This document shows positions 1 to 46,039 of a stretch of DNA of 46,039 nt, one piece after another. The translations under genes were made by a program, and so were the position numbers. How positions within the stretch are numbered: the first letter of the stretch is position 1; each line of letters opens with the position of its first letter. A model generated the notes under the pieces. It made no database searches. It saw only the letters and a list, made by a program, of their open reading frames with translations, and had not been told where the DNA came from. The stretch is taken from the sequence record OL362271.1; one strand, written 5' to 3'. This stretch comes from Klebsiella phage 6939.

Positions 1-1848
1 TTGAGGCGTGTCAATCGTAAAGATACAGAAACTCAACTCCAGATGTGGAAGGAGTTAGAGCAAATTCGTGAGTTGTTCCCTTGGTCATTACAAGGTTTGT
101 TTATATTTGCTTCACTTGTTTTGGAGAAGACTATTGTAGGTCAGCCTAAGCTGAACCGTACACAGAAAGATATTCTAGCCTTCCTGCTGTTTGGCGGGAA
201 GTTCTTAGGTATACAGGCAAGCCGTGGTATGACCAAGACAGTTATGGCAGCTATCTTCTGCTGCTTCTGTCTTATCCACATGCCAGATTACCGTATCATT
301 GTATTCTCACAGAATGGTAAGCGAGCAAAAGAGATTGCAGGTTGGGTAGTTAAGATATTCCAGACACTTGAGATTCTGGAAGTTATGCTGCCAGATACTT
401 ATGCAGGTGACCGTAGCTCTGTTGAGTCATTTGATATTCACTGGTTATTCCGTGGTGCTGATAAGTCACCATCAGTTACTTGTTACTCTATTGAATCAGG
501 TGCTCAAGGTGCTCGTGCAGACCTTATCTTGGCTGATGATATTGAGTCACTACAGAACAGTCGTACAACTCAAGGACGTGAGTGGTTACTTGAGCAATCA
601 CTGGAGTTTGAATCAATCAACCAGTATGGTCGTATCATCTACTTAGGTACACCACAGAGTGTTGAGTCAATATATAACACGTTGCCGGGTCGTGGTTACA
701 TCATGCGAATCTGGCCGGGTCGCTATCCAACTAAAGAACAGATGGAGTTCTATGGTGATAGGTTAGCACCTTTGTTCAGGAAAGATATTGAGAACAACCC
801 AGAGCTTCAGACTGGTGGCGGTATTGATGGCAAGCTAGGTAAGCCTACAACACCAGAGATGTATGATGAACCTACACTACAGGATAAGGAACTTAAGCAA
901 GGTATTGCTAAGTTTATGTTGCAGTTCATGGTTAACACAGGTATGGCTGACCGTGACCGCTATAAGCTTAAGCTTGAGAACTTAACTGTTATTAACTTCA
1001 ATGCTGAGCAAGCTCCTGTAATGCCTGTATGGAACAGTGATGTTCGTAGCATCTGGCAGAATGCACCAAGGTTTGGTACACGTCCACAGGACAAATTCTA
1101 CTTTGCAATGAATCAATCTTATGAAACTCGTAAGTTTGACTTAACTGTAATGTTCATTGACCCATCTGGTGGTGGCTCTAAGTCTCAGGATGAGATGGGC
1201 TTTGCTATAACTAAGCTTCTTGGCACTTACGTATACTTGTATAAAGTTGGTGGTGTTCTTGGTGGCTATCATAATGATGAGCTGATGAAGCTTGTTATGG
1301 CAGCTAAGGAAGCTAAAGCTGATATTGTATATGTAGAAAAGAACTTTGGTAATGGTGCTCACTATGCAATGCTTAAGCCCTTGTTTGAGAAGCACTACCC
1401 AGAGTGTAGGCTGGAGGAGATTAACAGTACTGGTCAGAAAGAGATTCGTATCATAGATACACTTGAACCTCTACTTGGTCAGCATCGGTTAATAGTTAGC
1501 CAGCAAGTGGTGATGGAAGATTACCAGCTCATACAGCATTATCCTGCTGAGGTCAAGATGACTTACAGCTTATTTTATCAGATGGGGCATATTACCGCTG
1601 ACCGAAATAGCTTGAGGCATGATGACCGCTTAGACGCGCTGGCTGGGGCTGTGTCGCAGATTATCCAATATATCGATTATGACCAAGCTCGTGCAGAAAA
1701 AGAGCGCACAGACGAGCTGGAGCGCAAACGGATGGCAGCTCTGGCAGACCCAGACATGTACGTTCAGTTCATGCGATTTGGTCTGGATTCTGTTGATGAT
1801 TTTGTGACCAGAAAGGGTGGTGCTAATGCCCTCTCTAAATACTTCTAA
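1..1848 (+). CDS. Terminase large subunit (T7 gp19-like)
   Basis: 615-aa ORF whose N-terminal third aligns by eye with T7 gp19, including the ATPase region and the shared LGTPQ motif. It is the longest ORF at the window start. A TTG at nt 1 sits 5-6 nt after the AAGGAGG at 46028-46035 if the sequence is circularly joined. Confidence 0.9.
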   Translation: MRRVNRKDTETQLQMWKELEQIRELFPWSLQGLFIFASLVLEKTIVGQPKLNRTQKDILAFLLFGGKFLGIQASRGMTKTVMAAIFCCFCLIHMPDYRIIVFSQNGKRAKEIAGWVVKIFQTLEILEVMLPDTYAGDRSSVESFDIHWLFRGADKSPSVTCYSIESGAQGARADLILADDIESLQNSRTTQGREWLLEQSLEFESINQYGRIIYLGTPQSVESIYNTLPGRGYIMRIWPGRYPTKEQMEFYGDRLAPLFRKDIENNPELQTGGGIDGKLGKPTTPEMYDEPTLQDKELKQGIAKFMLQFMVNTGMADRDRYKLKLENLTVINFNAEQAPVMPVWNSDVRSIWQNAPRFGTRPQDKFYFAMNQSYETRKFDLTVMFIDPSGGGSKSQDEMGFAITKLLGTYVYLYKVGGVLGGYHNDELMKLVMAAKEAKADIVYVEKNFGNGAHYAMLKPLFEKHYPECRLEEINSTGQKEIRIIDTLEPLLGQHRLIVSQQVVMEDYQLIQHYPAEVKMTYSLFYQMGHITADRNSLRHDDRLDALAGAVSQIIQYIDYDQARAEKERTDELERKRMAALADPDMYVQFMRFGLDSVDDFVTRKGGANALSKYF

Positions 1849-1872
1849 CTGTATGTAATTTAAGGGATTAAG

Positions 1873-1896
1873 AGTTAAGTTACACAATAGAAGCAG
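1873..1896 (+). promoter_or_regulatory. Phage RNAP promoter, SP6-like (agttaagttacacaatagaagcag)
   Basis: Matches a 21-nt motif repeated 8 times in the window, and is close to the SP6 consensus ATTTAGGTGACACTATAGAAG. Lies in the intergenic gap after the terminase gene. Confidence 0.6.
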
Positions 1897-2059
1897 CTAC
1901 AGTAAGTACAATAAGTAACCGTAAGCTACTGTAAGCTACTATAAGCTGTTGTTAGCTTATGTAAGCTCTTTAGGGAGGGATATATCTCTCCTTATATCCC
2001 TCTCTCTTTTATAGGAGAGAATAGAGTACCTTTATAAACTAAATAGGAGATATATAAGT

Positions 2060-2335
2060 ATGCGTCCAATTACTGGTGATAACGCTAAGTCTATTAATAC
2101 CGTTGCAATGTCCCTGACTAACATCGGTATCGTTAAGCAATCTGAGCTGGAGGATATTAACCACATGATTAATATCAACCAGTACTCTCAGAAGCAGAAT
2201 GGCTCTGTAGTTTGTGTATGGCTGACTGCTGGAGACTTTGCTCTTGCAATGGCACAGGGTACTGACCCTTCAGCTTCTTGGAAAGTGATGGGTGATACCA
2301 ACTCTACTCCAGTTACTGAAATCCAGCCAGCTTAA
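2060..2335 (+). CDS. Hypothetical protein, 91 aa, own promoter and terminator
   Basis: ORF with AGGAGA upstream, bracketed by the promoter at 1873 and the terminator at 2342. Confidence 0.5.
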   Translation: MRPITGDNAKSINTVAMSLTNIGIVKQSELEDINHMININQYSQKQNGSVVCVWLTAGDFALAMAQGTDPSASWKVMGDTNSTPVTEIQPA

Positions 2336-2341
2336 TAATCT

Positions 2342-2368
2342 AGCCCTCTTAATTGAGGGCTTAATTTT
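2342..2368 (+). terminator. Intrinsic terminator-like stem-loop (agccctc-ttaatt-gagggct + T-run)
   Basis: 7-bp GC-rich stem with a 6-nt loop followed by taatttt. Nearly identical to the hairpins at 33116 and 23507. Confidence 0.5.
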
Positions 2369-2920
2369 ATGAAGATGCTGATACTGCTATTTGCACTCAT
2401 AAACCCTGTTCATGCAACACAGCAAGGTTTATCGGTACACTTAGAAACCAAGGAGGTTAAGGAGATGAACAAACGTCAGTTCATCAAGTATGTCATTGAG
2501 CCTACACTCAAAAAGCTAGGTTTATACAGTGAGTCAGCTACTAACCTACTGGTTATGATTGCAGCTCATGAATCAATGAAAGGACACTATATTGTCCAGA
2601 CCACTGGTCAGGCCAAGGGGCTCTTCCAAATGGAAGATGCTACCCATGACTATCTACTTGCATGGGTCAAGTCAAACAAGCCAGAGCTTTATAAGCTTAT
2701 TGTAGCTATGGGTGACAATGAACCTTCAGCAATGAAGATGGTAACAGACCTTGATTACGCAACTGCAATGGCTCGTGTATTCTTCCTACGCTTCCCAGAA
2801 GCGCTACCGTCAGGTAGCGACACCGACGCAATGGCAGCTTACGCCAAGCTACGTTGGAACACTAAGTTAGGGAAAGCTACACCAGCTGACTACAAGAATG
2901 CTTATCTGTCATGGAAGTAA
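2369..2920 (+). CDS. Secreted lytic transglycosylase-like lysin (SLT motif ES...GLFQ) with N-terminal signal peptide
   Basis: N-terminus MKMLILLFALINPVHA looks like a Sec signal peptide. AAHES followed 14 aa later by GLFQM matches the family-1 lytic transglycosylase catalytic motif spacing. Confidence 0.5.
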   Translation: MKMLILLFALINPVHATQQGLSVHLETKEVKEMNKRQFIKYVIEPTLKKLGLYSESATNLLVMIAAHESMKGHYIVQTTGQAKGLFQMEDATHDYLLAWVKSNKPELYKLIVAMGDNEPSAMKMVTDLDYATAMARVFFLRFPEALPSGSDTDAMAAYAKLRWNTKLGKATPADYKNAYLSWK

Positions 2921-3037
2921 CTTGTAGTGAATGGTGTTTAGCTAAGTGGCAGGAAGCTATTGAGGCTGGTGATGACTCATCAGCTAATAACTATATGCAA
3001 CTCTATGAGTTGTGGTCATCTCGTGAAGGAGGAAAGA

Positions 3038-3187
3038 ATGGGTAAGCTATTCAAGAATCGTAAAGTGATTCTTGCTTTTGTAGCTCTGCTAGTCACCCTT
3101 GTCTCTGTTGGTCTTGGTACTGACATGGGTAATGGTACTGCTGAAGCTATCACTGGCGTTATCTGTCAAGTAGTAACTTGTAGCTAA
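3038..3187 (+). CDS. Small single-TM membrane protein, 50 aa (holin/pinholin candidate)
   Basis: ATG preceded by GAAGGAGG. Hydrophobic segment VILAFVALLVTLVSVGLG. Sits immediately upstream of the spanin genes. Confidence 0.4.
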   Translation: MGKLFKNRKVILAFVALLVTLVSVGLGTDMGNGTAEAITGVICQVVTCS

Positions 3188-3399
3188 TGTCTAAACTACT
3201 GAGCATCGTATATGGTCTTCTGATGCTCCTTAAGTCTTGGCAAGTTAAGCAGGAGCAGACAGATGCACAAGAGCAAGCTAACAAGATTGATAAAGACCCT
3301 GTTGATTGGTTTAATGACCACTTTGACGGTGGCTTGCAGCAATCTGAATCAGCAGAAGCCAGCACCAGTAAAGCCACACATATCCGTGTACAGAAGTGA
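3187..3399 (+). CDS. i-spanin (Rz-like)
   Basis: N-terminal TM helix followed by a charged, Gln/Glu-rich periplasmic segment. Overlapped by a +1-frame lipoprotein ORF. Confidence 0.5.
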   Translation: MSKLLSIVYGLLMLLKSWQVKQEQTDAQEQANKIDKDPVDWFNDHFDGGLQQSESAEASTSKATHIRVQK

Positions 3400-3475
3400 T
3401 GGTAGTATGTGTATGCCTTTAGATGATGCTAGCAAACTTGGATTATACATCCTAGAACTAGAAAGAGGCTACTGA
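3263..3475 (+). CDS. o-spanin (Rz1-like lipoprotein) overlapping Rz in the +1 frame
   Basis: Signal peptide ending in the lipobox-like LTVAC, followed by a Pro-rich mature part (QQKPAPVKP). This is the classic overlapped Rz/Rz1 architecture. Confidence 0.45.
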   Translation: MHKSKLTRLIKTLLIGLMTTLTVACSNLNQQKPAPVKPHISVYRSDGSMCMPLDDASKLGLYILELERGY

Positions 3476-3535
3476 TTGTAGCCTTATAACTCATAGCCAT
3501 TCACAGTGAGTGGTTAGCAGTTATAAGGAGAGAAA

Positions 3536-5518
3536 ATGGCTAAGCTAACACGGGTATCTCAACCACTTGTAAAAGGCTACCCAGAGTCAACACTAGATAA
3601 GCAATTTGGTTCATTTGTTACTATTGAGTCTTTCTTAGATAGGGCTAATGGAGTTACTGAAGATGCCCTTGATTTGGCAATTGCGTATTGTCGTGATAAT
3701 GACTGTAAAGTTATTAAGCTAGAGTCTGGTAAGCGCTATGTACTTACAAAGACTCATAAGGTATACAGTAACATCACAATTATTGGTGATAGGGATAACA
3801 GATGGAATCTAGGATCAACAAGTTATGGCCCACCTGTAGGTGAGAGAGCTGATGCAGATGACCCATTTGATAGCTCTTTCATCTGGAAAGGTGCACAAGG
3901 AACTACGTGGTTTGATTGTGATTACCAAGTATCTTTCATTGGTATTGTGTTTGGGGCACCAGACCAGAACTGGGCTGCTACAACTTATGAGCAACTCCTT
4001 GATTATGGTATCTGCATTAAATCGAAGACCAATACCTTTGTATCCAACTGTACATACTACGGGATGAGACAGTTTGTAGATGCTACTGGACAGAATCAGG
4101 TATTCATGGATAACTGTGGTGCAGCTAGGGATGCAGATTACACTATTCGTGACTCACGAGACACTAACTACATTATCAACTGCCATAGTAATCCCGGTAT
4201 CACACGAGTAGCACTAGAGTATGCAAAAGCTGTTATCAACGCAAACAGCGTACTTGTTGACTTAATCAACCATGATGGCACCAGTATCCAAAACTGCACG
4301 ACGTTTGCTAAGCGTCTTGTATGTCGTAATGTTAACAACAGTACTTACTTAGGTCATGTTAACTTGGATATTGGTTTCTTTGACCAAGTTGGTGCTATTG
4401 TCGATAATAACACAGCTACAGCCTCAGCTATCAATGCTAGCAACCTTACAGCTATTGGTGGCTCATCATCTAAGCTCGGTGACCCTGTTGGTTCTGATTC
4501 TGGATTCTTTATCCTGCGTAGACAAGGTGTTACTCAGATTGCATCTGTTAACTTAAGTAATCTTAACCTGACACTTGCAGCATCGCCACTTACTACCCAT
4601 CCTGCGTTCTTGCTTAACTTCCAGATTAGTGAAGCTTATGCAATCAACTTATCTCAAGTATCTTGCCAAGCTACTACAGATAATGGGGCTGGTGTATTCT
4701 GTGCAATCAACGGTAGTGTAATCCAAGCTGCAAATACTTATGTAGCTAATCCAGTAAGGGAGAACTTTATACCTAATGCTGGTTGGGGTTGGCGTCATCC
4801 AATCAACAGCAATCCACGTGGTTGGACTCTCACTAACGTAAGTGTTGAATCACAGGCATCTCGTAGAGTTACTTCATCAGCTACTGGTGGCTACATCGGT
4901 ACTAAGTTCCGTCAGCTACTGGCTGGTAGAACATACATCTTCACAGCAACCTCTATTGGCTCATCAACAGGTGTAGATGTATTAAGTACTAACGATGCAG
5001 GTACAACTACAACTACACACTACGACTGGGTTCGTAGAGGTGGTAAGTACTATGCAACTGGATACATCTCAACAGAAGCTCGTACCCATGAGGTTCGTAT
5101 TAACTGTGGTAACACAGGCTCCTCTGTAGTATTTGAGTATGCTGCATGTGTTCCCGGAAGCATTACAACTTATGGTGACTCATATAATGAACGTCCACCT
5201 AAGTCTACTAGTACAGGTTTATCATCCTATCAAGTAGCTCTTAATGGTGGTGTAGCTCATGAGGTTTATCCTGATTATGCAGGTAAAGCAGGTGCTTATA
5301 CTCTTTATCTGTCATCAGACCAAGGTGCAGCTATCTTCACTCTTGTGAAGGCTACACCAACTACAGCAGCTGTAATCAACTCTGTAGCTACATCTTATGT
5401 AGGTTCAGAGACCTACTCTGTTAGTTGGCCTGATAATAGTAATCCTAGGTTTAATACTTCTGTGTCAGCAACTGTTACCTTAACACTTGTTGGTGCTGCT
5501 TACATCAGTGATATGTAG
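3536..5518 (+). CDS. Tailspike protein (right-end, beta-helix / depolymerase-type)
   Basis: 660 aa, Asn/Ser/Thr/Gly-rich repetitive composition typical of parallel beta-helix tailspikes. Strong RBS AAGGAGAGAAAATG. Sits after the terminase, as in SP6/K1-5-like phages. Confidence 0.7.
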   Translation: MAKLTRVSQPLVKGYPESTLDKQFGSFVTIESFLDRANGVTEDALDLAIAYCRDNDCKVIKLESGKRYVLTKTHKVYSNITIIGDRDNRWNLGSTSYGPPVGERADADDPFDSSFIWKGAQGTTWFDCDYQVSFIGIVFGAPDQNWAATTYEQLLDYGICIKSKTNTFVSNCTYYGMRQFVDATGQNQVFMDNCGAARDADYTIRDSRDTNYIINCHSNPGITRVALEYAKAVINANSVLVDLINHDGTSIQNCTTFAKRLVCRNVNNSTYLGHVNLDIGFFDQVGAIVDNNTATASAINASNLTAIGGSSSKLGDPVGSDSGFFILRRQGVTQIASVNLSNLNLTLAASPLTTHPAFLLNFQISEAYAINLSQVSCQATTDNGAGVFCAINGSVIQAANTYVANPVRENFIPNAGWGWRHPINSNPRGWTLTNVSVESQASRRVTSSATGGYIGTKFRQLLAGRTYIFTATSIGSSTGVDVLSTNDAGTTTTTHYDWVRRGGKYYATGYISTEARTHEVRINCGNTGSSVVFEYAACVPGSITTYGDSYNERPPKSTSTGLSSYQVALNGGVAHEVYPDYAGKAGAYTLYLSSDQGAAIFTLVKATPTTAAVINSVATSYVGSETYSVSWPDNSNPRFNTSVSATVTLTLVGAAYISDM

Positions 5519-5520
5519 TT

Positions 5521-5676
5521 ATGCCACTTATAAAATCAGTAAGTAAGAAAGCAGTTCATCAGAATACAGCTGAACTTATAGCAAGCGGTAGACCAGCTAA
5601 TCAAGCTTATGCTATCGCTAAGGATGTTCAACGTAACGCCAAGAAGCTTAAGAGGCCTTCTGGCACTGGAGGTTAG
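5521..5676 (+). CDS. Hypothetical basic protein, 51 aa (possible 5-prime part of a frameshifted gene)
   Basis: ATG overlaps the tailspike stop (TAGTTATG). The ORF continues in another frame as 5609-5851. Confidence 0.3.
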   Translation: MPLIKSVSKKAVHQNTAELIASGRPANQAYAIAKDVQRNAKKLKRPSGTGG

Positions 5677-5851
5677 TTTGTCACCTAAGAAGTTTTATGA
5701 GCTTATGATAGCTCAAGGTAGATTCATGACCATTAAGAATGATTGGCTAGTACTTGAGCCAACTGATGGACTATCAGCTCAAGAGATTATTTATCTAGCT
5801 AGTCATGGTAAAGAGTTGAAGGAATACGTTAAAACACAAGAAGCATCGTAA
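5609..5851 (+). CDS. Hypothetical protein, 80 aa (possibly 3-prime part of a frameshifted gene)
   Basis: ORF of the six-frame track with no clear RBS of its own. Last ORF before the non-coding end region. Confidence 0.3.
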   Translation: MLSLRMFNVTPRSLRGLLALEVSLSPKKFYELMIAQGRFMTIKNDWLVLEPTDGLSAQEIIYLASHGKELKEYVKTQEAS

Positions 5852-6719
5852 ACCTAAGAAGCTTACAGCAAGCTGCATTTAGTATCAGGGGCACTCTGTT
5901 ACTGGATAGCAGGCTACAGTCAACTCAAGTAGTTGGCTAGGTAGCTACCTGTAAGCTCCCTAGGAGTTAGAAATAGGTTGTGCAAGTAGCATAGCTCCTG
6001 CCTGCCTGCGTCTGCGACGTCCCCCATCGGGGTAGCTGACAATAGCTAGCAGGAAGCTTGCAGGTACTATTCAACTAGTACACTAGCACGCTGTAGCGGC
6101 TGGAAGCTGGCTAGGAGCTGCCGTAAGTAACGTAAGCTGTTGATTGTGTACTACTGTACTAGTACGCTTGATGCAGCTACGTGAAATCTGTGCAAGCCAG
6201 CAGGGCTGACAGTCACAACTTGCAAGCACAATCACTTACTGTACTCATGAACTAGTACGCTAACCAGTAGCTCACAGCAGCTGGCTAGGTAGCTTGTATC
6301 AGTTGGCTAGTACATGCAGTAGTGATAGCAGCTTTGTAGGCTGTACTATTGTACTAGTACACGGCTAGTGAGTGGCTTGTAAGTTCTATGTACTAGTAAA
6401 TTAGTACACGGCTGGGTGTATCTGTCTTTTGTTCTACCTACTCACAACTAGCTTATGGGTAGCTTACGATAGACTTACAACCTAGCTTACAGAGGCTTAC
6501 TAGGTAGCTTACAGTAGCTGACTAGGTAACTGCTGATAGCTTACTAGGGAGTTGATGAGAGCTGACTAGGTAGCTTACAGAAGCTTTCTTTATCCGGTCT
6601 ATGAAAGACCGGAAAGAGATAAGTACGATGCTAATTAAGTTACATAATAAGAAGAGGCTGTACTCCACATACACAAGCCACTAAGCCTATAGGCTACCAA
6701 TAACTAACGAGGAACTAAC
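5852..6719. repeat. Non-coding genome-end region with short-repeat arrays (TAGCTTAC, GTACTAGTAC(GCT), GCTGACTAGGTAGCTTACAG)
   Basis: 868 bp with no ORF over 60 aa and dense direct and partially palindromic short repeats. By synteny this is where the terminal repeat and left-end leader of a T7/SP6-like genome sit. Confidence 0.6.
6633..6657 (+). promoter_or_regulatory. Degenerate phage-promoter-like motif (aattaagttacataataagaagagg)
   Basis: Shares AATTAAGTTACA and GAAGAG with the promoter family but has a disturbed -5 to +1 region. Preceded by a GC hairpin at 6593-6613. Confidence 0.3.
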
Positions 6720-6902
6720 ATGAGTGTCACTAGGAACCTAAGAAGAGTCTGCAACTACTGTACGTGGTACAGCAGTATCAACGAAGCTGTGAGTGCTGTT
6801 GTCTACCATAAGAAGCTTACAAGAGGACAGCGCAAGCAATGGTTAAGGCTACCAGCCAGGAAGCGCAAACAACTTGTTATTAAGCATAGAAAGCAATGGT
6901 AA
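6720..6902 (+). CDS. Early hypothetical basic protein, 60 aa
   Basis: First ORF after the end region, with GAGG upstream. Arg/Lys-rich. Confidence 0.4.
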   Translation: MSVTRNLRRVCNYCTWYSSINEAVSAVVYHKKLTRGQRKQWLRLPARKRKQLVIKHRKQW

Positions 6903-6944
6903 CTACTTAACTATCAATAACTTACTAGGTAGCTTACATTGCTT

Positions 6945-6967
6945 CTTGTCTACTATAAGAGACAAAG
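6945..6967. repeat. Palindromic element TTGTCT-actataag-AGACAA (variant of the TTGTCTC family)
   Basis: 6-bp arms with an 8-nt spacer, in the early leader region. Confidence 0.5.
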
Positions 6968-7156
6968 TTATGTAAATCTATGTAAAGACGCTTGTTCCAG
7001 CTGTTGACAAGAGCTACATTTGTGTTGTCGGAAGCGACGTTAAACACTAAGTAGCTAACCTACTACGGGTTAGGCTCCAAGTGAGCGGTTAGCTACATGC
7101 TCTTTAACAATCTGGCTAGTGTCTTGATAGGCTTACTTAACTAACAGGTGACTATC

Positions 7157-7351
7157 ATGACTATTATCGCATCCATTAAGGAAGTTACACTGCTCAAAAC
7201 TGGTGAAACTTCTTATTACTTTACTGATGATAAAGGTATACAGCGTTCATTAAGTAAAGAGGGTTGGATAGAGGCTTGCGATGGCTTTGAATACACTAAG
7301 CATGAGCTTAAACGTAACAGAGTTATGCAGGTTAATATCTGGTATGCATAA
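7157..7351 (+). CDS. Early hypothetical protein, 64 aa
   Basis: ATG with AGGTGA 5 nt upstream. Flanked by the inverted repeat pair 7114-7132 / 7374-7392. Confidence 0.45.
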   Translation: MTIIASIKEVTLLKTGETSYYFTDDKGIQRSLSKEGWIEACDGFEYTKHELKRNRVMQVNIWYA

Positions 7352-7537
7352 AGATAGCTGCTGGCAACTAGCCAGCCTATCAAGACACTAGCTGGAAGCT
7401 CTTTAATAATTTAATCGTGTGATGCTCTTAGCTACAACTAGCCCTAGTAAAATGGTGAGCTGACGTGACCGCACTAGCGGTAATCTCTTAAGCTGTTATC
7501 AGTGATAGGCTTACTTAACAACAAAAGGTAACTTATC

Positions 7538-7723
7538 ATGAAAGTTTACGGTTTTATTAATCATTCAGGGTCTTTTGTGGAAGTTGGTAAAACAGAGCGC
7601 GGGGCAAAGATTGCCGCTAAGCGCAGGGGTTATCAGCTAACAGAAGTAGGTTATCGTAGCCATATAAATAATATGTTTATATGCACTTCTGAATTACTTG
7701 ATGGTAAGTGGATTAATAAGTGA
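7538..7723 (+). CDS. Early hypothetical protein, 61 aa
   Basis: ATG with AAGG upstream. Flanked by the inverted repeat pair 7482-7500 / 7852-7868. Confidence 0.45.
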   Translation: MKVYGFINHSGSFVEVGKTERGAKIAAKRRGYQLTEVGYRSHINNMFICTSELLDGKWINK

Positions 7724-7732
7724 GGAAAGGCA

Positions 7733-7830
7733 ATGAGTGAATTAAAGCAAATGTGCATAGCTATGGTTGTTCTAATTTCTTGCATCACAGTAGCTTGCTT
7801 AATACTTATGTATGCTGATAGATACATGTA
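7733..7830 (+). CDS. Possible 32-aa hydrophobic peptide
   Basis: GTGAGGAAAGG upstream of the ATG. Product MSELKQMCIAMVVLISCITVACLILMYADRYM is one TM helix. Too short for the ORF track. Confidence 0.25.
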
Positions 7831-7912
7831 ACTGATAAGGCTGGCGTGAGCTAGCCTATCACTGATAACAACAGAGGTAAGCTTGATAGACTAACAACAG
7901 AGGTTAACTATC

Positions 7913-8037
7913 ATGTATCAGATTCAATATCGTGTTAATGGCGCTTGGGTTAATGGAAACAGTTTCAAGACTCACAAAGAGGCTGAAGCTTATGCAAGAC
8001 AACTAAGGCGTGATTATCAGATTAAGAAAATTAAATA
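7913..8037 (+). CDS. Early hypothetical protein, 41 aa
   Basis: ATG with GAGG upstream. Flanked by the inverted repeat pair 7881-7893 / 8057-8069 and followed by a hairpin at 8044-8064. Confidence 0.35.
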
Positions 8038-8107
8038 AGGTAGCTGCCGGAATCTTTCCGGCGGTCTATCAAGCTTACTTCGACTAATTAACAACTGGAG
8101 TACATAC

Positions 8108-8506
8108 ATGAACATGATTAATGAATCTGCTTGCGTAGCTCTGCGTAAACTTCTGGAAGATGGCAACCGTGATTTAGAGGTAAGCATCTTGGGACGTAGA
8201 TGGATGGATACATATGGCAATACATACCACACGGTTTATGTAGATGTGCTATTTCCTGAGATGAGCAGCTATACAAGCTTAATAGCTACTGGTGCACCTA
8301 ACTACGGTTATGGTGATATGTGGGAGCAGACAGCTTTTAATATGTGGTTTGAGGCTACCGCATACGGTACAGATGTAGATCATGAGCTATCAGCTAAGTT
8401 AGCACAAAGCAACTTCAATACTTGCTACCTGAGCAGATTACTTAAGGCACTTAACATCAAGGTTGACTACATTGTTGTAGATGTTAAGCGAAAGAAAGAT
8501 TTGTAG
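8108..8506 (+). CDS. Early hypothetical protein, 132 aa
   Basis: Clean ORF with GGAG upstream. No motif recognised. Confidence 0.55.
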   Translation: MNMINESACVALRKLLEDGNRDLEVSILGRRWMDTYGNTYHTVYVDVLFPEMSSYTSLIATGAPNYGYGDMWEQTAFNMWFEATAYGTDVDHELSAKLAQSNFNTCYLSRLLKALNIKVDYIVVDVKRKKDL

Positions 8507-8573
8507 TAATAAACTAGCAGCCATTAGCTTATAGTGGCTGCAATGATTGTTACTAAAATAACTAAGGTAGCTT

Positions 8574-8981
8574 ATGAATAACCTAGATAGTGTAAAGCAA
8601 GCTTTCTATAAATTAGCTTTAGCTGAAATAAACCTAAGAGCTGAATCTCAGAAGATGGGAGCACCTTATAAAACTTCTGAATGGCTAAAGTTTGCTAAGC
8701 TTGTATGCTTAGATAGCTATAGCGTGCTAAGAGCTTGCGAGGTTGTATCATTATCGAGAAAACAGATTTATGTAGCTGGATTCTTATTTGTCAGGGCACT
8801 ACCAGAGCCTGATAAGAGACCTAAGAGGATTAAAGGCAAATACTATTCCAGTGAAACTAAATTAGCTGTAATCAAATTACGTAGCGAGGGCGCAACTTAT
8901 GAGGACATTACTAGATTAACTGGTATACCTTATAACACGGCATCTAAATGGGTGATGATGAATAAGGCGGGGTTACTATGA
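8574..8981 (+). CDS. Early protein with helix-turn-helix motifs, 135 aa
   Basis: Two HTH-like segments (SVLRACEVVSLSRKQIY and TYEDITRLTGIPYNTASKWV), so a possible DNA-binding regulator. Confidence 0.45.
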   Translation: MNNLDSVKQAFYKLALAEINLRAESQKMGAPYKTSEWLKFAKLVCLDSYSVLRACEVVSLSRKQIYVAGFLFVRALPEPDKRPKRIKGKYYSSETKLAVIKLRSEGATYEDITRLTGIPYNTASKWVMMNKAGLL

Positions 8982-9063
8982 GCTATCGCGGGAAAGTGTG
9001 GTTGAAAGTGGCTGTATGTTTAGCTGCTTTCTGGTTATGTGTTTACTACTTAGTGAGGTTTAT

Positions 9064-9264
9064 ATGTTAGCTATTCCAACATTAGCGGCATTCATAGCAA
9101 TGCTGGTTATTATCTTTGGCTTATCAGCCATTCACTTTCACAGAGCTAAGAAGCTCTATAACGTCACACGCAAGGGTGACAACTGGGTTGTAAGAGATTG
9201 CAAAGGGCGCTTTGTGCGCATCACTAATAACTACTGGGACGTATGCAAGCTGGGGATTAACTAA
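9064..9264 (+). CDS. Small membrane protein, 67 aa
   Basis: ATG after TGAGGT. One TM helix (LAAFIAMLVIIFGLSAI) followed by a basic tail. Confidence 0.4.
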   Translation: MLAIPTLAAFIAMLVIIFGLSAIHFHRAKKLYNVTRKGDNWVVRDCKGRFVRITNNYWDVCKLGIN

Positions 9265-9485
9265 TGAGCTTATTAACAAAACGCTTTGATGAGGTTGATG
9301 CAAAGATAACTAAGCTTCAGGAAGCAAGGAAGCGTACAGAGCCATTTAGTGCTGAATGGTGGAACATAACAAGCCTTATTGGTAAGGAACTGGATAAGCT
9401 CACAGTGATTAACAGAGCTTGTTGTGAGCAAAACTTGATTCATTACACCACAGGCTTACCAGCAGATTTAAGGATTGGATTATGA
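9264..9485 (+). CDS. Hypothetical protein, 73 aa
   Basis: ATGA-type overlap with the upstream ORF. Confidence 0.4.
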   Translation: MSLLTKRFDEVDAKITKLQEARKRTEPFSAEWWNITSLIGKELDKLTVINRACCEQNLIHYTTGLPADLRIGL

Positions 9486-9621
9486 GCTTCTTAAGCATTA
9501 TTGCAGCAGCAGAAAGCAAACTTGCCATTGCAAACTTCTTAGGCGATAAGAAGATGAGAGGTGAGGCAATTGCAGCAATTCATAAAGCTAAGTTAGAGGT
9601 AAGAAACTATGTTCGCAGATA
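9482..9621 (+). CDS. Possible 46-aa protein
   Basis: ATGA overlap with the 9264 ORF. Ala/Lys-rich helical peptide. Below the ORF-track size cutoff. Confidence 0.25.
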
Positions 9622-9827
9622 GCATAACTTACCCAGCTAACACAGTGGCGGGTATGTACAAGCAAGAGCAAGAGATTTCTAAAGCTGAGGATGCTGGCTT
9701 GTTTATTACAGCAGCAGACTTAGGAAGGGATAGCACAACACTTATTAGTTGTAATAATTGCAATGAGCCTTGCCCTTGGGAGGTAATAAGTGATAGGGGT
9801 TTATGCCCTGATTGTGAGTTTGAGTAA
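9609..9827 (+). CDS. Hypothetical protein with C-terminal CxxC...CxxC zinc-ribbon-like motif, 72 aa
   Basis: CNNC...CPDC near the C-terminus, AAGAAACTATG start context. Confidence 0.4.
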   Translation: MFADSITYPANTVAGMYKQEQEISKAEDAGLFITAADLGRDSTTLISCNNCNEPCPWEVISDRGLCPDCEFE

Positions 9828-9897
9828 CTCACTTTAAGCCAGTAGTGATTGCTGGCTTATGGGGACTTACCCAAATAACTTAACTGAGGTTAATAAG

Positions 9898-10929
9898 ATG
9901 CAAGATTTAAAAGATGCCCTGCAAAATGCTGTATTTGTCCTGAAGATGGATTCTAAAGCAACTATTAAGGGTATGGTGGCTAAGCTCAAAGAACAGGGAT
10001 TTGATGAGCAGCTATGGAATACTAAGAGCAAAGCTCTATTTGTTGAAAGCATCCAAAACCACTATGAAAGCTTGTGTGAAAGCTTGCTGGTTAATGAGCT
10101 TGATGCTCTTAAGATGGAAATAAGTATCACCATAGAGGAAGCTGGCAAAGCTTCTTTCAAGCTGGGCTCACTGCTTCTTAAAGCTCGTGAGGCTTGCGAG
10201 AATCAACAAGAGTTCCTCGACTGGGTTGATTCTAACTTTGGTATTAAAAAGGCGTGGGCGTTTAAGCTCATGAAAGTATCTCAAGTGTTTGAGGCTGAGC
10301 CGTGGAGCAAGGTTGCTACTAGTGTACTGTACCTGCTGCAAGCTCAAGCCAATGATGAGCAGATGTTGGAGGCTAAGAAGTTTGCAGAGGCTGGGAAGCT
10401 GGATATTCAAACTGTTAAAGCTTTGTTAAATCCTCCTGTGATCCCTGTACGGCCTCCAGTGGCTACGGAAAATCCAGTTGAAGCTAAGGTATCAGAAAGC
10501 GTAAGAGAGGCGCTTATGGGCGCTGAGGCTCAGGAAGTGGCACCAGCTCTTCAAACTGTAGCAGCTCCGGCAGTTCCAGAAGTTGCCGTGTCTCCTGTAG
10601 TAGACAAAAGCAACAGTGAGCTACTGGCACAAATTGCCGATATGTCAGCGACCATTAAGCAGCTCACAGAGCAGCTTGCAGAAGCTACTAAGCCGCGCTT
10701 GCGTAGCTCTAGTGATATGCCAATGTTACGCCAGTTCAATAGCCCTCTGATGCATGTGCGCTTAGGATTGAGCCAGCAAGAGGCTCAAAGTAAGGAAATC
10801 ATCTTAGAAGCTTTCAAAGAGCTTTGTAAGGCTGGCTACGGTCGAGCTCATGAAGCTTTCGCGCTGCTGGATGAGGCGCGGCATGTGCTGATTCATCAGA
10901 TTAAAGAAGTTGAAGAGGTGGCAGCATGA
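9898..10929 (+). CDS. Early hypothetical protein, 343 aa, with Pro/Ala-rich linker
   Basis: Start moved to the ATG after GAGGTTAATAAG. Two helical domains joined by PPVIPVRPPVATENPVEAK...APAVPEVAVSPV. Confidence 0.55.
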   Translation: MQDLKDALQNAVFVLKMDSKATIKGMVAKLKEQGFDEQLWNTKSKALFVESIQNHYESLCESLLVNELDALKMEISITIEEAGKASFKLGSLLLKAREACENQQEFLDWVDSNFGIKKAWAFKLMKVSQVFEAEPWSKVATSVLYLLQAQANDEQMLEAKKFAEAGKLDIQTVKALLNPPVIPVRPPVATENPVEAKVSESVREALMGAEAQEVAPALQTVAAPAVPEVAVSPVVDKSNSELLAQIADMSATIKQLTEQLAEATKPRLRSSSDMPMLRQFNSPLMHVRLGLSQQEAQSKEIILEAFKELCKAGYGRAHEAFALLDEARHVLIHQIKEVEEVAA

Positions 10930-11111
10930 TAAAGCTGTATAAATCAGATGATGGGAGCTTTATTAAATCCTCAGCAAATTATAAGAGTAGGTATTTATTT
11001 AGCAATGATGGTTATGTGTGGCGACAGCTACATAGGGTACAAGGTGATATATTAATAAGTACAGGTGTATACAGGTTAATAGGTAATAACTTCAGGCGTA
11101 ATAAGCGCTAA
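10926..11111 (+). CDS. Hypothetical protein, 61 aa
   Basis: ATGA overlap with the upstream ORF. Confidence 0.35.
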   Translation: MIKLYKSDDGSFIKSSANYKSRYLFSNDGYVWRQLHRVQGDILISTGVYRLIGNNFRRNKR

Positions 11112-11115
11112 CTAA

Positions 11116-11145
11116 CGGCGGCTCACAGTAGCCGCCTTAACTTTA
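11116..11145 (+). terminator. Stem-loop upstream of the RNAP gene (ggcggctcacagtagccgcc), attenuator or RNase III-type site
   Basis: 8-bp GC stem followed by ttaactttat. Same position relative to the RNAP gene as the T7 R1 processing site. Confidence 0.35.
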
Positions 11146-11158
11146 TAAGGTAATTAAG

Positions 11159-13843
11159 ATGTATACAGAAGAGCAGCTGATAGAAGAGCAAGTAAAGATT
11201 GAGCTAGATATGTATAACGATGGTTTGTATCGGTTCGATAAGAATAACCAGCGTCATATTGATTCGGGTAATCAGTCAGACACTGACTGGAACCGCCGTC
11301 TTATTAGCACTCTCGTAGAGCCTATGGCTGAAGGTGTAAGAGCTTATAGGGATTACTATAGTAAAGTTAACCCAGAGACGGGTAAACGCCGCACAGGTAG
11401 GCCGTCTAAGGGGTTGTCGTTAATTCGCGGTATGTCAGAGGAGCAAGTAGCTTATATAGCTATCAAAGTAATATTTGATGCTCTGGGTAATCATAAGTTT
11501 GATGCTAATTACCTTGTAACAACTATAGGCAGGAGAATAGAGGATCAATTACGCTTTGATAAGCTGGAGATGTCAGCACCTAAATATATTGAGAAGATTA
11601 AAGAGTCATTAGCTAAACGCAACTCAATAGACTACGACCATCAGCACAAAGTATTAGTATCTTCTGAGAAGAAATTAGCAGACCGAAATGCCGAGAAGGT
11701 GGCAACAGGGGAAGAATCCGAGATTACTATGCAGCGCTGGGTATCTTGGGCTGAGGAAGATTGCAAGCACGTAGGCTCATTGATGGTTAACATCTTTGAG
11801 AAGGCTGTAACCTTTGAGGGTAAGCCTATTATCGCTAAACAGATTACAGGTAGCGGTAAGACTATGAGAGCTTTCATAAGCCCTACTGAGCATGTGTGTA
11901 ACTGGATTGAGCGCTATAAGGAAGCTCTTGGCGGTTTGTCGCCAGCTTTCAGCCCTTGTGTCATCCCTCCGCGCGATTGGGTTAACCCTAACCACGGCGG
12001 CTACTATACCGATAAGCTTTCTGCAACCCTTCCACTGGTTAAGTTGCGTAATAAGCGTCATATGCGCAAGCTGACTAAGAAACAGATGCCGGAAGTGTAT
12101 GCAGCTGTAAACAGTTTGCAGCGTGTACGCTGGGCTATCAGTGAGCGCGTGTTAGCTACTGCAAATGAATTGATGGCTCTTGGCTTGCCGTATGCCTTGC
12201 CGTCAAAGAATCCTAGCGACTGGAAAGAACGCTACCCTTGCCCGGTTCCAGAGCATCTGGCAGACCTGAAAGGTGATGAGCTCAAGCAAGCCCTTAATCC
12301 TCAACAGCTGGAAGATTTTACAGAGTGGAAACAGATTGCACGTCAATCATATGAAGAGGAACAAGAGCGTGTAGCAAGTGTAAGAGAAGTTGTTAGCACT
12401 CTTGGGCAAGCTAACACTTACGTCAAATACCCAGCATTGTACTTTGTATATACTCTTGACTTCCGTGGGCGTGTCTACTGCATGAGCTCACGTGTGTCTC
12501 CACAAGGTGGCGACTTACAGAAAGCTTTAATCAAGTTTGCTGATGGTATGGCACTTGGTACAACTGGTGAATATTGGTTTAAAGTACACGGCGCTAACGA
12601 GTGGGGCTGGGATAAGAAGCCTATGGATGAGCGTGTATCCAATGTAAGCACTGAAGAGTTTAAAACAATGTGCAAGGATATTGCAGATGACCCAGTTACT
12701 TTTAACGACTGGATTCATGCTGATAAACCTTGGCAATTCCTAAACTGGTGCTTTGAGTATGCTGACTTCTTACGTCACGTGGAATCAGGTGGCAACCCAG
12801 AGGATTTTGTAAGCTATATTCCTTGTGCAATGGATGGCAGCTGCTCAGGGATTCAGCACTACTCAGCTATGCTACGTGATAGAGTTGGCGGAGCTGCTGT
12901 AAACCTTACTTACTCATCAGAGGATGGCCCACAGGATATATATGGGGCTGTGTGCAAGATTGTACTTAAGAAGCTCACAGAAATTGCTGAGGGCTATGGT
13001 GTTTATGAGGGCAAACTAGATGCCTCCTTAGCTATTGAGCTGGCTAAAGAGTGGCTGCGACTACAACCAAATCGCAGCTTAACTAAGAAGCCAGTAATGA
13101 CGTTACCGTATGGCAGCACACAGCTAACCTGTCGTGAGCATGTGAGCCAGTGGCTGAAAGATTTACAGAAGGAAGAGAACAAGACAGCCAAGGCAGAATT
13201 CCGAGAGCCTATGAAGGTTCACGCTTTTGGTGACAAGTCATCTTCTATGCCGCTTATCCATGCTGAGACTTTCATGAGCTCACTGGTGTGGTCATCAATC
13301 GGTGAGGTAGTTGTAGCAGCTCGTAGCGGTATGAAGTACATCAAAGCTATTACAACCTCAGTTGCTAAAGCTAACATGCCGCTTGAGTGGACTACTCCAA
13401 CAGGCTTTGTTGTACGCCAAGAGATTTACGAGATGGCTGACCGTCGCATCAAGACGCAGCTTATGGGTACTACAGTCTTTATTAAGCAGGAGAAAACAGA
13501 CAAGATTAACTATCACCGAATGGTTAACAGCTGTGCGCCCAACTTTGTACACTCTATGGATGCAAGCCACTTGGTGAAAGCTACTAATGCTTTTGTAGAT
13601 GCTGGTATCAGTAGCATCGCGGTGATTCATGACAGCTTTGGTACACATGCTGGTAACACTTACATCCTACGTAAGCAGTTGCCAAATTCTATGGTTGACA
13701 TGTACACAGAGCATGATGTTATTAGCAACTTCTTGCAAGAGGTGGAAGCTAAGACGCTGTTAGATTTAAGCCACATCAAGATTCCAGAAGCTGGTAGCTT
13801 GGAGCTTCAGGAAATCAATCAATCAACTTATGCATTTGCTTGA
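11159..13843 (+). CDS. Single-subunit DNA-directed RNA polymerase (T7/SP6-type)
   Basis: 894 aa, with the catalytic motif C HDSFGTHA near the C-terminus and a C-terminal YAFA-type foot. Preceded by TAAGG N5 ATG. Confidence 0.95.
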   Translation: MYTEEQLIEEQVKIELDMYNDGLYRFDKNNQRHIDSGNQSDTDWNRRLISTLVEPMAEGVRAYRDYYSKVNPETGKRRTGRPSKGLSLIRGMSEEQVAYIAIKVIFDALGNHKFDANYLVTTIGRRIEDQLRFDKLEMSAPKYIEKIKESLAKRNSIDYDHQHKVLVSSEKKLADRNAEKVATGEESEITMQRWVSWAEEDCKHVGSLMVNIFEKAVTFEGKPIIAKQITGSGKTMRAFISPTEHVCNWIERYKEALGGLSPAFSPCVIPPRDWVNPNHGGYYTDKLSATLPLVKLRNKRHMRKLTKKQMPEVYAAVNSLQRVRWAISERVLATANELMALGLPYALPSKNPSDWKERYPCPVPEHLADLKGDELKQALNPQQLEDFTEWKQIARQSYEEEQERVASVREVVSTLGQANTYVKYPALYFVYTLDFRGRVYCMSSRVSPQGGDLQKALIKFADGMALGTTGEYWFKVHGANEWGWDKKPMDERVSNVSTEEFKTMCKDIADDPVTFNDWIHADKPWQFLNWCFEYADFLRHVESGGNPEDFVSYIPCAMDGSCSGIQHYSAMLRDRVGGAAVNLTYSSEDGPQDIYGAVCKIVLKKLTEIAEGYGVYEGKLDASLAIELAKEWLRLQPNRSLTKKPVMTLPYGSTQLTCREHVSQWLKDLQKEENKTAKAEFREPMKVHAFGDKSSSMPLIHAETFMSSLVWSSIGEVVVAARSGMKYIKAITTSVAKANMPLEWTTPTGFVVRQEIYEMADRRIKTQLMGTTVFIKQEKTDKINYHRMVNSCAPNFVHSMDASHLVKATNAFVDAGISSIAVIHDSFGTHAGNTYILRKQLPNSMVDMYTEHDVISNFLQEVEAKTLLDLSHIKIPEAGSLELQEINQSTYAFA

Positions 13844-13850
13844 GGTCATG

Positions 13851-14171
13851 ATGAATATTAAAGAATACCGAGTGTATAGAGCCAAGAGTTATGCTATTTC
13901 AATCAAGAAAGATAGAAGCTTAGTTGACTGCTACTACCACATAAAGGCTCTGTCAAGACTTAAACCAATTATCAGGCAAGTAGAGGCTAGAAAGTTGGTT
14001 GGTAGGGGTGTTAAATTCTTAGACAAAGAAGGGGAATTAAAACATATGCACCTTGACTCAGACTTCTTTAGAGCTGAAGTAAACTATTACCAGACTTGGA
14101 GAGGCTTACGAAAGTTGGTTGGTAGATTTGGTAAGCATGAATTAGTTAATGTAGTTAGAGGGTGGAAATAA
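13851..14171 (+). CDS. Hypothetical protein, 106 aa
   Basis: ATG just after the RNAP stop, with GAGG upstream. Confidence 0.45.
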   Translation: MNIKEYRVYRAKSYAISIKKDRSLVDCYYHIKALSRLKPIIRQVEARKLVGRGVKFLDKEGELKHMHLDSDFFRAEVNYYQTWRGLRKLVGRFGKHELVNVVRGWK

Positions 14172-14331
14172 TGATTAAATACATTCACACATTCAAGGTA
14201 AGCTCTGGCAAAGGACGCAAGGAGATTACTAAAGTTTATGATAACTATGGAAAGGCTTGGCGTGAGTACAGTTTGTTAGGTGGTAAGCTGGAAGAGCTGC
14301 AAGTTAATAGAACGTGGGGTGGTTTGAAATG
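14171..14331 (+). CDS. Hypothetical protein, 53 aa
   Basis: ATGA overlap chain of small ORFs after the RNAP gene. Confidence 0.3.
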
Positions 14332-14472
14332 AGATACGTAATAAGAAAACAACCTGATGAGAACTTATGGTATGTAAAGGATGAATGGGCTAATAGGGTA
14401 TTAGTTAGCGATGCCAGTAGGGACTACTGTGAAGGATTCTTAGCTGGCTTAGCTAATAAGGAGTTACCATAA
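14328..14472 (+). CDS. Hypothetical protein, 48 aa
   Basis: ATGA overlap at both ends. Confidence 0.3.
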
Positions 14473-14696
14473 TGCAACTGATATTTGTAACTGGGTTAGC
14501 TCACGGCAAGGTACAAACTCATGAAGGTGAGCAGCCGCCGGAAGTAATAAGGGTTGAAACAGACTTAGATGATGGTGAGCTGGGTAAGATGTTCCTTAAG
14601 TACCGTGTAGTTTACTGGAACAAACAAGAAGCTTACTATGTTCCGTTCGCTTGGCGTACTGGGTTTGCACTCAAGAAGCTATTGGAGATGATGTAA
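14472..14696 (+). CDS. Hypothetical protein, 74 aa
   Basis: ATGC overlap with the upstream ORF. Ends directly at the strong terminator. Confidence 0.45.
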   Translation: MQLIFVTGLAHGKVQTHEGEQPPEVIRVETDLDDGELGKMFLKYRVVYWNKQEAYYVPFAWRTGFALKKLLEMM

Positions 14697-14701
14697 CTTA
14701 C

Positions 14702-14733
14702 GGCGGTTCCTACGGGAGCCGCCTTTATTTTAT
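14702..14733 (+). terminator. Intrinsic terminator (ggcggttcc-tac-gggagccgcc + tttattttat), early-region terminator
   Basis: 9-bp GC-rich stem (one G-U pair) plus a 10-nt T-rich tract. Lies between the early/RNAP block and the replication block, like T7 TE. Confidence 0.7.
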
Positions 14734-14786
14734 CCGTCTTGTACTAGTTAAGTAGTACGCTTGTTGAGAATTATTATCATCTAAGT

Positions 14787-14808
14787 TTGTCTCCTATAAG
14801 AGACAAAA
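14787..14808. repeat. Palindromic element TTGTCTC-ctataa-GAGACAA
   Basis: 7-bp inverted arms with a 6-nt spacer, 55 nt after the early terminator. Confidence 0.6.
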
Positions 14809-14835
14809 TCTACTTAGCTCGTGAGAGACAAGAAT

Positions 14836-14886
14836 TCTTTAAAATCTGACCAGCGACGGCTACCAAACTGCTACAGATTTTAAAGA
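14836..14886. promoter_or_regulatory. AT-rich perfect 13-bp inverted repeat (tctttaaaatctg N25 cagattttaaaga), origin-like
   Basis: Read directly from the sequence. Sits between the early terminator and the phage promoter at 14897. Confidence 0.5.
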
Positions 14887-14896
14887 TTTTCTGCGA

Positions 14897-14923
14897 TTAA
14901 TTAAGTGACGCAATAGAAGCAAT
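14897..14923 (+). promoter_or_regulatory. Phage RNAP promoter, SP6-like (attaattaagtgacgcaatagaagcaa)
   Basis: TAAGTGACGCAATAGAAG is closest of all copies to the SP6 consensus TTAGGTGACACTATAGAAG. Confidence 0.6.
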
Positions 14924-15023
14924 CTCAGTAAGTATTAGTAAGTTACCGTAAGCTTACAGAAGCTTAGTAGCTTACATAGCTATAGAGGTTAACCCTCTAT
15001 CCCTCTAGGGATAGGGTAATAAG

Positions 15024-15043
15024 TTGTCTCCTATAAGAGACAA
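15024..15043. repeat. Palindromic element TTGTCTC-ctataa-GAGACAA
   Basis: Identical copy at the end of the second promoter-repeat module. Confidence 0.6.
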
Positions 15044-15085
15044 GATAAGTAGCACAATAGATTAATAAACCTATGGAGCTGTAAG

Positions 15086-15258
15086 ATGCAAACTAGTAAA
15101 GCTGTTGATAAGTTTAGTAAGAAGAAAGCTTATGATGCTGTAGATGAAGAAGTACGTAAGCGTAAGAAGAAAGAGGACACTAAGCGCAAGCATAAGTTCC
15201 GTAGCCGTTTCCTTGAGATTGGCGGTCACAAACTAGGTGATGCCTCTAACTTATATTA
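15086..15258 (+). CDS. Small highly basic protein, 57 aa
   Basis: GGAG N7 ATG start context. Lys/Arg-rich. Too short for the ORF track. Confidence 0.35.
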
Positions 15259-15268
15259 AGGAGACAGT

Positions 15269-17299
15269 ATGTCTGTAGTAATGAATCTGCCATGCCCTGA
15301 GTGTCAGAAGAATGGAGCTGACAAACGTGGTCAGTATCTTATGGTGTTTGAGGATGGCGGTAAGCTTTGTATCCATACACATAACCACGATAGCCGCGAG
15401 CGCTACTATGTAGCTCCTGATGGTAAAGATCCCGTATTCGATCGTGAGATTGATGGCAAGGTACAGTACAACGCAGCTCAGTTTAATCAGCTGGTAGCTG
15501 ATGGCAAGATTAAGGATGAGTTTACTAGGCAGCTAGCATTGTCTGGTATGCGCATGAAGGACAGGTACGAAGTCTTCACAGAAGAAGAGCGTAATCAGAT
15601 TGAGGCTGAGTGGGCTATGGATGTTGCATGGTTCGAGCAGCTAAGCTATCGCTCCTTGGAAGACCGAGCAATTCATGGAGCTATTGCCAAGTTCTATGAC
15701 GTGAGAGTAGGTCATGATGAGCATGGAAAGATTAATAGGCACTACTATCCAGTTCACACTCGTGAAGATATGTCACTAGTAGGTGCTAAAGCTCGTACAC
15801 TTCCAAAGGATTTTGCTTTCGGGCATCTTGGTAGAAGGTTTGGTGATGACTTAGCACTCTTTGGTATGCATACAACTCAGAAGGTGATGGACTCAGGAAC
15901 TTTCCGTAAGGGTAAGATGGGTAAGCTTCTTGTAGTCGGCGGTGAGTGTGATGCTATGGCAGCTCAACAGATGCTGGTTAAATCAATCAATAAGCTGGAT
16001 ACATTACAAGGTATTAAGTCTCTTGATGGGCTTAAGCTTGTACACGTATGGTCACCTACTAAGGGTGAGACTTGCTTGGATGAGATTGTAGCTAACCGTG
16101 AGTATCTTGATGCTTTCGAAGAGATTGTTTGGGGCTTTGACAATGATGATGTAGGCAACAAGCTTAACTTAGCATGTGCCAAGTTGTTCCGTCAGAAGAG
16201 TAAGTTTATTGTATACCCAAGCGGTTGCAAAGATGCTAACCAATGCCTCAAAGAAGGTAGAGATAAAGAGTTTGTTGATGCATGGTGGCAACCTGTGGAG
16301 GCTCGTGTCAAAGGTAAGCTTAAGGCAGCTTCTAGTTATGCTGACATTGCCAAGAAGATTACCAAGAACGGACTAAGTTACTTCATCCCAGAGCTCAACC
16401 CTATTACCTTTGGTGTACGCTTAAGCTACTTGGGTGTATGGGGAGCTGGTACAGGTGTTGGTAAGACAGAGATGACTACTAGTCACATCTGTAAGTTGAT
16501 AGAGCAGGGTAAGCCAGTTGTAGCAATCTACTTAGAGAACAGTCCTGATGAAGTTCTTAAGATGGTTGCCAGTCGCATAGCTAACAAGGACTTTATGAGT
16601 CCACCTTATGACCCAGATGACCCAGATGATGTTTACTCAGCATCTAGGGATTACACATGGCAAGAGTTAAGTGACACAATAGATGCTCTAGTTGCGTCTA
16701 ATCTCCTGTTCATACCAGAGCTTGAAGGGAGCAAGGATGTTACTGTCATTATGGAAGTAATGGAAGATGCGTTAGCTCTTGGTTACCAGTACTTTGTAGT
16801 AGATAACTTGACAGCTTTTGAACACCATGTAGATGGTAAAGTTCAAGTAGGTGTTAATGCTATTGATGAAACTATGAAACGTATGGGTACATTCAAAGAT
16901 GAGCATCCGGTTAATATCATGCTTCTTACTCACCTAACAAGACCAGAGAAGGGACGCATACCGCATGAGTTAGGTGGTGAGGTATTCATTACTGACTTCC
17001 GTGGTGCTGGCTCTATTAGCTTCTGGGCTAATGGTGCATGGGGTATTGAACGAAATACACAAGCAGCATCTATCCAAGACAAATGCACAACACTTATTCG
17101 TAACCTTAAGTCACGTGGTGTTGGTCATAAGGTTGGTAACACTGTAGTCATCAGGAAGATTCTTGACACTGGTGAGTATGAGGTACTGGATGGTGTTCAT
17201 GAGCTACCGCAAGTGGGTCGTGAGAAGAAAGACAAGCAGTCATCAGCTAGTAGGCAGATGGCAGATAATTTTATTGACGAAGCAGATGAGGAATTCTGA
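15269..17299 (+). CDS. DNA primase/helicase (T7 gp4-like)
   Basis: N-terminal Cys4 zinc ribbon (CPECQK...C..H), a TOPRIM region and a C-terminal helicase with Walker A GAGTGVGKT. Acidic C-terminus DEADEEF. Confidence 0.92.
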   Translation: MSVVMNLPCPECQKNGADKRGQYLMVFEDGGKLCIHTHNHDSRERYYVAPDGKDPVFDREIDGKVQYNAAQFNQLVADGKIKDEFTRQLALSGMRMKDRYEVFTEEERNQIEAEWAMDVAWFEQLSYRSLEDRAIHGAIAKFYDVRVGHDEHGKINRHYYPVHTREDMSLVGAKARTLPKDFAFGHLGRRFGDDLALFGMHTTQKVMDSGTFRKGKMGKLLVVGGECDAMAAQQMLVKSINKLDTLQGIKSLDGLKLVHVWSPTKGETCLDEIVANREYLDAFEEIVWGFDNDDVGNKLNLACAKLFRQKSKFIVYPSGCKDANQCLKEGRDKEFVDAWWQPVEARVKGKLKAASSYADIAKKITKNGLSYFIPELNPITFGVRLSYLGVWGAGTGVGKTEMTTSHICKLIEQGKPVVAIYLENSPDEVLKMVASRIANKDFMSPPYDPDDPDDVYSASRDYTWQELSDTIDALVASNLLFIPELEGSKDVTVIMEVMEDALALGYQYFVVDNLTAFEHHVDGKVQVGVNAIDETMKRMGTFKDEHPVNIMLLTHLTRPEKGRIPHELGGEVFITDFRGAGSISFWANGAWGIERNTQAASIQDKCTTLIRNLKSRGVGHKVGNTVVIRKILDTGEYEVLDGVHELPQVGREKKDKQSSASRQMADNFIDEADEEF

Positions 17300-17577
17300 T
17301 GATTGGTTTACGTACTGATATTTGGCAAGCTTACATGACACAAGATGGTGTTATTGTCGATTGTCAAACAAGCGCACAAACTGAAGGTAAAGTTTCAGTA
17401 ACTGTTGTTGATGCTGTAGCTACTATCCACGATGAAACTATCTACTCACGGCAAGTTCTGGTAGATGAAGCCATCAAGGATTCAAGCATCGAACGTTCTG
17501 TACTTATTGGTTGCACTGAGCGAGATTGCTTACGTGACTTAGTTACGCAGCTTCATGTCAAAGGTTACTTTGAATGA
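17299..17577 (+). CDS. Hypothetical protein, 92 aa
   Basis: ATGA overlap with the primase gene. Confidence 0.45.
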   Translation: MIGLRTDIWQAYMTQDGVIVDCQTSAQTEGKVSVTVVDAVATIHDETIYSRQVLVDEAIKDSSIERSVLIGCTERDCLRDLVTQLHVKGYFE

Positions 17578-17768
17578 TACTAACTAACCCTAAAGCAGCT
17601 TTAACTATGAATGAGCTGGAGCTACGAGCACGTAAAGGTGACCCGTGGGCTCAGCAGGAGTTATTCAAGCGCAGTATGCAGTTTGCTTCCGTAGTTATGG
17701 ACGAAGTAAAGCAAGGTGCTGATATGGTTAATCGTAATGAGCAACTTATTGTAGGTGGCAAGCCGTAA
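17574..17768 (+). CDS. Hypothetical protein, 64 aa
   Basis: ATGA overlap with the upstream ORF. Confidence 0.4.
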   Translation: MILTNPKAALTMNELELRARKGDPWAQQELFKRSMQFASVVMDEVKQGADMVNRNEQLIVGGKP

Positions 17769-17771
17769 GGC

Positions 17772-17791
17772 TTGTCTCTTATAGGAGACAA
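17772..17791. repeat. Palindromic element TTGTCTC-ttatag-GAGACAA (inverted orientation)
   Basis: Same arms with a reverse-complemented spacer. Overlaps the RBS of the gene at 17793. Confidence 0.6.
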
Positions 17792-17792
17792 A

Positions 17793-18089
17793 ATGGCTAC
17801 ATCTGGTTACCTTGATAGGTTCTTGGTATCTGATAAAGCAAGAGCCTTATATCACATCAAGAAGGGTATGTACTACAAGGGGAATAAGATAACTCAAGTT
17901 TTAGATATAAGTACAAGTGAGGATATGCTTTCACTTAACTTGCGTGTCTTTGTACTATTAGAGTTAGACAATTCTGAGCTTCACAGGGTTAAATGCACTG
18001 ATGATGAACAACCAACGGATGTAGTCCCAAGGAAGTACAGGAATCATGTTAACTTACAGAAGTTAGAGGACAATTATCATGAGCGTTAA
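17793..18089 (+). CDS. Hypothetical protein, 98 aa
   Basis: Start placed at the ATG after AGGAGACAAA. The RBS is embedded in the palindrome at 17772-17791. Confidence 0.45.
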   Translation: MATSGYLDRFLVSDKARALYHIKKGMYYKGNKITQVLDISTSEDMLSLNLRVFVLLELDNSELHRVKCTDDEQPTDVVPRKYRNHVNLQKLEDNYHER

Positions 18090-18354
18090 AGAAACTAGCT
18101 GGCAAGCTTATCAAGAAATCCTGCGTGGTGGTGTAGCAGTTAAGCAAGCTGAGAAAGTCTTGCAAACTATTAACTACTACCCGGATGGTGTAAGCAGAGC
18201 AACTATTGCTCGTGCAATGGGTATGCCAATCAACTCAGTTTGTGGTCGTGTTAATGAGCTACTGGCAGCTGAGGTAATCTATGTAGCAGGTACTGGTAAG
18301 TGTCCAGTAACTGGTCGTACAGTTGAGCAACTTAAGGTGGTTGAGTATGAGTAA
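18079..18354 (+). CDS. Small winged-HTH-like DNA-binding protein, 91 aa
   Basis: VSRATIARAMGMPINSVCGRVNELL resembles an HTH recognition helix region. Confidence 0.4.
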   Translation: MSVKETSWQAYQEILRGGVAVKQAEKVLQTINYYPDGVSRATIARAMGMPINSVCGRVNELLAAEVIYVAGTGKCPVTGRTVEQLKVVEYE

Positions 18355-19030
18355 TATTCTTGCAGCAGCAGCAGAAATGATGGCAGCTAAAGAAGCTAAG
18401 GCTAAAGCTATTACACTTGAGCAAGTTCTTAAGAAGATTAAAGAACATACATTTAGTTGTATGGTTGCTGGTGGTTATTGTCGTGATGTGTTTCATGGGG
18501 TGGCACATAAGGACATTGACATCATTGTTTATAATGTTTACCCAAAAGACTGGGCTGAACAAAAGCTTATTAATATGCTATGGCAATGGATGTTTGAGAA
18601 CTTAGAAGTTAAGAACATTACAGCAACTGGTGAAGCAGAGTATGAACATGATGGACGCATCCACTTTGTGTGGCATCTACCACATCATAATACTGACATC
18701 ATCTTCTATAACGCACGTACTCATATGGAAGTGCTTAGTAAGTTTGATTGCAACCTCAATCAGTTCTATTTACCTTCTACAGTTCCAGACTTTGAAAGAG
18801 ACAAGCCGTACAATCCGTCACTAGAAGAGTCGCCAGTTTACGTAGGTGATGATACACCAGACTTCTTAGTCTTCTTAAAGGAGCTCCCTGAAGACCGTAT
18901 TGAGAAGATGGTAGCTAAGCATAAAGCTTTCTATCCAGATGCTTGGACAGGTTCACAGGAGCCAGTAGCTTACTATGATAAGCACAAAGATAGTGATTGC
19001 TTTGATTGTGGTAGTCCAATTCCTTGGTAA
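18347..19030 (+). CDS. Pol-beta-superfamily nucleotidyltransferase-like protein, 227 aa
   Basis: AGGYCRDVFHGVAHKDIDII fits the minimal nucleotidyltransferase signature hG[GS] x9-13 Dh[DE]h. Confidence 0.5.
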   Translation: MSNILAAAAEMMAAKEAKAKAITLEQVLKKIKEHTFSCMVAGGYCRDVFHGVAHKDIDIIVYNVYPKDWAEQKLINMLWQWMFENLEVKNITATGEAEYEHDGRIHFVWHLPHHNTDIIFYNARTHMEVLSKFDCNLNQFYLPSTVPDFERDKPYNPSLEESPVYVGDDTPDFLVFLKELPEDRIEKMVAKHKAFYPDAWTGSQEPVAYYDKHKDSDCFDCGSPIPW

Positions 19031-19046
19031 TTAATTAGAGGTTTAA

Positions 19047-21629
19047 ATGTTTAAATTCTGGCCTTTCATGTATGAAGATGGCAAGTCGCCACTAAGTGGT
19101 GTTGGTCGCTTCTTGGTAGCTGATATTGAGTCTCGTGGCTTACTTCGAGTTACCAGAGAGGCTAGCGATTTGCATATTATTACTATTGAAGATTATTTCA
19201 CAGGTGAGCAGTTCGTATTTTTCGATCCCTATGAGAAGCGTAAGAATCCTACAGAGCTACCAACTTGGGAAGGTGACCAAGATGGCTATATAGCTGATGG
19301 GGTTAAGATGCTTATGGAGGCTGAAGGTCTTAGCTTCCAGAACGCCGTAGGGTTTGATGGACTTGTACTAGAGAGATGCTTCCCTTGGTTCAAGTTTGAT
19401 TGGTTAGGTTCTCGTAAGCACAAGAAGCATACAGACATCTTCCCATTCAACCACATGGATACAATGGTTGTCAGTCAGCTTACATATCCTGACCGTCCAC
19501 TTGACCATAAGGCTTACAGCTTAGGCCTTGGTAACACAGGTGCGCATAGTATCGCAGCTCATGGTATCCGCATGGGTCGCCATAAGCCAGAGCATGAGGA
19601 TTGGTCAACCCTCACAGAAGATATGATTCACCGTAACCGAGAGGACGTTTCAATCGGTAAGGATTACTTACGGTATCTGATGGAGGGTGATTGGGCTGAC
19701 CAAGTTGCCAGAGGTGCTAACAAGCATACTGGTTTCACAATCCATGAAGCTTACAGAATGGAACAGCAAGTAGCTTTCATGATTGCACGTCAGGAGCAGC
19801 GTGGTTTCCGGTTTGATATGCATCAAGCTTGGGAAGACTACAAAACTATTGATAGTGACATGGAATCTATTAGCGCAGCTGTAGAGCCGTACATACCATT
19901 GAGACTTGTGACTGACCCATACAACTTCCAGAGGCTTAAGCAGCGTTATGATTCTGCTATCAAGAATCTTGACATAAGCCACTGGGGTGTTTGGTTCAAG
20001 CTCAATAAAGATGAGTACCTTAAAGGTATCTTCAATGAGATTCACAGGACTATGAGTATGAAGTCAGAGGACTTTAAACGCATTGGTACTTGTGCAACTC
20101 AATGGAAGCTTACAACAGCTAAGGGTGACTGGAGCAAGGCACTACAGAAAGTATACCCAGAGATGCGTGGCAACATTAATGATACACCAGACCCTCTGGT
20201 AGCTGGGCCATTCACACCCTTAACATTTGAGCAGCTGGGCTTAGGTTCTCTTGATTATGTCAAGGAGAAAGTTCTATGGCCTCGTGGTTGGATTGGAATC
20301 AACTACTCTGATTCAGAAGAGGAATGGATTAACGAGCATGGTGAACCTCGTTACCCTTGGTCTGGTAAGATTGATGATGACTCACTGAAAGCTTGGAAGA
20401 ACAGACAAGAGATACCAGAGTGGGCTGAGAAGATAGTTAACTACTATATCTTACGTTCACGCCGTTCAGTTATTGTGAACAAAGGTGACATTGAGAAGTT
20501 CAATAAGAATGGTGAGTGGCCTAAGCAGAAGAACGGTAAGCATGAATGTCGTGGCTTGCTGGCAGTTGCCTATAACAAAGAGTATGACCTAACAGGTGGA
20601 GAGTACTATGCTAAGTTTAAGGAGTGGCCTACCTCCGATGAAGAAGAGTGGCGTGTACCTGCTGCTGCTTTCTCCATTGGAACGAATACGTTCCGTATGC
20701 GACACAGGTTTGTTGTCAACATACCAGCACGTGGACTATTCCCACTACGCCATCTATTTATCGCTCGCAAAGGCTACAAGATACTTGGATGTGACGGGGC
20801 AGGGCTTGAGCTACGAATGCTTGCACACTTTATGGCAGATGCTGTCTACCAAGAGATTATACTGCATGGCGACATCCATACACACAACCAGCTCAAGGCA
20901 GGATTGCCTACACGAGATATGGCGAAGACTTTCATATACGCATTTCTCTATGGCTCAGGTGTTGGTGGACTCGCTAGATTGGCTGGCATTACCATTGCTG
21001 AAATGGAATCTTGCATATCAAGATTTAAAGCAGAACTTCCAGCACTGGCAACACTGATTGACCGATGTGAGCAAGCTGGTCGTAAGTTTGGTTATCTCCA
21101 AGCTATTGATGGTCGCTGGGGTCGTATCCGTAAGAAGGGTGGCAAGCTTATTATGCACACTGCACTTAACGTGTTGCTTCAGATGACTGGCTCATTAGTC
21201 ATGAAGTATGGTGAGTGCATCGCTGAAGACAATATGATTAAGGAAGGAGTAGCACTTGATGAGTTTGGGTATCCAGCTTTCGTGGCTAACGTACATGATG
21301 AAGTACAAATGGAAGTGCCTGAAGATGAAGTTGATAGCATGGAGTATGAGCTTGCATATACTCTTGAAGGTTTCCCTGATGAACGGAAAGCTATCAAAGC
21401 TGTTTGGGATGTGGAAGAGAAACGCGCACACACAGATGAGCAAGGTAGAAAGTGGAGTGCTCCTTGTAAGCTTAGCGCTGCTGATGGGGTCATTCGTGTT
21501 AGCAGGAGTTATCATCGAGCTGGTCACATACTTATGGACGCTTTCGAAGCTGCTGGGGTAATGTTCAAGATGCGGTGCCCTCTTGCTGGTGAATATAAGG
21601 TGGGTAATAGTTGGGCTGATACACACTAA
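19047..21629 (+). CDS. DNA polymerase (family A, T7 gp5-like) with 3-prime to 5-prime exonuclease domain
   Basis: Exo I motif LVADIES, motif A DGAGLELR, motif B RDMAKTFIYAFLYG and motif C VHDEVQ. Confidence 0.93.
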   Translation: MFKFWPFMYEDGKSPLSGVGRFLVADIESRGLLRVTREASDLHIITIEDYFTGEQFVFFDPYEKRKNPTELPTWEGDQDGYIADGVKMLMEAEGLSFQNAVGFDGLVLERCFPWFKFDWLGSRKHKKHTDIFPFNHMDTMVVSQLTYPDRPLDHKAYSLGLGNTGAHSIAAHGIRMGRHKPEHEDWSTLTEDMIHRNREDVSIGKDYLRYLMEGDWADQVARGANKHTGFTIHEAYRMEQQVAFMIARQEQRGFRFDMHQAWEDYKTIDSDMESISAAVEPYIPLRLVTDPYNFQRLKQRYDSAIKNLDISHWGVWFKLNKDEYLKGIFNEIHRTMSMKSEDFKRIGTCATQWKLTTAKGDWSKALQKVYPEMRGNINDTPDPLVAGPFTPLTFEQLGLGSLDYVKEKVLWPRGWIGINYSDSEEEWINEHGEPRYPWSGKIDDDSLKAWKNRQEIPEWAEKIVNYYILRSRRSVIVNKGDIEKFNKNGEWPKQKNGKHECRGLLAVAYNKEYDLTGGEYYAKFKEWPTSDEEEWRVPAAAFSIGTNTFRMRHRFVVNIPARGLFPLRHLFIARKGYKILGCDGAGLELRMLAHFMADAVYQEIILHGDIHTHNQLKAGLPTRDMAKTFIYAFLYGSGVGGLARLAGITIAEMESCISRFKAELPALATLIDRCEQAGRKFGYLQAIDGRWGRIRKKGGKLIMHTALNVLLQMTGSLVMKYGECIAEDNMIKEGVALDEFGYPAFVANVHDEVQMEVPEDEVDSMEYELAYTLEGFPDERKAIKAVWDVEEKRAHTDEQGRKWSAPCKLSAADGVIRVSRSYHRAGHILMDAFEAAGVMFKMRCPLAGEYKVGNSWADTH

Positions 21630-21650
21630 TAAAGTTACACAATAGGTATA
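21627..21650 (+). promoter_or_regulatory. Phage RNAP promoter, SP6-like (taataaagttacacaataggtata)
   Basis: Copy of the promoter motif immediately after the DNAP stop. Confidence 0.55.
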
Positions 21651-21680
21651 TAAACTAAATCAACCAAGGAGTTATTAATT

Positions 21681-22025
21681 ATGTGGCAATTCATTGTAAT
21701 CGAATGCATCTTAGCTATTGCTGTTGTGCAATCTATTTGTAATCTCAATAATCCACCAAAGGTTATTGTTAATACGTCAGGTCTTAGAGTGACAATGTTA
21801 TTTGTACTTATGTTGCTTCTCTCTTTGCAGTATAGCTTCTTTAGTTCATACCCAAGTACACTAGGGTGGGTTTTATTTGCATTCATTGCTTTATTGTATT
21901 TTGCTGTATTCATCTCATGTATCATTACTAGTCAGTCAGTTACAAAGCATAGTGCAGGTAAGGTATTTATTAACCTTACTTGGGCTGCTGTGTACGCTGG
22001 CTACTTTATGTATTACGTTTACTAG
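21681..22025 (+). CDS. Integral membrane protein, 114 aa, 3-4 TM helices
   Basis: AAGGAG N8 ATG start context. Almost entirely hydrophobic. Has its own promoter and is followed by hairpins at 22033-22075. Confidence 0.5.
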   Translation: MWQFIVIECILAIAVVQSICNLNNPPKVIVNTSGLRVTMLFVLMLLLSLQYSFFSSYPSTLGWVLFAFIALLYFAVFISCIITSQSVTKHSAGKVFINLTWAAVYAGYFMYYVY

Positions 22026-22026
22026 A

Positions 22027-22075
22027 TGTTAGCTCCCTCTACGGAGGGAGTTTGCTAGAGAGCCTTGCTGGTTCT
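22027..22075 (+). terminator. Two stem-loops (ctccctc-tacg-gagggag, tagaga...tctcta), weak terminator-like
   Basis: 7-bp GC stem followed only by a short ttt. Confidence 0.3.
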
Positions 22076-22114
22076 CTATCAAGCTATAAACTAACGTTAG
22101 GAGATTAAGGACAA

Positions 22115-22903
22115 ATGGCAGATTTTGATTTTGATTATGGTGCTGATGTAGCTGAAGGCTCTGGTGTTAAGCGAGTTAACCCAGAAGAGGGCTTACAGTA
22201 CGGATACCTCAAGAGTGTTATCCATCTCGGTAAGATTGCTGGTAGCTTCAAAGGTAAAGCAAAAGACCCAACTAACAAAGTGTGTCTCAACTTTGAGCTG
22301 ATGGGTAACTTGGTACCAGAAGGTGAAGATGGTTGTATCACAGGTTTGCATCCAGAGACTGGTGAACCATTAGACCATACTCTGTCTATCAACCTTACCA
22401 AAGGTGATAATGCGATGCTGACCAAAGTCATGGCAGCTCTTGTTAGCAAGAAAGAGATGGAGACTGGTAGCGTCAAAGGTTGGGGTGATTTAATTGGTCG
22501 CCCGGTTCAACTGGACATCAAGGGCTCTGATGAGAAGGGTGACGATGGTAAGCCTAAGTATGTTGACATCAAAGGTATTACCCAGTTCCCGGCAGCTCTT
22601 AAGCCAACTATCAAAGGCATCAAGAATGCTGGTGTTGGTCATTGCTTGCTGAAAGATTTGTCAGTCGCAGCGCTGGATGAGGTTAATATGTACCTCGATG
22701 TGCAGATGGGGATGATGAAATCTGAGGAATGGAAAGCTGGGACGCATCCAGCAATCGCTCTGGTCGAAGAGATTCGCAAGGAGAATCCAAACTATGCCAA
22801 GGCTAAGGCGAAAGACGATAAGCCGTCTGACGACGCCACAGGCGGTTCTCAGCAATCTTCCGGGGCTCCGGTAGAGAAGGTGGACGCTAATGAAGAGTTT
22901 TAA
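22115..22903 (+). CDS. Single-stranded DNA-binding protein candidate (T7 gp2.5 position) with acidic C-terminal tail ending EEF
   Basis: Position between DNAP and exonuclease. Gly/Lys-rich OB-like body. C-terminus DDKPSDD...DANEEF resembles the acidic Phe-terminated tail of T7 gp2.5. Confidence 0.5.
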   Translation: MADFDFDYGADVAEGSGVKRVNPEEGLQYGYLKSVIHLGKIAGSFKGKAKDPTNKVCLNFELMGNLVPEGEDGCITGLHPETGEPLDHTLSINLTKGDNAMLTKVMAALVSKKEMETGSVKGWGDLIGRPVQLDIKGSDEKGDDGKPKYVDIKGITQFPAALKPTIKGIKNAGVGHCLLKDLSVAALDEVNMYLDVQMGMMKSEEWKAGTHPAIALVEEIRKENPNYAKAKAKDDKPSDDATGGSQQSSGAPVEKVDANEEF

Positions 22904-22905
22904 TT

Positions 22906-22925
22906 TTGTCTCCTATAAGAGACAA
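22906..22925. repeat. Palindromic element TTGTCTC-ctataa-GAGACAA
   Basis: Between the SSB stop and the promoter at 22927. Confidence 0.6.
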
Positions 22926-22926
22926 G

Positions 22927-22950
22927 AATAAAGTTACACAATAGATATAT
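22927..22950 (+). promoter_or_regulatory. Phage RNAP promoter, SP6-like (aataaagttacacaatagatatat)
   Basis: Copy of the promoter motif directly after the palindrome at 22906-22925. Confidence 0.55.
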
Positions 22951-22963
22951 AAGGTGACAGCCA

Positions 22964-23056
22964 ATGTCAGTACGCTGGGAGATTACACATACTGGTCGCG
23001 CGGCCAATGTGGGCTGGGGTTTCTGGATACACGCTGCTGACTTAACCTTCAATTAA
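22964..23056 (+). CDS. Possible 30-aa micro-ORF in a locally GC-rich island between tandem promoters
   Basis: AAGGTGA N6 ATG start context. Product MSVRWEITHTGRAANVGWGFWIHAADLTFN. Could equally be a structured leader. Confidence 0.2.
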   Translation: MSVRWEITHTGRAANVGWGFWIHAADLTFN

Positions 23057-23073
23057 GTTACACAATAGATATA
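23051..23073 (+). promoter_or_regulatory. Phage RNAP promoter, SP6-like (aattaagttacacaatagatata)
   Basis: Best match to the in-window consensus. 124 bp downstream of the previous promoter. Confidence 0.6.
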
Positions 23074-23126
23074 CTTTTATGTCTTAAGCCGCTAATGGCA
23101 AATCATTTCTTAGGAGAGAATAAATT

Positions 23127-23465
23127 ATGTTGACTATCAAATCTGAAGTATCTACCCGTATCGTTGCTGGCGCTCTGGTTAAAGAAGAGTTCTTCTACGT
23201 AGCTGATGAAGCTGGCAATCTGGTTGGTCGTAAGTCTCACAGCTCTGAAGCTGAAGCACAAGCTGAGCTGTCTGGGCTGGCTGGTTACGCAGAAGGTCTG
23301 GAGTTTGCTCGTGCTCAGTTCCCAGAGCTGGGTGACAAAGCTCATGTTGGTAAGGCCAACGTGATTGCAGAATTCCTGGCTTGGAAAGATGCTGGTAAAC
23401 CTGTTAAAGAAGCTAAGGTTGCTGAAGCAACTGAAGAAGCTGCTACTGACGAAGGTCAGTTCTAA
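23127..23465 (+). CDS. Highly expressed small acidic protein, 112 aa, C-terminus ...TDEGQF (T7 gp5.5-position)
   Basis: Own promoter, RBS TAGGAGAGAATAAATTATG and own terminator. Codon usage shifts to CTG/GAA/GCT/CGT as in the capsid gene. Confidence 0.6.
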   Translation: MLTIKSEVSTRIVAGALVKEEFFYVADEAGNLVGRKSHSSEAEAQAELSGLAGYAEGLEFARAQFPELGDKAHVGKANVIAEFLAWKDAGKPVKEAKVAEATEEAATDEGQF

Positions 23466-23467
23466 GA

Positions 23468-23537
23468 GTTCCTACCTATAGAGGTATTACTATAGGAACC
23501 TACATGCCCTACTCATAGCGAGTAGGGCTTATTTTTG
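23468..23537 (+). terminator. Double stem-loop: large hairpin (gttccta...taggaac) plus intrinsic terminator (gccctactc-atagc-gagtagggc + ttatttttgtt)
   Basis: 9-bp GC stem plus T-run. The upstream hairpin has a 7-bp stem and a large loop, a possible RNase III site. Confidence 0.7.
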
Positions 23538-23549
23538 TTAGGAGGGACT

Positions 23550-24572
23550 ATGGATTTAAACAGCTTTGACTTTGGTGCTGAGCTTTCAGAAGCTATTGAT
23601 CACATCAAAGTATGGCCTCGTGATGGAGAGATGACAGCACTCATTGACGGTGACCTAATACCTTATATCATTGGTTACTCAGTTGACCCCATGATGTGGT
23701 TGCGAGCACAGAACCGTGTAGCTGATGGTAACTGTTATGGGATTGTAGATACTCCAGAGTTTGAGCAGATTAAGCAGAAGATTTGTATGGTACTTAATGA
23801 CTGGATTGAAGCACCTAAGTGCGATTCTGCTGTTATATACATGACAGACTCAGCTAAGAACTTCCGATTAGATTTAGCAATCCAACGTAAGTATAAAGGT
23901 ACTCGTAAATCAGAGAAGCCACCTTTCTTCTATGAGTCTCGTGAGTTCATGATTAACCATCTAGGTGCAATCCTGTCAGACGGAGAAGAGGCTGATGACT
24001 TACTCACCATGCATCTCTATGAACATCAATTCAATAGCTTGATTGATAATGGCATTGAGGTTGGTAGTGCAACACACAAAGAGCTTGCACGATTTGTCAT
24101 GGTATCCAAGGATAAGGATTTAGCAATCTCTCCGGGATGGCATTACGATGTCAAGGAAAGAAAGCTGCACTGGGTAACTGTGCTTGGTGAGCTGCTACCT
24201 CAATGGGATGGTAGCAAACTTAAGAAGCTGCGTGGCACTGGACTGAAGTTCTTCTATTCACAGATGCTACAGGGTGACCAAGTGGACAACTACACAGGTA
24301 TCCCACGTATGCGGCTTAAAGACATCTATGACTTACTTGAGCCATGCAAGGATGAGCGTGAGCTCTATAACGCTACCTTGTCAGCCTACCGTAAGAAGTA
24401 TGGTGATGAAGCTTATATAGCAAACTACCGTGGTGGTGGTAAGTTCCTAAAGCCTCATGAGATTATGCATGAGCAAGGTCGCTTAGCACACATGCAAAGG
24501 TTTAAGGGCGAGATATGGCGCTCGGAGAAAGTTCCTGTACTTTGGGGAAGTGATGGTGCTGTATGGAAATGA
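23550..24572 (+). CDS. 5-prime to 3-prime exonuclease (T7 gp6-like, FEN family)
   Basis: Start after TAGGAGGGACT. Size and position match T7 gp6. Acidic clusters (DGDLIPY, DSAKNF, EEADDLL) are typical of PIN/FEN nucleases. Confidence 0.75.
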   Translation: MDLNSFDFGAELSEAIDHIKVWPRDGEMTALIDGDLIPYIIGYSVDPMMWLRAQNRVADGNCYGIVDTPEFEQIKQKICMVLNDWIEAPKCDSAVIYMTDSAKNFRLDLAIQRKYKGTRKSEKPPFFYESREFMINHLGAILSDGEEADDLLTMHLYEHQFNSLIDNGIEVGSATHKELARFVMVSKDKDLAISPGWHYDVKERKLHWVTVLGELLPQWDGSKLKKLRGTGLKFFYSQMLQGDQVDNYTGIPRMRLKDIYDLLEPCKDERELYNATLSAYRKKYGDEAYIANYRGGGKFLKPHEIMHEQGRLAHMQRFKGEIWRSEKVPVLWGSDGAVWK

Positions 24573-24967
24573 GAAAGATTAAAGAATCAGAAGTAGCTAC
24601 GGTACGTAAGGAGTTGCTGGAGAAGCAGCGTTACACCTGCCCTATAACTGGTAGAGATTTAAGGGCAATGAAGCCTACCAACTTAGTCCTTGACCATTGT
24701 CATATGGGTGGTCAGATAAGGGCTGTATTACCACGAGGCATCAACGGACTTGAGGGGGTTATTAAAGCTGCCCTCAAACGGTATGCAGGTTTAAGTGAGA
24801 GTCAAGTACCAGAGATGGCTAAGATTCTTCACAACCTAGCTGACTACCTAATGCTGCATCGAGTACCACAGTGCCCCTATATCTATCACAAGCACAAGAC
24901 TGAGATGGAGAAGCGAGCTGCCCGTAATGCACTGGCGCGTAAACGTTATGCGTCTAAGAAGAAATAG
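24563..24967 (+). CDS. Endonuclease VII-like Holliday-junction resolvase
   Basis: CPITG...DHCH zinc/HNH-type motif characteristic of T4 endonuclease VII-family proteins found in SP6/phiKMV-like phages. Confidence 0.7.
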   Translation: MEMRKIKESEVATVRKELLEKQRYTCPITGRDLRAMKPTNLVLDHCHMGGQIRAVLPRGINGLEGVIKAALKRYAGLSESQVPEMAKILHNLADYLMLHRVPQCPYIYHKHKTEMEKRAARNALARKRYASKKK

Positions 24968-24984
24968 CAGCTTAGGAGGTATAC

Positions 24985-26109
24985 TTGAAGATTACAGAAG
25001 ACGCACTTAAGGAAGATATTGCAGCTGGCAAAACTAACAAGGAGATTGCTGAGAAGCATGGGTGCTCTGAAAGGAACATCCAGTATCGCCGGAAGCGTCT
25101 AGCTGAGAAAGGCTTTTCCCCTCCACATGATATGGTGAAAGAAGTAGCTCCCGGTTTCCTACTGAAAGGTACATCAACCTTATATAAGAATGGTGAGCCT
25201 GTGTTGCAGTGGGTTAAAACTAAGGTTGACCCAGAGCGTATGTTGCAGATGGCTCAGGAGTTCCTTGCTGGTATCAATGATGACATCCAGCGAGCAGAAC
25301 CTGTAGCAGCACCATACAACAAGCAAGCTGACCATCTACTTAACTTCTTCCCTATTACAGATTACCACTTAGGTATGCTGGCTTGGGCTGAAGAATCTGG
25401 AGATGACTGGGATATGAAGATTGCTGAGGACTTAGCAACTCGCTGGCTTGAGCGAGCTATTGCAAGCTCACCACATGCTAACACAGCAATCTTAGCTAAC
25501 ATGGGCGACTTCCTTCACTGGGATGGACTGGCAGCAGTAACACCAGCATCTAAGCATGTTCTGGATGCTGACACTCGTTACACTAAACTTGTGCGAGTTG
25601 CTGTTAAGCTTATTCGTAAGATGATTCAGATGTGTCTGGAGACTCACCAGAAAGTGCATGTAGTTATGGCAGAAGGTAACCATGATGAAGCAAGCTCTGT
25701 GTGGCTACGTGAGACACTGAAGGTTATCTATGAGAATGAGCCACGTATCACAATTGATGATAACCCAGACCCTTACTACTGCTATGAGTTTGGTAACACT
25801 GCAATCTTTATCCATCATGGACACAAACGTAGAGCTGAGCAAATTGACCAAGTTCTTGCAGCTAAGTTCCGTAAGGTCTTTGGACGTACAGAACATGCGT
25901 ATGCTCACGTAGGTCACTTGCATCACTTGAAAGCTATTGAGACTAGCCTGATGGTTGTAGAACAGCATCGTACACTTGCAGCTAAGGATGCTTATGCTAG
26001 TCGTGGTGGTTGGTTATCAGAGCGAGCAGCTTCAGTGATCACTTACCATAGTGAGTATGGAGAAGTTCAGCGAGCCACTATTACACCAGCTATGTTGTTA
26101 GATAAGTAA
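24985..26109 (+). CDS. HTH domain fused to calcineurin-like metallophosphoesterase (SbcD/Mre11-type motif set)
   Basis: TTG start 5 nt after AGGAGG. N-terminal HTH (KTNKEIAEKHGCSERNIQYRRKRL). Motifs DYH, GDFLHWDG, GNHDE, HHGH and GHLHH match phosphoesterase motifs I-V. Confidence 0.65.
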   Translation: MKITEDALKEDIAAGKTNKEIAEKHGCSERNIQYRRKRLAEKGFSPPHDMVKEVAPGFLLKGTSTLYKNGEPVLQWVKTKVDPERMLQMAQEFLAGINDDIQRAEPVAAPYNKQADHLLNFFPITDYHLGMLAWAEESGDDWDMKIAEDLATRWLERAIASSPHANTAILANMGDFLHWDGLAAVTPASKHVLDADTRYTKLVRVAVKLIRKMIQMCLETHQKVHVVMAEGNHDEASSVWLRETLKVIYENEPRITIDDNPDPYYCYEFGNTAIFIHHGHKRRAEQIDQVLAAKFRKVFGRTEHAYAHVGHLHHLKAIETSLMVVEQHRTLAAKDAYASRGGWLSERAASVITYHSEYGEVQRATITPAMLLDK

Positions 26110-26122
26110 CACAATAGAACTA
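26100..26122 (+). promoter_or_regulatory. Phage RNAP promoter, SP6-like (agataagtaacacaatagaacta), overlapping the upstream stop codon
   Basis: One mismatch to the in-window consensus core TAAGTTACACAATAGAAG. Confidence 0.5.
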
Positions 26123-26129
26123 ATTAACT

Positions 26130-26726
26130 TTGGAGAGACTCGTGAAAGATACCTATATCTTTGATTTAGATGGCACATTATCAGATGGTCGCCATCGCCT
26201 ACATCTTCTACCAGCCAAGGAAGATGCTCATAAGACTTATGCTTGGGATGCTTTCAACCTAGCAGCTGGAGAGGATACGCCAATCTTAGATAACATTCGT
26301 TTGATGAATGAGCTATATCAGTTTGGCAAGAAGATTATTATCCTCACTGGTCGCTCTGATGTTGCTAAGAGTATTACTGAGAAGTGGTTATGGGAACATG
26401 GCTGTAACTACAATCAGCTTATCATGCGTCCTGCAACTGACCATCGCCGTGATATAGAGTTCAAGGAAGATGCGTTAACTCAGATTGGCTTGCATAAGAT
26501 TGTAGCTTGCTTTGATGACCTTGAGCATGTTGCTAAGCACATCCGTAAGCTTGGTGTTACTTGTCATCTTGTAACTCATTATGATGATAAGTGTGTATCA
26601 ACAAGTCAGCATGTGCGTTACCCGGAAGAGAAGGATGTTTATCATTACCTTAATACACGTGATAAATCTTTAATGTGTAAGGGTTACAATCAAGCTATCG
26701 CAGATACCAAGGAGCTTAATAAATGA
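26130..26726 (+). CDS. HAD-superfamily phosphatase (T4 Pnk phosphatase-domain-like DxDGT motif)
   Basis: FDLDGTLSDG is HAD motif I. TTG at 26130 or GTG at 26142 with GGAGAG upstream. Confidence 0.55.
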   Translation: MERLVKDTYIFDLDGTLSDGRHRLHLLPAKEDAHKTYAWDAFNLAAGEDTPILDNIRLMNELYQFGKKIIILTGRSDVAKSITEKWLWEHGCNYNQLIMRPATDHRRDIEFKEDALTQIGLHKIVACFDDLEHVAKHIRKLGVTCHLVTHYDDKCVSTSQHVRYPEEKDVYHYLNTRDKSLMCKGYNQAIADTKELNK

Positions 26727-27136
26727 GGAAGATTTGCACTTGTTCCAAGAAGACTGGTATCGAATACGGTACATCTAATGGACATGCATTAGATTGTGCT
26801 ACCAACATGACTGATGAGGAACTTGGCCTTAAGCCACTAGGTGCTAAATATGATGCTGGTAAACCGCGAGTTGATTTGCTGATTGATGGTTGTCCATTGT
26901 CACTTGAGGAAGTATCTAAGGTACTCACATTTGGTGCTAAGAAATATGCAGACCACAACTGGCAGCATGTACCGGATGGTGAGACTCGATATAAAGCTGC
27001 AATGATGCGTCATGTACTAGCATCTTCTCGTGGTGAGAAAACTGACAGCGAGACTGGTTTAAGTCACTTAGCTCATGCAGCTTGCTGTATCTTATTCATG
27101 CTTGAGTTGGAGCTAAAGAAGAATGAACGTATTTGA
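26723..27136 (+). CDS. Hypothetical protein, 137 aa (weak guess: nucleotide pyrophosphohydrolase-like)
   Basis: ATGA overlap. Motif GAKYDAGKPRVDLL...FGAKKYADHNW recalled by eye only. No firm assignment. Confidence 0.4.
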   Translation: MRKICTCSKKTGIEYGTSNGHALDCATNMTDEELGLKPLGAKYDAGKPRVDLLIDGCPLSLEEVSKVLTFGAKKYADHNWQHVPDGETRYKAAMMRHVLASSRGEKTDSETGLSHLAHAACCILFMLELELKKNERI

Positions 27137-28058
27137 GTTCCTTGGTTTACTAGCAAATCACCGAGCTAAGAACAAAGTTGTTCAGCTTGTTAAGCACTAC
27201 CATGAAGTACCCGCAAGCCGCAAGAGCTATCCGTTAATTGGTCAGCCTAAGAAGGATGGTGTATATGCGATGCTAGTTGTATGTAATGGTTTCATTGGTG
27301 TGTTTGGTCGCACTGGTGAGATGCTAGCAAGCTGCCCTACTCTAATTGATAAAGCTCATGAAGCTTCATTAGATGATGGCGTTTACATAGGTGAGCTGCT
27401 TAGTAAGCACCCATGTAGCCTCGAAGAGTTATCAGGTGTTGTTAACCCTAATAGAGTTAATCCACTAGATGATGAGCAGTTATTAATCTCGAAATCACTC
27501 TATATTGCTTGGCATGACGTACTAACTCTTAATGAGTTCATAACTGGTAAATCTAAGACAGATTATCAGGTACGCTATAACCGACTATTCCAGTACTTTG
27601 AAGGTACTGAGTTACTTAATGACATCCTACCTATCAGCATCATCTATGATGAATCAAGCAAGGACTTGTTCACACAAGCTTGCTTAGATGCAAAAGAAGA
27701 GGGTGCAGTTTACCATAACCCAAGTGAGGGTTGGGTAGCTGGTCACAAAGGTTACCGTGTCATGAAAGAGGTTGGTGAAGTTTCTTATGACCTAATGTGT
27801 GTTGGTATTGAAGAAGGTACTGGCAAGTACACTGGCTTGGTAGCTAATATGTTCTTTCGCTGGAAAAATGGAACCACTATCAAGGCTATGCCCGGCAAGG
27901 GGCACACACATGAAAGCTGCCGTAAGATGTACCTAGACCCACTGTTAGCTATCGGTCGCATCTGGAAAGTTAAGGGATTGTGCAATAGCTCCAAGGGGAA
28001 AGTAAGATTACCTAAAGTTGAGGAAGAGAGACATGACAAAGTTACCGCAGACTATTAG
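27123..28058 (+). CDS. ATP-dependent DNA ligase-like nucleotidyltransferase
   Basis: KKDG matches motif I (KxDG), IGELL is motif III-like and EGWVAGHKG motif IV-like. Sits after exonuclease and endonuclease VII. Confidence 0.55.
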   Translation: MNVFEFLGLLANHRAKNKVVQLVKHYHEVPASRKSYPLIGQPKKDGVYAMLVVCNGFIGVFGRTGEMLASCPTLIDKAHEASLDDGVYIGELLSKHPCSLEELSGVVNPNRVNPLDDEQLLISKSLYIAWHDVLTLNEFITGKSKTDYQVRYNRLFQYFEGTELLNDILPISIIYDESSKDLFTQACLDAKEEGAVYHNPSEGWVAGHKGYRVMKEVGEVSYDLMCVGIEEGTGKYTGLVANMFFRWKNGTTIKAMPGKGHTHESCRKMYLDPLLAIGRIWKVKGLCNSSKGKVRLPKVEEERHDKVTADY

Positions 28059-28425
28059 TAAGCGTGTTAACATTTTAACAGGTGAAGAGTGTCCACTTGG
28101 CACTATTCCTAATGAACGATGTTCTGGCAGGACTCTATCTATTGCGCTCAGTTTACTTGCAGTGGCTATGTCTAGTGAGTTTAGACATCACTTTCTGATT
28201 GATCATGCTGGAGATGAGCGAAGGCATGCCGACAACCTCCGATATGAAGTTCTTGGGTTAATCAGTCAAGCTAAGTTGATAGGGTTCAAAGTAGAGGTAC
28301 GCTCTACTCACAGTCTTCGTGGGATGAAAGGTCTATCAGGGCTTTATGGCTATAGCTGCGAATCCTATGGTGTATATGTCAGCTGGGATCAGGTTCAGGA
28401 TGTTTACTATGACCTACGCAAATAA
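28033..28425 (+). CDS. Hypothetical protein, 130 aa
   Basis: ATG after GAGGAAGAGAG, overlapping the ligase end. Confidence 0.4.
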   Translation: MTKLPQTISKRVNILTGEECPLGTIPNERCSGRTLSIALSLLAVAMSSEFRHHFLIDHAGDERRHADNLRYEVLGLISQAKLIGFKVEVRSTHSLRGMKGLSGLYGYSCESYGVYVSWDQVQDVYYDLRK

Positions 28426-28603
28426 AGAGGAAGCTCTTGAAGCTGCTGCTGAGATGGCACTTGACGGACGCTTACCTACACCTGATGAGTTTGCAGAAAT
28501 GCAAGCAGTTGGTGTTGATTACAAGGCAGTTCATTCAATCTTAAGTGAGGTGTTCTACGATGGTGAAGAGTTCGAAGATTCATCCGATGCCGAGTCCGAG
28601 TGA
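28400..28603 (+). CDS. Hypothetical acidic protein, 67 aa
   Basis: In-frame ATGs at 28400 and 28409. Acidic C-terminus DGEEFEDSSDAESE. Confidence 0.3.
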   Translation: MFTMTYANKEEALEAAAEMALDGRLPTPDEFAEMQAVGVDYKAVHSILSEVFYDGEEFEDSSDAESE

Positions 28604-28757
28604 CGTTGCTTACATTGAGCCGGGTGTGTTTGATTACATCATGGATGTTTTGCGTGAGAAGCAAGTAAGCTACAGCAGCCCACAAGCTGACTTCATCTAC
28701 AATGAAGTTGTTAAGGATGTAAGGAAGCGTATTGCATGCAGCATCAAACCAAAGTAA
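28587..28757 (+). CDS. Hypothetical protein, 56 aa
   Basis: Overlapping small ORF with a weak RBS. Confidence 0.25.
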   Translation: MPSPSDVAYIEPGVFDYIMDVLREKQVSYSSPQADFIYNEVVKDVRKRIACSIKPK

Positions 28758-29200
28758 GGAAAGCTACGATACTTGACTTGCTACCAGTAGCTTTGTTAGC
28801 TGATAAGTACTCTAGTGAAGTTAATACAATGGATAATCATCCTCTTTGCATCGAGACACTCATGCAGAATATGGCAGCTACTCTAATGTCACCAGATGGT
28901 TACATGAGCTTGCTAGAAGTTGATGGTAAGATTGTTGGTGGTTTGTGGGGTATCTTAACTAATCAGCCTTGGTCAGCAACTAAGTTTGCACAGGATGTAA
29001 TAATCTTTGTTGATTCATCACATCGCAATGGAAGCGGATTGTTGCTTATCAAGGACTGGATTAAGTGGGCGAAAGATAAAGGTGCAAAGGAAGTGTACCT
29101 AAGTACAGCCTCTGGTATAGGTACTGAGAGGTTTATTAGGCTCGCTGGTAAATTAGGATTTGAGCCAGTTGGTCACGGATTCAAGAAGGAGGTGTATTGA
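28736..29200 (+). CDS. GNAT-fold acetyltransferase-like protein
   Basis: AAGGA upstream. VDGKIVGG...HRNGSGLLL...AKDKGAKEVYL resembles the GNAT acetyl-CoA-binding core. Confidence 0.4.
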   Translation: MQHQTKVRKATILDLLPVALLADKYSSEVNTMDNHPLCIETLMQNMAATLMSPDGYMSLLEVDGKIVGGLWGILTNQPWSATKFAQDVIIFVDSSHRNGSGLLLIKDWIKWAKDKGAKEVYLSTASGIGTERFIRLAGKLGFEPVGHGFKKEVY

Positions 29201-29397
29201 TGTCATTTTCAAAACCAAAGGTTCCAGCATACAACCCGCCAGCTGCTAAGCCTGACCGCCAAGTAGATGTTGAACCAGAAGATGTACAGCTGGGTGATGA
29301 GGACAGCCAGACAACGACTAAGAAAGGTAAGCGCTCCTTGATGCGTCCTTCCGGTGCAGCTACTGGTACTGGTGGCGGTACTGGCTTAAGCGTCTAA
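29197..29397 (+). CDS. Small protein, 66 aa, before portal (T7 gp6.7/7.3 position)
   Basis: ATGA overlap. Gly/Thr-rich C-terminus. Confidence 0.4.
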   Translation: MMSFSKPKVPAYNPPAAKPDRQVDVEPEDVQLGDEDSQTTTKKGKRSLMRPSGAATGTGGGTGLSV

Positions 29398-29406
29398 GGA
29401 GGTTAG

Positions 29407-31011
29407 ATGAAGGGTAATAAGATTCTAACTGTAGGTGATGAAGATTTATCATCCTTCAATAACCGGATGCAGGTTAAGCCCGGTGCTCCTAACAAAGAGT
29501 CACTGGAAGCTCAGTATTCCGGTATGAAGGGTAAGCGAGAGGTTTTCCTATCAAGAGCTAAAGCTCTTACTAAACTCACACTACCAGCTCTGTTTACTGA
29601 CTCCAGTGATACCTTTGACCAAGGACAGGGTTACACACAAAATGGATGGCAGAGCTTAGGTGCTCAGGGTCACACGCATTTAGCTAACAAGCTTGCACAA
29701 ACTTGGTTCCCTCCACAGAGAACTTTCTTTAAGCTCACGTTTACTGATGAGATGAAGAAAGCTTTGTACAGTGAGGGTGTTAAAGAAACTGATTTAATGC
29801 AGCAGCTATCATCAGCTGAGCAGAGGGCACAACTTTATCATACTCAGGTTCAGGGTTATCTAGCATGGGTAAATGCTGCTGAGCATCTTATTGGCTCAGG
29901 GAATGCCATGCTGTATATGCCACCAGATGACGAGAATGTAGTTTGCTACCCTATGGATAGGTATGTAGTTTCTCGTTCTAAGTCAGGTAAAGTACTCAAG
30001 ATGATTCTTGAGGAAGAGAAAGCTATCAGTGAGTTTGAGCCAGCTGTACAAGCTATTATTAAGGCCAAGAGATATGGCTGCAAGAAGTCAGATACAATCC
30101 CTGTTTATACTTGCATGAAGTGGGATGGTGTTGAGAAGAAGTACTCTATCTGGTCTGAGGTTGTGGAAGTTCAGATAACCAAGACATTTAAAGTTACACA
30201 AGAGAATAACCCATTCATTATTCTTGGATGGAAGTTCCTATATGGAGAGGCATACGCTCGTGGCTTACTTGAAGTTATTGCAGGTGACTTGTTCGTCTAT
30301 CAGTTCCTGTCAAAAGCCATAGCTAAGGGTTGCGCTTTGATGAGTGAGGTTAAGTTCCTTGTTCGTCGTGGTTCAGCTACTAGCCCGGAGGCACATGCTA
30401 AAGCTGAATCTGGTGAGTATGTCTATGGTGATGAGGGCGATATTAGTGTTGTCCAGTTAGATAAATATGCTGACTATCAAACTGTATCTAGTGTAATGCA
30501 GATTTATGAACGTCGCATAGGTCAGGCATTCTTGATGAGTTCAGCCACTCGTAGGGATGCAGAGCGTGTAACTACCGTAGAGATTAGACAAGATGCTATG
30601 GAGCTTGAGACAACTCTTGGTGGTACTTACTCACAGATTGCTGTTAATGGTCAGCTACCTTATGCGCGTTTACTGTTACGTCGCATCAAGTTCAAGGTTG
30701 GCGAGAGGGATGTAGTCCCAGTTATTGTTACAGGCATAGAAGCTCTTGGTAAAGCTGGTGAGCTTGATAAGCTTGTGCAGTTCTCTGAGATGATGGCAAT
30801 CCCTAATGGATGGTCACCAGAGGCTCAAGCAAGGATGAAGTGGTCAGACTATATGACCATGATTGCATCTAACCTCAACATGGAAGCTCCTTGGCTGATG
30901 ACAGAAGATGAGTATGCTAAGAAGCTACAGGCACAACAACAGCAGCAACAGCAGCAAGCGATGCTTGAAGCAGCTAGTAAGGCTGCACCACAGATGATGA
31001 AAGGAGAGTAG
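29407..31011 (+). CDS. Portal (head-tail connector) protein, T7 gp8-like
   Basis: 534 aa, TAAGGAGGTTAGATG start context, located upstream of scaffold and capsid. Poly-Gln C-terminal tail. Confidence 0.88.
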   Translation: MKGNKILTVGDEDLSSFNNRMQVKPGAPNKESLEAQYSGMKGKREVFLSRAKALTKLTLPALFTDSSDTFDQGQGYTQNGWQSLGAQGHTHLANKLAQTWFPPQRTFFKLTFTDEMKKALYSEGVKETDLMQQLSSAEQRAQLYHTQVQGYLAWVNAAEHLIGSGNAMLYMPPDDENVVCYPMDRYVVSRSKSGKVLKMILEEEKAISEFEPAVQAIIKAKRYGCKKSDTIPVYTCMKWDGVEKKYSIWSEVVEVQITKTFKVTQENNPFIILGWKFLYGEAYARGLLEVIAGDLFVYQFLSKAIAKGCALMSEVKFLVRRGSATSPEAHAKAESGEYVYGDEGDISVVQLDKYADYQTVSSVMQIYERRIGQAFLMSSATRRDAERVTTVEIRQDAMELETTLGGTYSQIAVNGQLPYARLLLRRIKFKVGERDVVPVIVTGIEALGKAGELDKLVQFSEMMAIPNGWSPEAQARMKWSDYMTMIASNLNMEAPWLMTEDEYAKKLQAQQQQQQQQAMLEAASKAAPQMMKGE

Positions 31012-31015
31012 TTAA

Positions 31016-31927
31016 ATGTCTGGTATTGAAATTTTGGCAGTAGGGGAGCAAGCTCAGGAAGAGTATGAGCAGAAGCAACAGGAAGCTAACAACAATGGTA
31101 CTAACGGTAACTTGAGTACTGCACCTGAAGATACTGAACAAGCTCCAGAGACTACCACAACTCAGGAGGGTGGTGAGCAATCTGTAGAGCAAGAAGAGGA
31201 TGGCGATAAGAAGCCTGAAGCTACAGAAGAATCAGAAGAGGAAGATGGCTTTTACTTTGGTGATACTAAGGTAGAGATTGAAGTTCCCACTGAAATCTCT
31301 GAAGCCCTCAAAGGTGCTAAGATTGATGAGGGTCAGCTGCTCAAGGAGCTGTTTGCAAAGGATGGTAAGTTTGAGGTTTCTGAGAAAACCAAAGCAGCTT
31401 TGGATAAAGCATTTGGTAAGCAGATGGTTGATGGCTACCTGAACTTGTTCCGCCAGCAGAACCAGATGGCACTGGATTCTTATAAGAAGGAACTTGCTGA
31501 TACAGCTGCACAGATTGAGGTCAACACTAAAGACTTCAATGAACTTGTAGGTGGTGATGAAGGTTGGAATGAGTTAGATGCTTGGGCTAGTGAGCATCTT
31601 GATGATGCACAACTGGCTCAGTTTAATGCAGTTATGAGTCTACCAGCAGAGCACTATCAAGCTCAGCGAGCTGTGGTGGAAGCTCTTCAGCTTAAGCGTG
31701 ATGCTCAGATTAAAGCTGCTGAAGGTGACCAGTCTGTTACGCTGCCTACTGATGGCGCTGGTGAATCTAATCGTTCCAATTCTGGGGCTCTGCCAGCCTC
31801 TCTGTCACGTGCTGAATTCCAAGAGCTGATGTTTAGCGAGCGTTATAAGAAAGACGCTCAGTACGCTCAGCAGGTGGATAAAATCCGAGAAATGACAATC
31901 AAGCGTGAGCAGTCTCAGCGCCGTTAA
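31016..31927 (+). CDS. Capsid assembly (scaffolding) protein, T7 gp9-like
   Basis: 303 aa, very acidic Glu/Asp/Gln-rich helical protein between portal and capsid. Confidence 0.8.
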   Translation: MSGIEILAVGEQAQEEYEQKQQEANNNGTNGNLSTAPEDTEQAPETTTTQEGGEQSVEQEEDGDKKPEATEESEEEDGFYFGDTKVEIEVPTEISEALKGAKIDEGQLLKELFAKDGKFEVSEKTKAALDKAFGKQMVDGYLNLFRQQNQMALDSYKKELADTAAQIEVNTKDFNELVGGDEGWNELDAWASEHLDDAQLAQFNAVMSLPAEHYQAQRAVVEALQLKRDAQIKAAEGDQSVTLPTDGAGESNRSNSGALPASLSRAEFQELMFSERYKKDAQYAQQVDKIREMTIKREQSQRR

Positions 31928-31948
31928 TAAAGTTACACAATAGAATGC
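31927..31948 (+). promoter_or_regulatory. Phage RNAP promoter, SP6-like (ataaagttacacaatagaatgc), upstream of the capsid gene
   Basis: Copy of the promoter motif, followed by a leader hairpin tgcagatgaca...tgtctgca (31944-31968). Confidence 0.6.
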
Positions 31949-32004
31949 AGATGACACGGATTGTCTGCATATCCAATTTACTTAGCTAAGGAGAAATATA
32001 ACGA

Positions 32005-33108
32005 ATGTCAAGTGCTAACAACTTAGTCAACCCGGCGGTAAGTTATTCCGGTGAGGTTCCGACACTTCTGATTGAGAAGTTTGATGGTCAGGTAAAGCGC
32101 GCTTATACCGAAAAGATGAACATGAAATCTTACTTCGAGATTAAGCAAGTCACTGGTACTAACTCAGTTTCTAACAAGTATCTGGGTACTGTGAGTGTTC
32201 AAGCCCTAGCTCCCGGTGCTGATGTAAAAGGACAGCCAGCATCCTTCGATAAAAACCAGCTGGTTATTGATACAGCTGTAATTGCTCGTAACATCGTAGG
32301 TATTCTGGCAGATGTTCAGGATGACATCATGACTAAAGGTAAGCTGGCAGAAGAGCAAGTAGATGCCCTGACTTATCTGGAAGACCGTATGCTGATTCAG
32401 CAGGTTGTTTATGGTGCTATCAAGAACACCAAAGCCAAGCGTACTAATCCACGTGTACCTGGCCACGGTTTCTCTGTGGATGTACAGGTAGCCTCTGCTA
32501 CTATGCAGATTCCTAATGCTGTAGTAGCTGCTATTGAGTATGCACTGGAGCAGCAGGTTGAGCAGAACGTGGCAGTAGAGAAGTTCTCTATTATCATGCC
32601 TTGGCGCTACTTCAACGTACTGCGTGATGCAGAGCGTGTAGTTAACGCAACCTACAACACCTCTCAAGGTGTTACTGTTCGTGGCTTTGTTCTGAAGTCT
32701 TATAACGTACCAGTTATCCCTTCTAACCAGCTGCCTGACCATGACCGTGACCATAAGGATATTGATGGTAACGTAGCAGCTCACCACCTGCTGTCTAACA
32801 CCAATAACTCATTCCGTTATGATGTTATCAACAGTGGTACTGACACTATGGATAAGAACGTAGTGGCTGTTATCTTCGGTACTGAAGCTCTGCTGGCTGG
32901 TCGTAGTATTGACCTGCAAGGCAAGATTTGGATGAACGATGCTAACAAATCTTGGTACATTGACTCTTGGATGTCTGAGGGTGCAATCCCTGACCGTTGG
33001 GAACATGCAGCAGTTGTCCGTGTAACTACGGCAGCTACTGATGACGCAACTGTCAAGACTCGTGCTAACCGTAAGGCTATCCCAGTCAACAACACGCCTA
33101 TTGCTTAA
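32005..33108 (+). CDS. Major capsid protein, T7 gp10-like
   Basis: 367 aa, TAAGGAGAAATATAACGAATG start context, own promoter and own terminator. High-expression codon usage (CTG, CGT, GAA). Confidence 0.9.
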   Translation: MSSANNLVNPAVSYSGEVPTLLIEKFDGQVKRAYTEKMNMKSYFEIKQVTGTNSVSNKYLGTVSVQALAPGADVKGQPASFDKNQLVIDTAVIARNIVGILADVQDDIMTKGKLAEEQVDALTYLEDRMLIQQVVYGAIKNTKAKRTNPRVPGHGFSVDVQVASATMQIPNAVVAAIEYALEQQVEQNVAVEKFSIIMPWRYFNVLRDAERVVNATYNTSQGVTVRGFVLKSYNVPVIPSNQLPDHDRDHKDIDGNVAAHHLLSNTNNSFRYDVINSGTDTMDKNVVAVIFGTEALLAGRSIDLQGKIWMNDANKSWYIDSWMSEGAIPDRWEHAAVVRVTTAATDDATVKTRANRKAIPVNNTPIA

Positions 33109-33115
33109 GGCACCT

Positions 33116-33146
33116 GCCCTCCTTAATTGGAGGGCTTATTTTTGTT
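33116..33146 (+). terminator. Intrinsic terminator after the capsid gene (gccctcc-ttaatt-ggagggc + ttatttttgtt)
   Basis: 7-bp GC stem plus T-run. Same design as 2342 and 23507, in the position of T7 T-phi. Confidence 0.75.
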
Positions 33147-33156
33147 AGGAGGTTTG

Positions 33157-33798
33157 ATGCAACTTTCAATTAATACTAGGCTAGATGCAATCAACTACAT
33201 CATAGGTTGTATTGGGCTAGCACCAGTTGCAGCAGAGGATGAGTACAACTTGGATGTTGCACAAGCAGCTATGGCACTTGATAACATCTCAAGAAGCATC
33301 CAAGATAATAAGGGTGAGGGTTGGTGGTTCAATAGAGAGCGCAACTGGAAGTTTGCACCTGACCCAGTGACTAAGCAGATTCTCGTACCAAACAACACAC
33401 TTGCTGTTTACTACATTGACCACATGGGTCACCAGAAGCGTATAGCAACTCGTGGTAGAGCATTGTATGACACTAACCAGTATAGGTTTGATATGTCAAA
33501 GCTGGCAGACTCAGATGGGTATATGAACCTCACACTTGTTACACAGCTTGAGTTTAATGACTTACCCTACACAGTTAAGGAAGCTATCTCCACTAAAGCA
33601 GGTGTAAGGTTTGCTGCATCTAATGAGATGGATATTAACCGTATCAAAGTTCTGCAAGCTCAGGCTGATGATGCATTCTTTGCTGTACAAGCTGAGCAGA
33701 CAAGCCAGCAGAAGAATAATGCATTCAAGGACAATGTATCGATGGTGCAGTTTGATGTTGTTGGTGGCGGTTACAATAACTGGACAGGAGAAGGTTAA
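33157..33798 (+). CDS. Tail tubular protein A, T7 gp11-like
   Basis: Start at the ATG after TTAGGAGGTTTG. N-terminus INYIIGCIGLAPV parallels T7 gp11 INDILASIGEPPV. Confidence 0.8.
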   Translation: MQLSINTRLDAINYIIGCIGLAPVAAEDEYNLDVAQAAMALDNISRSIQDNKGEGWWFNRERNWKFAPDPVTKQILVPNNTLAVYYIDHMGHQKRIATRGRALYDTNQYRFDMSKLADSDGYMNLTLVTQLEFNDLPYTVKEAISTKAGVRFAASNEMDINRIKVLQAQADDAFFAVQAEQTSQQKNNAFKDNVSMVQFDVVGGGYNNWTGEG

Positions 33799-36206
33799 TG
33801 GCTTATGTAAGCACAGCATGGGGTAGGCCAATACAAGGTGTATCCCAGCAACCTGATAGGGTTAGATTAGAAGGTCAGTGTACTAAGCAAGAAAATGCCA
33901 TACCTGATGTAGTTAAGGGGTTAACAAAAAGACCAGCACTTAATTTCATCAGTAGCATCTTAGGTTATGAAGTAAGTGAGAATTCAGCTTTCCACAGCTA
34001 CGATAGAGGTGATGAGCAGTATTTCATGTTTGTAGAACCTAACTCAACTACAGTGAAGATTTTTAATCTTAAAGGTGCTGCACAGAATATTACAGTGACT
34101 CATGGAAGCTACTTAAGTACTCCACGTCCTGACCTTAACATAGACTTTATGACTGTAGCTGACTTTACTTTCATAACAAATAAGACAGTACCAGTAGTTA
34201 TGAGTGGCGCTGTATCTCCATCACCCTCTAGGCTTGGTATTGTCTACAGTCAGTATGCAACTTACGGAAAGACTTACAACATTATTATTAATGGCACAGT
34301 CATCGCATCTTACACAACTCCTGATGGTTCTGCATCTCATCACATCAATGATGTAGCAACTGACTATGTAGCTCTTGTGCTATATACCAAGATTGCTGGA
34401 GGTACTATAGCAGATGGTGAAGGTGCAGGTACTTACCCAGCACAGCCTGACTATGTTGTAAGCTTACATGGTAATGTTATCTGGATTGAGATGGCTAATG
34501 GTTCTGACTTTAAGCTCACAACTTCTGATAGTCAGAAAGGCGAAGACTTAATTGCAGCTAAAGGTTCAGTAGCTAACACCAACTCATTGCCACCTATAGC
34601 ACCAGATGGTTTCACATTAAGAATCACAGGTGCTGGTAAGTCTACCAAAGACGATTACTGGTTGATGGCTGATAACAGTAATGACTCAGGTATTCGTTGG
34701 GTTGAGACTGTAGAGCCGGGAATCCCTGTTGCATTCAATGCTGATACGATGCCGCACACTTTAGTAAGGGATAGTATCTCTGGTGGTGTAGCAAACTTCA
34801 TATTCAGCCAAGGCTCCTATGAGAATAGGACAGTTGGTGGTGAGGAGAGTAACCCATTGCCGGGGTTCATTAATATAGATAACCCACAACCTATATTGTC
34901 AACTGGTGTGTTCCAGAACAGATTATTCTTCCTAAGTGGAGAGTCTATATGCATGTCCCGTTCTAACTTGTTCTTTAACTTCTGGAAGGAGACGTCACAG
35001 ACATCTGCTGATAGTGACCCTATTGAGGGTTATGCTGACACTGATAGAGTTAATAACTTATACAACTACCAGATACTGAATGGTGACCTGGCAATCTTCT
35101 CAGATAATGCTCAGTTTGTTATTGATGGTAGTAAGCCAGTTACTAAGAGTAACATTACTCTTACTCAGGTTACAGCATACCCAAGTGAGGTAAACATCAA
35201 ACCTCAAGCAGCTGGTGAGAACGTGTTCTTTGCCTACAATGCATATAGTTATACTGGTGTAAGGGAATTGTTCACAGACAACTACTCAGATACTAAGAAG
35301 GCTTATCCAGTAACTGATTACGTCAGTAAGTATCTTGTAGGTAGGTGTAAGCAAATGTTAGCATCACCTAACCTTAACACCATGATGGTCAGGACTTATT
35401 CTGATTTAAGCAAGGTCTATGTCTATGATTGGTTGTGGCAAGATAACCAGAAAGTTCAAAGTGCTTGGCATACATGGGTGTTTGATGGAAGAGTAATGTA
35501 CTTATTCTACATCGATGATAGTCTATATGTTGTCTATACGAAGAGTGGTAAGACTTATGTAGACTTCCTATATATGGTCAATGACCCAGATACAGCTGGT
35601 CTTAAGTATTCCACTAAGCTTGATCATCGTGTAGTAGTTGATGCCTTATACAACCCAAGCACCAAGAAATATAATTTCACATTACCTTACGATAGGTCTG
35701 ATGTTGTATGCACAATACACACTGGAGGTTATAGTGAGGATTTGGGTAGTGCATTCATTGCAACTTACTTAGGTTCTGGTAACTGGGAATCATCTGAAGA
35801 CTTAAGCCCTAATGGTCAAGCACTGAAAGTTCTCTGTGGTGTTAAGTATAAATACAGTTACATACCAACCCAGCCAGTTGTTAAAGACTTTCGTGAGCGT
35901 GTTATAGGTCTTAGCAGTATCATCATGAGTAACCTGTTCATCCACTACGAGTTGACTGGTGACATATATGTAACTGCAACGCCTAAGAATGGAACATCTC
36001 GTGAGTATCACTTTAGTGGTCGTTATATGGGTACAGCAGAAAACTTAGTTGGTGCTCCTATCCTTGACAATGGAACTTACAGGGTACCTATCAGGCAGAG
36101 GGCTGAGGATATGCAGATTGAGATTTGGTCTGATAGCCACTATCCAATCACGATACGTGATATGGAGATGGATGGTACTTTCCATCAGCGTGGTCAACGT
36201 ATTTAA
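33798..36206 (+). CDS. Tail tubular protein B, T7 gp12-like
   Basis: 802 aa following gp11, with TAATG overlap. Confidence 0.85.
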   Translation: MAYVSTAWGRPIQGVSQQPDRVRLEGQCTKQENAIPDVVKGLTKRPALNFISSILGYEVSENSAFHSYDRGDEQYFMFVEPNSTTVKIFNLKGAAQNITVTHGSYLSTPRPDLNIDFMTVADFTFITNKTVPVVMSGAVSPSPSRLGIVYSQYATYGKTYNIIINGTVIASYTTPDGSASHHINDVATDYVALVLYTKIAGGTIADGEGAGTYPAQPDYVVSLHGNVIWIEMANGSDFKLTTSDSQKGEDLIAAKGSVANTNSLPPIAPDGFTLRITGAGKSTKDDYWLMADNSNDSGIRWVETVEPGIPVAFNADTMPHTLVRDSISGGVANFIFSQGSYENRTVGGEESNPLPGFINIDNPQPILSTGVFQNRLFFLSGESICMSRSNLFFNFWKETSQTSADSDPIEGYADTDRVNNLYNYQILNGDLAIFSDNAQFVIDGSKPVTKSNITLTQVTAYPSEVNIKPQAAGENVFFAYNAYSYTGVRELFTDNYSDTKKAYPVTDYVSKYLVGRCKQMLASPNLNTMMVRTYSDLSKVYVYDWLWQDNQKVQSAWHTWVFDGRVMYLFYIDDSLYVVYTKSGKTYVDFLYMVNDPDTAGLKYSTKLDHRVVVDALYNPSTKKYNFTLPYDRSDVVCTIHTGGYSEDLGSAFIATYLGSGNWESSEDLSPNGQALKVLCGVKYKYSYIPTQPVVKDFRERVIGLSSIIMSNLFIHYELTGDIYVTATPKNGTSREYHFSGRYMGTAENLVGAPILDNGTYRVPIRQRAEDMQIEIWSDSHYPITIRDMEMDGTFHQRGQRI

Positions 36207-36215
36207 GGAGGTTAT

Positions 36216-36830
36216 ATGGCTGTAACAGCTGCTACAATTGGTGCTTGGGCTGCTGCCAACGCTGGTACAATTGCATTGGTATCCACAGCAGTTTCTGTTG
36301 CTGCTGCTGGTTATAGCACTTACTCACAGATGCAATCTGCTAAGGCAGAGGCTAATGCTCAATCAGAGCTTAATAAGCAGCAAGCTGTACAAGCTGCTGC
36401 ATCTTATGATGACCTGACGCCAGCAGAGATAGATGCAAACAGACAAGCACAGGAGGAAGCTCTACGACAACAATCTGAAGCCATTCAAGCTAAGGGTCGT
36501 GTCAATGTGTTTGCTGCTGCTGCTGGCACTATGGGTGGCTCAGTTGATTCGATGTTATATGATATTGAACAGACAAAGAGTCAGAACCTGAATGCAATCC
36601 TGACTCAGCGTGAGAGTGGTTTGTATAGCATTAAGCAACAGGCTGAGGGCATCAGGCAAGGAGCTATGAATGCTCAATCACGGAAAGCTATCAATAGTCC
36701 AAGCTGGCTTGATGTTGGTATTAGTACCGGGACTGCTGCTATCAAGGGCTTTGATAACTATGGTCGCATGAATGATACTTTCAAGTTACAAGGTAAGGCA
36801 AGTCAACCACAGGTTAAGGGAGGTGTTTAA
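36216..36830 (+). CDS. Internal virion protein, 204 aa, Ala/Gln-rich
   Basis: TAAGGAGGTTATATG start context. Position after the tail tube genes. Confidence 0.6.
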   Translation: MAVTAATIGAWAAANAGTIALVSTAVSVAAAGYSTYSQMQSAKAEANAQSELNKQQAVQAAASYDDLTPAEIDANRQAQEEALRQQSEAIQAKGRVNVFAAAAGTMGGSVDSMLYDIEQTKSQNLNAILTQRESGLYSIKQQAEGIRQGAMNAQSRKAINSPSWLDVGISTGTAAIKGFDNYGRMNDTFKLQGKASQPQVKGGV

Positions 36831-38993
36831 GTGGTACAGCGTACAGAAGTAGAGGGTATCAACCGCTTAGGCAACCCTCAATCAAGAACAGCTCAAGTAA
36901 TACAGAGGGCTGTTAACCCTCAGATTGTTGATAGTGCTTCATCATTACGAGTTGCTAATCTTCTTAATGGTTTATCTGATATGACTAATGCAGCTAGTGA
37001 AGCTGCTTTTAGACAAGCGCAGATTGATGTAGAGAATAAGAAGATAGATGGCATGTCCAAAGCTGTCTCTGGAGGTAAGCTAGGTGAGGAAGCGTCAAAA
37101 GCTGAGCAGATGGGTTATGATTTAGTTCAGTCACAATCTGAGCTAGGTAGGCTTAATGAGCAGTTAGCTAACCATCTTGTAGCAAACCCTGAAATGTCAG
37201 ATGAAGAATTTGATGCCATGAAGAATGAGCAATATGGTGCTCTCATGGCTAAGTATCAGGATAGAGCTCCAGAAGTATTTAAGGCTATTTCAGTTAAAGC
37301 CCAAGAGAGTCAGCTTACTCTGTATAAGGTACAACAGAATGCTCGTGAGAGATACCGTAAGCAGAAGGGGCAGGAGACACTTAACTATAACATCGGCTCA
37401 CAGTTGGATTCAGCTCATTCTATTGACCAAGGTGTTGACCTGATTCACCAGTTTATGGGGCAAGGTAAGCAGCTTGGTTTATCTGAGTTTGAGACAAAGG
37501 ATATTATCTTTGACCAGATGAAACTGTCTGCATCTCAGGGTGATAATCGACTGCTTGAGTTTGTTAAGGGTACTGACTGGGGTCGCTATACCCTAGATGT
37601 TAAGCAAGCAACTGGTGCTTACACAAGTTTCCAGAAGCAGAAAGAAGCTGAGCTTAAAGCTGCACAGCGTGAGTATGAAGCTGCACGTCAGCAAGAGAAC
37701 GTTTGGCTGTATGGTGCTGGATTAGCTGAGATTGAGAATATGGCTAAGGCTGGTGCTGCACCTGAAGAGATTATGGGTAAGATGCAAAGCTTACAGAAGA
37801 TGGGACTAAAGTTCTCTCCATCATCGGTAGCCAGTTACCTAACAATGGGTAAGCAGATGAGCCAATCTCAAATGGAGCTGAGCCAGAATATTGGTACTTG
37901 GCAACAGAACAGAGGTCAGTTCAACCTAGCTACTAATCCATATATTCAAGCTACAGATAAGACAAAGGTTCTTGATGCAGCTGAGAATGCTATTACACAG
38001 CAAGCTCAGAACATCCCAGAAGCTGAGAGAGCTGACTGGACTATACAGAACCTGTTGCAGCTTTCTAAGCAAGAGGGCTTACCAGTTAAGACTATCGGTA
38101 CTGCACTAGGTAGTCTTGCAAGACTTGACCCACAATCTCAGTTCTCTCCTGCTGTGAGTACTTGGGCAAAGTACCTTATTGCAGCTGATGACCAGACCAT
38201 TCGTATGAATGTGGAGAATGAGAAAGACCAAGCACTACTATTTGGTATGAGGGATTATCTTGTTAACAACCAAGGTCAAGATGCTGATTTAGCTCTTAAG
38301 ACTGCTGTAGCTCGTGGACAAGCTATTAGGGATAACAATGTACCCCTATCCAGTCAGCAGAATAAGCAGATTGGTAGTAAGTCACTGACAGCTGTAAAAC
38401 AGATGCGTGACCCTACTCAAACTACTTGGTACTTCCGCTCTGAGTCATTACCTGATTCTACTCGTGACTACTTGAGTAACAGGCTGGCAGCAGAGACTAA
38501 GAAGCTGTATCAGGTTACTGGCAATATTGACCAAGCTAATCAGATAGCTTTCAAGGAGTTTAAGCAGAACAACATGATACTTACAGGTGGTGTTGTAGCT
38601 AACATAGGTGTTAACCAATTAGCATCGTTTGTTCCAGAGTTTGCTAAGCCGGGAGAAGATGCTGAAGTAGTTCAGAAGAAAGCTGTAGCAGCACTGGATT
38701 ACCAAGTTGGAAACCTTCTTGCTGCACAGTCTAAAGAGGATGGTGTTAAGTATGACAGGGACGCAGCTAAGGTAATCTTCACTAACAGCGGTAACACCTA
38801 TCAGATTAACGTAGGTGGATTGAACGTAGGTACATTCTACACAAGTGACTTGAAAGGTCAGTTTAATGAGGACTACTTCAAGAAGTGGAATGCAGAGCAA
38901 GAGAAGCAACAAGGCATCTCTACTCGCTACCATGAAATGAAAGAGGTTCAAGGTTTACAAGACCGAATCAATAGGTCTATGCCTAAATACTAA
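36831..38993 (+). CDS. Internal virion (ejection) protein B-like
   Basis: GTG start after AAGGGAGGTG. 720 aa, coiled-coil-rich. Confidence 0.65.
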   Translation: MVQRTEVEGINRLGNPQSRTAQVIQRAVNPQIVDSASSLRVANLLNGLSDMTNAASEAAFRQAQIDVENKKIDGMSKAVSGGKLGEEASKAEQMGYDLVQSQSELGRLNEQLANHLVANPEMSDEEFDAMKNEQYGALMAKYQDRAPEVFKAISVKAQESQLTLYKVQQNARERYRKQKGQETLNYNIGSQLDSAHSIDQGVDLIHQFMGQGKQLGLSEFETKDIIFDQMKLSASQGDNRLLEFVKGTDWGRYTLDVKQATGAYTSFQKQKEAELKAAQREYEAARQQENVWLYGAGLAEIENMAKAGAAPEEIMGKMQSLQKMGLKFSPSSVASYLTMGKQMSQSQMELSQNIGTWQQNRGQFNLATNPYIQATDKTKVLDAAENAITQQAQNIPEAERADWTIQNLLQLSKQEGLPVKTIGTALGSLARLDPQSQFSPAVSTWAKYLIAADDQTIRMNVENEKDQALLFGMRDYLVNNQGQDADLALKTAVARGQAIRDNNVPLSSQQNKQIGSKSLTAVKQMRDPTQTTWYFRSESLPDSTRDYLSNRLAAETKKLYQVTGNIDQANQIAFKEFKQNNMILTGGVVANIGVNQLASFVPEFAKPGEDAEVVQKKAVAALDYQVGNLLAAQSKEDGVKYDRDAAKVIFTNSGNTYQINVGGLNVGTFYTSDLKGQFNEDYFKKWNAEQEKQQGISTRYHEMKEVQGLQDRINRSMPKY

Positions 38994-39002
38994 GGAGATA
39001 TA

Positions 39003-42000
39003 ATGCCTCAACAAGAACAAGTACAACAGCCCGGTTTTGGTGAGCTGTTTAGTACTGCTGCAAAGCAGAATTGGATATTCAGCGCTAAGCAAAACTCAGA
39101 AGACTTGATGACTTATGGTACGCCTGTTGAGGGTTATAAGCCTACTTATGATGAGGTAAATAAACTCAAGACAGACTTTAAGCTCACGGATGAGCAATCT
39201 GCAATCTTATCAGGTTCATTATCACCTGAAGAATTACAGTACCGGGCACAAGTTTACAAAGATAAGAATGATGGACAGAAGACACTGGAAGCTGCTGGAT
39301 GGAAGGGAACAGCTGCTGAGATGCTTAGCTATGCTGCTGACCCAACTATGCTACCTACATTTGCTATCAAGACACCTTATGTAGTTGGTAGGGCTCTTGG
39401 TGCTGTAGGCATCCAGATGTCGAAGACAGCAGTTACTGGAGCCATAGAGCGTGCTGTAGGTGCTAGTATTGTAGGTGGTGCTACATCACTTGGACAAGAA
39501 GCAGCCTTAAGCATTTATGACCCAGATCGTGATGTTAATGATGTAGTAATTGCGGGTTTGTCAGGTATGGTAGGTGCAGCAGCTTTCTCAAGCCTTGTCG
39601 ATGGTGGCGCTGCAATAGCTGGTAAGGCACTGGCTAAACGTGCTTTAGGTAGAGAGATGCTGGATGTTGTTGAGAGTACTGATTGGAATGCACATCTTGA
39701 TTTAGTCAATAGTGCTGACCATAACCTCAATCAAGCTATTAGTGGTCGCTTGCAATCATCTAGCTACTCTAAGTACTTCAAAGGTCTCGAAGGTGAGATA
39801 CCTGATGCAGTTGCACGTAAACGTGTTCTTACTGAAGGTAATGCAATCAATAAGATGATTGATGACCTGCTACCTACAGCTGAAGCTCGTATGTCTCGTG
39901 GTGACAGATTAAGCCTTGAGGCTAATATTAAATCTGGCAATCATGAAATGGAGCTGCTGGCTCGTAGAATCAATGAGGTTGAATCTACAATCCCTACTGG
40001 TTCTGGTAAAGCTTTATCAGCTGCCCGTCAATCTCGTAGCTCTGAGCTTGCTGATTTACGAAATAAGCTAGAGCAGCAACGAGTGGCTGTAGAGGAATTA
40101 AGAACCACAATAGAACCACACGCAACTGGGATACATGCACAAGCTGTATCAGACATCAGCAGATTGAAGAGTGGCATAATCCCAGACCACTTAAAGGAGA
40201 AATACCTTGACCTTATTACTCCAGAAGACGCAGCGCCAGCGTATGTTGAGGCAAAGGGTAATTTACCTGCCAAAGAGGAACCACAGAAAGTATTACCAGA
40301 TGAGGCAGCGCGTGTTGAGGAAGAGACCTTGTCTCCTACAGGAGACAAAACAGATACCTCTATTGGTGCAGCAGAGAAGAAGGGAGCTATCATTTTCCCT
40401 GACACAGAGGGTGACCTTATCAATAGCACTATGGCTACTTCTCTTGCTGAGATGGCCAAATTAGGTGAAAAGATACCTGTAACAAAGGCTGCTGGTACTA
40501 CTTCAATCTATGGTCGAGTTATGGCTAAGATGAAAGATAACTCGCTACGAGGCATTGGGGCTCTTGTCTTCAATGACCCGCATGGTGCTAAGACAGGGAT
40601 TCAATCAGCTGTAGCATTTGCTGATACTATGAGAACACGAGTTATGCCAAAGGCCGTGTTCATTGATGAAGCAGCCCGTAATGAATACATCAAAGCAGCT
40701 GGTATCAATCCACTCCTTCAAGCTGGTAAAGCTAATGATGCTATTATCTCTTTCAATAGAGAGGTTGCTCTTAAGATTAATAGTCTTACAGATACCAAGA
40801 TAGCTGCTGGTGATGATGCAATCACAAGAGCTGCCAAGGCACGAGCTGAGGCTTACCGTGAGTCTCTGGATATGATGAAGCGGTATGGAGTCCGTGGCTT
40901 TGAGGAAGTTGATGAGCGAGCATCTTATCAACCTGTAATCTTTGGTCGTAACGATATTACATCAGCCCTTGACACTTATGGTGAGGATGCAGTTAAGGAA
41001 GTTCTTGTACGTGGTTATATGGGTGGTAAAATCCCACTAAGCCAGAAGTCAGCTATGGTGGTTGCCGATGCGATGATGGATAGATTCTATAGACGCACAA
41101 GCTCCATTGTACAGTCATCAAGTAAGCCATCTATTAGTAGCCGTGTAGCTGCTGTTCGTGATGAGCTTATTGCCAATGGTGTTCCAGAGAAAGAGATTCA
41201 GACAGTTATCAACATGCTTGGTGATAAGTCACTTGATGAGAACATCTCAGCACGTGCTATGAAGTCACTTCATCCAGATATTACTTCTGAGACTGTTGAT
41301 GGTTTGAGATTCGTTGACCTTATGGATACTTCAATTGCAAGTGTAGATAAGTATGTTCGTGATGCATCTGCTCAGTCTGCCTTTGCTCGTAATGGATTAC
41401 GTTCACGTCGTCAAGTAGAAGACACCATCACAGAAGCATTCAAGCAACACAGGCAAGAGCTTTCTGATTTAACTAATCAGTACAATGATGCTGTTGCTCG
41501 TAAAGCTAAAGTGCGTGAAGGTGTTGAAACACCAGAGCTTGATAAGATTATTAAGGACTATGAGCGACTTGGTAACATTGGCAAATATCGTAAGTTCTTG
41601 GATGACTTTGAGCAGGATTACTTTGATGGTGTTAAGGTAGCTTTTGGTGAACCTATCGAAGATGCCAACTCATTAACCACTGTTGGTAGTGCAATTGGTA
41701 AGATGGTTAACATGACAATGCTTGGGTTCTCTGGTACTGCTCAGGTAGCTGACTTAGGTGTTACAGTAGCTCGCTCTGGTTTAGGTGCAAGCTTACGTAA
41801 TCTACCAACAACTGTTTATCATGGTGTACGTTCACTTCTACCATCGCAGAAGTACTTCATTGGTAATAATGAGTTGAGTAATCTGGCGGAGGTTATGGGT
41901 ACTATTTCTCACCAAGATTATCTGTTTGGTCATAAGATGATGACTGGTGCTGAGTATGGTGATGCAGTTATCGGTCACGTCTCAACAGCTGACAAGGTAT

Positions 42001-42866
42001 TAGACCAAATCAACTGGGTGCAATCCACAATGTCATTCTTGCGCCCTATGCAGGGTATGATTGATGAGCTATCTGCTCGTAGCCTTATGACTAACGTGGT
42101 TCAGTTATCTAAAGGTGGTTCATTCACTGGCAAGACTCGTAAAGCATTCTTGGAGATTGGTAAGATGGATGAAGCTAATCTGGATGCTAGCCTAGCTCAC
42201 ATCCACTCACAGATGTCATCTGGAAAAGATATGTATGAAGCTATCAGAACATTAGACCCTAAACTACGTGATGAACTTGGTACTGCTATTCGTAGCATCC
42301 ATACATCTAACATTGGTCGTTCTTACTTTGGTGAGCTTCCTGCATTTACCAATAAGACGATGGGTAAGATTTTCATGAAGCTTCAGTCATTCGCATTAGT
42401 TGCTTATGAGAAGTCTATTCAACGTGGTGTACGTAATGACATGGCTGGCTTAGTAGCTGCTACTACTTTCTCAGCTGGTATTGCTTCAGTATTCATTGAT
42501 GCTGATGTTCGTATCCAGTCACTGAAGATGCCAGAATCTAAGAGAGATGAGTATGTTACTAAGCGTACAGAGGAAGAACGTGCGTATACAATAGCTGGTC
42601 GTATGTCTCAGGTAGCTATGTTCAGTACATTGGCTCAGGTTTATAACATCTTCAACCCTTATCAGGAGAGTGCAATGAAGCCATTTGGCGAGTACCGTGG
42701 CATTGCACCTATGGGGGCTTTCGGCAAGATTGGACAAGCAGGGGCAGCAGCATCACGCCTTGCAAGTGACCAGTCAGTTGACCCAGAATCTGATGAGTAC
42801 AAAATCTATAACTCTATACCTCTGCTCAACACAGCAATGGGTATGGCAATACTTAATACATTATAA
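39003..42866 (+). CDS. Internal virion (ejection) protein C, gp16-like large core protein
   Basis: 1287 aa, the largest gene. TAAGGAGATATAATG start context. Located before the tail fibre as in T7/SP6. Confidence 0.7.
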   Translation: MPQQEQVQQPGFGELFSTAAKQNWIFSAKQNSEDLMTYGTPVEGYKPTYDEVNKLKTDFKLTDEQSAILSGSLSPEELQYRAQVYKDKNDGQKTLEAAGWKGTAAEMLSYAADPTMLPTFAIKTPYVVGRALGAVGIQMSKTAVTGAIERAVGASIVGGATSLGQEAALSIYDPDRDVNDVVIAGLSGMVGAAAFSSLVDGGAAIAGKALAKRALGREMLDVVESTDWNAHLDLVNSADHNLNQAISGRLQSSSYSKYFKGLEGEIPDAVARKRVLTEGNAINKMIDDLLPTAEARMSRGDRLSLEANIKSGNHEMELLARRINEVESTIPTGSGKALSAARQSRSSELADLRNKLEQQRVAVEELRTTIEPHATGIHAQAVSDISRLKSGIIPDHLKEKYLDLITPEDAAPAYVEAKGNLPAKEEPQKVLPDEAARVEEETLSPTGDKTDTSIGAAEKKGAIIFPDTEGDLINSTMATSLAEMAKLGEKIPVTKAAGTTSIYGRVMAKMKDNSLRGIGALVFNDPHGAKTGIQSAVAFADTMRTRVMPKAVFIDEAARNEYIKAAGINPLLQAGKANDAIISFNREVALKINSLTDTKIAAGDDAITRAAKARAEAYRESLDMMKRYGVRGFEEVDERASYQPVIFGRNDITSALDTYGEDAVKEVLVRGYMGGKIPLSQKSAMVVADAMMDRFYRRTSSIVQSSSKPSISSRVAAVRDELIANGVPEKEIQTVINMLGDKSLDENISARAMKSLHPDITSETVDGLRFVDLMDTSIASVDKYVRDASAQSAFARNGLRSRRQVEDTITEAFKQHRQELSDLTNQYNDAVARKAKVREGVETPELDKIIKDYERLGNIGKYRKFLDDFEQDYFDGVKVAFGEPIEDANSLTTVGSAIGKMVNMTMLGFSGTAQVADLGVTVARSGLGASLRNLPTTVYHGVRSLLPSQKYFIGNNELSNLAEVMGTISHQDYLFGHKMMTGAEYGDAVIGHVSTADKVLDQINWVQSTMSFLRPMQGMIDELSARSLMTNVVQLSKGGSFTGKTRKAFLEIGKMDEANLDASLAHIHSQMSSGKDMYEAIRTLDPKLRDELGTAIRSIHTSNIGRSYFGELPAFTNKTMGKIFMKLQSFALVAYEKSIQRGVRNDMAGLVAATTFSAGIASVFIDADVRIQSLKMPESKRDEYVTKRTEEERAYTIAGRMSQVAMFSTLAQVYNIFNPYQESAMKPFGEYRGIAPMGAFGKIGQAGAAASRLASDQSVDPESDEYKIYNSIPLLNTAMGMAILNTL

Positions 42867-42875
42867 GGAGGTAGC

Positions 42876-45185
42876 TTGAGCTATACATATACAGTAGACA
42901 TCGGGGATGGTGTTAAGACTATATACCCATTTTCGTTTGCTGGTCAGGATGAAGGTTACTTATCAGTTAGTAACGTACAGGTATTTGTAGCTGGCACTTC
43001 GGTGCCATTTACTATCCCATCAAATGACCCAAACAAAGTTTACTTAACTTCAGCTCCACCTGTAGGTGCAGAGGTTCTTATCAGGCGTATTATGCCTAAG
43101 GATGTACCATTCTCTGACTTCTCTCGTGGTAACCCCTTCAGTCAAGATACACTTAACGATACAAACTTGCAGATGCTTTATGTCATCCAAGAGATTCTTG
43201 ATGGTTTCTTGCCAGATGGATTCTACTTCAAGGGTGACCTTAACATGGGTGGTCATAAGATTATTAATATGGCTCCAGGTGACAAGAGTGGAGATGCTAT
43301 CAACTGGGATCAGTTCCAAGTTGAGGTAGAGCGTAATGATGAGCAAGACCAGAGACTTGAAGCTATTGAAAGCTCTTTAGTAGCTAACGTTGGTATAAGG
43401 ACTGTACCTTATTACTACATTGCCACAGGTGGTGAGGTTAGGTGGCAAGTTCCTGTCCCATTCCAATCTGCACTGTTATTTATCAATGGTGTATTCCAGA
43501 ATCAGAACTTGGGTGCATTCTCCATATCTGATAATGGTTTTAACTTTGCAGAGCCTCTTGTTCAGGGTGATGAGGTTTATGCCCTTCTTGGTAGTGGTGC
43601 TGCTGCTCCTGATGATTATGCTACGCATGAAGAAGTTGCTAGTATGATTCAGGTCACTGAGGATAGCATAACACCTGAAATGCATGGTGCTAAAGGTGAT
43701 GGTGTTGTTCTTGATGATGATAAGATACAGGCAGCAATTGAGTATGCTAAAGCTAATGGTAAGTTGCGTGTTAGTGGTATGGGTAAATATCGTGTTAGCA
43801 AGCCTATTCTCTTAGATAATCTTGGACAAGGTTTTAGGTTAGACCTTCAGACTATTATTGTTGATACATCATTCCCAGAGACATCAGACTGGAAGACAGC
43901 TAACGGTGTTATTGAGGTTGGTGGCTTAAGTAACGGATCTATGGTTGGTATAGATGTTCGCGTTGGTTACTGTCACGGTAATAATAAAGCAACCCTGTAT
44001 AAGCTCAAGGGCTTTGGTGCAGGTGGTAGTCACTTCTGGTATGGTCGAGTTCAAAACTGTGTAGGTATCTTTGATGCTACACAATCAGATAAAGCTAACT
44101 CTAACTCTAACTTTGTAGAAGGGCTCTATGGATTAAATGGAACTTATGGAATCCGTTGCAAACGTAATGGCTCTTTTGTTGTTGAGGGAACTAAGCTCAG
44201 ATTAGGGTTCCTGACTGGTATGAAGTATGGTGGTATCCAGTTCTTTAATGGAGCTCAATACTTTAGTATCAACTCAACTGGTCTTGACTTCTGTGGTAGG
44301 AACTTAACTCAGCTTACTGTTAACTCTTTACCTCCTGTAGCTGTCAGGGAGACTATGTTAACCAATGATGCTACTGGTAATACCTTTGAGGTTCTGGATG
44401 TTTATCAGCAAACTGAGGGTGTTTATAGCATCTTAGTTATTGAGCCAGTTAGTTCAGAGAATGGTAGTGTTAACTTCTCATCTGGTCAGACTGTTACTGT
44501 AGGTGGTATCCAATACACCATTAGTTCTGTCACTACTTCTGTAACTGGTCAAGCATATTTTGATTTCATTCACGGTTTCCAAGGTGCTCCATTCAGCCGA
44601 GGATATGCTCAGTTCGATTATTTGTCTCGTGCAGTTGGTGGTAACTTCAATGGCACAGCCATGTTCTGGTACAACAGCTTCCAAGAAGTTAACCATGCTA
44701 TTAACAACGTATGGATTCGTCAGCAGGGTAATAGGGTATCGTTCGTTGATAGATGGACTGGTACTGTACTTATGGCAGTTGATACAACTGGTGGAAAGAA
44801 TGCAACTTTCCCAGGGGGTATTGTTACTCAAGGTACATCCACGTTTGGTGGGGCTATCTACGTAGGCGGAAACCGTGTGTTTGGTAGTGAGAATAATGTC
44901 AACTTACCACAAGGCTCAACAGTCAATATCCGTACATTGACTTGGACAACTGATGGAACAGTTACAACTACTAAGAAAAGCTATAATCTTACAGTAAGTG
45001 GCCCTAATGGTCTTACTGGTGTTGGAGGTGAATGTACTATTAAAGTATCTCCATCAGGTGCAGAGGTTATTAATGGTAACTTAGTTAATGGAATTACTAT
45101 AGGTGTTAGTGGATTTACTGTTACAGCTGTTCAGGGTTCACAAGCTAATATGAATGTAACATTTATGTTTGAGAGGAAGATGTAA
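42876..45185 (+). CDS. Tail fibre / tailspike with T7 gp17-like N-terminal adaptor and C-terminal beta-helix (pectate-lyase-type) domain
   Basis: TTG start 5 nt after AAGGAGG. N-terminus MSYTYTV...GYLSVSNVQVFV is like the gp17 N-domain. GAKGDGVVLDDDKIQAAIEYA is the hallmark motif of beta-helix depolymerase tailspikes. Confidence 0.8.
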   Translation: MSYTYTVDIGDGVKTIYPFSFAGQDEGYLSVSNVQVFVAGTSVPFTIPSNDPNKVYLTSAPPVGAEVLIRRIMPKDVPFSDFSRGNPFSQDTLNDTNLQMLYVIQEILDGFLPDGFYFKGDLNMGGHKIINMAPGDKSGDAINWDQFQVEVERNDEQDQRLEAIESSLVANVGIRTVPYYYIATGGEVRWQVPVPFQSALLFINGVFQNQNLGAFSISDNGFNFAEPLVQGDEVYALLGSGAAAPDDYATHEEVASMIQVTEDSITPEMHGAKGDGVVLDDDKIQAAIEYAKANGKLRVSGMGKYRVSKPILLDNLGQGFRLDLQTIIVDTSFPETSDWKTANGVIEVGGLSNGSMVGIDVRVGYCHGNNKATLYKLKGFGAGGSHFWYGRVQNCVGIFDATQSDKANSNSNFVEGLYGLNGTYGIRCKRNGSFVVEGTKLRLGFLTGMKYGGIQFFNGAQYFSINSTGLDFCGRNLTQLTVNSLPPVAVRETMLTNDATGNTFEVLDVYQQTEGVYSILVIEPVSSENGSVNFSSGQTVTVGGIQYTISSVTTSVTGQAYFDFIHGFQGAPFSRGYAQFDYLSRAVGGNFNGTAMFWYNSFQEVNHAINNVWIRQQGNRVSFVDRWTGTVLMAVDTTGGKNATFPGGIVTQGTSTFGGAIYVGGNRVFGSENNVNLPQGSTVNIRTLTWTTDGTVTTTKKSYNLTVSGPNGLTGVGGECTIKVSPSGAEVINGNLVNGITIGVSGFTVTAVQGSQANMNVTFMFERKM

Positions 45186-45466
45186 TGAAGTTAGTAGGTA
45201 AATTTGAACCATCAGCTGGTATGCTATTACCAGAGATAGATTACACAAATTCTGAATTCATTGTTAATCAAGAATATTCAAACCTGTCACTGGATGAACC
45301 ATTTATCGTTGTAGATTTGTACTCTGATGGTGAGCTGGTAGCTGAGCGTGTACTTGTCACTACACTCTGGGATTACAATAAAAATGAAGATGATGATGTA
45401 ATCAAGTTATGTCTCATCAAGATGAAGTCAGACAACATGTTAGATGATATGGTTATCTCTGACTAA
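45185..45466 (+). CDS. Hypothetical acidic protein, 93 aa
   Basis: ATGA overlap with the tail fibre gene. Confidence 0.4.
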   Translation: MKLVGKFEPSAGMLLPEIDYTNSEFIVNQEYSNLSLDEPFIVVDLYSDGELVAERVLVTTLWDYNKNEDDDVIKLCLIKMKSDNMLDDMVISD

Positions 45467-45475
45467 GGAGGTTTC

Positions 45476-45712
45476 TTGCTTCATGACAAAGTTAGTGAAG
45501 CAGCTATTGAATTAGGTAAGAATGCCCCGCCAAGTATTGTGGTGGGGTTATCTCTATTAGGTATTCCTATAGCTGACTGGGTACAGCTTGCTGTACTCTT
45601 ATACACGCTACTACAGATACATGTACTAGCTAAGAAGCATATAAATTTCTACCAATCATTATTATCTTGGTTAAGGGAGGTGTTAAGTGGCAGTCGTCGC
45701 AAAGGGAAATAA
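45476..45712 (+). CDS. Holin candidate (T7 gp17.5 position), 78 aa, two hydrophobic segments and a charged C-terminus
   Basis: TTG start after TAAGGAGG. TM-like PPSIVVGLSLLGIPIA and WVQLAVLLYTLLQIHVLA, then SGSRRKGK. Confidence 0.5.
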   Translation: MLHDKVSEAAIELGKNAPPSIVVGLSLLGIPIADWVQLAVLLYTLLQIHVLAKKHINFYQSLLSWLREVLSGSRRKGK

Positions 45713-46028
45713 GAAAGCAGCTACAGAGGATGAGATTGGTTTACTACATGCTATGGTTACTCAAATCTTCAAGCGTAAGCTTGGTAAGTGGATTGAGCTA
45801 ATGGAGCAAGGTGGAGACCCAGACCTTATTGTAGATATGAAGCAGTTAAATAATGTCATCAAGTTTATTGGTGACAACGGCATCGTATGCCAAGACCCGG
45901 CAGCTGAAGGACGTAGCGAGCTTGGAGAGCAGATTAATGAAATTAAGCGTAAGCAGGAAGAGCGCCTTAATCGTAATGGTAATGTTGTGCCGTTCCATGA
46001 GGATGAAGATTACTCCCAGTTTGGGTAA
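45687..46028 (+). CDS. Terminase small subunit (T7 gp18-like)
   Basis: GTG start after TTAAGGGAGGTG. 113 aa, located immediately upstream of the large terminase across the window join. Confidence 0.55.
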   Translation: MAVVAKGNKKAATEDEIGLLHAMVTQIFKRKLGKWIELMEQGGDPDLIVDMKQLNNVIKFIGDNGIVCQDPAAEGRSELGEQINEIKRKQEERLNRNGNVVPFHEDEDYSQFG

Positions 46029-46039
46029 GGAGGTAAGCC

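Follow-up and report, generated by a model that had tools for sequence, protein, structure and literature searches.

Predicted promoters for an SP6-like RNA polymerase in the genome of Klebsiella phage 6939

A 20-base motif is repeated along the genome of Klebsiella phage 6939 (OL362271.1), and its copies are very probably promoters of this SP6-like phage's own RNA polymerase. The whole stretch of DNA analysed (46,039 nucleotides) is called the window below. Such a promoter set is an ordinary and expected feature in SP6-like phages; the consensus of the present promoter family is without earlier description.

Copies of the motif in the window

Allowing at most three mismatches, the 19-mer TTAAGTTACACAATAGAAG matched eight times in the whole window, always on the + strand, against 0.02 matches expected, and none of 100 shuffled sequences held even two such matches. 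A weight matrix was trained solely on the seven clean copies of a preliminary description, and the copy at 16667 was left out of training. The + strand contained eight sites of 24.7-30.5 bits (8-9 sites at 24-34 bits overall) above a noise of 10-13 bits or below; the - strand gave nothing comparable, with a top match of 8-11 bits. When both strands of 200 dinucleotide-shuffled sequences were searched with a 22-nt weight matrix, the top score was 18.7 bits and the maxima averaged 13.4; on the real - strand this matrix reached 9.0 bits at best. The eight + strand sites stand far above the shuffles, and the search of both strands agrees with the + strand orientation given to all copies in the preliminary description.

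That description had listed eight copies. All eight positions carry the motif, the one at 6633 being a +1 variant, but three further copies had been missed and were recovered by the seven-copy matrix: 16667, the strongest, and the weaker 15045 and 40098. The claimed location of every copy, between genes or over a stop codon, is right for the listed eight but not for 16667 and 40098, which are intragenic. With confidence we predict eight promoters (1875, 14901, 16667, 21630, 22929, 23053, 26102 and 31928). Three conserved sites with lower scores are candidates (15045, 40098 and the +1-A variant 6635); at 17-21 bits they come near the shuffle maximum, and their support comes mainly from conservation. 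Conservation of intragenic sites is partly due to coding constraint. Sequence beyond +4 is not conserved among the copies, and the motif is non-palindromic and strictly co-directional with the genes. The sites are:

1873..1893, + strand, predicted promoter 1875 (-17 to +4, predicted start G 1890), just 3' of the terminase large subunit gene
6633..6654, + strand, promoter-like variant 6635 that has one additional A where transcription would start (ACATAATA-A-GAAG), at the genome left end
14899..14919, + strand, predicted promoter 14901 (predicted start G 14916), the first phage promoter past the early terminator
15043..15063, + strand, weaker candidate promoter 15045 (GATAAGTAGCACAATAGATTA, predicted start 15060), intergenic
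16665..16685, + strand, strong predicted promoter 16667 (predicted start 16682), within the primase/helicase gene (15269-17299)
21628..21648, + strand, predicted promoter 21630 (predicted start 21645), overlapping the DNA polymerase stop (21627-21629)
22927..22947, + strand, predicted promoter 22929 (predicted start 22944), first of a tandem pair 5' of ORF 23127-23465
23051..23071, + strand, predicted promoter 23053 (predicted start 23068), second of this pair
26100..26120, + strand, predicted promoter 26102 (predicted start 26117), with the stop of ORF 24985-26109 inside the copy
30187..30207, + strand, doubtful match 30189 (TAAAGTTACACAAGAGAAT), within the portal gene
31926..31946, + strand, predicted promoter 31928 (predicted start 31943), 5' of the major capsid gene (32005-33108)
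40096..40116, + strand, weak candidate 40098 (predicted start 40113), within the internal virion protein gene (39003-42866, 1287 aa)

Gene context and conservation in related phages

The phage is an SP6-like member of the Autographiviridae, and the window contains its genome in circularly permuted form. In KL01 and Reminis, 11 of the 12 candidate sites have syntenic counterparts; at 1875, 21630, 22929 and 23053 the motif keeps 17-20 of 20 positions although the flanks fall to 6-76% identity. The shared map places promoters after TerL, after the RNAP block, within primase/helicase, after DNA polymerase, as a tandem pair 5' of the phrog_4429 ORF, where an exonuclease-like gene stops and 5' of the major capsid gene. 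The window shares it with KL01, Reminis, Nufs112 and PP99/ECBP5, and most of it is also seen in SP6 and K1-5. SP6 has 12 such promoters (PMC11880802), and ten were predicted in PP99 (PMC6989608).

Site 1875 has no mismatch to the 19-mer and scores 30.5 bits (leave-one-out 28.6). Its counterparts are located at 1891 in KL01 and 635 in Reminis (motif 18-19/20, flanks 0.74-0.76), and its gene context is that of SP6 37773, PP99 39796 and Nufs112 40745. It is predicted to drive a small ORF, the lysis genes and a 660-aa ORF (3536-5518), which by synteny appears to hold the tail spike position. The variant 6635 lies 5' of the first early ORF (6720-6902), and its 17.4-18.8 bits are borderline with respect to the shuffle maximum; the +1-A variant is also found at KL01 7025, Reminis 6050, PP99 460 and ECBP5 43489, and a similar 'TATAAGA' variant at SP6 2104 and K1-5 2014.

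Site 14901 (two mismatches; 27.5 bits, leave-one-out 23.8) has counterparts at KL01 15164 and Reminis 14878 and the context of SP6 6118, ECBP5 6155 and Nufs112 9292. The 15045 copy, 26 nt 5' of a 57-aa ORF that is followed by the primase/helicase gene, scores 17.3-19.0 bits and is kept 20/20 in KL01 (15306) and Reminis (15021); its context equals PP99 8305, Nufs112 9867 and SP6 6287. With two mismatches, 16667 reached 27.3 bits from the matrix that excluded it, on par with the best copies, and KL01, Reminis, Nufs112, PP99 and ECBP5 carry a counterpart at the homologous codon position. There ACA ATA GAT is fixed in six phages, the codons at -12 to -7 follow each lineage's consensus, and these codon switches cost amino-acid changes (SD, SL, DA).

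At 21630 (27.6 bits, leave-one-out 24.4) the motif is kept 19/20 against flanks of 0.69 in KL01 and 0.06 in Reminis; this promoter, in the context of PP99 15122, Nufs112 16174 and SP6 12542, is predicted to drive ORFs 21681-22025 and 22115-22903. The tandem sites 22929 (29.8 bits, leave-one-out 28.1; motif 17-18/20) and 23053 (30.2 bits, leave-one-out 28.5; motif 18-20/20) both have flanks of 0.43-0.44, and the pair recurs in KL01, Reminis, Nufs112 (17048/17150) and PP99 (16327/16413). A palindrome, TTGTCTCCTATAAGAGACAA, stands immediately 5' of the copy at 22927..22947.

Site 26102 (24.7 bits, leave-one-out 19.0; 20/20 in KL01 and Reminis) lies 5' of the polynucleotide kinase/phosphatase gene, the downstream ORF matching PHROG polynucleotide kinase at 1.4e-59. 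It is the last strong promoter 5' of the ligase, portal and scaffold genes, and its context is that of SP6 17428, PP99 19500 and Nufs112 20263. Site 31928 (28.2 bits, leave-one-out 25.1; KL01 32093, Reminis 31718) has the context of SP6 22413, PP99 25518 and Nufs112 25768, and the capsid gene behind it matches PHROG major head protein at 5e-70. The 40098 candidate scores 19.9-20.6 bits, just over the shuffle maximum; syntenic matches were found in KL01 (40275, 14.2 bits) and Reminis (39899, 22.2 bits) and none in Nufs112 or PP99.

A strong ribosome-binding site had been described after every copy. A good Shine-Dalgarno sequence and a start codon do follow within ~15-60 nt of 21630, 23053, 26102 and 31928, but the next start is ~170-185 nt from 1875, 14901 and 22929.

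The phage RNA polymerase and its predicted specificity

The enzyme reading the motif would be the product of one gene:

11159..13843, + strand, intact gene for a single-subunit (T7-family) RNA polymerase of 894 aa

This protein matches Pfam RNA_pol (3e-91) and RPOL_N (3.5e-18) and is 45% identical to SP6 RNAP and 35% to T7 RNAP. Residues D537, K631, Y639, H811 and D812 of T7 correspond to D559, K643, Y651, H824 and D825 in the window and are invariant in the alignment.

The promoter consensus matches that of SP6 (ATTTAGGTGACACTATAGAAG) at 16 of 20 positions over -16 to +4, in line with the few differences stated before. It differs at -16, -12, -9 and -4; the whole -8 to +4 core, -4 excepted, is shared. 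The A at -4, earlier put forward as the distinguishing trait of this polymerase, is instead clade-wide: all Gajwadongvirus-like lineages (window clade, Nufs112, PP99/ECBP5) have it. What differs from lineage to lineage is the block -12 to -7, which changes in step with the specificity loop of the polymerase. In T7, the specificity loop reads the promoter block -12 to -7. Compared with the window, the loop is identical at 26 of 29 residues in KL01 and Reminis, where the promoter consensus is unchanged, at 17/29 in the Nufs112-like L011 (ATTAWCMCTCACAATAGA), at 11/29 in PP99 (ATTAGGCACTACAATAGG) and at 9/29 in SP6, and in each of these phages loop identity is lower than whole-protein identity. 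Divergence of the loop together with -12 to -7 among the relatives, SP6 included, supports the earlier suggestion of an own SP6-like polymerase of related but distinct specificity, which passed every computational test run.

The residue aligned with T7 N748 is K in the window and R in SP6, both with G-T at -11/-10; it is D in T3 and likewise in Nufs112, whose promoter from -16 to -5 (ATTAACCCTCAC) equals that of T3. This one loop residue may track the bases at -11/-10, the residue-to-base reading being carried over from T7 through a gapped alignment. T7 specificity is ascribed to loop residues R746, N748, R756 and Q758, and Zhu et al. found that SP6- and K1E-type polymerases depart from the T7 co-variation rules (PMC11880802).

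Proposed transcription units and possible other roles of the motif

Four hairpins would divide the map:

14702..14733, + strand, predicted hairpin and T-run terminator closing the early (host-polymerase) region 3' of the RNAP gene
23506..23538, + strand, predicted hairpin and T-run terminator 3' of ORF 23127-23465 (-17.1 kcal/mol, z -5.26)
33116..33145, + strand, predicted hairpin and T-run terminator directly 3' of the major capsid gene (-15.7 kcal/mol, z -4.44)
2342..2371, + strand, hairpin with T-rich tail 3' of the first ORF in the 1875 unit (-13.3 kcal/mol, z -3.78)

The 14702 terminator has a 9-bp stem with 7 GC pairs, followed by TTTATTTTAT (-19.8 kcal/mol, z -5.25), and is conserved in KL01 and Reminis. 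The 23506 stem has another sequence in KL01, Reminis and Nufs112, with pairing intact and the tail GGGCTTATTTTTGTT retained. The 33116 terminator is conserved in KL01, Reminis and PP99; in PP99 the stem sequence is different but still pairs, and the tail CTTATTTTTGTTAGGA is identical. T7 and SP6 likewise have a terminator 3' of the major capsid gene. The 2342 hairpin, conserved in KL01 and Reminis, is probably a partial terminator. Promoters had been said to define the transcription units; they do so in part, and terminators do the other half.

Host RNA polymerase would transcribe the early region, from ~6700 to terminator 14702, and thereby the phage polymerase would be made. We infer its binding, start site and relative promoter strengths: it would bind roughly 20 bp, ATTAAGT(T/G)ACACAATA, melt the AATA segment and start at the G of GAAG/GATA/GAAT, the G by analogy with SP6. 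Transcription would run rightward from the motif sites, with terminators 23506, 33116 and 2342 ending or attenuating units. Strong sites are absent from two intervals, 26102 to 31928 and 31928 to 1875. Portal and scaffold would depend on promoter 26102. Polymerase would have to read through the post-capsid terminator to reach the genes for tail, internal virion, tail fibre and terminase proteins beyond it, possibly with a boost from 40098. Read-through for portal, tail and terminase had been proposed before, and both the absence of strong sites in these two intervals and the conserved post-capsid terminator argue for it.

Somewhat doubtful, though a serious possibility, is that 1875, 14901 and the variant 6635 are putative origin promoters, which would prime or activate replication like T7 phiOR, phi1.1A/B and phiOL. 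This reading supplements the promoter explanation, and the two are not mutually exclusive. Both 1875 and 14901 are followed by a ~130 nt non-coding leader, in which tandem 10-bp CTGTAAGCTA-type repeats (1895-1967, 7.4 copies; 14938-14966) precede a CT-rich hairpin, and KL01, Reminis, Nufs112 and PP99/ECBP5 have this repeat-plus-hairpin module behind their own post-terminase and post-RNAP promoters. An inverted array of the leader 10-mer lies at 6450-6586, just 5' of 6635, and 44 copies of GTAAGCT are present where 11.4 would be expected. In the T3 record the primary origin is annotated directly 3' of the promoter that comes first after the RNAP gene, and we take the positions of 6635, 14901 and 1875 to match T7 phiOL, phi1.1A/B and phiOR (Dunn and Studier 1983). 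The leader repeats, however, may also be 5'-UTR elements, end-proximal repeats as in T7-like genomes, or packaging signals.

It is very improbable that the motif is a site for another factor, such as a regulator operator or an RNA processing, packaging or recombination signal. Short conserved intergenic repeats of phages can be operators, and a second, unrelated repeat in the window, TTGTCTC-N6-GAGACAA, may well be one; the promoter motif, however, is non-palindromic and unidirectional with the genes, matches the SP6 promoter at 16/20, and changes between lineages where T7-family polymerases read promoters, in step with the loop. A host sigma-70 promoter variant using TTACAC as a -35-like element is fainter still as an explanation. 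TTACAC is like TTGACA at 4 of 6 positions, and host polymerase must transcribe part of the window genome, but a conserved -10 hexamer is missing at 16-18 nt 3' of TTACAC, a sigma-70 scan reported none of the motif sites, and the sites lie 3' of the RNAP gene and past the early terminator, as is typical of phage-polymerase promoters. A chance or compositional repeat is refuted by the 19-mer counts (eight against 0.02, on one strand), by the conserved islands in relatives and by matrix scores against shuffles, even though the near-match 30189 behaves like a random match.

The 30189 match is probably not a conserved promoter: outside the matrix it scores 14.2-14.9 bits, in the chance range of shuffles, the KL01 and Reminis scans gave no counterpart, and its motif is kept at 13-14/20, below its flanks (0.83-0.86). 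Near-consensus matches are possible without conservation.

Gene content and copies of a probable promoter motif

The long ORFs of the window (46,039 bases) lie nearly all on the + strand, and the GC skew is steadily positive across it. Gene identities were assigned with Pfam and PHROGs.

Genes of the window
1-1848, terminase large subunit, running off the window start
3536-5518, 660-aa ORF; synteny with PP99 puts it in the tail spike position
11159-13843, + strand, T7-family single-subunit RNA polymerase (RNAP; Pfam RNA_pol PF00940 3e-91, RPOL_N 3.5e-18)
15269-17299, primase/helicase (Pfam/PHROGs)
19047-21629, family A DNA polymerase (Pfam/PHROGs)
26130-26726, polynucleotide kinase (Pfam/PHROGs)
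29407-31011, portal (Pfam/PHROGs)
32005-33108, major head protein (PHROGs 5e-70)
39003-42866, internal virion protein (Pfam/PHROGs)
42876-45185, 769-aa ORF

From this gene set, the window is a circularly permuted Autographiviridae genome record with SP6-type gene order, in which the lysis and tail spike genes follow the terminase, unlike in T7/T3. The nearest phage-collection records are Klebsiella phage KL01 and Ralstonia phage Reminis (82.8% and 79.3% nucleotide identity in the RNAP gene), which form one clade with the window, followed by the Gajwadongviruses ECBP5 and PP99. A third close relative, Klebsiella phage 6939 (OL362271), appears in a paper on Pantoea phage Nufs112; it has a tail fibre of 769 aa, and its record was rearranged to start at base 6000 to fit the Nufs112 termini (PMC9915841). 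Nufs112, a relative with mapped ends, has direct terminal repeats of 410 bp. Region 5850-6700 of the window is non-coding and rich in repeats; TGTACTAGTACAC-type units occur there five times at 6063-6413 and CTAGGTAGCTTACAG units several times. The region probably contains the physical genome ends as a collapsed terminal repeat. No Rfam family at gathering thresholds and no tRNA was found in the window.

A motif of about 20 bp, spanning -17 to +4 relative to the predicted start G (+1), recurs in the window in many copies, far above chance and co-directional with the genes; the sites are named here by motif coordinate. Allowing three mismatches or fewer, the 19-mer TTAAGTTACACAATAGAAG matched eight times in the window, where 0.02 matches would be expected, and always on the + strand. 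The preliminary description had listed eight SP6-like copies, all on the + strand and all intergenic or over a stop codon. Every position in that list carries the motif, so the observation is real, but the list lacked 16667, which lies inside the primase/helicase gene and makes the intergenic rule incomplete. The 19-mer matches include 16667 and 30189 and omit the copies listed at 6633 and 21627, which are slightly shifted in register or more degenerate.

Scanning with a weight matrix separated the sites into nine at 24.6-33.7 bits, a middle tier of 15045, 40098 and 6635 at 17.9-20.6 bits, and noise at 10.4 bits or less. To avoid circularity, the matrix was rebuilt from only the seven clean copies of the preliminary description, and it still recovered 16667 (27.3 bits), 40098 (20.6), 6635 (18.8), 15045 (17.3) and 30189 (14.9), the next match having 13.1 bits. 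Through 200 dinucleotide-preserving shuffles scanned on both strands, we obtained maxima with a mean of 13.4 bits (sd 1.9) and a highest value of 18.7, against which eight sites stood at 24.7-30.5 bits. The - strand, searched with weight matrices, reached a best score of only 8-11 bits: 8.2 with the first matrix, 10.6 with the rebuilt one, and 9.0 in the scan that put the eight sites at 24.7-30.5 bits. Equally good matches elsewhere or on the - strand would have told against the family, and neither the matrix nor the shuffles produced them. On these scores eight sites can be called confident (1875, 14901, 16667, 21630, 22929, 23053, 26102 and 31928) and three borderline (15045, 40098 and 6635). 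Site 30189, inside the portal gene, scored 14.2-14.9 bits when kept out of training, which is in the chance range; it is absent in KL01 and Reminis, and it was dropped as a conserved promoter because its motif (13-14/20) is less conserved than its coding flanks (0.83-0.86). A sigma-70 reading of the motif was rejected, the sigma-70 scan listing none of the sites.

When KL01 and Reminis were scanned with the window matrix, 11 of the 12 candidates had a family member at the syntenic place, 30189 being the exception. At 21630 the motif was kept at 19/20 while flank identity was 0.69 in KL01 and 0.06 in Reminis; at 22929 and 23053 it was kept at 17-20/20 against flanks of 0.43-0.44, and at 1875 at 18-19/20 against 0.74-0.76. 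With flanks so diverged, the motif is an island of conservation, and apart from 30189 its syntenic conservation goes beyond that of the flanks. The strong copies lie downstream of the RNAP gene and of a terminator at 14702 in genome order, and the only copy in the early region is 6635, a variant with A at +1, the physical left end being near 6000. Judged by sequence comparison, the copies are very probably SP6-like promoters of the phage's own RNAP, a reading borne out by all the comparative evidence; on every computationally testable feature they behave as T7-family polymerase promoters, with a start predicted at the conserved G.

The intragenic site 16667 is the neatest single piece of evidence for the promoter reading. 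At nt 1407 of the primase/helicase gene, ACA ATA GAT (Thr-Ile-Asp) is read in frame in the window, KL01, Reminis and Nufs112, and the same codons occur at the homologous place of the gene in PP99 and ECBP5. For the two codons directly upstream, which cover -12 to -7, the window clade has AGT GAC (Ser-Asp), Nufs112 has TCC CTC (Ser-Leu) and PP99 has GAC GCT (Asp-Ala); each pair corresponds to the promoter block of its own lineage. The protein sequence yields so that a lineage-fitting promoter is kept, which is hard to explain unless 16667 is used. Intragenic promoters are normal in the T7-type family, for example phi4c in gene 4 of T7.

Known and predicted promoters of related lineages

The promoter positions of SP6 and K1-5 were derived in this analysis. 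SP6 (Zindervirus) has the consensus ATTTAGGTGACACTATAGAAG at about 12 promoters per genome, with the same length and register as the window motif and, as in the window, with every copy co-directional with the genes. The two consensus sequences agree at 16 of the 20 positions between -16 and +4; among these are ACAC at -8 to -5, ATA at -3 to -1 and the GAAG start. The SP6 map is also largely syntenic with that of the window: sites 6118 and 6287 follow the RNAP gene, 8411 is within the primase/helicase gene (at a different position of the gene than in the window), 12542 follows the DNA polymerase, and further sites are 17428 at the phosphoesterase gene stop, 22413 before the capsid gene and 37773 at the terminase gene end. 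SP6 has a further promoter at 39910 before the tail spike, and K1-5 has one there too, whereas ahead of ORF 3536-5518 no match above noise was found between 1875 and 6635. The window differs from SP6 at -4, where every copy has A and not T, at -9, where T (sometimes G or A) replaces G, and at -12, where A replaces G. Among the candidate copies, -4 is A in 12 of 12, and -9 is T in most, 14901 and 16667 being the only ones with G. On account of these two positions, the motif is SP6-like and is not an SP6 promoter proper in the strict sense of ATTTAGGTGACACTATAGAAG with T at -4 and G at -9.

The predicted promoters of PP99 and ECBP5, TTAGGCACTACAATAGGNA, lie at gene junctions corresponding to those of the window. 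They share with it the ACAATAG core with A at -4, ATTA at -16 to -13 and at least nine genomic positions, including the in-frame primase/helicase site and a left-end AATAAGAA variant, and differ from it in having GGCACT rather than AGTTAC at -12 to -7 and in starting with GG rather than GA. In Nufs112 and the IMG/VR contig L011 we found promoters of the form ATTAWCMCTCACAATAGA, which have the ACAATAGA core and a site map identical to that of the window; unlike in the window, -12 to -7 is T3-like in Nufs112 (ACCCTC). The Nufs112 sites are near 9292, 11508, 16174, 17048, 17150, 20263, 25768 and 40745. Promoters of this type (ATTAACCCTCACAATAGA), present also in L011, have in their -16 to -5 half (ATTAACCCTCAC) the sequence of the phage T3 promoter, and from sequence the polymerase-promoter pairs of Nufs112 and T3 look like a convergence between SP6-like phages and T3.

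The preliminary description had tied the distinct specificity of the RNAP to A at -4. That base is instead a clade-level trait, since the window clade, Nufs112 and the Gajwadongviruses all have ACAATAG with A at -4. The lineages are told apart by the block at -12 to -7, which is AGTTAC in the window clade, ACCCTC in Nufs112, GGCACT in PP99 and GGTGAC in SP6. Promoters recur at a common set of places in these lineages, and for the most part also in SP6 and K1-5: directly downstream of the terminase large subunit gene; behind the RNAP block; within the primase/helicase gene; downstream of the DNA polymerase gene; ahead of the small ORF that follows, usually as two tandem copies; over the stop codon of the exonuclease/phosphoesterase-like gene that precedes the kinase gene; and ahead of the major capsid gene.

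In T7 and T3 (Teseptimavirus, Teetrevirus), the host polymerase makes the early genes and the RNAP up to the early terminator, and about 10-17 copies of a 23-bp phage promoter, some within genes, then follow; a strong promoter precedes the capsid gene with a terminator behind it, so that later genes need read-through, and origin-associated promoters lie after the RNAP gene and near both ends. These phages share the overall transcription logic of the window (class II/III promoters), but their promoter sequence differs from the window motif at most positions upstream of -5.

The word promoter is absent from the text of the KL01 paper and from the Nufs112 paper (PMC9915841), which does not describe the ATTAWCMCTCACAATAGA promoters, and the motif string GTTACACAATAG occurred in none of the papers in the literature searched. 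SP6 is stated to have 12 promoters (PMC11880802) and ten were predicted in PP99 with PHIRE (PMC6989608). The PhageProm mining study found none in ECBP5 (PMC11880802), and the Gajwadongvirus clade is therefore poorly covered by existing tools. The kind of promoter is well known; the window-clade consensus appears to be new, no published description having been found for the clade.

Polymerase and recognition block

The RNAP (894 aa) is an intact T7-family enzyme, in which D559, K643, Y651, H824 and D825 are invariant and align with T7 D537, K631, Y639, H811 and D812. The specificity loop, the segment equivalent to T7 739-770, was compared in aligned polymerases with the window as reference.

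Identity to the window polymerase in the specificity loop and in the whole RNAP
KL01 and Reminis: loop 26/29; whole RNAP 90% and 88%
L011: loop 17/29; whole RNAP 78%
PP99: loop 11/29; whole RNAP 69%
SP6: loop 9/29; whole RNAP 45%
T7: loop 5/29; whole RNAP 35%

Relatives with another promoter consensus have a loop more diverged than the remaining RNAP, and only in KL01 and Reminis, the two with the window consensus, is the loop as conserved as the rest. The recognition block thus co-varies with the specificity loop across four lineages and four -12 to -7 blocks, in a qualitative sense only. Hydrogen bonding in T7 involves R746, N748, R756 and Q758, with the key bases at promoter alignment positions 6-10 (PMC11880802). 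In the alignment column of T7 N748, the residue is K for the window and R for SP6, both having G-T at -11/-10; it is N in PP99 as in T7, both with G at -11, and D in Nufs112 as in T3 (D749). A residue-to-base pairing at this place is suggestive by analogy with T7 and T3; residue-level assignments remain inferential because the alignment is gapped (a 3-residue gap) and because SP6- and K1E-type enzymes are reported to disobey the co-variation rules derived from T7 (PMC11880802).

Where T7 has its AT-rich recognition loop (T7 93-101), the RNAP carries an insertion of 8 aa, SKVNPETG, at about residues 83-90. The insertion is common to KL01, Reminis and Nufs112/L011 and absent in PP99, ECBP5, SP6, K1-5 and T7. 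In T7, this loop reads -17 to -13. The bases at -16 to -13 (ATTA) are the same whether or not the insertion is present.

As a group, the window clade, Nufs112 and the Gajwadongviruses are a natural series, with RNAPs 69-90% identical, a shared ACAATAG and three -12 to -7 blocks, one of them identical to that of T3. Such a series is a compact test set for promoter reading by SP6-type polymerases and a possible source of orthogonal polymerase-promoter pairs. For annotation, the sites provide a transcription map for the phage and its clade (KL01, Reminis). The value is modest, lying in annotation and in polymerase-specificity work, and would not surprise a specialist.

Predicted transcription units, leaders and palindromes

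Four hairpins followed by T-runs were found, folding at -13 to -20 kcal/mol with z of -3.8 to -5.3. Their stems vary in sequence yet still pair in KL01, Reminis, Nufs112 and PP99, with the tail GGGCTTATTTTTGTTAGGA kept.

Hairpins with T-run
2342-2371, + strand, intergenic
14702-14733, + strand, between the RNAP block and the first phage promoter
23506-23538, + strand, intergenic
33116-33145, + strand, directly after the capsid gene

Considering promoters and hairpins together, the host polymerase would transcribe the stretch that begins at the left end (about 6700), contains the RNAP gene and ends at 14702. Units of the phage polymerase would begin at 14901 and 15045 (primase/helicase), 16667 and 21630, and those from 22929 and 23053 would end at 23506. 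The unit from 26102 would cover kinase, ligase, portal and scaffold, and the one from 31928 the capsid gene, with termination or attenuation at 33116. Transcription of the genes for tail, internal virion, tail fibre and terminase would come from read-through, possibly with the weak 40098, and the unit from 1875 would carry the lysis genes and the 660-aa ORF 3536-5518 up to the right end. Read-through had already been proposed for the portal, tail and terminase blocks, and this putative plan agrees with it. SP6 mirrors the plan, with only a weak site (29393) between 22413 and 37773. The plan is the standard T7-family transcription strategy, and the feature is ordinary for such phages.

Two further elements were observed around the early genes. 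A GC-rich hairpin at 11117-11146 with a T-containing tail (GGCGGCTCACAGTAGCCGCC TTAACTTTAT), kept in KL01 and Reminis, is placed 13 nt upstream of the RNAP start codon, where it may act as an attenuator of RNAP expression. Repeated units of TGATAGGCTTACTTAAC / AGCCTATCA type occur upstream of successive small early ORFs (7115-7141, 7374-7392, 7494-7519, 7853-7909 and 8064-8081) and are poorly picked up by a simple sigma-70 scan; they are possibly host-polymerase early promoters or their regulatory sites.

Sites 1875 and 14901 are each followed by a conserved non-coding leader of about 130 nt (1895-2012 and 14920-15025), a duplicated module in which 10-bp repeats of the CTGTAAGCTA type, arranged in tandem (7.4 copies at 1895-1967), precede a CT-rich hairpin (1972-2005, -19.7 kcal/mol). 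The module is also found behind the post-terminase and post-RNAP promoters of KL01, Reminis, Nufs112 and PP99/ECBP5. The heptamer GTAAGCT occurs 44 times in the window against 11.4 expected, and an array of the leader's 10-mer, inverted and with a period of 22 bp, lies at 6450-6586, just upstream of the 6635 variant. That copy (6633-6654), called degenerate in the preliminary description, is a defined variant whose start site carries one additional A (ACATAATA-A-GAAG). The same +1-A variant is found at the left end of KL01 (7025), Reminis (6050), PP99 (460) and ECBP5 (43489), and SP6 (2104) and K1-5 (2014) have similar CACTATAAGA variants within their early regions. The 6635 copy may be a weak, A-initiating promoter upstream of the early genes. 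The places of 1875, 14901 and 6635 correspond to T7 phiOR, phi1.1A/B and phiOL, and in the T3 record the primary origin comes immediately downstream of the first post-RNAP promoter. By this analogy, the three sites with their CTGTAAGCTA arrays are plausible replication origins.

The palindrome TTGTCTC-N6-GAGACAA, that is TTGTCTCCTATAAGAGACAA, occurs six times (6946, 14787, 15024, 17772, 22906 and 40329; 20 nt each), with 0.01 strand-hits expected. As DNA it may serve a dimeric DNA-binding protein as operator; as RNA it may be an end or processing hairpin. We consider it improbable that the promoters are overlaid by a second DNA-level control, with the palindrome as operator of a phage-encoded dimeric regulator gating specific promoters and, separately, 1875, 14901 and 6635 as origins; to our knowledge, no such layer over promoters is known in T7-like phages. 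Syntenic palindrome copies were counted in KL01 (seven) and Reminis (six); Nufs112 has two, and PP99, ECBP5 and SP6 have none. As RNA, the palindrome forms a weak hairpin (-8 kcal/mol) without a U tail, and two of its copies end 1-3 nt short of the upstream edges of 15045 and 22929.

What the first reader, a model, noticed from the sequence alone, without database searches (positions are those of the whole stretch)
1873..2025. Composite promoter / GTAAGCTAC-repeat / palindrome module after the terminase gene (candidate right-end origin, T7 phiOR analogue)
The promoter at 1873-1896 is followed by a run of GTAAGCT(A/T)AC-type repeats (1897-1970). GTAAGCTTAC is itself a palindrome. Next comes a GA/CT-rich 10-bp-stem palindrome, agggagggatata...tatatccctctct (1972-2005), and a second hairpin, tctctc-ttttatag-gagaga (2001-2020). 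The same promoter-repeat-palindrome architecture recurs at 14897-15045. In T7 the primary origin lies just downstream of the phi1.1A/B promoters after gene 1, and a secondary origin is associated with phiOR after gene 19 (terminase). The positions here match those two T7 origin locations.
Basis: partly seen in the sequence, partly recalled or inferred. Interest (0 to 1): 0.6.

Follow-up and report, generated by a model that had tools for sequence, protein, structure and literature searches.

The report
Promoter–repeat–hairpin modules of a T7-like phage
Two of this T7-like phage's own promoters are each followed by a run of about seven 10-base repeats and a hairpin; the pair is conserved at the same two genome positions in relatives as distant as SP6 and is a plausible but unproven replication-start element like those of T7.

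Summary
The window is a circularly joined genome of an SP6/T7-supergroup podophage (nearest relative: Klebsiella phage KL01). An SP6-like phage promoter (1875-1891, +1 at G1890) is followed by 7.4 copies of a 10-bp unit (GTAAGCTAC type), a 13-bp-stem hairpin with a T-run, and a second hairpin. The same architecture recurs at 14901-15043. The two arrays are similar beyond the promoter (z 6.8). None of the other seven strong promoter matches has a periodic downstream sequence.

Both modules sit at the same two positions (after the RNA polymerase/early terminator, and after terminase) in KL01, Reminis, Nufs112, ECBP5, PP99, Tola, SP6 and K1-5. Promoter specificity differs among these phages.

The 'right end' label is wrong. 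Nine ORFs of 50 aa or more (about 4 kb; in relatives lysis and tailspike genes) follow module A. The terminal repeat maps by homology to about 5997-6419. It is flanked by the same repeat unit and followed by a third promoter-like site, a phiOL analogue.

The best reading is T7-style 'replication promoter' modules, confidence about 0.4. Function is inferred only. The AT-rich feature of the T7 origin is weak here and GC skew is uninformative. Leader or non-coding RNA roles and protein-binding roles remain open.

The parts
1875..1891 (+). Phage-RNAP promoter A (TTAAGTTACACAATAGA). The inferred start is G1890, and the transcript begins GAAGCA.
   Evidence: 0 mismatches to the window's promoter consensus. 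Repeat families D1, D5 and D6. SP6-like sequence (SP6 promoters).
1895..1967 (+). Array A: about 7 tandem 10-bp units (AGTAAGTAC, ATAAGTAAC, GTAAGCTAC x2, ATAAGCTGT, GTTAGCTTA, GTAAGCTCT). Units 5 and 6 form a small inverted pair.
   Evidence: TRF period 10, 7.4 copies. Periodicity z 6.3 against the genome background. Copy number differs in KL01 and Reminis.
1972..2005 (+). Hairpin A1: AGGGAGGGATATA / TATATCCCTCTCT with loop TCTCTCCT, followed by CTTTTAT (terminator-like).
   Evidence: 13 pairs. 95-98% identical in KL01 and Reminis. In Nufs112-type phages both arms differ from the window's and still pair.
2001..2020 (+). Hairpin A2: TCTCTC-TTTTATAG-GAGAGA. It resembles the TTGTCTC-CTATAAG-AGACAA hairpin family.
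14702..14730 (+). Strong intrinsic terminator (GGCGGTTCC-TACG-GGAGCCGCC then TTTATTTT) closing the early/RNAP region. It is the analogue of the T7 early terminator.
   Evidence: Top-ranked terminator-like site. Conserved in KL01, Reminis, Nufs112, ECBP5, PP99, Tola, SP6 and K1-5.
14740..14766 (.). GTACTAG...CTAGTAC-type palindrome upstream of module B. The same family lies inside the terminal repeat.
   Evidence: Repeat family D9. Local alignment with 6385-6407, z 4.1.
14836..14886 (.). AT-rich 13-bp inverted repeat TCTTTAAAATCTG ... CAGATTTTAAAGA just upstream of promoter B1.
   Evidence: Direct reading. Conserved in KL01 and Reminis.
14901..14917 (+). Promoter B1 (TTAAGTGACGCAATAGA). The inferred start is G14916, and the transcript begins GAAGCA as in module A.
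   Evidence: 2 mismatches to the consensus.
14925..14980 (+). Array B: about 6 units at 8-10 bp spacing (AGTAAGTAT, AGTAAGTTAC, GTAAGCTTAC, AGAAGCTTA, GTAGCTTAC, ATAGCTAT). The later units are inverted, so the array folds on itself.
   Evidence: 95-98% identical to KL01 and Reminis, against 79-90% for the neighbouring polymerase genes.
14982..15043 (+). Three hairpins: ATAGAGG-TTAAC-CCTCTAT (14982-15000), CTATCCCT-CT-AGGGATAG (14997-15014) and TTGTCTC-CTATAA-GAGACAA (15024-15043).
   Evidence: 97-100% identical to KL01 and Reminis. The only Reminis difference in the first hairpin lies in its loop.
15045..15061 (+). Promoter-like site B2 (TAAGTAGCACAATAGA) directly before the first middle gene (15086).
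   Evidence: 3 mismatches. Identical in KL01 and Reminis. A second promoter sits at the same place in ECBP5, PP99, Tola and K1-5.
5997..6419 (.). Inferred direct terminal repeat, present as one copy in this circular join. It starts CCTGCCTGCC and carries a TCCCCCATCGGGG hairpin. It ends just before ATCTGTC (6420-6426), a match to the T7 concatemer-junction signal ATCTGTT.
   Evidence: Homology with the verified 410-bp repeat of Nufs112. The same right edge is seen in Tola, SP6, K1-5 and T7.
6450..6586 (-). Array next to the terminal repeat. The units are CTAGGTAGCTTACAG, that is GTAAGCTAC read on the minus strand. It is the positional analogue of the T7 short-repeat array to the right of the left terminal repeat.
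   Evidence: TRF period 22, 6.2 copies. 14 of the 55 GTAAGCTAC-type hits lie in 5852-7130.
6635..6651 (+). Promoter-like site (TTAAGTTACATAATAAG) after the array and a conserved hairpin (6594-6616). It is the positional analogue of T7 phiOL.
   Evidence: 3 mismatches. Conserved in KL01 and Reminis.

Best explanation
The two modules are conserved non-coding control elements built around special phage-RNA-polymerase promoters. They are the counterparts, in this phage lineage, of T7's 'replication promoters': phi1.1A/B (the primary origin) and phiOR.

Proposed mechanism, by analogy with T7:
1. The phage polymerase starts at G1890 or G14916 and transcribes a roughly 80-nt periodic array and then one or more stable hairpins.
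2. The short, structured, partly terminated transcript (or the R-loop it leaves) is taken over by the phage DNA polymerase as a primer for rightward synthesis.
3. The primase-helicase loads on the displaced + strand to start the leftward fork.

The same repeat unit flanks the terminal repeat and precedes a third promoter-like site at the left end. The unit is therefore most likely a cis-acting DNA signal, read by a phage-encoded factor, that is shared by replication initiation and end processing.

Shown: the anatomy, its specificity to two promoters, the conservation, and the positions.
Inferred: priming, any bound factor, and any link to the genome ends.
For: 1. Only these two promoter matches are followed by periodic sequence (z 6.3 and 3.0; the other seven range from -1.7 to 0.8), and both start GAAGCA.
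2. The same holds in Nufs112, ECBP5, Tola, SP6 and K1-5 (module promoters z 2.8-5.7), always at the post-RNAP and post-terminase promoters. SP6 and K1-5 have a third such promoter after the DNA polymerase gene. In Reminis the periodicity score is weak (z 1.9 and 1.7; one ordinary promoter also reaches 1.9), but its arrays are plain on reading. KL01 and PP99 were read directly.
3. The positions equal those of T7 phi1.1A/B and phiOR. Module B follows the early terminator.
4. The transcript from the first B promoter is not needed for gene expression. A second promoter lies between the module and the gene in the window, KL01, Reminis, ECBP5, PP99, Tola and K1-5. In ECBP5 and PP99 an intrinsic terminator separates the two promoters.
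5. Purifying selection: the B array and hairpins are 95-100% identical to KL01 and Reminis. Their own promoter is 75-86% identical, and the RNAP, primase and DNAP genes are 79-90% identical.
6. The unit stays (A/G)TAAGCT(A/T) while promoter specificity changes: AAGTTACACAATAG, GGCACTACAATAG, CACTCACAATAG. It is therefore not a polymerase specificity element.
7. The unit is about 13-fold enriched around the terminal repeat. In Nufs112 a 49-bp stretch upstream of the B promoter is a paralogue of a stretch inside the verified terminal repeat (z 11.4).
8. Hairpin A1 keeps its pairing although both arms differ between the window type and the Nufs112 type.
Against: - There is no direct evidence of initiation.
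- The T7 origin's AT-rich unwinding stretch is only weakly matched: 64-67% AT, and neither array is among the 20 most AT-rich 60-bp windows.
- Cumulative GC skew has no inflection.
- A purine-rich transcript would favour stable R-loops. That skew is strong in SP6, K1-5 and Tola but absent from the window's arrays (0.54, equal to the genome mean).
- T7 itself needs no repeats or initiator at its origin, and no DNA-binding protein candidate was found (Pfam and PHROGs gave nothing).
- Promoter A is also the only promoter match ahead of the roughly 4 kb of ORFs at 2060-5851, so it has an ordinary expression role as well.
Confidence: 0.4

Rival explanations
1. RNA-level element. The array plus hairpins is a 5' leader or a free-standing small RNA of about 130 nt. 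It would stabilise, process or regulate transcripts, or titrate an RNA-binding factor, with no role in replication.
For: - Unit orientation relative to the promoter is fixed in every module read.
- The leaders fold better than shuffles (z -2.9 and -5.4). Module B folds better on the transcribed sense than on the opposite strand (-44.2 against -37.4 kcal/mol). Several stems use G-U pairs, which exist only on the + strand.
- Hairpin A1 with its T-run, and the terminator in ECBP5 and PP99, would release short RNAs.
- The related TTGTCTC-CTATAAG-AGACAA hairpin occurs 7 times, all on the + strand.
- T7 has an RNase III site between phi1.1A and phi1.1B (established knowledge).
Against: - No Rfam family matches.
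- Module A shows no strand asymmetry in folding.
- The same unit occurs in the opposite orientation and in mixed orientations around the terminal repeat, away from any promoter start.
- The unit is built on a palindrome (GTAAGCTTAC), which suggests recognition as duplex DNA.
- The stems are too short for classical RNase III sites.
Confidence: 0.25
2. Protein-binding arrays for end processing or packaging. The helically phased units would be wrapped by a phage protein such as the small terminase subunit, or would slow the phage polymerase, in the way T7 concatemer processing depends on transcription from phiOR and on pausing at the junction.
For: - Spacing of 9-10 bp is kept across phages.
- The unit is palindrome-based and concentrated on both sides of the terminal repeat.
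- Promoter A is the last promoter before the junction. A T7-like ATCTGT signal sits exactly at the repeat's right edge in the window, Nufs112, Tola, SP6, K1-5 and T7.
- The DTR-like palindrome and, in Nufs112, a 49-bp DTR paralogue lie upstream of module B.
Against: - Internal copies 4 kb and 9 kb from the ends would be pointless or harmful as packaging sites.
- No binding protein has been identified.
- In T7 the function of the end-flanking short repeats is itself unknown (own knowledge).
Confidence: 0.2
3. Clusters of primase recognition sites on the strand that becomes single-stranded. This would be the + strand downstream of the internal promoters and the minus strand next to the left end.
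For: - The orientation pattern fits: + strand in modules A and B, minus strand at 6267-7051.
- T7's own end-flanking arrays carry the known T7 primase sites in just this orientation. GACCA (TGGTC on the minus strand) occurs three times at 290-330. TGGTC, GTGTC and GGGTC lie on the + strand at 39650-39715 (read; primase specificity from own knowledge).
Against: - The primase specificity of this lineage is unknown.
- SP6 primase is reported to recognise 5'-GCA-3' (own recollection). The SP6 post-RNAP and post-terminase arrays read contain no GCA on either strand.
Confidence: 0.05
4. No dedicated function. The modules would be slippage-prone tandem duplications and conserved promoter-plus-stem-loop 'linkers' that persist because they mediate recombination between gene cassettes.
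For: - Array A varies in copy number between close relatives.
- The locus just downstream of module A is variable. A head-fibre or tail-knob gene is present in KL01, Nufs112, ECBP5, PP99 and Tola but absent here.
Against: - The pair is conserved at two fixed positions across genera. Array B is more conserved than the essential genes around it.
- Periodicity is restricted to the same promoters in seven genomes.
Confidence: 0.1

Closest known systems
T7 primary origin of replication (promoters phi1.1A and phi1.1B plus a downstream AT-rich region, between genes 1 and 1.1)
   Same: It lies after the RNA polymerase gene and before the DNA-metabolism genes. It has tandem rightward phage promoters with a hairpin between them, and a small basic protein gene follows.
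   Different: T7 has no 10-bp tandem array. Its downstream region is much more AT-rich. In T7 the early terminator lies downstream of the origin, whereas here it lies 170 bp upstream. The 57-aa protein after module B is not detectably related to T7 gp1.1 (E 0.62).
T7 phiOR (secondary origin, also required for concatemer processing)
   Same: It is the first promoter after the large terminase gene and the last one before the concatemer junction.
   Different: T7 phiOR lies about 0.55 kb from the terminal repeat, with one small gene between. Here nine ORFs of 50 aa or more and 4.1 kb intervene. T7 has no array after phiOR.
T7 short-repeat arrays flanking the terminal repeat (unit CCTAAAG) and the junction signal ATCTGTT
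   Same: Short units repeated on both sides of and inside the terminal repeat. A CCCCCAT-GGGG hairpin lies near the left end. ATCTGT lies at the repeat's right edge.
   Different: The unit sequence differs (GTAGCTTAC). In this lineage the unit is also placed in phased arrays behind two internal promoters. T7 shows only faint CTTAAG/CTTAAAG echoes after phi1.1B and phiOL.
SP6 and K1-5 post-RNAP and post-terminase promoter regions
   Same: The architecture is the same at the same two sites: early terminator, promoter, about 7 units at 9-10 bp, then a pyrimidine-rich hairpin. After the RNAP gene a second promoter follows.
   Different: The unit is ATAGGTAA/CTTAGGTTA, purine-rich and C-poor. A third array follows the DNA polymerase gene. 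I could not check whether the SP6 and K1-5 genome papers describe this.
Iteron-type origins (lambda ori, theta plasmids)
   Same: Several direct repeats phased with the DNA helix, next to inverted repeats and a moderately AT-rich stretch.
   Different: The units are half the usual length. No initiator gene is evident. The arrays lie inside a transcription unit directly behind a promoter.

Membership tests
T7-type transcription-primed origin | One or more rightward phage-RNAP promoters not needed for expression of the next gene | tested here: met
   Module B has B1 at 14901 and a second promoter-like site at 15045 directly before the gene. ECBP5 and PP99 have a terminator between the two.
T7-type transcription-primed origin | Located between the RNA polymerase gene and the DNA-replication genes | tested here: met
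   RNAP 11159-13843, module B 14901-15043, primase-helicase 15269-17299. T7 layout.
T7-type transcription-primed origin | Strongly AT-rich unwinding region just downstream of the promoters | tested here: not met
   Arrays and hairpins are 63-67% AT against a genome mean of 57% (sd 5.5). Neither array falls in the 20 most AT-rich 60-bp windows; the two windows near module A (1836-1895, 2003-2062) lie outside the array.
T7-type transcription-primed origin | Primase recognition sites on the displaced strand | not testable with these tools
   The primase specificity of this lineage is unknown.
T7-type transcription-primed origin | DNA synthesis demonstrably starts there | not testable with these tools
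   GC skew is uniformly positive with no inflection. This is uninformative because all genes share one strand.
T7 phiOR-type right-end promoter | First promoter after the large terminase gene and last promoter before the concatemer junction | tested here: met
   terL ends at 1848 and the promoter is at 1875. The next promoter-like match is at 6635, beyond the terminal repeat.
T7 phiOR-type right-end promoter | Lies within a few hundred bases of the right terminal repeat | tested here: not met
   The terminal repeat is inferred at 5997-6419. ORFs at 2060-5851 lie between.
Iteron origin with a cognate initiator | Three or more direct repeats phased with the helix | tested here: met
   Period 10 and 7.4 copies. 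Spacings of 9-10 bp across phages.
Iteron origin with a cognate initiator | Initiator or DNA-binding protein encoded nearby | tested here: inconclusive
   Ten small neighbouring ORFs have no Pfam family. PHROGs gives only families of unknown function.
Hairpin-plus-U-run transcription terminator | Stable hairpin followed by a U-run | tested here: met
   Module A only: 13 pairs followed by CTTTTAT. The module B hairpins have no U-run.
Described RNA families (Rfam 15) | Match at the gathering score | tested here: not met
   0 matches in the whole window.

The most novel reading that the evidence does not exclude
The periodic unit is a lineage-specific 'address' shared by three kinds of site: the two or three special internal promoters, the flanks of the terminal repeat, and the left-end promoter. 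It would be read by one still unidentified phage factor, or would act through the short transcripts themselves pairing with the oppositely oriented end arrays. This would couple replication initiation to duplication and processing of the genome ends across the SP6-like half of the Autographiviridae. It would also give a function to the long-unexplained short repeats next to the T7 ends.
Probability: 0.2. Interest if true: 0.7.

Novelty: new variant of a known kind. Interest (0 to 1): 0.5.

Why it matters
Replication origins have been mapped experimentally only in T7 itself. For the much larger SP6-like and Gajwadongvirus-like groups, which are widely used in phage therapy and as sources of RNA polymerases, no origin is defined.

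A sharply delimited and strongly conserved module, found at the two places where T7 has its replication promoters, gives a precise target of about 150 bp for deletion, marker-frequency and RNA-end experiments. Sharing of the repeat unit with the flanks of the terminal repeat also offers a handle on the unexplained short repeats next to T7-group genome ends.

If instead the modules encode short regulatory RNAs, they would be a conserved class of non-coding RNA made by a single-subunit phage polymerase.

Tried and rejected
1. Repeats as upstream half-sites of the promoter. TAAGTTAC occurs both in the window's promoter and in a repeat unit. Rejected: ECBP5, PP99, Nufs112 and Tola have different promoter sequences but the same unit.
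2. AGCT enrichment as something special. AGCT is the most over-represented tetranucleotide (3.6 times the base-composition expectation). The ratio is 1.06 against a trinucleotide Markov model, and the excess follows codon frame.
3. GC-skew origin mapping. Uninformative.
4. Purine-rich transcript favouring R-loops. True for SP6, K1-5 and Tola but not for the window.
5. A 6-mer test that each phage's module unit is specifically enriched in its own terminal region. Clear for the window and Nufs112 (4-6 fold). Not clean for SP6, and SP6's TAGGTA also occurs in the window's end arrays. I therefore do not claim strict co-variation across lineages.
6. A position-weight-matrix scan. The registers were mixed and it is not used.
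7. Homology of the 57-aa basic protein after module B to T7 gp1.1 or SP6 gp9. None detected.
8. Pattern scans of IMG/VR for more relatives. Only two Nufs112-like contigs were relevant.
9. Literature. Papers on PP99, Tola, Nufs112 and phi80-18 do not mention the repeats. The SP6 genome paper is not held. A search for the T7 short-repeat arrays found nothing relevant.
10. Pfam on ten neighbouring small ORFs and Rfam on the whole window. No hits.

Full report
WHAT THE WINDOW IS

All long ORFs are on the + strand. The window begins inside a large terminase gene and is about 89% identical to Klebsiella phage KL01. More distant matches are Reminis, Pantoea phage Nufs112 and the Gajwadongvirus phages ECBP5 and PP99.

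Gene order follows KL01:
- terL, 1-1848
- a set of nine ORFs of 50 aa or more, annotated in relatives as lysis and tailspike genes, 2060-5851
- a non-coding stretch of about 870 bp
- early genes
- RNA polymerase, 11159-13843
- primase-helicase, 15269-17299
- DNA polymerase, 19047-21629
- structural genes

The window is therefore a whole genome of an SP6/T7-supergroup podophage, joined into a circle and opened in terL.

THE OBSERVATION

The promoter at 1875-1891 (TTAAGTTACACAATAGA) is one of nine strong matches to a motif found only on the + strand. It closely resembles the SP6 promoter, which puts the start at G1890.

Tandem Repeats Finder reports 1895-1967 as 7.4 copies of a 10-bp unit. GTAAGCTAC with up to one mismatch occurs 55 times in the window, against 16.2 +/- 4.3 in shuffles.

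The hairpin at 1972-2005 has 13 pairs and is followed by CTTTTAT. It ranks third among terminator-like sites in the first 16 kb. The second hairpin (2001-2020) is present but overlaps the first by 5 nt.

The second module is also real:
- promoter at 14901-14917
- array at 14925-14980
- hairpins at 14982-15000, 14997-15014 and 15024-15043

With the promoters excluded, the two arrays align with a score of 39, against 18.1 +/- 3.1 for shuffles (0 of 500). Array A scores only 11-13 against the downstream regions of six other promoters. The hairpin segments share architecture but not sequence.

SPECIFICITY

None of the other seven strong promoter matches is followed by 9-11-nt periodic sequence (module promoters z 6.3 and 3.0; the other seven -1.7 to 0.8). 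The two module promoters also share the initial transcribed sequence GAAGCA.

WHERE THE GENOME ENDS ARE

Nufs112 has an experimentally verified 410-bp direct terminal repeat. Its first bases are CCTGCCTGCC...TCCCCCATTGGGG. The bases around its right edge are ...GCTGT|ATCTGTC. Both have clear counterparts in the window at 5997 and at 6419|6420.

The same right edge (ATCTGTT, the T7 concatemer-junction signal) bounds the repeats of Tola, SP6, K1-5 and T7.

Module A is therefore 4.1 kb upstream of the right terminal repeat, not at the right end.

The terminal region is full of the same unit. Of the 55 GTAAGCTAC-type hits, 14 fall in 5852-7130, which is about 13 times the density elsewhere. Those at 6267-7051 all lie on the minus strand. 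A 22-bp-period array occupies 6450-6586. It is followed by a conserved hairpin and a promoter-like site at 6635, which is conserved in KL01 and Reminis. This is the positional analogue of the T7 left-end short repeats plus phiOL.

CONSERVATION

Both modules occur at the same two positions in all eight relatives examined:
- KL01 and Reminis
- Nufs112
- ECBP5 and PP99
- Tola
- SP6, with a different unit (ATAGGTAA/CTTAGGTTA)
- K1-5, with the same different unit

Among the six genomes scored besides the window, the post-RNAP and post-terminase promoters stand out for downstream periodicity in five (z 2.8-5.7). SP6 and K1-5 add a third after the DNA polymerase gene. Reminis is the exception: its two module promoters score only z 1.9 and 1.7, and one ordinary promoter also reaches 1.9, although its arrays are plain on reading.

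Within the Gajwadongvirus-like group the unit stays (A/G)TAAGCT(A/T) while promoter specificity changes. The unit is therefore not a polymerase recognition element.

Against KL01 and Reminis, identities are as follows:
- module B array and hairpins: 95-100%
- module B's own promoter: 75-86%
- RNAP, primase-helicase and DNAP genes: 79-90%
- hairpin A1: 95-98%
- array A: changes in copy number (7, about 6, about 5 units)

Hairpin A1 keeps its pairing although both arms differ between the window type and the Nufs112 type.

CONTEXT OF MODULE B

Reading from left to right:
- a strong intrinsic terminator (14702-14730, the top-ranked site)
- a GTACTAG...CTAGTAC palindrome of the family found inside the terminal repeat
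- a copy of the TTGTCTCCTATAAGAGACAA hairpin
- an AT-rich 13-bp inverted repeat
- promoter B1
- the array and hairpins
- a second promoter-like site directly before the first middle gene

ECBP5 and PP99 have an additional intrinsic terminator between the module and the second promoter. There the first promoter makes a short non-coding transcript.

In Nufs112 a 49-bp stretch upstream of the module is a paralogue of a stretch inside the verified terminal repeat (z 11.4).

COMPARISON WITH T7

T7 has phi1.1A/B directly after gene 1, phiOR directly after gene 19, and phiOL at the left end. It is established knowledge that the primary origin lies at phi1.1A/B, that phiOR and phiOL act as secondary origins, and that phiOR and the junction pause take part in concatemer processing. 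phiOL is also credited with polymerase-driven genome entry (PMC6171733).

The three special sites of the present phage map one-to-one onto these.

The differences are these:
- T7 has no phased arrays.
- The T7 origin is strongly AT-rich, whereas the arrays here are 64-67% AT against a 57% mean.
- phiOR is close to the end.
- The early terminator lies on the other side of the origin.

GC skew is uniformly positive and uninformative.

MECHANISM

I commit, at about 0.4, to T7-style replication-promoter modules. A short, structured transcript or R-loop from G1890 or G14916 would prime rightward DNA synthesis. The primase-helicase would load on the displaced + strand. The shared unit would act as a cis DNA signal common to initiation sites and end regions.

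The rivals are:
- an RNA-level leader or small RNA (0.25)
- protein-binding arrays for packaging or pausing (0.2)
- recombination linkers or slippage products with no function (0.1)
- primase-site clusters (0.05)

Evidence that bears on the rivals:
- Folding supports a structured + strand for module B (z -5.4 against -2.25 for the opposite strand) but not asymmetrically for module A.
- No Rfam family and no Pfam domain in ten neighbouring small ORFs was found.
- The gene after module A belongs to phrog_2725, as in SP6, K1-5, ECBP5, PP99 and Tola.
- The basic 57-aa protein after module B (18 K+R) is not detectably related to T7 gp1.1.

NOVELTY

The kind of element, promoter-dependent origin-like sites of T7-group phages, is known. 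The phased array plus hairpin is not part of the T7 paradigm. Nor are its restriction to the same promoters in several genera and its sharing of a unit with the flanks of the terminal repeat. None of this is mentioned in the papers on PP99, Tola, Nufs112 or phi80-18 that I could read.

I could not read the SP6 and K1-5 genome papers, so prior description there cannot be excluded. I rate the finding a new variant of a known kind, with interest 0.5.

Noticed in passing
window 5997-6426: Inferred direct terminal repeat of about 423 bp, collapsed to one copy in this circular join. It has a T7-like CCCCCAT-GGGG hairpin near its left edge and ATCTGTC immediately after its right edge. The same ATCTGT edge is seen in Nufs112, Tola, SP6, K1-5 and T7.
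   Followed up: partly
window 6946, 10588, 14787, 15024, 17772, 22906, 40329: A 20-nt hairpin, TTGTCTC-CTATAAG-AGACAA, occurs 7 times against 0 expected, always on the + strand. Two copies sit immediately upstream of promoters (15045 and 22929). One overlaps a ribosome-binding site (17772). One lies inside a large virion gene. This recalls the promoter-plus-stem-loop cassettes of T4-type phages. Its function is unknown.
   Followed up: partly
window, whole: ATCTGTT, the class II pause/termination signal of T7 RNA polymerase, occurs 2 times on the transcribed-sense (+) strand and 10 times on the minus strand. This suggests selection against it in the sense strand.
   Followed up: no
window, whole: GATC is almost absent: 15 sites, 0.09 of the base-composition expectation and 0.08 of the Markov expectation. 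Avoidance of Dam sites is known for enterobacterial T7-group phages.
   Followed up: no
window 6063-6413 and 14740-14766; L005 107-155 vs 9187-9235: GTACTAG(N)CTAGTAC palindromes cluster inside the terminal repeat, and one lies upstream of module B. In Nufs112 a 49-bp palindrome-plus-CGCTACGTGAAATCTGAG stretch of the terminal repeat has a paralogue upstream of module B (z 11.4).
   Followed up: partly
window 2026-2060 vs L001 2039-2488: The window lacks the head-fibre or tail-knob gene that KL01, Nufs112, Tola, ECBP5 and PP99 carry between module A and the phrog_2725 gene. The locus just downstream of the module is a variable cassette site.
   Followed up: no
L011 12545-12630; L027 12583-12670: SP6 and K1-5 have a third promoter followed by a periodic ATAGGTAA-type array (z 3.3), located after the DNA polymerase gene. 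The window's promoter at the equivalent place (21630) has no array.
   Followed up: no
L006 (T7) 241-340 and 39650-39715: T7's short-repeat arrays next to its terminal repeats carry the known T7 primase recognition pentamers in end-directed orientation. GACCA x3 and GACCC lie on the + strand at the left, which reads TGGTC and GGGTC on the minus strand. TGGTC, GTGTC and GGGTC lie on the + strand at the right. These were read by eye and were not counted against a background.
   Followed up: partly
window, whole: AGCT is the most over-represented tetranucleotide: 606 sites, 3.6 times the base-composition expectation. It is fully explained by trinucleotide content and codon frame (Markov ratio 1.06).
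   Followed up: yes

Follow-up and report, generated by a model that had tools for sequence, protein, structure and literature searches.

In the ribosomal RNA operons of bacteria, the rrn antitermination complex forms a link between boxA and the polymerase and stimulates co-transcriptional cleavage of the leader-trailer helix by RNase III (bioRxiv 10.64898/2026.03.17.712431; PMC10250234), an enzyme whose idealised E. coli substrate is a duplex of 22 bp (PMC3867540). In suhB and in lambda N, a boxA or nut site near the Shine-Dalgarno (SD) sequence represses translation via an RNA loop to the elongating polymerase; for lambda N, it is Nus factors and N bound at nutL that repress N translation (PMC5725501). 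In phage T7, boxA lies past the early promoters and is reported to be functional in antitermination (PMC3709561).

Here we describe an early region of Klebsiella phage 6939 that invites comparison with these systems. The window referred to below is the whole stretch of DNA that was analysed, 46,039 nt in length. An initial annotation, made from the letters alone, had proposed that three consecutive small genes are each bracketed by their own pair of inverted repeats. Since the repeats form conserved helices that enclose the genes, the first of them right after a copy of the rrn-type boxA, the early operon of this SP6-like phage appears to mimic the bacterial transcription and excision of rRNAs.

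Results

The longest inverted repeats of the window, with arms up to 1500 nt apart, are the three pairs that flank these genes. Three repeats reach 15 nt or more, whereas 100 shuffled sequences gave 0.01 on average and never more than 1. Pair 1 is perfect over 19 nt (7115-7133/7374-7392) and extends to 23 bp, including two G:U pairs, at 7111-7133/7374-7396. Pair 2 is a perfect repeat of 18 nt (7494-7511/7853-7870), and pair 3 comprises 18 bp with one G:U (7874-7891/8064-8081), of which 15 nt are perfect. The arms of a pair are separated by 172-341 nt. On the + strand of the window a core, TGATAG[GA]C, is found at just three places, always in these cassettes. The three pairs postulated in the initial annotation are therefore real, with arms longer (18-23 bp) than it had given. 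For pair 2 the sequence was right and the left arm, placed at 7484-7499, was some 10-12 nt off; the third repeat likewise exists, 2-7 nt from the positions assigned to it.

The initial annotation had also noted a shared spacer motif, 'ctctttaacaat'. The motif is real but its identity had been missed: it is an rrn-type boxA (GCUCUUUAACAA or a close variant), present at 7099-7110 and 7398-7409. This is the key point that was not recognised, as the comparison with rRNA operons hinges on it. The first copy (GCTCTTTAACAA) agrees at 12/12 positions with the boxA of the E. coli rrn leader (L059:5602) and is identical to the T7 boxA at 813. The second (GCTCTTTAATAA) agrees at 11/12, deviating at a position where the rrn leader and spacer copies disagree too (C and A, respectively). 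Since the identical T7 element is reported to be functional, the window boxA is a putative NusB/NusE-binding antitermination element.

The elements from 7099 to 8081 all run on the + strand. BoxA no. 1 leads with no gap into the 5' arm of helix 1 (7111-7133), which consists of a variable outer part and the conserved core UGAUAGGCU and pairs with 7374-7396. It is followed by a leader with its SD (7134-7156), as read from the sequence and a leader alignment; core and leader together contain stop codons in all three frames. The enclosed ORF (7157-7351) encodes 64 aa that match no known family. Beyond it lies a local hairpin, GAUAG-CU-GCUGGC-loop-GCCAGC-CUAUC (7353-7381; -15.7 kcal/mol), and then the 3' arm (7374-7396). 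One nucleotide past helix 1 comes boxA no. 2, which is not itself followed directly by a helix. Immediately before helix 2, at 7469-7493, we read a small hairpin, CCGCACTAGCGG, and then CTCTTAAGC, which may tentatively be taken, from its letters, as a weak resemblance to a lambda-like boxA. This resemblance is all that cassette 2 has in the way of a boxA, and cassette 3 has none.

Helix 2 (7494-7511 with 7853-7870) encloses two ORFs, at 7538-7723 (ORF 2a, 61 aa, phrog_7744) and 7733-7831 (ORF 2b, a hydrophobic peptide of 32 aa), so that the initial proposal of one ORF per repeat pair fails for this cassette. Its local 3' hairpin spans 7833-7861 (-17.4 kcal/mol). Three nucleotides past the end of helix 2 the 5' arm of helix 3 begins (7874-7891, its single G:U being 7876:8079). 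ORF 3 (7913-8038) encodes 41 aa and is followed by the third local hairpin (8039-8070; -20.7 kcal/mol) and by the 3' arm (8064-8081), which runs straight into the leader of the gene at 8108. A leader of the form GCTTAC..TAAC..AGGT.ACT.ATCATG is indeed common to the three genes, as had been noticed; the gene at 8108, which had been credited with the same leader, is only loosely similar in the alignment.

Homologous cassettes were located by a DNA-pattern scan of viral contigs, a search anchored on the RNA polymerase having given only 4 loci. The scan yielded 44 distinct cassettes with 26 different variable segments, in SP6-like phages, T7-like phages and one T5-like phage. Covariation was computed on an ungapped alignment of the arms only; a MAFFT alignment with flanks put in gaps and lost the register. 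Across 38-44 distinct cassettes, the outer 10-12 bp vary in sequence and retain complementarity. In the ungapped alignment 96.7% of cells pair, compared with 71.8% after shuffling (0/500 shuffles equalled the observed value), and in slid-register controls 24-39% do so. Both sides change at 13 of the 20 pairs, with a covariation score of 0.654 versus 0.160. For positions 1-10, outside the invariant 8-bp core, the 44 cassettes contain 389 Watson-Crick pairs, 47 G:U, 1 A:C and 3 others, read on the sense strand; among 26 representatives G:U again exceeds A:C, by 22 to 1. One cassette (L056) has six G:U pairs and is for that reason a poor repeat as DNA and a good helix as RNA. Compensatory variants of helix 2 are found in Reminis, PP99, DT115P1 and vB_Kp_H01, and the arm of helix 1 covaries in relatives.

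The helix measures 16-27 bp in 43 of the 44 cassettes, mostly 18-23 bp, and in no case does an arm intrude between SD and stop codon. In single-gene cassettes the distance from stop to core is constant at 20-27 nt. A local 3' hairpin of the same type, 11-14 bp long, is present in 48 of 49 cassettes; through its 3' strand it shares the core of the 3' arm and so represents an alternative pairing. The inner 8 bp of the long-range helix, being invariant, are beyond proof by covariation. In the thermodynamic ensemble helix 1 has a predicted pair probability of 0.95 on average and helix 3 one of 0.985, helix 2 reaching only 0.14. BoxA adjoins the 5' arm in 31/44 cassettes, its end falling -3 to +4 nt from the start of the helix in 29 of these, and a boxA lies -1 to +5 nt past the 3' arm in 18/44. 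A second class of helix, without the GATAG core, starts 2 nt past boxA; in SP6 it is 30 bp long and encloses gp2-gp4. No comparable helices were found beyond the early region in a scan of the 46-kb window, and an Rfam scan of 5800-11200 (E up to 10) returned only two chance matches.

Because the outer arms covary, and because the pairs that depart from Watson-Crick geometry are G:U on the sense strand and not A:C, comparative sequence analysis strongly supports the view that the repeats are long-range RNA helices, not DNA sites. Of the roles floated in the initial annotation, long-range mRNA stems around each cistron is the one that these data favour. Its suggestion of oriented binding sites for a regulator finds no support, as the outer halves of the arms differ between cassettes and stay complementary.

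The arms are not promoters for a single-subunit phage RNA polymerase. The consensus of this genome's phage-polymerase promoter, AAGTTACACAATAGA, is represented by eight sites, all outside the early region; none lies in 5900-11150, and the arms do not match it. A consensus promoter and terminator scan of the + strand gave nothing useful. A position-weight-matrix scan found no strong sigma-70 promoter upstream of the window boxA, the best scoring about 9 bits, and one candidate of about 9 bits is the boxA/5'-arm element itself. A consensus sigma-70 promoter does occur 20-110 nt 5' of the first boxA-helix unit in PP99, Entb_48, SP6, K1-5, K30 and Kc166A. We also rejected the combination of long-range stem and CUCUUU as an intrinsic terminator, since only helix 1 precedes a CUCUUU, which itself belongs to boxA.

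The three cargo proteins are mutually unrelated, and Pfam and PHROGs assigned no function to them. The idea of a tandemly amplified cassette therefore holds for the regulatory frame but not for the genes. Among the homologous cassettes, 33 unrelated families of cargo gene occupy the same frame, as cistrons of 32-88 aa with their own SD in loops of 150-580 nt. Homologues of ORF 2a are found in unrelated Vibrio and jumbo phages without the frame; a homologue of ORF 2b makes up the entire cargo of a different cassette in PP99 and JSF38, and ORF 3 has a homologue framed in the same way in Edwardsiella phage DT115P1. Cassette 1 recurs at 83-91% identity in otherwise dissimilar phages, with the ends of the match falling at boxA copies. 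Presence/absence polymorphism was also observed: between K30 and K11, one cassette is cleanly present or absent between boxA repeats (two 12-bp direct repeats). In evolution the frame is a portable module: recombination within the conserved flanks exchanges cargo genes as well as entire cassettes. The proposal of mobile mini-cassettes was partly right, in an evolutionary sense, in that units are exchanged, gained and lost between boxA repeats; the repeats are unlike the terminal repeats of transposons.

Discussion

These results suggest a model in which the region is an array of expression frames, each running from boxA through 5' arm, leader and SD, ORF, local hairpin and 3' arm to the next boxA. 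Each helix of 18-23 bp closes a loop containing one small early cistron (two in cassette 2) with its SD and 3' hairpin. The early region would be transcribed by host RNA polymerase, and the boxA RNA would recruit NusB/NusE, other Nus factors and SuhB, making the polymerase fast and Rho-resistant and holding boxA, together with the 5' arm next to it, on a tether at the RNA exit. The helix would close once the 3' arm emerges, 170-340 nt later, and RNase III would then cut both strands near its middle. Such a cut should sever the cistron from the boxA/polymerase tether, leaving translation unhindered, and also from neighbouring cistrons. The freed mRNA might keep its paired 5'/3' end or refold into the 3' hairpin, and the next boxA, if present, would reload the complex. 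We infer the cleavage, the tether and the reloading. Taken as a whole, we give a probability of roughly 0.6 to the proposal that Nus-modified host polymerase closes each helix and that RNase III frees each cistron. In length the helices agree with the 22-bp ideal of the enzyme; helices 2 and 3 of the window (18 bp) fall below it.

The pairing could also serve without cleavage, the helices acting as insulators that provide each portable cistron with a folding context of its own, as protective clamps of 5'/3' ends or as modulators of the boxA/Nus loop or of translation. Covariation and G:U pairs speak for pairing and not for cutting, several helices have only 16-19 bp, the conserved alternative local hairpin suggests a switch, and GC pairs at certain positions can make of a helix a site that RNase III binds and leaves uncut (PMC3867540). 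We nonetheless consider this unlikely, as unbroken duplexes of 20-27 bp, on a transcript presumably made by host polymerase, are of the ideal RNase III length, and in the closest architectural analogue, boxA with the leader-trailer helix of rrn, RNase III does cut the helix. It is a good deal less probable that the left element is a sigma-70 promoter (-35 TTAACA within 'boxA', 18-bp spacer, extended -10 TGnTAGGCT) giving each micro-gene its own promoter, with the right arm an inverted partial copy; the repeats would in that case stem from promoter duplication or from events at the DNA level. TTAACA-18-TGaTAGGCT at 7104-7133 does share the top promoter-like score within 5800-8200 (9.3 bits), 26 of 31 boxA-type cassettes have a spacer of 17-18 bp, and a good promoter, TTGAC(T/A)-17-TACATT, coincides with the 3' arm of the second-class helix in SP6 and K1-5. 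This leaves unexplained both the reverse-complement repeat of the spacer downstream and the sense-strand ratio of G:U to A:C (47:1). Moreover, in four cassettes the spacer is 20-22 bp and the helix longer to match, window cassettes 2 and 3 lack a -35 at a workable distance (ranks 112 and 10), and in K30, Kc166A, PP99 and Entb_48 the arm is transcribed, since a consensus promoter lies just upstream.

Two further readings place the function in DNA. That the repeats are terminal inverted repeats of miniature mobile elements, read by a transposase or recombinase, would fit the K30/K11 polymorphism between 12-bp direct repeats, the 33 unrelated cargo families in one frame and the recurrence of cassette 1 (83-91% identical) in dissimilar phages with ends at boxA copies. 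We judge it very improbable: the direct repeats are the host signal boxA, the same at every site, and not variable target duplications; the tips of the repeats vary while their inner ends are conserved, the reverse of transposon ends; mismatches are strand-asymmetric G:U; no recombinase is associated; and recombination between boxA copies accounts for loss and gain. The same variable tips, invariant flanking boxA and G:U asymmetry set the repeats apart from those of transposons and MITEs generally. That the GATAG-core repeats are paired operators for a DNA-binding regulator, such as the HTH protein encoded nearby at 8574-8981, is scarcely credible. The core of 8-9 bp is invariant and a palindrome, TATCAGTGATA, lies within the cassette 2 arm, but a protein site would not need the outer 10-14 bp to covary between copies, nor accept G:T yet refuse A:C, and the elements also occur in phages without that HTH gene, e.g. 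K30 and SP6. A paper on palindromes that trigger DdmABC proved tangential to these repeats.

More broadly, the immediate-early operons of several unrelated groups of lytic phages (SP6-like, some T7-like and at least one T5-like) might all be mimics of the host rRNA operon, with a helix around a protein-coding cassette whose closure is chaperoned by boxA/Nus/SuhB, release of a closed-ended, translatable mRNA by RNase III, and reloading; for this we would not quite offer even odds. If true, this would be the first case of messenger RNAs being looped co-transcriptionally in the manner of rrn, and the machinery supposedly reserved for rRNA folding and processing (boxA/Nus/SuhB, leader-trailer helix, RNase III) would be seen to serve mRNAs as well, through viral mimicry. 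It would also amount to a portable 'expression frame' for plugging in accessory genes. The cassettes would offer a compact, genetically tractable test of RNA looping by the antitermination complex, with loops of 200-350 nt versus 1.7 kb, and a natural insulating and processing part for synthetic operons. The proposal accounts for a conserved feature of the least understood region of T7/SP6-type phages, that of small early host-takeover and anti-defence genes, and suggests that such genes are exchanged as ready-to-express modules. Full-text literature searches on the motif sequences, and on boxA in connection with SP6, K1-5 or Autographiviridae, turned up no earlier account of the helices in the sources covered, among which the SP6 genome paper is not included.

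Several known systems share part of this architecture. Arbiol et al. reportedly found in 2010 that promoter-early stem-loop (PeSL) cassettes of T4-type phages flank small variable early ORFs and seem to mediate their recombinational shuffling. The likeness lies in short conserved regulatory modules around small variable early ORFs; a PeSL combines a promoter with a local stem-loop, and is not known to include a boxA or a gene-spanning helix. As in lambda nutL-N and E. coli suhB, boxA in the phage cassettes stands not far 5' of an SD. In lambda N, repression is relieved by a cut between nutL and the SD, the RNase III site there being a local structure. Lambda needs the phage protein N and boxB, whereas no N-like gene was recognised in this phage.

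T7 and T3 carry the same boxA in the same place, after the early promoters (A1-A3) and before the first genes, and in K30 and Kc166A a cassette lies exactly between boxA and the R0.3/gene 0.3 region. The RNase III sites of T7 (R0.3, R0.5, R1, R1.1 and R1.3) share with the phage helices the presumed role of separating early cistrons. R0.5 and R1 begin with TGATAG(A/T)C, which in R0.5 pairs with UAUCA, followed by a leader of the CTTTACTTA type. However, the T7 sites are local intergenic hairpins of about 50 nt with an internal loop, whereas here the strands flank the gene. The single boxA of T7 lacks a long-range partner (at best 9 bp). With arms 172-341 nt apart, local hairpins of 11-14 bp and no Rfam match, the window elements are not T7-type RNase III sites. 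T7 grows without RNase III, and any effect of the enzyme may therefore be quantitative.

The closest parallel is with rrn itself. The boxA of E. coli rrn (GCTCTTTAACAA) is the same as that of the window, and the phage early region is, like rrn, probably transcribed by host polymerase. In rrn, where boxA precedes the leader-trailer helix of 16S (and 23S), the 16S helix begins with no gap after boxA and has 26 bp, two of them G:U; cassette 1 of the window likewise shows no gap, its helix having 23 bp, again with two G:U. The 5' strand of the phage helix starts 0-4 nt past boxA, as in rrn, and a further boxA past the 3' strand recalls that of the rrn spacer; 'TCTGG' follows boxA in the rrn spacer and in phage and T7 copies alike. 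Of the hallmarks of a leader-trailer helix, the window shows a flanking helix of at least about 17-20 bp (23, 18 and 18 bp), compensatory change and, in cassette 1, adjacency to boxA. In contrast to rrn, where the loop is a stable RNA of 1.5-2.9 kb, the phage loop is 150-580 nt long with a translated cistron of 32-88 aa and its SD; boxC and a clear boxB are lacking, and there is a conserved GAUAG/CUAUC core with a competing local 3' hairpin. Since it encloses protein-coding ORFs and not rRNA, the phage helix is not a member of the rrn leader-trailer family, but it would work like one and may likewise be cut by RNase III.

Three small early genes of phage 6939 are each enclosed by an inverted repeat

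The initial annotation described three inverted-repeat pairs, each bracketing one small gene. All three pairs exist, with coordinates shifted by 1-12 nt from those first reported, and their arms are reverse-complementary well past 8-9 nt, over 23, 18 and 18 bp. Pair 1, around the ORF at 7157-7351, is perfect over 19 nt (7115-7133/7374-7392) and extends to 23 bp with two G:U pairs (7111-7133/7374-7396). Pair 2 is perfect over 18 nt (7494-7511/7853-7870), and pair 3, around the ORF at 7913-8038, has 18 bp with one G:U (7874-7891/8064-8081). Cassette 2 had been credited with a single ORF (7538-7723, 61 aa), and a second had been missed at 7733-7831, encoding a 32-aa hydrophobic peptide (…CLILMYADRYM). 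The cargo proteins of the three cassettes are mutually unrelated. With arms up to 1500 nt apart, these pairs are the three longest inverted repeats in the genome; three repeats of at least 15 nt were observed, against a mean of 0.01 in 100 shuffles, and on the + strand the core TGATAG[GA]C occurs only at the three cassettes. A perfect 14-nt inverted repeat at 9529-9542/10373-10386, also present in KL01, has its arms inside two ORFs, 830 nt apart; it is probably incidental, because chance alone would give about 0.3 repeats of this kind.

The genome is complete, circularly permuted and SP6/ECBP5-like (Autographiviridae), and its closest relatives are Klebsiella phage KL01 and Ralstonia phage Reminis. 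A single-subunit RNA polymerase gene lies at 11159-13843, and the SP6-like promoter consensus ATAAAGTTACACAATAGA has eight sites (1877, 16674, 21632, 22931, 23055, 26109, 30191 and 31930), none of them between ~5900 and 11150. The early region of Autographiviridae is transcribed by the host polymerase, and the lack of phage-polymerase promoters in this interval therefore assigns the three cassettes to it. A clear early promoter was not found in this window. A non-coding stretch dense in ACTAGTAC-type octamers (6040-6420) separates the last late gene from the early region and looks like a terminal-repeat or concatemer-junction region. In the stretches 6440-6600 and 6926-6938, four tandem 22-bp, CTAGGTAGCTTACAGTAGCTGA-like units (6500-6597) are accompanied by more copies of TAGGTAGCTTACA/GCTTAC directly 5' of the first early gene; this motif, with 11 occurrences against 2.25 expected, is possibly part of a genome-end or early-promoter region. 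Four copies of a conserved hairpin, TTGTCTCCTATAAGAGACAA (CTATAA loop on a 7-bp stem), lie at 6944-6963, 14787-14806, 15024-15043 and 22906-22925, two of them directly 5' of phage-polymerase promoters; the hairpin may act as a terminator, mark a pause site or bind a regulator. The early gene at 8574-8981 encodes a 135-aa protein with a C-terminal helix-turn-helix domain (Pfam HTH_23, E = 4.6e-8).

Covariation supports pairing of the arms as RNA

The same module was found in the SP6-like phages KL01, Reminis, Edwardsiella phage DT115P1, MR4, PP99, Nufs112, JSF38, Roth32, vB_Kp_Z1, mutPK1A2, K1-5, SP6 and vB_Kp_H01, in the T7-like Studiervirinae K30 and Kc166A, in Proteus phage T2-2 and Enterobacter phage Entb_48 and, by a DNA-pattern scan, in uncultivated viral contigs. 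An invariant inner core, UGAUAG(G/A)C, pairs with G(C/U)CUAUCA; the outer part of the arms varies between cassettes and is complementary inside each. Pairs at positions 1-10 beyond the core were tallied in 44 distinct cassettes, which have 26 different variable segments among them: 389 were Watson-Crick, 47 G:U, one A:C and three other. With one representative per segment, the count was 22 G:U to one A:C, and every position showed three to five pair types. Standard pairs filled 96.7% of cells in an ungapped arm alignment, compared with 71.8% after shuffling (0/500 shuffles reached 96.7%), and fell to 24-39% when the partner was slid by 1-3 columns; both sides change in 13/20 pairs, and the covariation score was 0.654 versus 0.160. 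A transition in double-stranded DNA is equally likely to leave G:T or A:C. The 47:1 ratio on the coding strand therefore indicates selection for pairing in the sense transcript. In one cassette, six of the pairs are G:U. The arms never enter the interval from Shine-Dalgarno sequence to stop codon, and in single-gene cassettes the distance from stop codon to 3' core stays within 20-27 nt. Mean pair probabilities (ViennaRNA) were 0.95 for helix 1, 0.985 for helix 3 and only 0.14 for helix 2. Despite this low value, helix 2 gains support from compensatory changes seen in Reminis, PP99, DT115P1 and vB_Kp_H01. These comparisons strongly support the proposal, made earlier among others, that the repeats are RNA stems enclosing cistrons.

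Two other readings treat the repeats as DNA elements, either operator sites or transposon-like terminal repeats, and both are at odds with the covariation of the non-conserved outer halves together with the strand asymmetry. A third would make the left element a sigma-70 promoter, TTAACA-18-TGnTAGGCT. Its score of 9.3 bits equals the best in the region and a promoter-type spacer of 17-18 bp is present in 26/31 cases, so that a secondary promoter role may exist; however, a promoter explains neither the reverse-complement copy nor the G:U asymmetry, and it cannot account for four cassettes with 20-22-bp spacers or for cassettes 2 and 3. The palindrome AGCCTATAGGCT (6685-6696), directly 5' of the first early gene's leader, resembles the 3' core joined to the 5' core; the gene at 6720-6902 is otherwise without a bracketing helix.

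The helices are often flanked by boxA

The shared upstream spacer first recorded as ctctttaa(c/t)aat is boxA, GCTCTTTAACAA. The same 12-mer lies 5' of 16S in the E. coli rrn operon, with GCTCTTTAAAAA-TCTGG in the 16S-23S spacer, and the rrn leader sequence used as a query matched 5426/5426 E. coli genomes, at a median of seven places each. In T7 and T3 an identical 12-mer directly follows promoter A3 and precedes RNase III site R0.3; for the T7 boxA, an antitermination function has been reported, and mutating it makes gp2 dispensable (Savalia et al. 2010, per PMC3709561). In phage 6939, boxA at 7099-7110 abuts helix 1, which begins at 7111, and a second copy with one mismatch (7398-7409) begins 1 nt past its 3' arm. 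Helices 2 and 3 are short and lack a good boxA. Overall, boxA lies 5' of the helix in 31/44 cassettes (gap -3 to +4 nt in 29/31) and -1 to +5 nt from the 3' arm in 18/44.

The architecture is broader than the GATAG core. In SP6 (L062, 926-1547), a 30-bp helix around gp2-gp4 (940-969/1491-1520) starts 2 nt past the second boxA (926), with a boxA-like sequence 3' of it at 1536; equivalents of this boxA-adjoining class without the core occur in K1-5, mutPK1A2, vB_Kp_H01 and T2-2. The 3' arm of the SP6 helix coincides with a consensus sigma-70 promoter, TTGACT-17-TACATT. For the last boxA of each array, and for the single boxA of T7, T3 and K11, no long-range partner rose above background. Pectobacterium phage My1 (122 kb; L022, L047), which is T5-like, also has a boxA-helix-gene-helix-boxA cassette (23 bp, one G:U), located in its pre-early terminal-repeat region, so the frame extends beyond Autographiviridae. 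In K1-5 (L061), a 36-codon ORF at 1315-1425, MKGLICVERMVNGKLEILPLENQSSFKEWYGCFSLI, lies between boxA copies at 1255 and 1467 and is not annotated in RefSeq.

Cassettes exchange their cargo

Across 52 distinct cassettes, the cargo genes fall into 33 unrelated families. The helix sequence …TAGTGTCT… frames eight different cargoes, and several families are each found in two or three different helices. The 61-aa protein of cassette 2 has 84% identity to a vB_Kp_H01 protein whose gene is enclosed by another helix, of 20 bp, flanked on either side by boxA, and has a homologue without any frame in the unrelated Vibrio phage MAR10. A homologue of the 32-aa peptide is the sole cargo of another cassette in PP99 and JSF38, indicating that cargo moves between frames. 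Presence or absence of individual cassettes among relatives, as envisaged in the initial annotation, is seen cleanly in K30 versus K11, which differ by exactly one unit of a cassette plus one boxA between two boxA copies, the flanks being otherwise collinear. BLAST matches of cassette 1 in distant phages stop at boxA copies. Together, the cargo swaps, the K30/K11 difference and these match ends therefore define the frame as a portable unit, one that is gained, lost and reloaded through recombination in its conserved flanks.

A likely mechanism, and its counterpart in rrn operons

In rrn operons, boxA RNA, once bound by NusB/NusE, seeds assembly of a complex with NusA, NusG and SuhB that gives ~2-fold faster elongation and Rho resistance; by bridging the leader to polymerase, the complex keeps the halves of the RNase III helix near each other and 'dramatically' increases processing by RNase III during transcription (bioRxiv 10.64898/2026.03.17.712431; PMC10250234). 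As at suhB, a boxA near a Shine-Dalgarno sequence represses translation through this loop, a case likened to lambda, in which translation of N is repressed by N itself and Nus factors bound at nutL (PMC5725501). Phage helix lengths cluster at 18-23 bp; an idealised E. coli RNase III substrate has 22 bp (PMC3867540).

Reasoning from the rrn literature, we consider RNase III processing coupled to boxA the most likely mechanism, with a probability of roughly 0.6. The host polymerase, modified at boxA, would carry the 5' arm along and close the helix once the 3' arm emerged; RNase III would then cut both strands, releasing a monocistronic mRNA no longer joined to its neighbours or to the tether, and the next boxA would reload the complex. 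That the helix works without cleavage is a serious alternative. A local hairpin that uses the 3' core (-15.7 to -20.7 kcal/mol) is conserved in 48/49 cassettes. Under the cleavage model it may serve as a 3'-terminal stabiliser, or it may stack on the outer helix, and the invariant core fits either role. The core and leader (TGATAGGCTTACTTAACTAA) include stop codons for all three frames, which may contribute to their conservation.

The accessible literature describes T7 boxA and the rrn helices, but our searches of it turned up no account of helices that bracket genes in the early operons of phages; the boxA copies may already be mentioned in the original genome papers on SP6 and K1-5, which lay outside that search. 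Similarities to the sequence of an E. coli rrn operon (L059) may reflect descent from rrn, mimicry or chance: the 5' arm of helix 3 (7877-7889, GTAAGCTTGATAG) shares a 13-nt identity with the trailer just 3' of 23S rRNA (~10583-10595), the rrn 16S helix terminates in CUGAUAG/UUAUCAG, and TCTGG comes after boxA both in the rrn spacer and in the phages. In the E. coli rrn leader, boxA is followed at gap 0 by a helix around 16S rRNA that runs uninterrupted for 26 bp and includes two G:U pairs; measured in the same way, cassette 1 has boxA, gap 0 and a 23-bp helix with two G:U pairs around a 64-codon gene. On the proposed mechanism, the leader-trailer and boxA logic of rrn operons is applied here to phage mRNAs.

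Follow-up and report, generated by a model that had tools for sequence, protein, structure and literature searches.

The non-coding gap between the RNA polymerase (RNAP) genes and the primase gene of Klebsiella phage 6939 raises the question of whether replication starts there, and if so which of its elements would be responsible. The window, by which we mean the whole stretch of DNA analysed (OL362271.1, 46,039 nt), is from a phage of the Autographiviridae with about 85% identity to Klebsiella phage KL01 and phage Reminis. The genes are in the order RNAP (11159-13843), four small ORFs, a terminator, two phage promoters that we call P1 and P2, a 57-aa basic ORF and the primase. The gap at 14697-15085 comprises the terminator, three short palindromes, an inverted repeat, P1, an ORF-less leader and P2, and the basic ORF and primase follow. 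Origins have been mapped in T7, and our literature search found none mapped for the SP6-like/Gajwadongvirus-like group, which includes many Klebsiella, Salmonella and Pectobacterium phages for therapy and biocontrol. What we can offer is a concrete conserved origin candidate, consisting of the two promoters and not of the inverted repeat that was first proposed.

As judged from sequence comparison, 14697-15085 is a strongly conserved non-coding control region with two predicted phage promoters, and the promoter/repeat/palindrome module of the original prediction, between the RNAP block and the primase, is real and conserved. Identity over the gap is 92% across the window, KL01 and Reminis, and for the leader, hairpins, palindromes and P2 the proportion of columns invariant in all three is 94-100%. 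The neutral yardstick, the 4-fold sites of the adjacent primase gene, has 59-68% pairwise identity. The element order is common to PP99, MR4, ECBP5, JSF38, VL73, RCIP0089, vB_Kp_Z1 and Roth32, and is also found in IMG/VR loci L008-L025 and in SP6, these being Gajwadongvirus phages, metagenomic relatives and SP6 itself. The tandem promoters, repeat leader, CU/AG hairpin and flanking palindromes are group-wide, and the inverted repeat is clade-specific. Almost all the matches in two exact-pattern IMG/VR scans for further relatives (ACGGCTACCAAACT and TCAGAWTTTAAAGTTTTC) were due to chance.

P1 (AATTAAGTGACGCAATAGAAG, 14899-14919) and P2 (AGATAAGTAGCACAATAGATT, 15043-15063) are both on the + strand, and were scored with a PWM built from eight consensus promoters. 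P1 scores 24.3 (inferred start G 14916) and P2 21.2 (inferred start G 15060), which makes them 9th and 10th on the + strand, and the best score on the opposite strand is 5.8. A T7-type origin would have one or more rightward promoters for the phage's own RNAP, and by the PWM both P1 and P2 are of this kind. The promoter originally given at 14897 is P1, which is present in all relatives, with 67% of its core invariant among the three close genomes. P2 is 100% invariant in KL01 and Reminis, and its position is kept in all relatives. It had been missed in the original prediction, and directly abuts the second TTGTCTC palindrome.

The 57-aa basic ORF (15086-15259, + strand, 18 K/R) has GGAG ahead of it at 15075-15078, and the ORF list bears out the earlier statement that it and then the primase follow the module. 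It is the positional equivalent of T7 gene 1.1. The protein is weakly similar to the gp1.1 family (E ~1e-3 with a 14-sequence set), and searches of PHROGs and Pfam gave no family for it or for the neighbouring small ORFs. SP6 gp9, if read from the ATG at 6340, is a homologue of T7 gp1.1 (E 1.5e-7).

In T7, phi1.1A/B is where replication begins, phiOR and phi6.5 being secondary origins, and the essential element is a T7 promoter (PMC8373140). In the T7 record genes 1 and 1.1 flank phi1.1A (5848) and phi1.1B (5923), and phiOR is after gene 19. P1 and P2 resemble phi1.1A/B in forming a tandem pair of phage-RNAP promoters that read rightward and follow the RNAP gene, in being the first strong phage promoters there, and in being immediately before a small basic gene-1.1-type ORF. 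The location expected of a T7-type origin, between the RNAP gene and gene 1.1, is found here, with the weakly similar 57-aa ORF in the place of gene 1.1. However there are differences from T7. The promoters are 144 nt apart as against 75 nt in T7, and the four small ORFs and a strong host-type terminator come between the RNAP gene and the promoters. The inter-promoter repeats, CU/AG hairpins and palindrome that are conserved here are not present in T7. Nor does there appear to be a marked AT-rich block downstream: AT content over the first 70 nt is 67% after P2 and 64% after P1 (57% for the genome), whereas the T7 block has 72% AT over 5924-6006, with a 60-bp maximum of 78%, in a region of about 56% locally.

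The SP6 region between gene 8 (RNAP) and gene 9 has a terminator, a palindrome, a promoter at 6118, purine-rich short repeats and a CU-rich segment, and continues in identical order with a palindrome, a promoter at 6287, the gp1.1 homologue and the primase. SP6 differs in the sequences of its promoters, its repeat unit (TAGGTAA) and its palindrome (GTCYAACRYGTTGGAC), in having no AT-rich inverted repeat, and in a leader that is 70% purine as against 56% here. As the order is the same and the small ORF of SP6 is a homologue of T7 gene 1.1, the region appears to be the positional counterpart of phi1.1A/phi1.1B, and, given the match to the T7 gene order, transcription-primed replication would be likeliest to begin here. 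That it is a replication origin is plausible by this analogy, and if it is, the relevant element would be the promoters and not the inverted repeat. The cumulative GC and AT skews of the rotated genome are monotonic (the GC skew rises), with no inflection near 14.9 kb, and so give no signal of an origin here. One report counts against an origin at this site: in a paper on phage UAB_Phi78 (PMC4837284), Dobbins et al. 2004 are cited, at second hand, as having put the SP6 origin of bidirectional replication at the DNA polymerase gene.

The gap starts with the Rho-independent early terminator of the original prediction (14702-14733, + strand), found again in a terminator scan, which has a 9-bp G+C-rich stem and a T-run (GGCGGTTCC-TACG-GGAGCCGCC plus TTTATTTTAT). 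Its columns are 91% invariant in the window, KL01 and Reminis, and there is a terminator at the matching place in PP99, MR4, L008, L010, L016 and SP6. An Rfam search with E up to 1 gave two sub-threshold matches, both over the terminator, and no family that fits the inverted repeat.

The short palindromes that follow are of several types. GTACTA-GTTAAG-TAGTAC (14741-14758) belongs to a GTACTA-N6-TAGTAC family with five copies in the window (6064, 6148, 6343, 6390 and 14741) and four in PP99 (161, 7939, 8017 and 16305). The 7-1-7 palindrome TGAGAAT-T-ATTATCA (14765-14779) is Fur-box-like by pattern match, being the sole match to TGATAATnATTATCA in the window, with one mismatch, and VL73 and Roth32 have perfect 7-1-7 Fur-box-like palindromes in the syntenic position. 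A sigma-70 promoter scan gave none within the gap, and the Fur-box-like palindrome therefore overlaps no recognisable host promoter. These two conserved palindromes had been left out of the original prediction. The TTGTCTC palindromes that it did include are confirmed by the repeat count as copies of the lineage-specific palindrome TTGTCTCCTATAAGAGACAA, one upstream of P1 (14787-14806) and the other abutting P2 (15024-15043). The window has six TTGTCTCCTATAAGAGACAA sites, with 0.01 expected by chance. The copy at 14787 is fully invariant in KL01 and Remin­is, and its place is taken by a different palindrome in PP99, SP6 and other lineages. The palindrome-then-promoter layout recurs at 22906/22927 in the window, 8282/8305 in PP99 and 6264/6287 in SP6. 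An isolated half-site of the TTGTCTC palindrome, AGAGACAAGA (14824-14833, + strand, direct-repeat family D4), is kept in KL01 and nearly so in Reminis. We suggest that the short palindromes on either side of the leader are probably recognised by a putative phage-specific factor. Our literature search found no account of the palindromes or other elements, and the SP6 papers of Dobbins 2004 and Scholl 2004 might hold one.

The leader that runs for 144 nt from P1 to P2 has no ORF, and is made up of GTAAGCT-type repeats, CU/AG hairpins and a palindrome. Its short repeats of GTAAGT/GTAAGCTTAC type (families D1, D5 and I2) are in a segment at 14917-14985 on the + strand, and include those previously reported at 14923-14980. 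This segment has 96% of its columns three-way invariant, and aligns with the leader of a promoter at 1877. The relatives have lineage-specific tandem units in varying copy number, which ranges from 3 to about 10 among near-identical Klebsiella phages. Next are two overlapping CU/AG hairpins (14982-15016, + strand, predicted folds), ATAGAGG-TTAAC-CCTCTAT at 14982-15000 and CUCUAUCCC-UCUA-GGGAUAGGG at 14995-15016. The CT-rich palindromic block that had been noted here is indeed present, but starts at 14993 and not 14991. The hairpins are 94% invariant, Reminis differing only in the loop of the first, and there are equivalent hairpins with altered arms in PP99, L016, L008, L009 and VL73. The leader RNA as a whole has a predicted fold of -51.7 kcal/mol (z -3.9). 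Its near-total invariance exceeds the need of simple RNA structure. An iteron-type origin would have tandem direct repeats and a gene for a cognate initiator; short lineage-specific repeats are present here, and among the neighbouring ORFs there is no initiator-like protein.

Several explanations for the leader repeats were set aside. An R-loop-prone purine-rich leader fits SP6, L017, L014 and L025 (70-73% purine), but not the leader here. Helical phasing of TAAG, or the provision of stops in three frames, does not hold in general, since L017 and L024 have a 9-nt period in place of the 10 nt seen elsewhere. The SP6 primase site (GCA) is missing from the SP6 repeat unit, and the repeats were not retained as primase sites.

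The inverted repeat is as originally described in having perfect 13-nt arms, tctttaaaatctg (14836-14848) and cagattttaaaga (14874-14886), with a 25-nt spacer, and it lengthens to 16 nt at 94% complementarity (14833-14848 and 14874-14889). It is the sole perfect inverted repeat of at least 13 nt with a spacer of at most 40 nt in the 46-kb window, and such a repeat arises in 7 of 100 Markov-1 simulated genomes (about 0.07 per genome). Read as + strand RNA (14833-14889) it folds with 4+13+4 pairs at -18.9 kcal/mol (z -5.4). Similar hairpins fold in 10 of 11 relatives, with z between -2 and -5.9, and single-sequence folding gave no fold for the VL73 region. The two changes in Reminis both give G·U pairs, and MR4 and JSF38 have one A-U to U-A double change. 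The + strand hairpin is better than that of the - strand in 9 of the 11 sequences, by 3.9-10.4 kcal/mol, where the genomic background mean for the strand difference is -1.5 to -1.9; these are related sequences, amounting effectively to 3-4 lineages, and a strand bias of at least 4 kcal/mol occurs in about 30% of random windows. With the 11 repeat regions aligned by MAFFT, RNAalifold found no consensus structure, because the pairing register shifts between clades, and the evidence used in its place is from the single-sequence folds.

An RNase III-type site would form, in the transcribed strand, an imperfect double-stranded hairpin about 20 bp long that relatives retain, and by sequence and folding the inverted repeat fits this description. 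We infer that it is a candidate RNA hairpin with a role in processing or in protection of the 3' end. The closest analogue is the T7 RNase III site R1.1, which is reported to lie inside the T7 origin region (Saito et al. 1980; Dunn & Studier 1983). The two are alike in being A/U-rich imperfect hairpins of about 20 bp on the transcribed strand and adjoining tandem promoters. However R1.1 is downstream of the second promoter, whereas the hairpin here, a predicted cleavage site, is upstream of P1 and downstream of the terminator, and is absent from the SP6-type relatives. Its place downstream of a strong terminator counts against the RNA reading.

We lean towards the gap being an early-to-middle control region of SP6/Gajwadongvirus type, with terminator, RNA hairpin and P1/P2, that is the counterpart of phi1.1A/phi1.1B. 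In such a region early transcripts made by host RNAP would stop at the terminator, and read-through transcripts, or those of phage RNAP from upstream, would then reach the A/U-rich hairpin of about 21 bp, which would act on the RNA as a 3'-end processing or protection signal. P1 would yield the 144-nt structured leader running into P2, and the two promoters together would express the gene-1.1-like basic protein and the primase-helicase.

The first model, of a primary origin in which the AT-rich 13-bp inverted repeat is the unwinding element for the promoter at 14897, has to be weighed against this. The position does match that of the T7 primary origin, the inverted repeat, unique in the window, is conserved in the Gajwadongvirus-like clade, and the 60-bp stretch of the gap with the highest AT content (71.7%, in the top 0.56% of windows), starting at 14878, covers the right arm of the repeat and P1. 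However the description of the repeat as almost pure A/T holds for the arms (10 of 13 bases, 77% AT) and not for the spacer, which is 56% GC (44% AT), or for the repeat as a whole (61% AT). An AT-rich unwinding element should have exceptionally low duplex stability, but by nearest-neighbour calculation the gap reaches only z ~2.7, with 97-161 windows elsewhere (at least 97) less stable, and the least stable windows of the gap are at 14768 and 15010, off the repeat. The genome-wide minimum for windows of 40-100 bp is at about 1957-2060. Nor is the composition exactly that of the T7 origin, as was claimed, since the T7 AT-rich block is downstream of phi1.1B and the repeat is upstream of P1, at -83 to -27. 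Further, SP6, L017, L014 and L025 keep the remaining architecture without the repeat, and its variants are compensated by G·U pairs, which keep a hairpin mainly on the + strand. We consider an unwinding role for the repeat to be very unlikely.

The palindromes, inverted repeat and tandem GTAAGCT repeats could also be DNA-level sites for putative phage or host proteins, forming a nucleoprotein platform that regulates P1/P2, insulates them from upstream transcription or marks an iteron-like origin. This we hold to be unlikely, while giving it some weight: the palindromes vary in sequence by lineage yet are syntenic, the Fur-box-like element keeps its place, hardly any nucleotide of the leader varies, and T7 has no recurring palindrome family. 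Copies of the palindrome also face either way without losing the asymmetric centre (inverted at 17772 in the window and 493 in SP6), and pairing in L008 is confined to the 5-bp outer half-sites TTGTC/GACAA, which would make a poor RNA hairpin. The short repeat TAGCTTAC/GTAAGCTA is in addition about 18-fold enriched in three non-coding blocks, which make up 3.2% of the genome and carry 8 of the 14 copies. However no DNA-binding protein was found, the neighbouring small ORFs have no Pfam or PHROG match, and the repeats vary both in copy number between near-identical phages and in period between lineages. Several palindromes directly precede a ribosome-binding site on its 5' side, a position expected of RNA elements, and the G·U compensation in the inverted repeat is strand-specific. 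Distinctly unlikely, in our view, is that P1 and its leader are an expression cassette, comprising a promoter and a stabilising 5' UTR that sequesters the SD, from which the cargo gene is absent and which has no role in replication. VL73, L009, L017 and L014 do carry an ORF between P1 and P2, whose Shine-Dalgarno sequence is supplied by the purine arm of the CU/AG hairpin, a leader of this kind also follows a third SP6 promoter, at 12542, and a paralogous leader after the terminase gene of the window precedes a normally translated 91-aa gene. But an empty cassette would decay, and the ORF-less leader is 94-96% invariant against the 59-68% of neutral sites; moreover the ORF-less form is common to the window, KL01, Reminis, PP99, MR4 and SP6.

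The paralogous module is at 1873-2059 on the + strand, directly after the terminase large-subunit gene, and has 77% identity to 14899-15088. It has in order a consensus promoter, TAAG repeats of 10-nt period, CU/AG hairpins, an AT-rich tract and the 91-aa ORF, and the lowest duplex stability over 100 bp anywhere in the window is that of the segment 1957-2060. It resembles T7 phiOR in following the terminase large-subunit gene and in leading into the least stable DNA, and the non-coding region at the left end has a weaker promoter, at 6637, that resembles phiOL in its place. The sites here, as candidate origins, differ from phiOL and phiOR in that the three non-coding blocks share the lineage-specific short repeat GTAAGCTA/TAGCTTAC.

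It is conceivable, if quite improbable, that the equivalents of phiOL, phi1.1A/B and phiOR in phages of SP6/Gajwadongvirus type are sequence-specific origin or control sites, consisting of a lineage-specific palindrome and an array of 9-10-nt repeats and read by a co-evolving phage factor, for which the gene-1.1-like protein would be a candidate. If so, such sites would set these phages apart from T7. The gene-1.1-like basic protein is fast-evolving and is encoded immediately downstream. As sole reader of the palindromes gp1.1 was rejected, as T7 has gp1.1 and yet no recurring palindrome family. The lineage-specific palindromes, the variable-number tandem repeats and the Fur-box-like site are conserved non-coding elements with no assigned function, and those engineering such genomes would need to preserve them.

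We read the non-coding gap of 389 bp at 14697-15085, ahead of the 57-aa ORF, from its sequence as a conserved early/middle control region, which by position matches the primary-origin promoters of T7. It is a known kind of region in variant form, and holds several conserved non-coding elements.

The window is an Autographiviridae genome of 43% G+C whose closest relatives, Klebsiella phage KL01 and phage Reminis, are about 85% identical to it. The record is circularly permuted: its first base falls within the gene for the terminase large subunit, and a long non-coding block at about 5852-6720 holds the natural genome ends and left-end region. Four small ORFs separate the RNA polymerase (RNAP) gene (11159-13843) from the terminator, and the gap is followed by the 57-aa basic ORF (15086-15259, ATG at 15086), the primase-helicase gene (15269-17299) and the DNA polymerase gene (19047-21629). 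Between a 74-aa ORF and the terminator, KL01 (4525-4785) and Reminis (3733-3999) have one more ORF, of about 87 aa, that is missing from the window (corresponding place 14696-14702). The Reminis record wrongly labels its primase-helicase (Rem33) as "DNA-directed RNA polymerase".

From left to right the gap holds the terminator (14702-14733), the palindromes GTACTA-N6-TAGTAC (14741-14758) and TGAGAAT-T-ATTATCA (14765-14779), a first copy of the TTGTCTC palindrome (14787-14806), a lone half-site of it (14824-14833), the inverted repeat in its extended form (14833-14889), promoter P1 (14899-14919, start 14916), a leader with GTAAGT/GTAAGCTTAC repeats (14917-14985), two overlapping CU/AG hairpins (14982-15016), the second TTGTCTC palindrome (15024-15043), promoter P2 (15043-15063, start 15060) and the ribosome-binding site GGAG (15075-15078). 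Every feature listed in the original prediction was found in the sequence, and the terminator it claimed was recovered by a consensus scan. It included P1 but overlooked P2, and the two conserved palindromes between terminator and inverted repeat are additional to its list. The 144 nt from the P1 start to the P2 start contain neither ATG nor GTG, and the P1 leader RNA has a predicted fold of -51.7 kcal/mol (z -3.9).

The phage promoter consensus of the window, AWTAAAGTTACACAATAGA, is SP6-like by our comparison. There are about ten good copies on the + strand, and a PWM built from eight of them gives scores of 24.3 for P1 and 21.2 for P2, with an opposite-strand best of 5.8. A strong promoter (PWM 29.0) is also present inside the primase-helicase gene (16665-16685) and is kept in KL01 and Reminis; at the corresponding place in PP99 (10055) there is a match, with 3 mismatches, to that phage's own promoter consensus, and the location recalls T7 phi4c inside gene 4.

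The inverted repeat comprises tctttaaaatctg (14836-14848), a 25-nt spacer and cagattttaaaga (14874-14886), and lengthens to 16 nt per arm at 94% complementarity. It is the sole perfect inverted repeat of at least 13 nt with a spacer of up to 40 nt in the window, and such a repeat occurs in 7 of 100 Markov-1 simulated genomes. It had been proposed as an almost pure A/T unwinding element of an origin. That description suits the arms (10/13 A/T) but not the spacer (56% G+C), and nearest-neighbour duplex stability, the check requested with the original prediction, does not pick out the repeat: the least stable windows of the gap begin at 14768 and 15010 (z about 2.7), and 97-161 windows outside the gap are less stable than these minima. 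The repeat ends 27 nt before the P1 start and is thus upstream of the promoter, whereas in T7 the AT-rich block is downstream. SP6 and three IMG/VR loci (L017, L014 and L025) dispense with it while keeping all other elements. These findings speak against an unwinding element.

As RNA the repeat gives a predicted hairpin whose stem has 4+13+4 pairs (-18.9 kcal/mol, z -5.4), and a comparable hairpin is predicted in 10 of the 11 relatives folded (z -2.0 to -5.9), VL73 being the only exception. Two substitutions in Reminis yield G·U pairs, MR4 and JSF38 have a double change from A-U to U-A, and in PP99 and the IMG/VR locus L010 CAGAUUUU pairs with AAAGUUUG via two G·U pairs. The + strand fold is better than the - strand fold by 3.9-10.4 kcal/mol in 9 of 11 sequences, against a genomic background of -1.5 to -1.9 kcal/mol (sd 4) in which about 30% of random windows are at -4 or beyond. 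The variation points to one strand, but relatedness among the sequences makes it suggestive rather than decisive. On these predicted folds the AT-rich repeat is probably an RNA hairpin rather than an unwinding element, most likely one formed on the + strand for processing or 3'-end protection of transcripts from upstream.

The gap is 92% identical among the window, KL01 and Reminis, while four-fold degenerate sites of the adjacent primase gene have pairwise identity of only 59-68%. In three-way columns for these phages, invariance is 100% for P2, 96-100% for the palindromes, 96% for the leader repeats, 94% for the CU/AG hairpins, 81-94% for the inverted-repeat arms, 68% for their spacer, 67% for the P1 core and 33% for P1 positions -26 to -18. 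Levels that change so abruptly over a few bases favour selection over a recent transfer of the whole block.

The order terminator, palindrome(s), promoter, tandem 9-10-nt repeats, CU/AG hairpin, palindrome, promoter, small basic ORF and primase is common to Gajwadongvirus PP99, MR4 and ECBP5 and phages JSF38, VL73, RCIP0089, vB_Kp_Z1 and Roth32, and is also found in SP6 and in IMG/VR loci (primases 45-82% identical to that of the window). Each lineage has its own version of the promoter sequence, the repeat unit (GTAAGCTA, TAGGTAA, AAGAGCGTT, TATAGAGAG) and the palindrome (TTGTCTCCTATAAGAGACAA, GTCTAGTAYACTAGAC, GTCYAACRYGTTGGAC, TTGTCTCACAGTGTGAGACA, GGTTTCACAnGTGAAACC, GTCTGACAGTGTCAGAC). 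Copy number of the 10-nt leader repeat TAGTAAGCTA varies in the manner of a variable-number tandem repeat, from 3 to about 10 in near-identical Klebsiella phages (about 10 at 325-445 in both RCIP0089 and Roth32, 3 at 405-445 in vB_Kp_Z1); metagenomic locus L016 has 6 (2460-2545). The hexamers GTAAGC (49 against 12 expected) and GCTTAC (39 against 9) are about four-fold over-represented genome-wide, coding sequence included.

P1 and its leader can also act as an ordinary expression cassette, as there is an ORF between P1 and P2 in VL73 (891-1106) and in the IMG/VR loci L009 (about 2370-2790), L017 (about 2640) and L014 (about 2563), the ribosome-binding site of this ORF being the purine arm of the CU/AG hairpin. 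The P1-P2 interval is thus a hotspot for gene insertion, left empty in the window; yet the empty cassette is highly conserved in the window, KL01, Reminis, PP99, MR4 and SP6.

With regard to replication, in the T7 record gene 1 (end 5822) and gene 1.1 (6007) flank phi1.1A (5848) and phi1.1B (5923), and T7 replication is described as beginning at these promoters, with phiOR and phi6.5 as secondary origins and a T7 promoter as the essential element (PMC8373140). With the ATG at 6340 taken as its start, SP6 gp9 is a clear homologue of T7 gp1.1 (MRNFEK...TRDR..KR..WE, E 1.5e-7), and the 57-aa protein of the window is only weakly similar to that family but is basic and in the same position. The matching position of a gene 1.1-type ORF and the T7 promoter placement make P1/P2 the positional counterpart of phi1.1A/B, and by these parallels the region is a reasonable candidate for transcription-primed initiation of replication. 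The original origin reading is upheld in part, as a conserved region at the place of the T7 primary-origin promoters, probably without the inverted repeat as unwinding element. There are differences from T7: a terminator and four ORFs separate the RNAP gene from P1, promoter spacing is 144 nt and not 75 nt, and the tract downstream of the promoters is only 64-67% AT as against 72-78%. GC skew of the window is uninformative about an origin, and according to a second-hand report (PMC4837284) Dobbins et al. located the SP6 origin at the DNA polymerase gene.

T7 also has phiOL (405) and, behind gene 19 for the terminase large subunit, phiOR (39229). The positional match for phiOR is a module that follows the terminase gene directly (1873-2059) and shares 77% identity with 14899-15088 over promoter and leader. 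Downstream of its promoter, 1957-2060 is the least stable and most AT-rich 100-bp duplex of the whole window, and the genome-wide minimum for windows of 40-100 bp; it lies 70-170 nt past the consensus promoter at 1877, and by composition fits a T7-type origin (promoter then AT-rich DNA) better than the P1/P2 gap. In the left-end block (5852-6720) the leader repeat recurs as its reverse complement, TAGCTTAC, in an array (6460-6580) that is followed by a hairpin and a weaker promoter at 6637; this promoter corresponds to phiOL, in a similar layout.

The TTGTCTCCTATAAGAGACAA palindrome has six sites in the window (6946, 14787, 15024, 17772, 22906 and 40329; 0.01 expected by chance). Lineage-specific palindromes of 16-20 bp are found across the genomes at largely syntenic, mostly intergenic sites, as in PP99 (595, 3875, 7990, 8282, 11626, 16282, 40850) and SP6 (493, 6093, 6264, 7071, 8547, 9383, 14255, 17752, 30569), several copies being just upstream of a phage promoter or ribosome-binding site; a recurring family was looked for in T7 and none was found. 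They may be DNA sites recognised by a phage protein that evolves along with them, since copies lie in either orientation and retain the asymmetric centre, and complementarity in the IMG/VR locus L008 is limited to the outer half-sites, but there is no candidate binding protein among the neighbouring small ORFs. Alternatively they could be RNA hairpins standing in for the RNase III sites of T7, and several are directly 5' of a ribosome-binding site.

GTACTA-N6-TAGTAC forms a second family (window 6064, 6148, 6343, 6390 and 14741; PP99 161, 7939, 8017 and 16305), common to the left-end non-coding block and the post-RNAP gap, with the same arm sequence in two different lineages. The 7-1-7 palindrome TGAGAAT-T-ATTATCA (14765-14779) differs by one mismatch from the Fur-box consensus, TGATAATnATTATCA; the window has no further such site and no overlapping host promoter was found. 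Perfect Fur-box-like versions are present at the same place in VL73 (about 666-680) and Roth32 (about 153-167).
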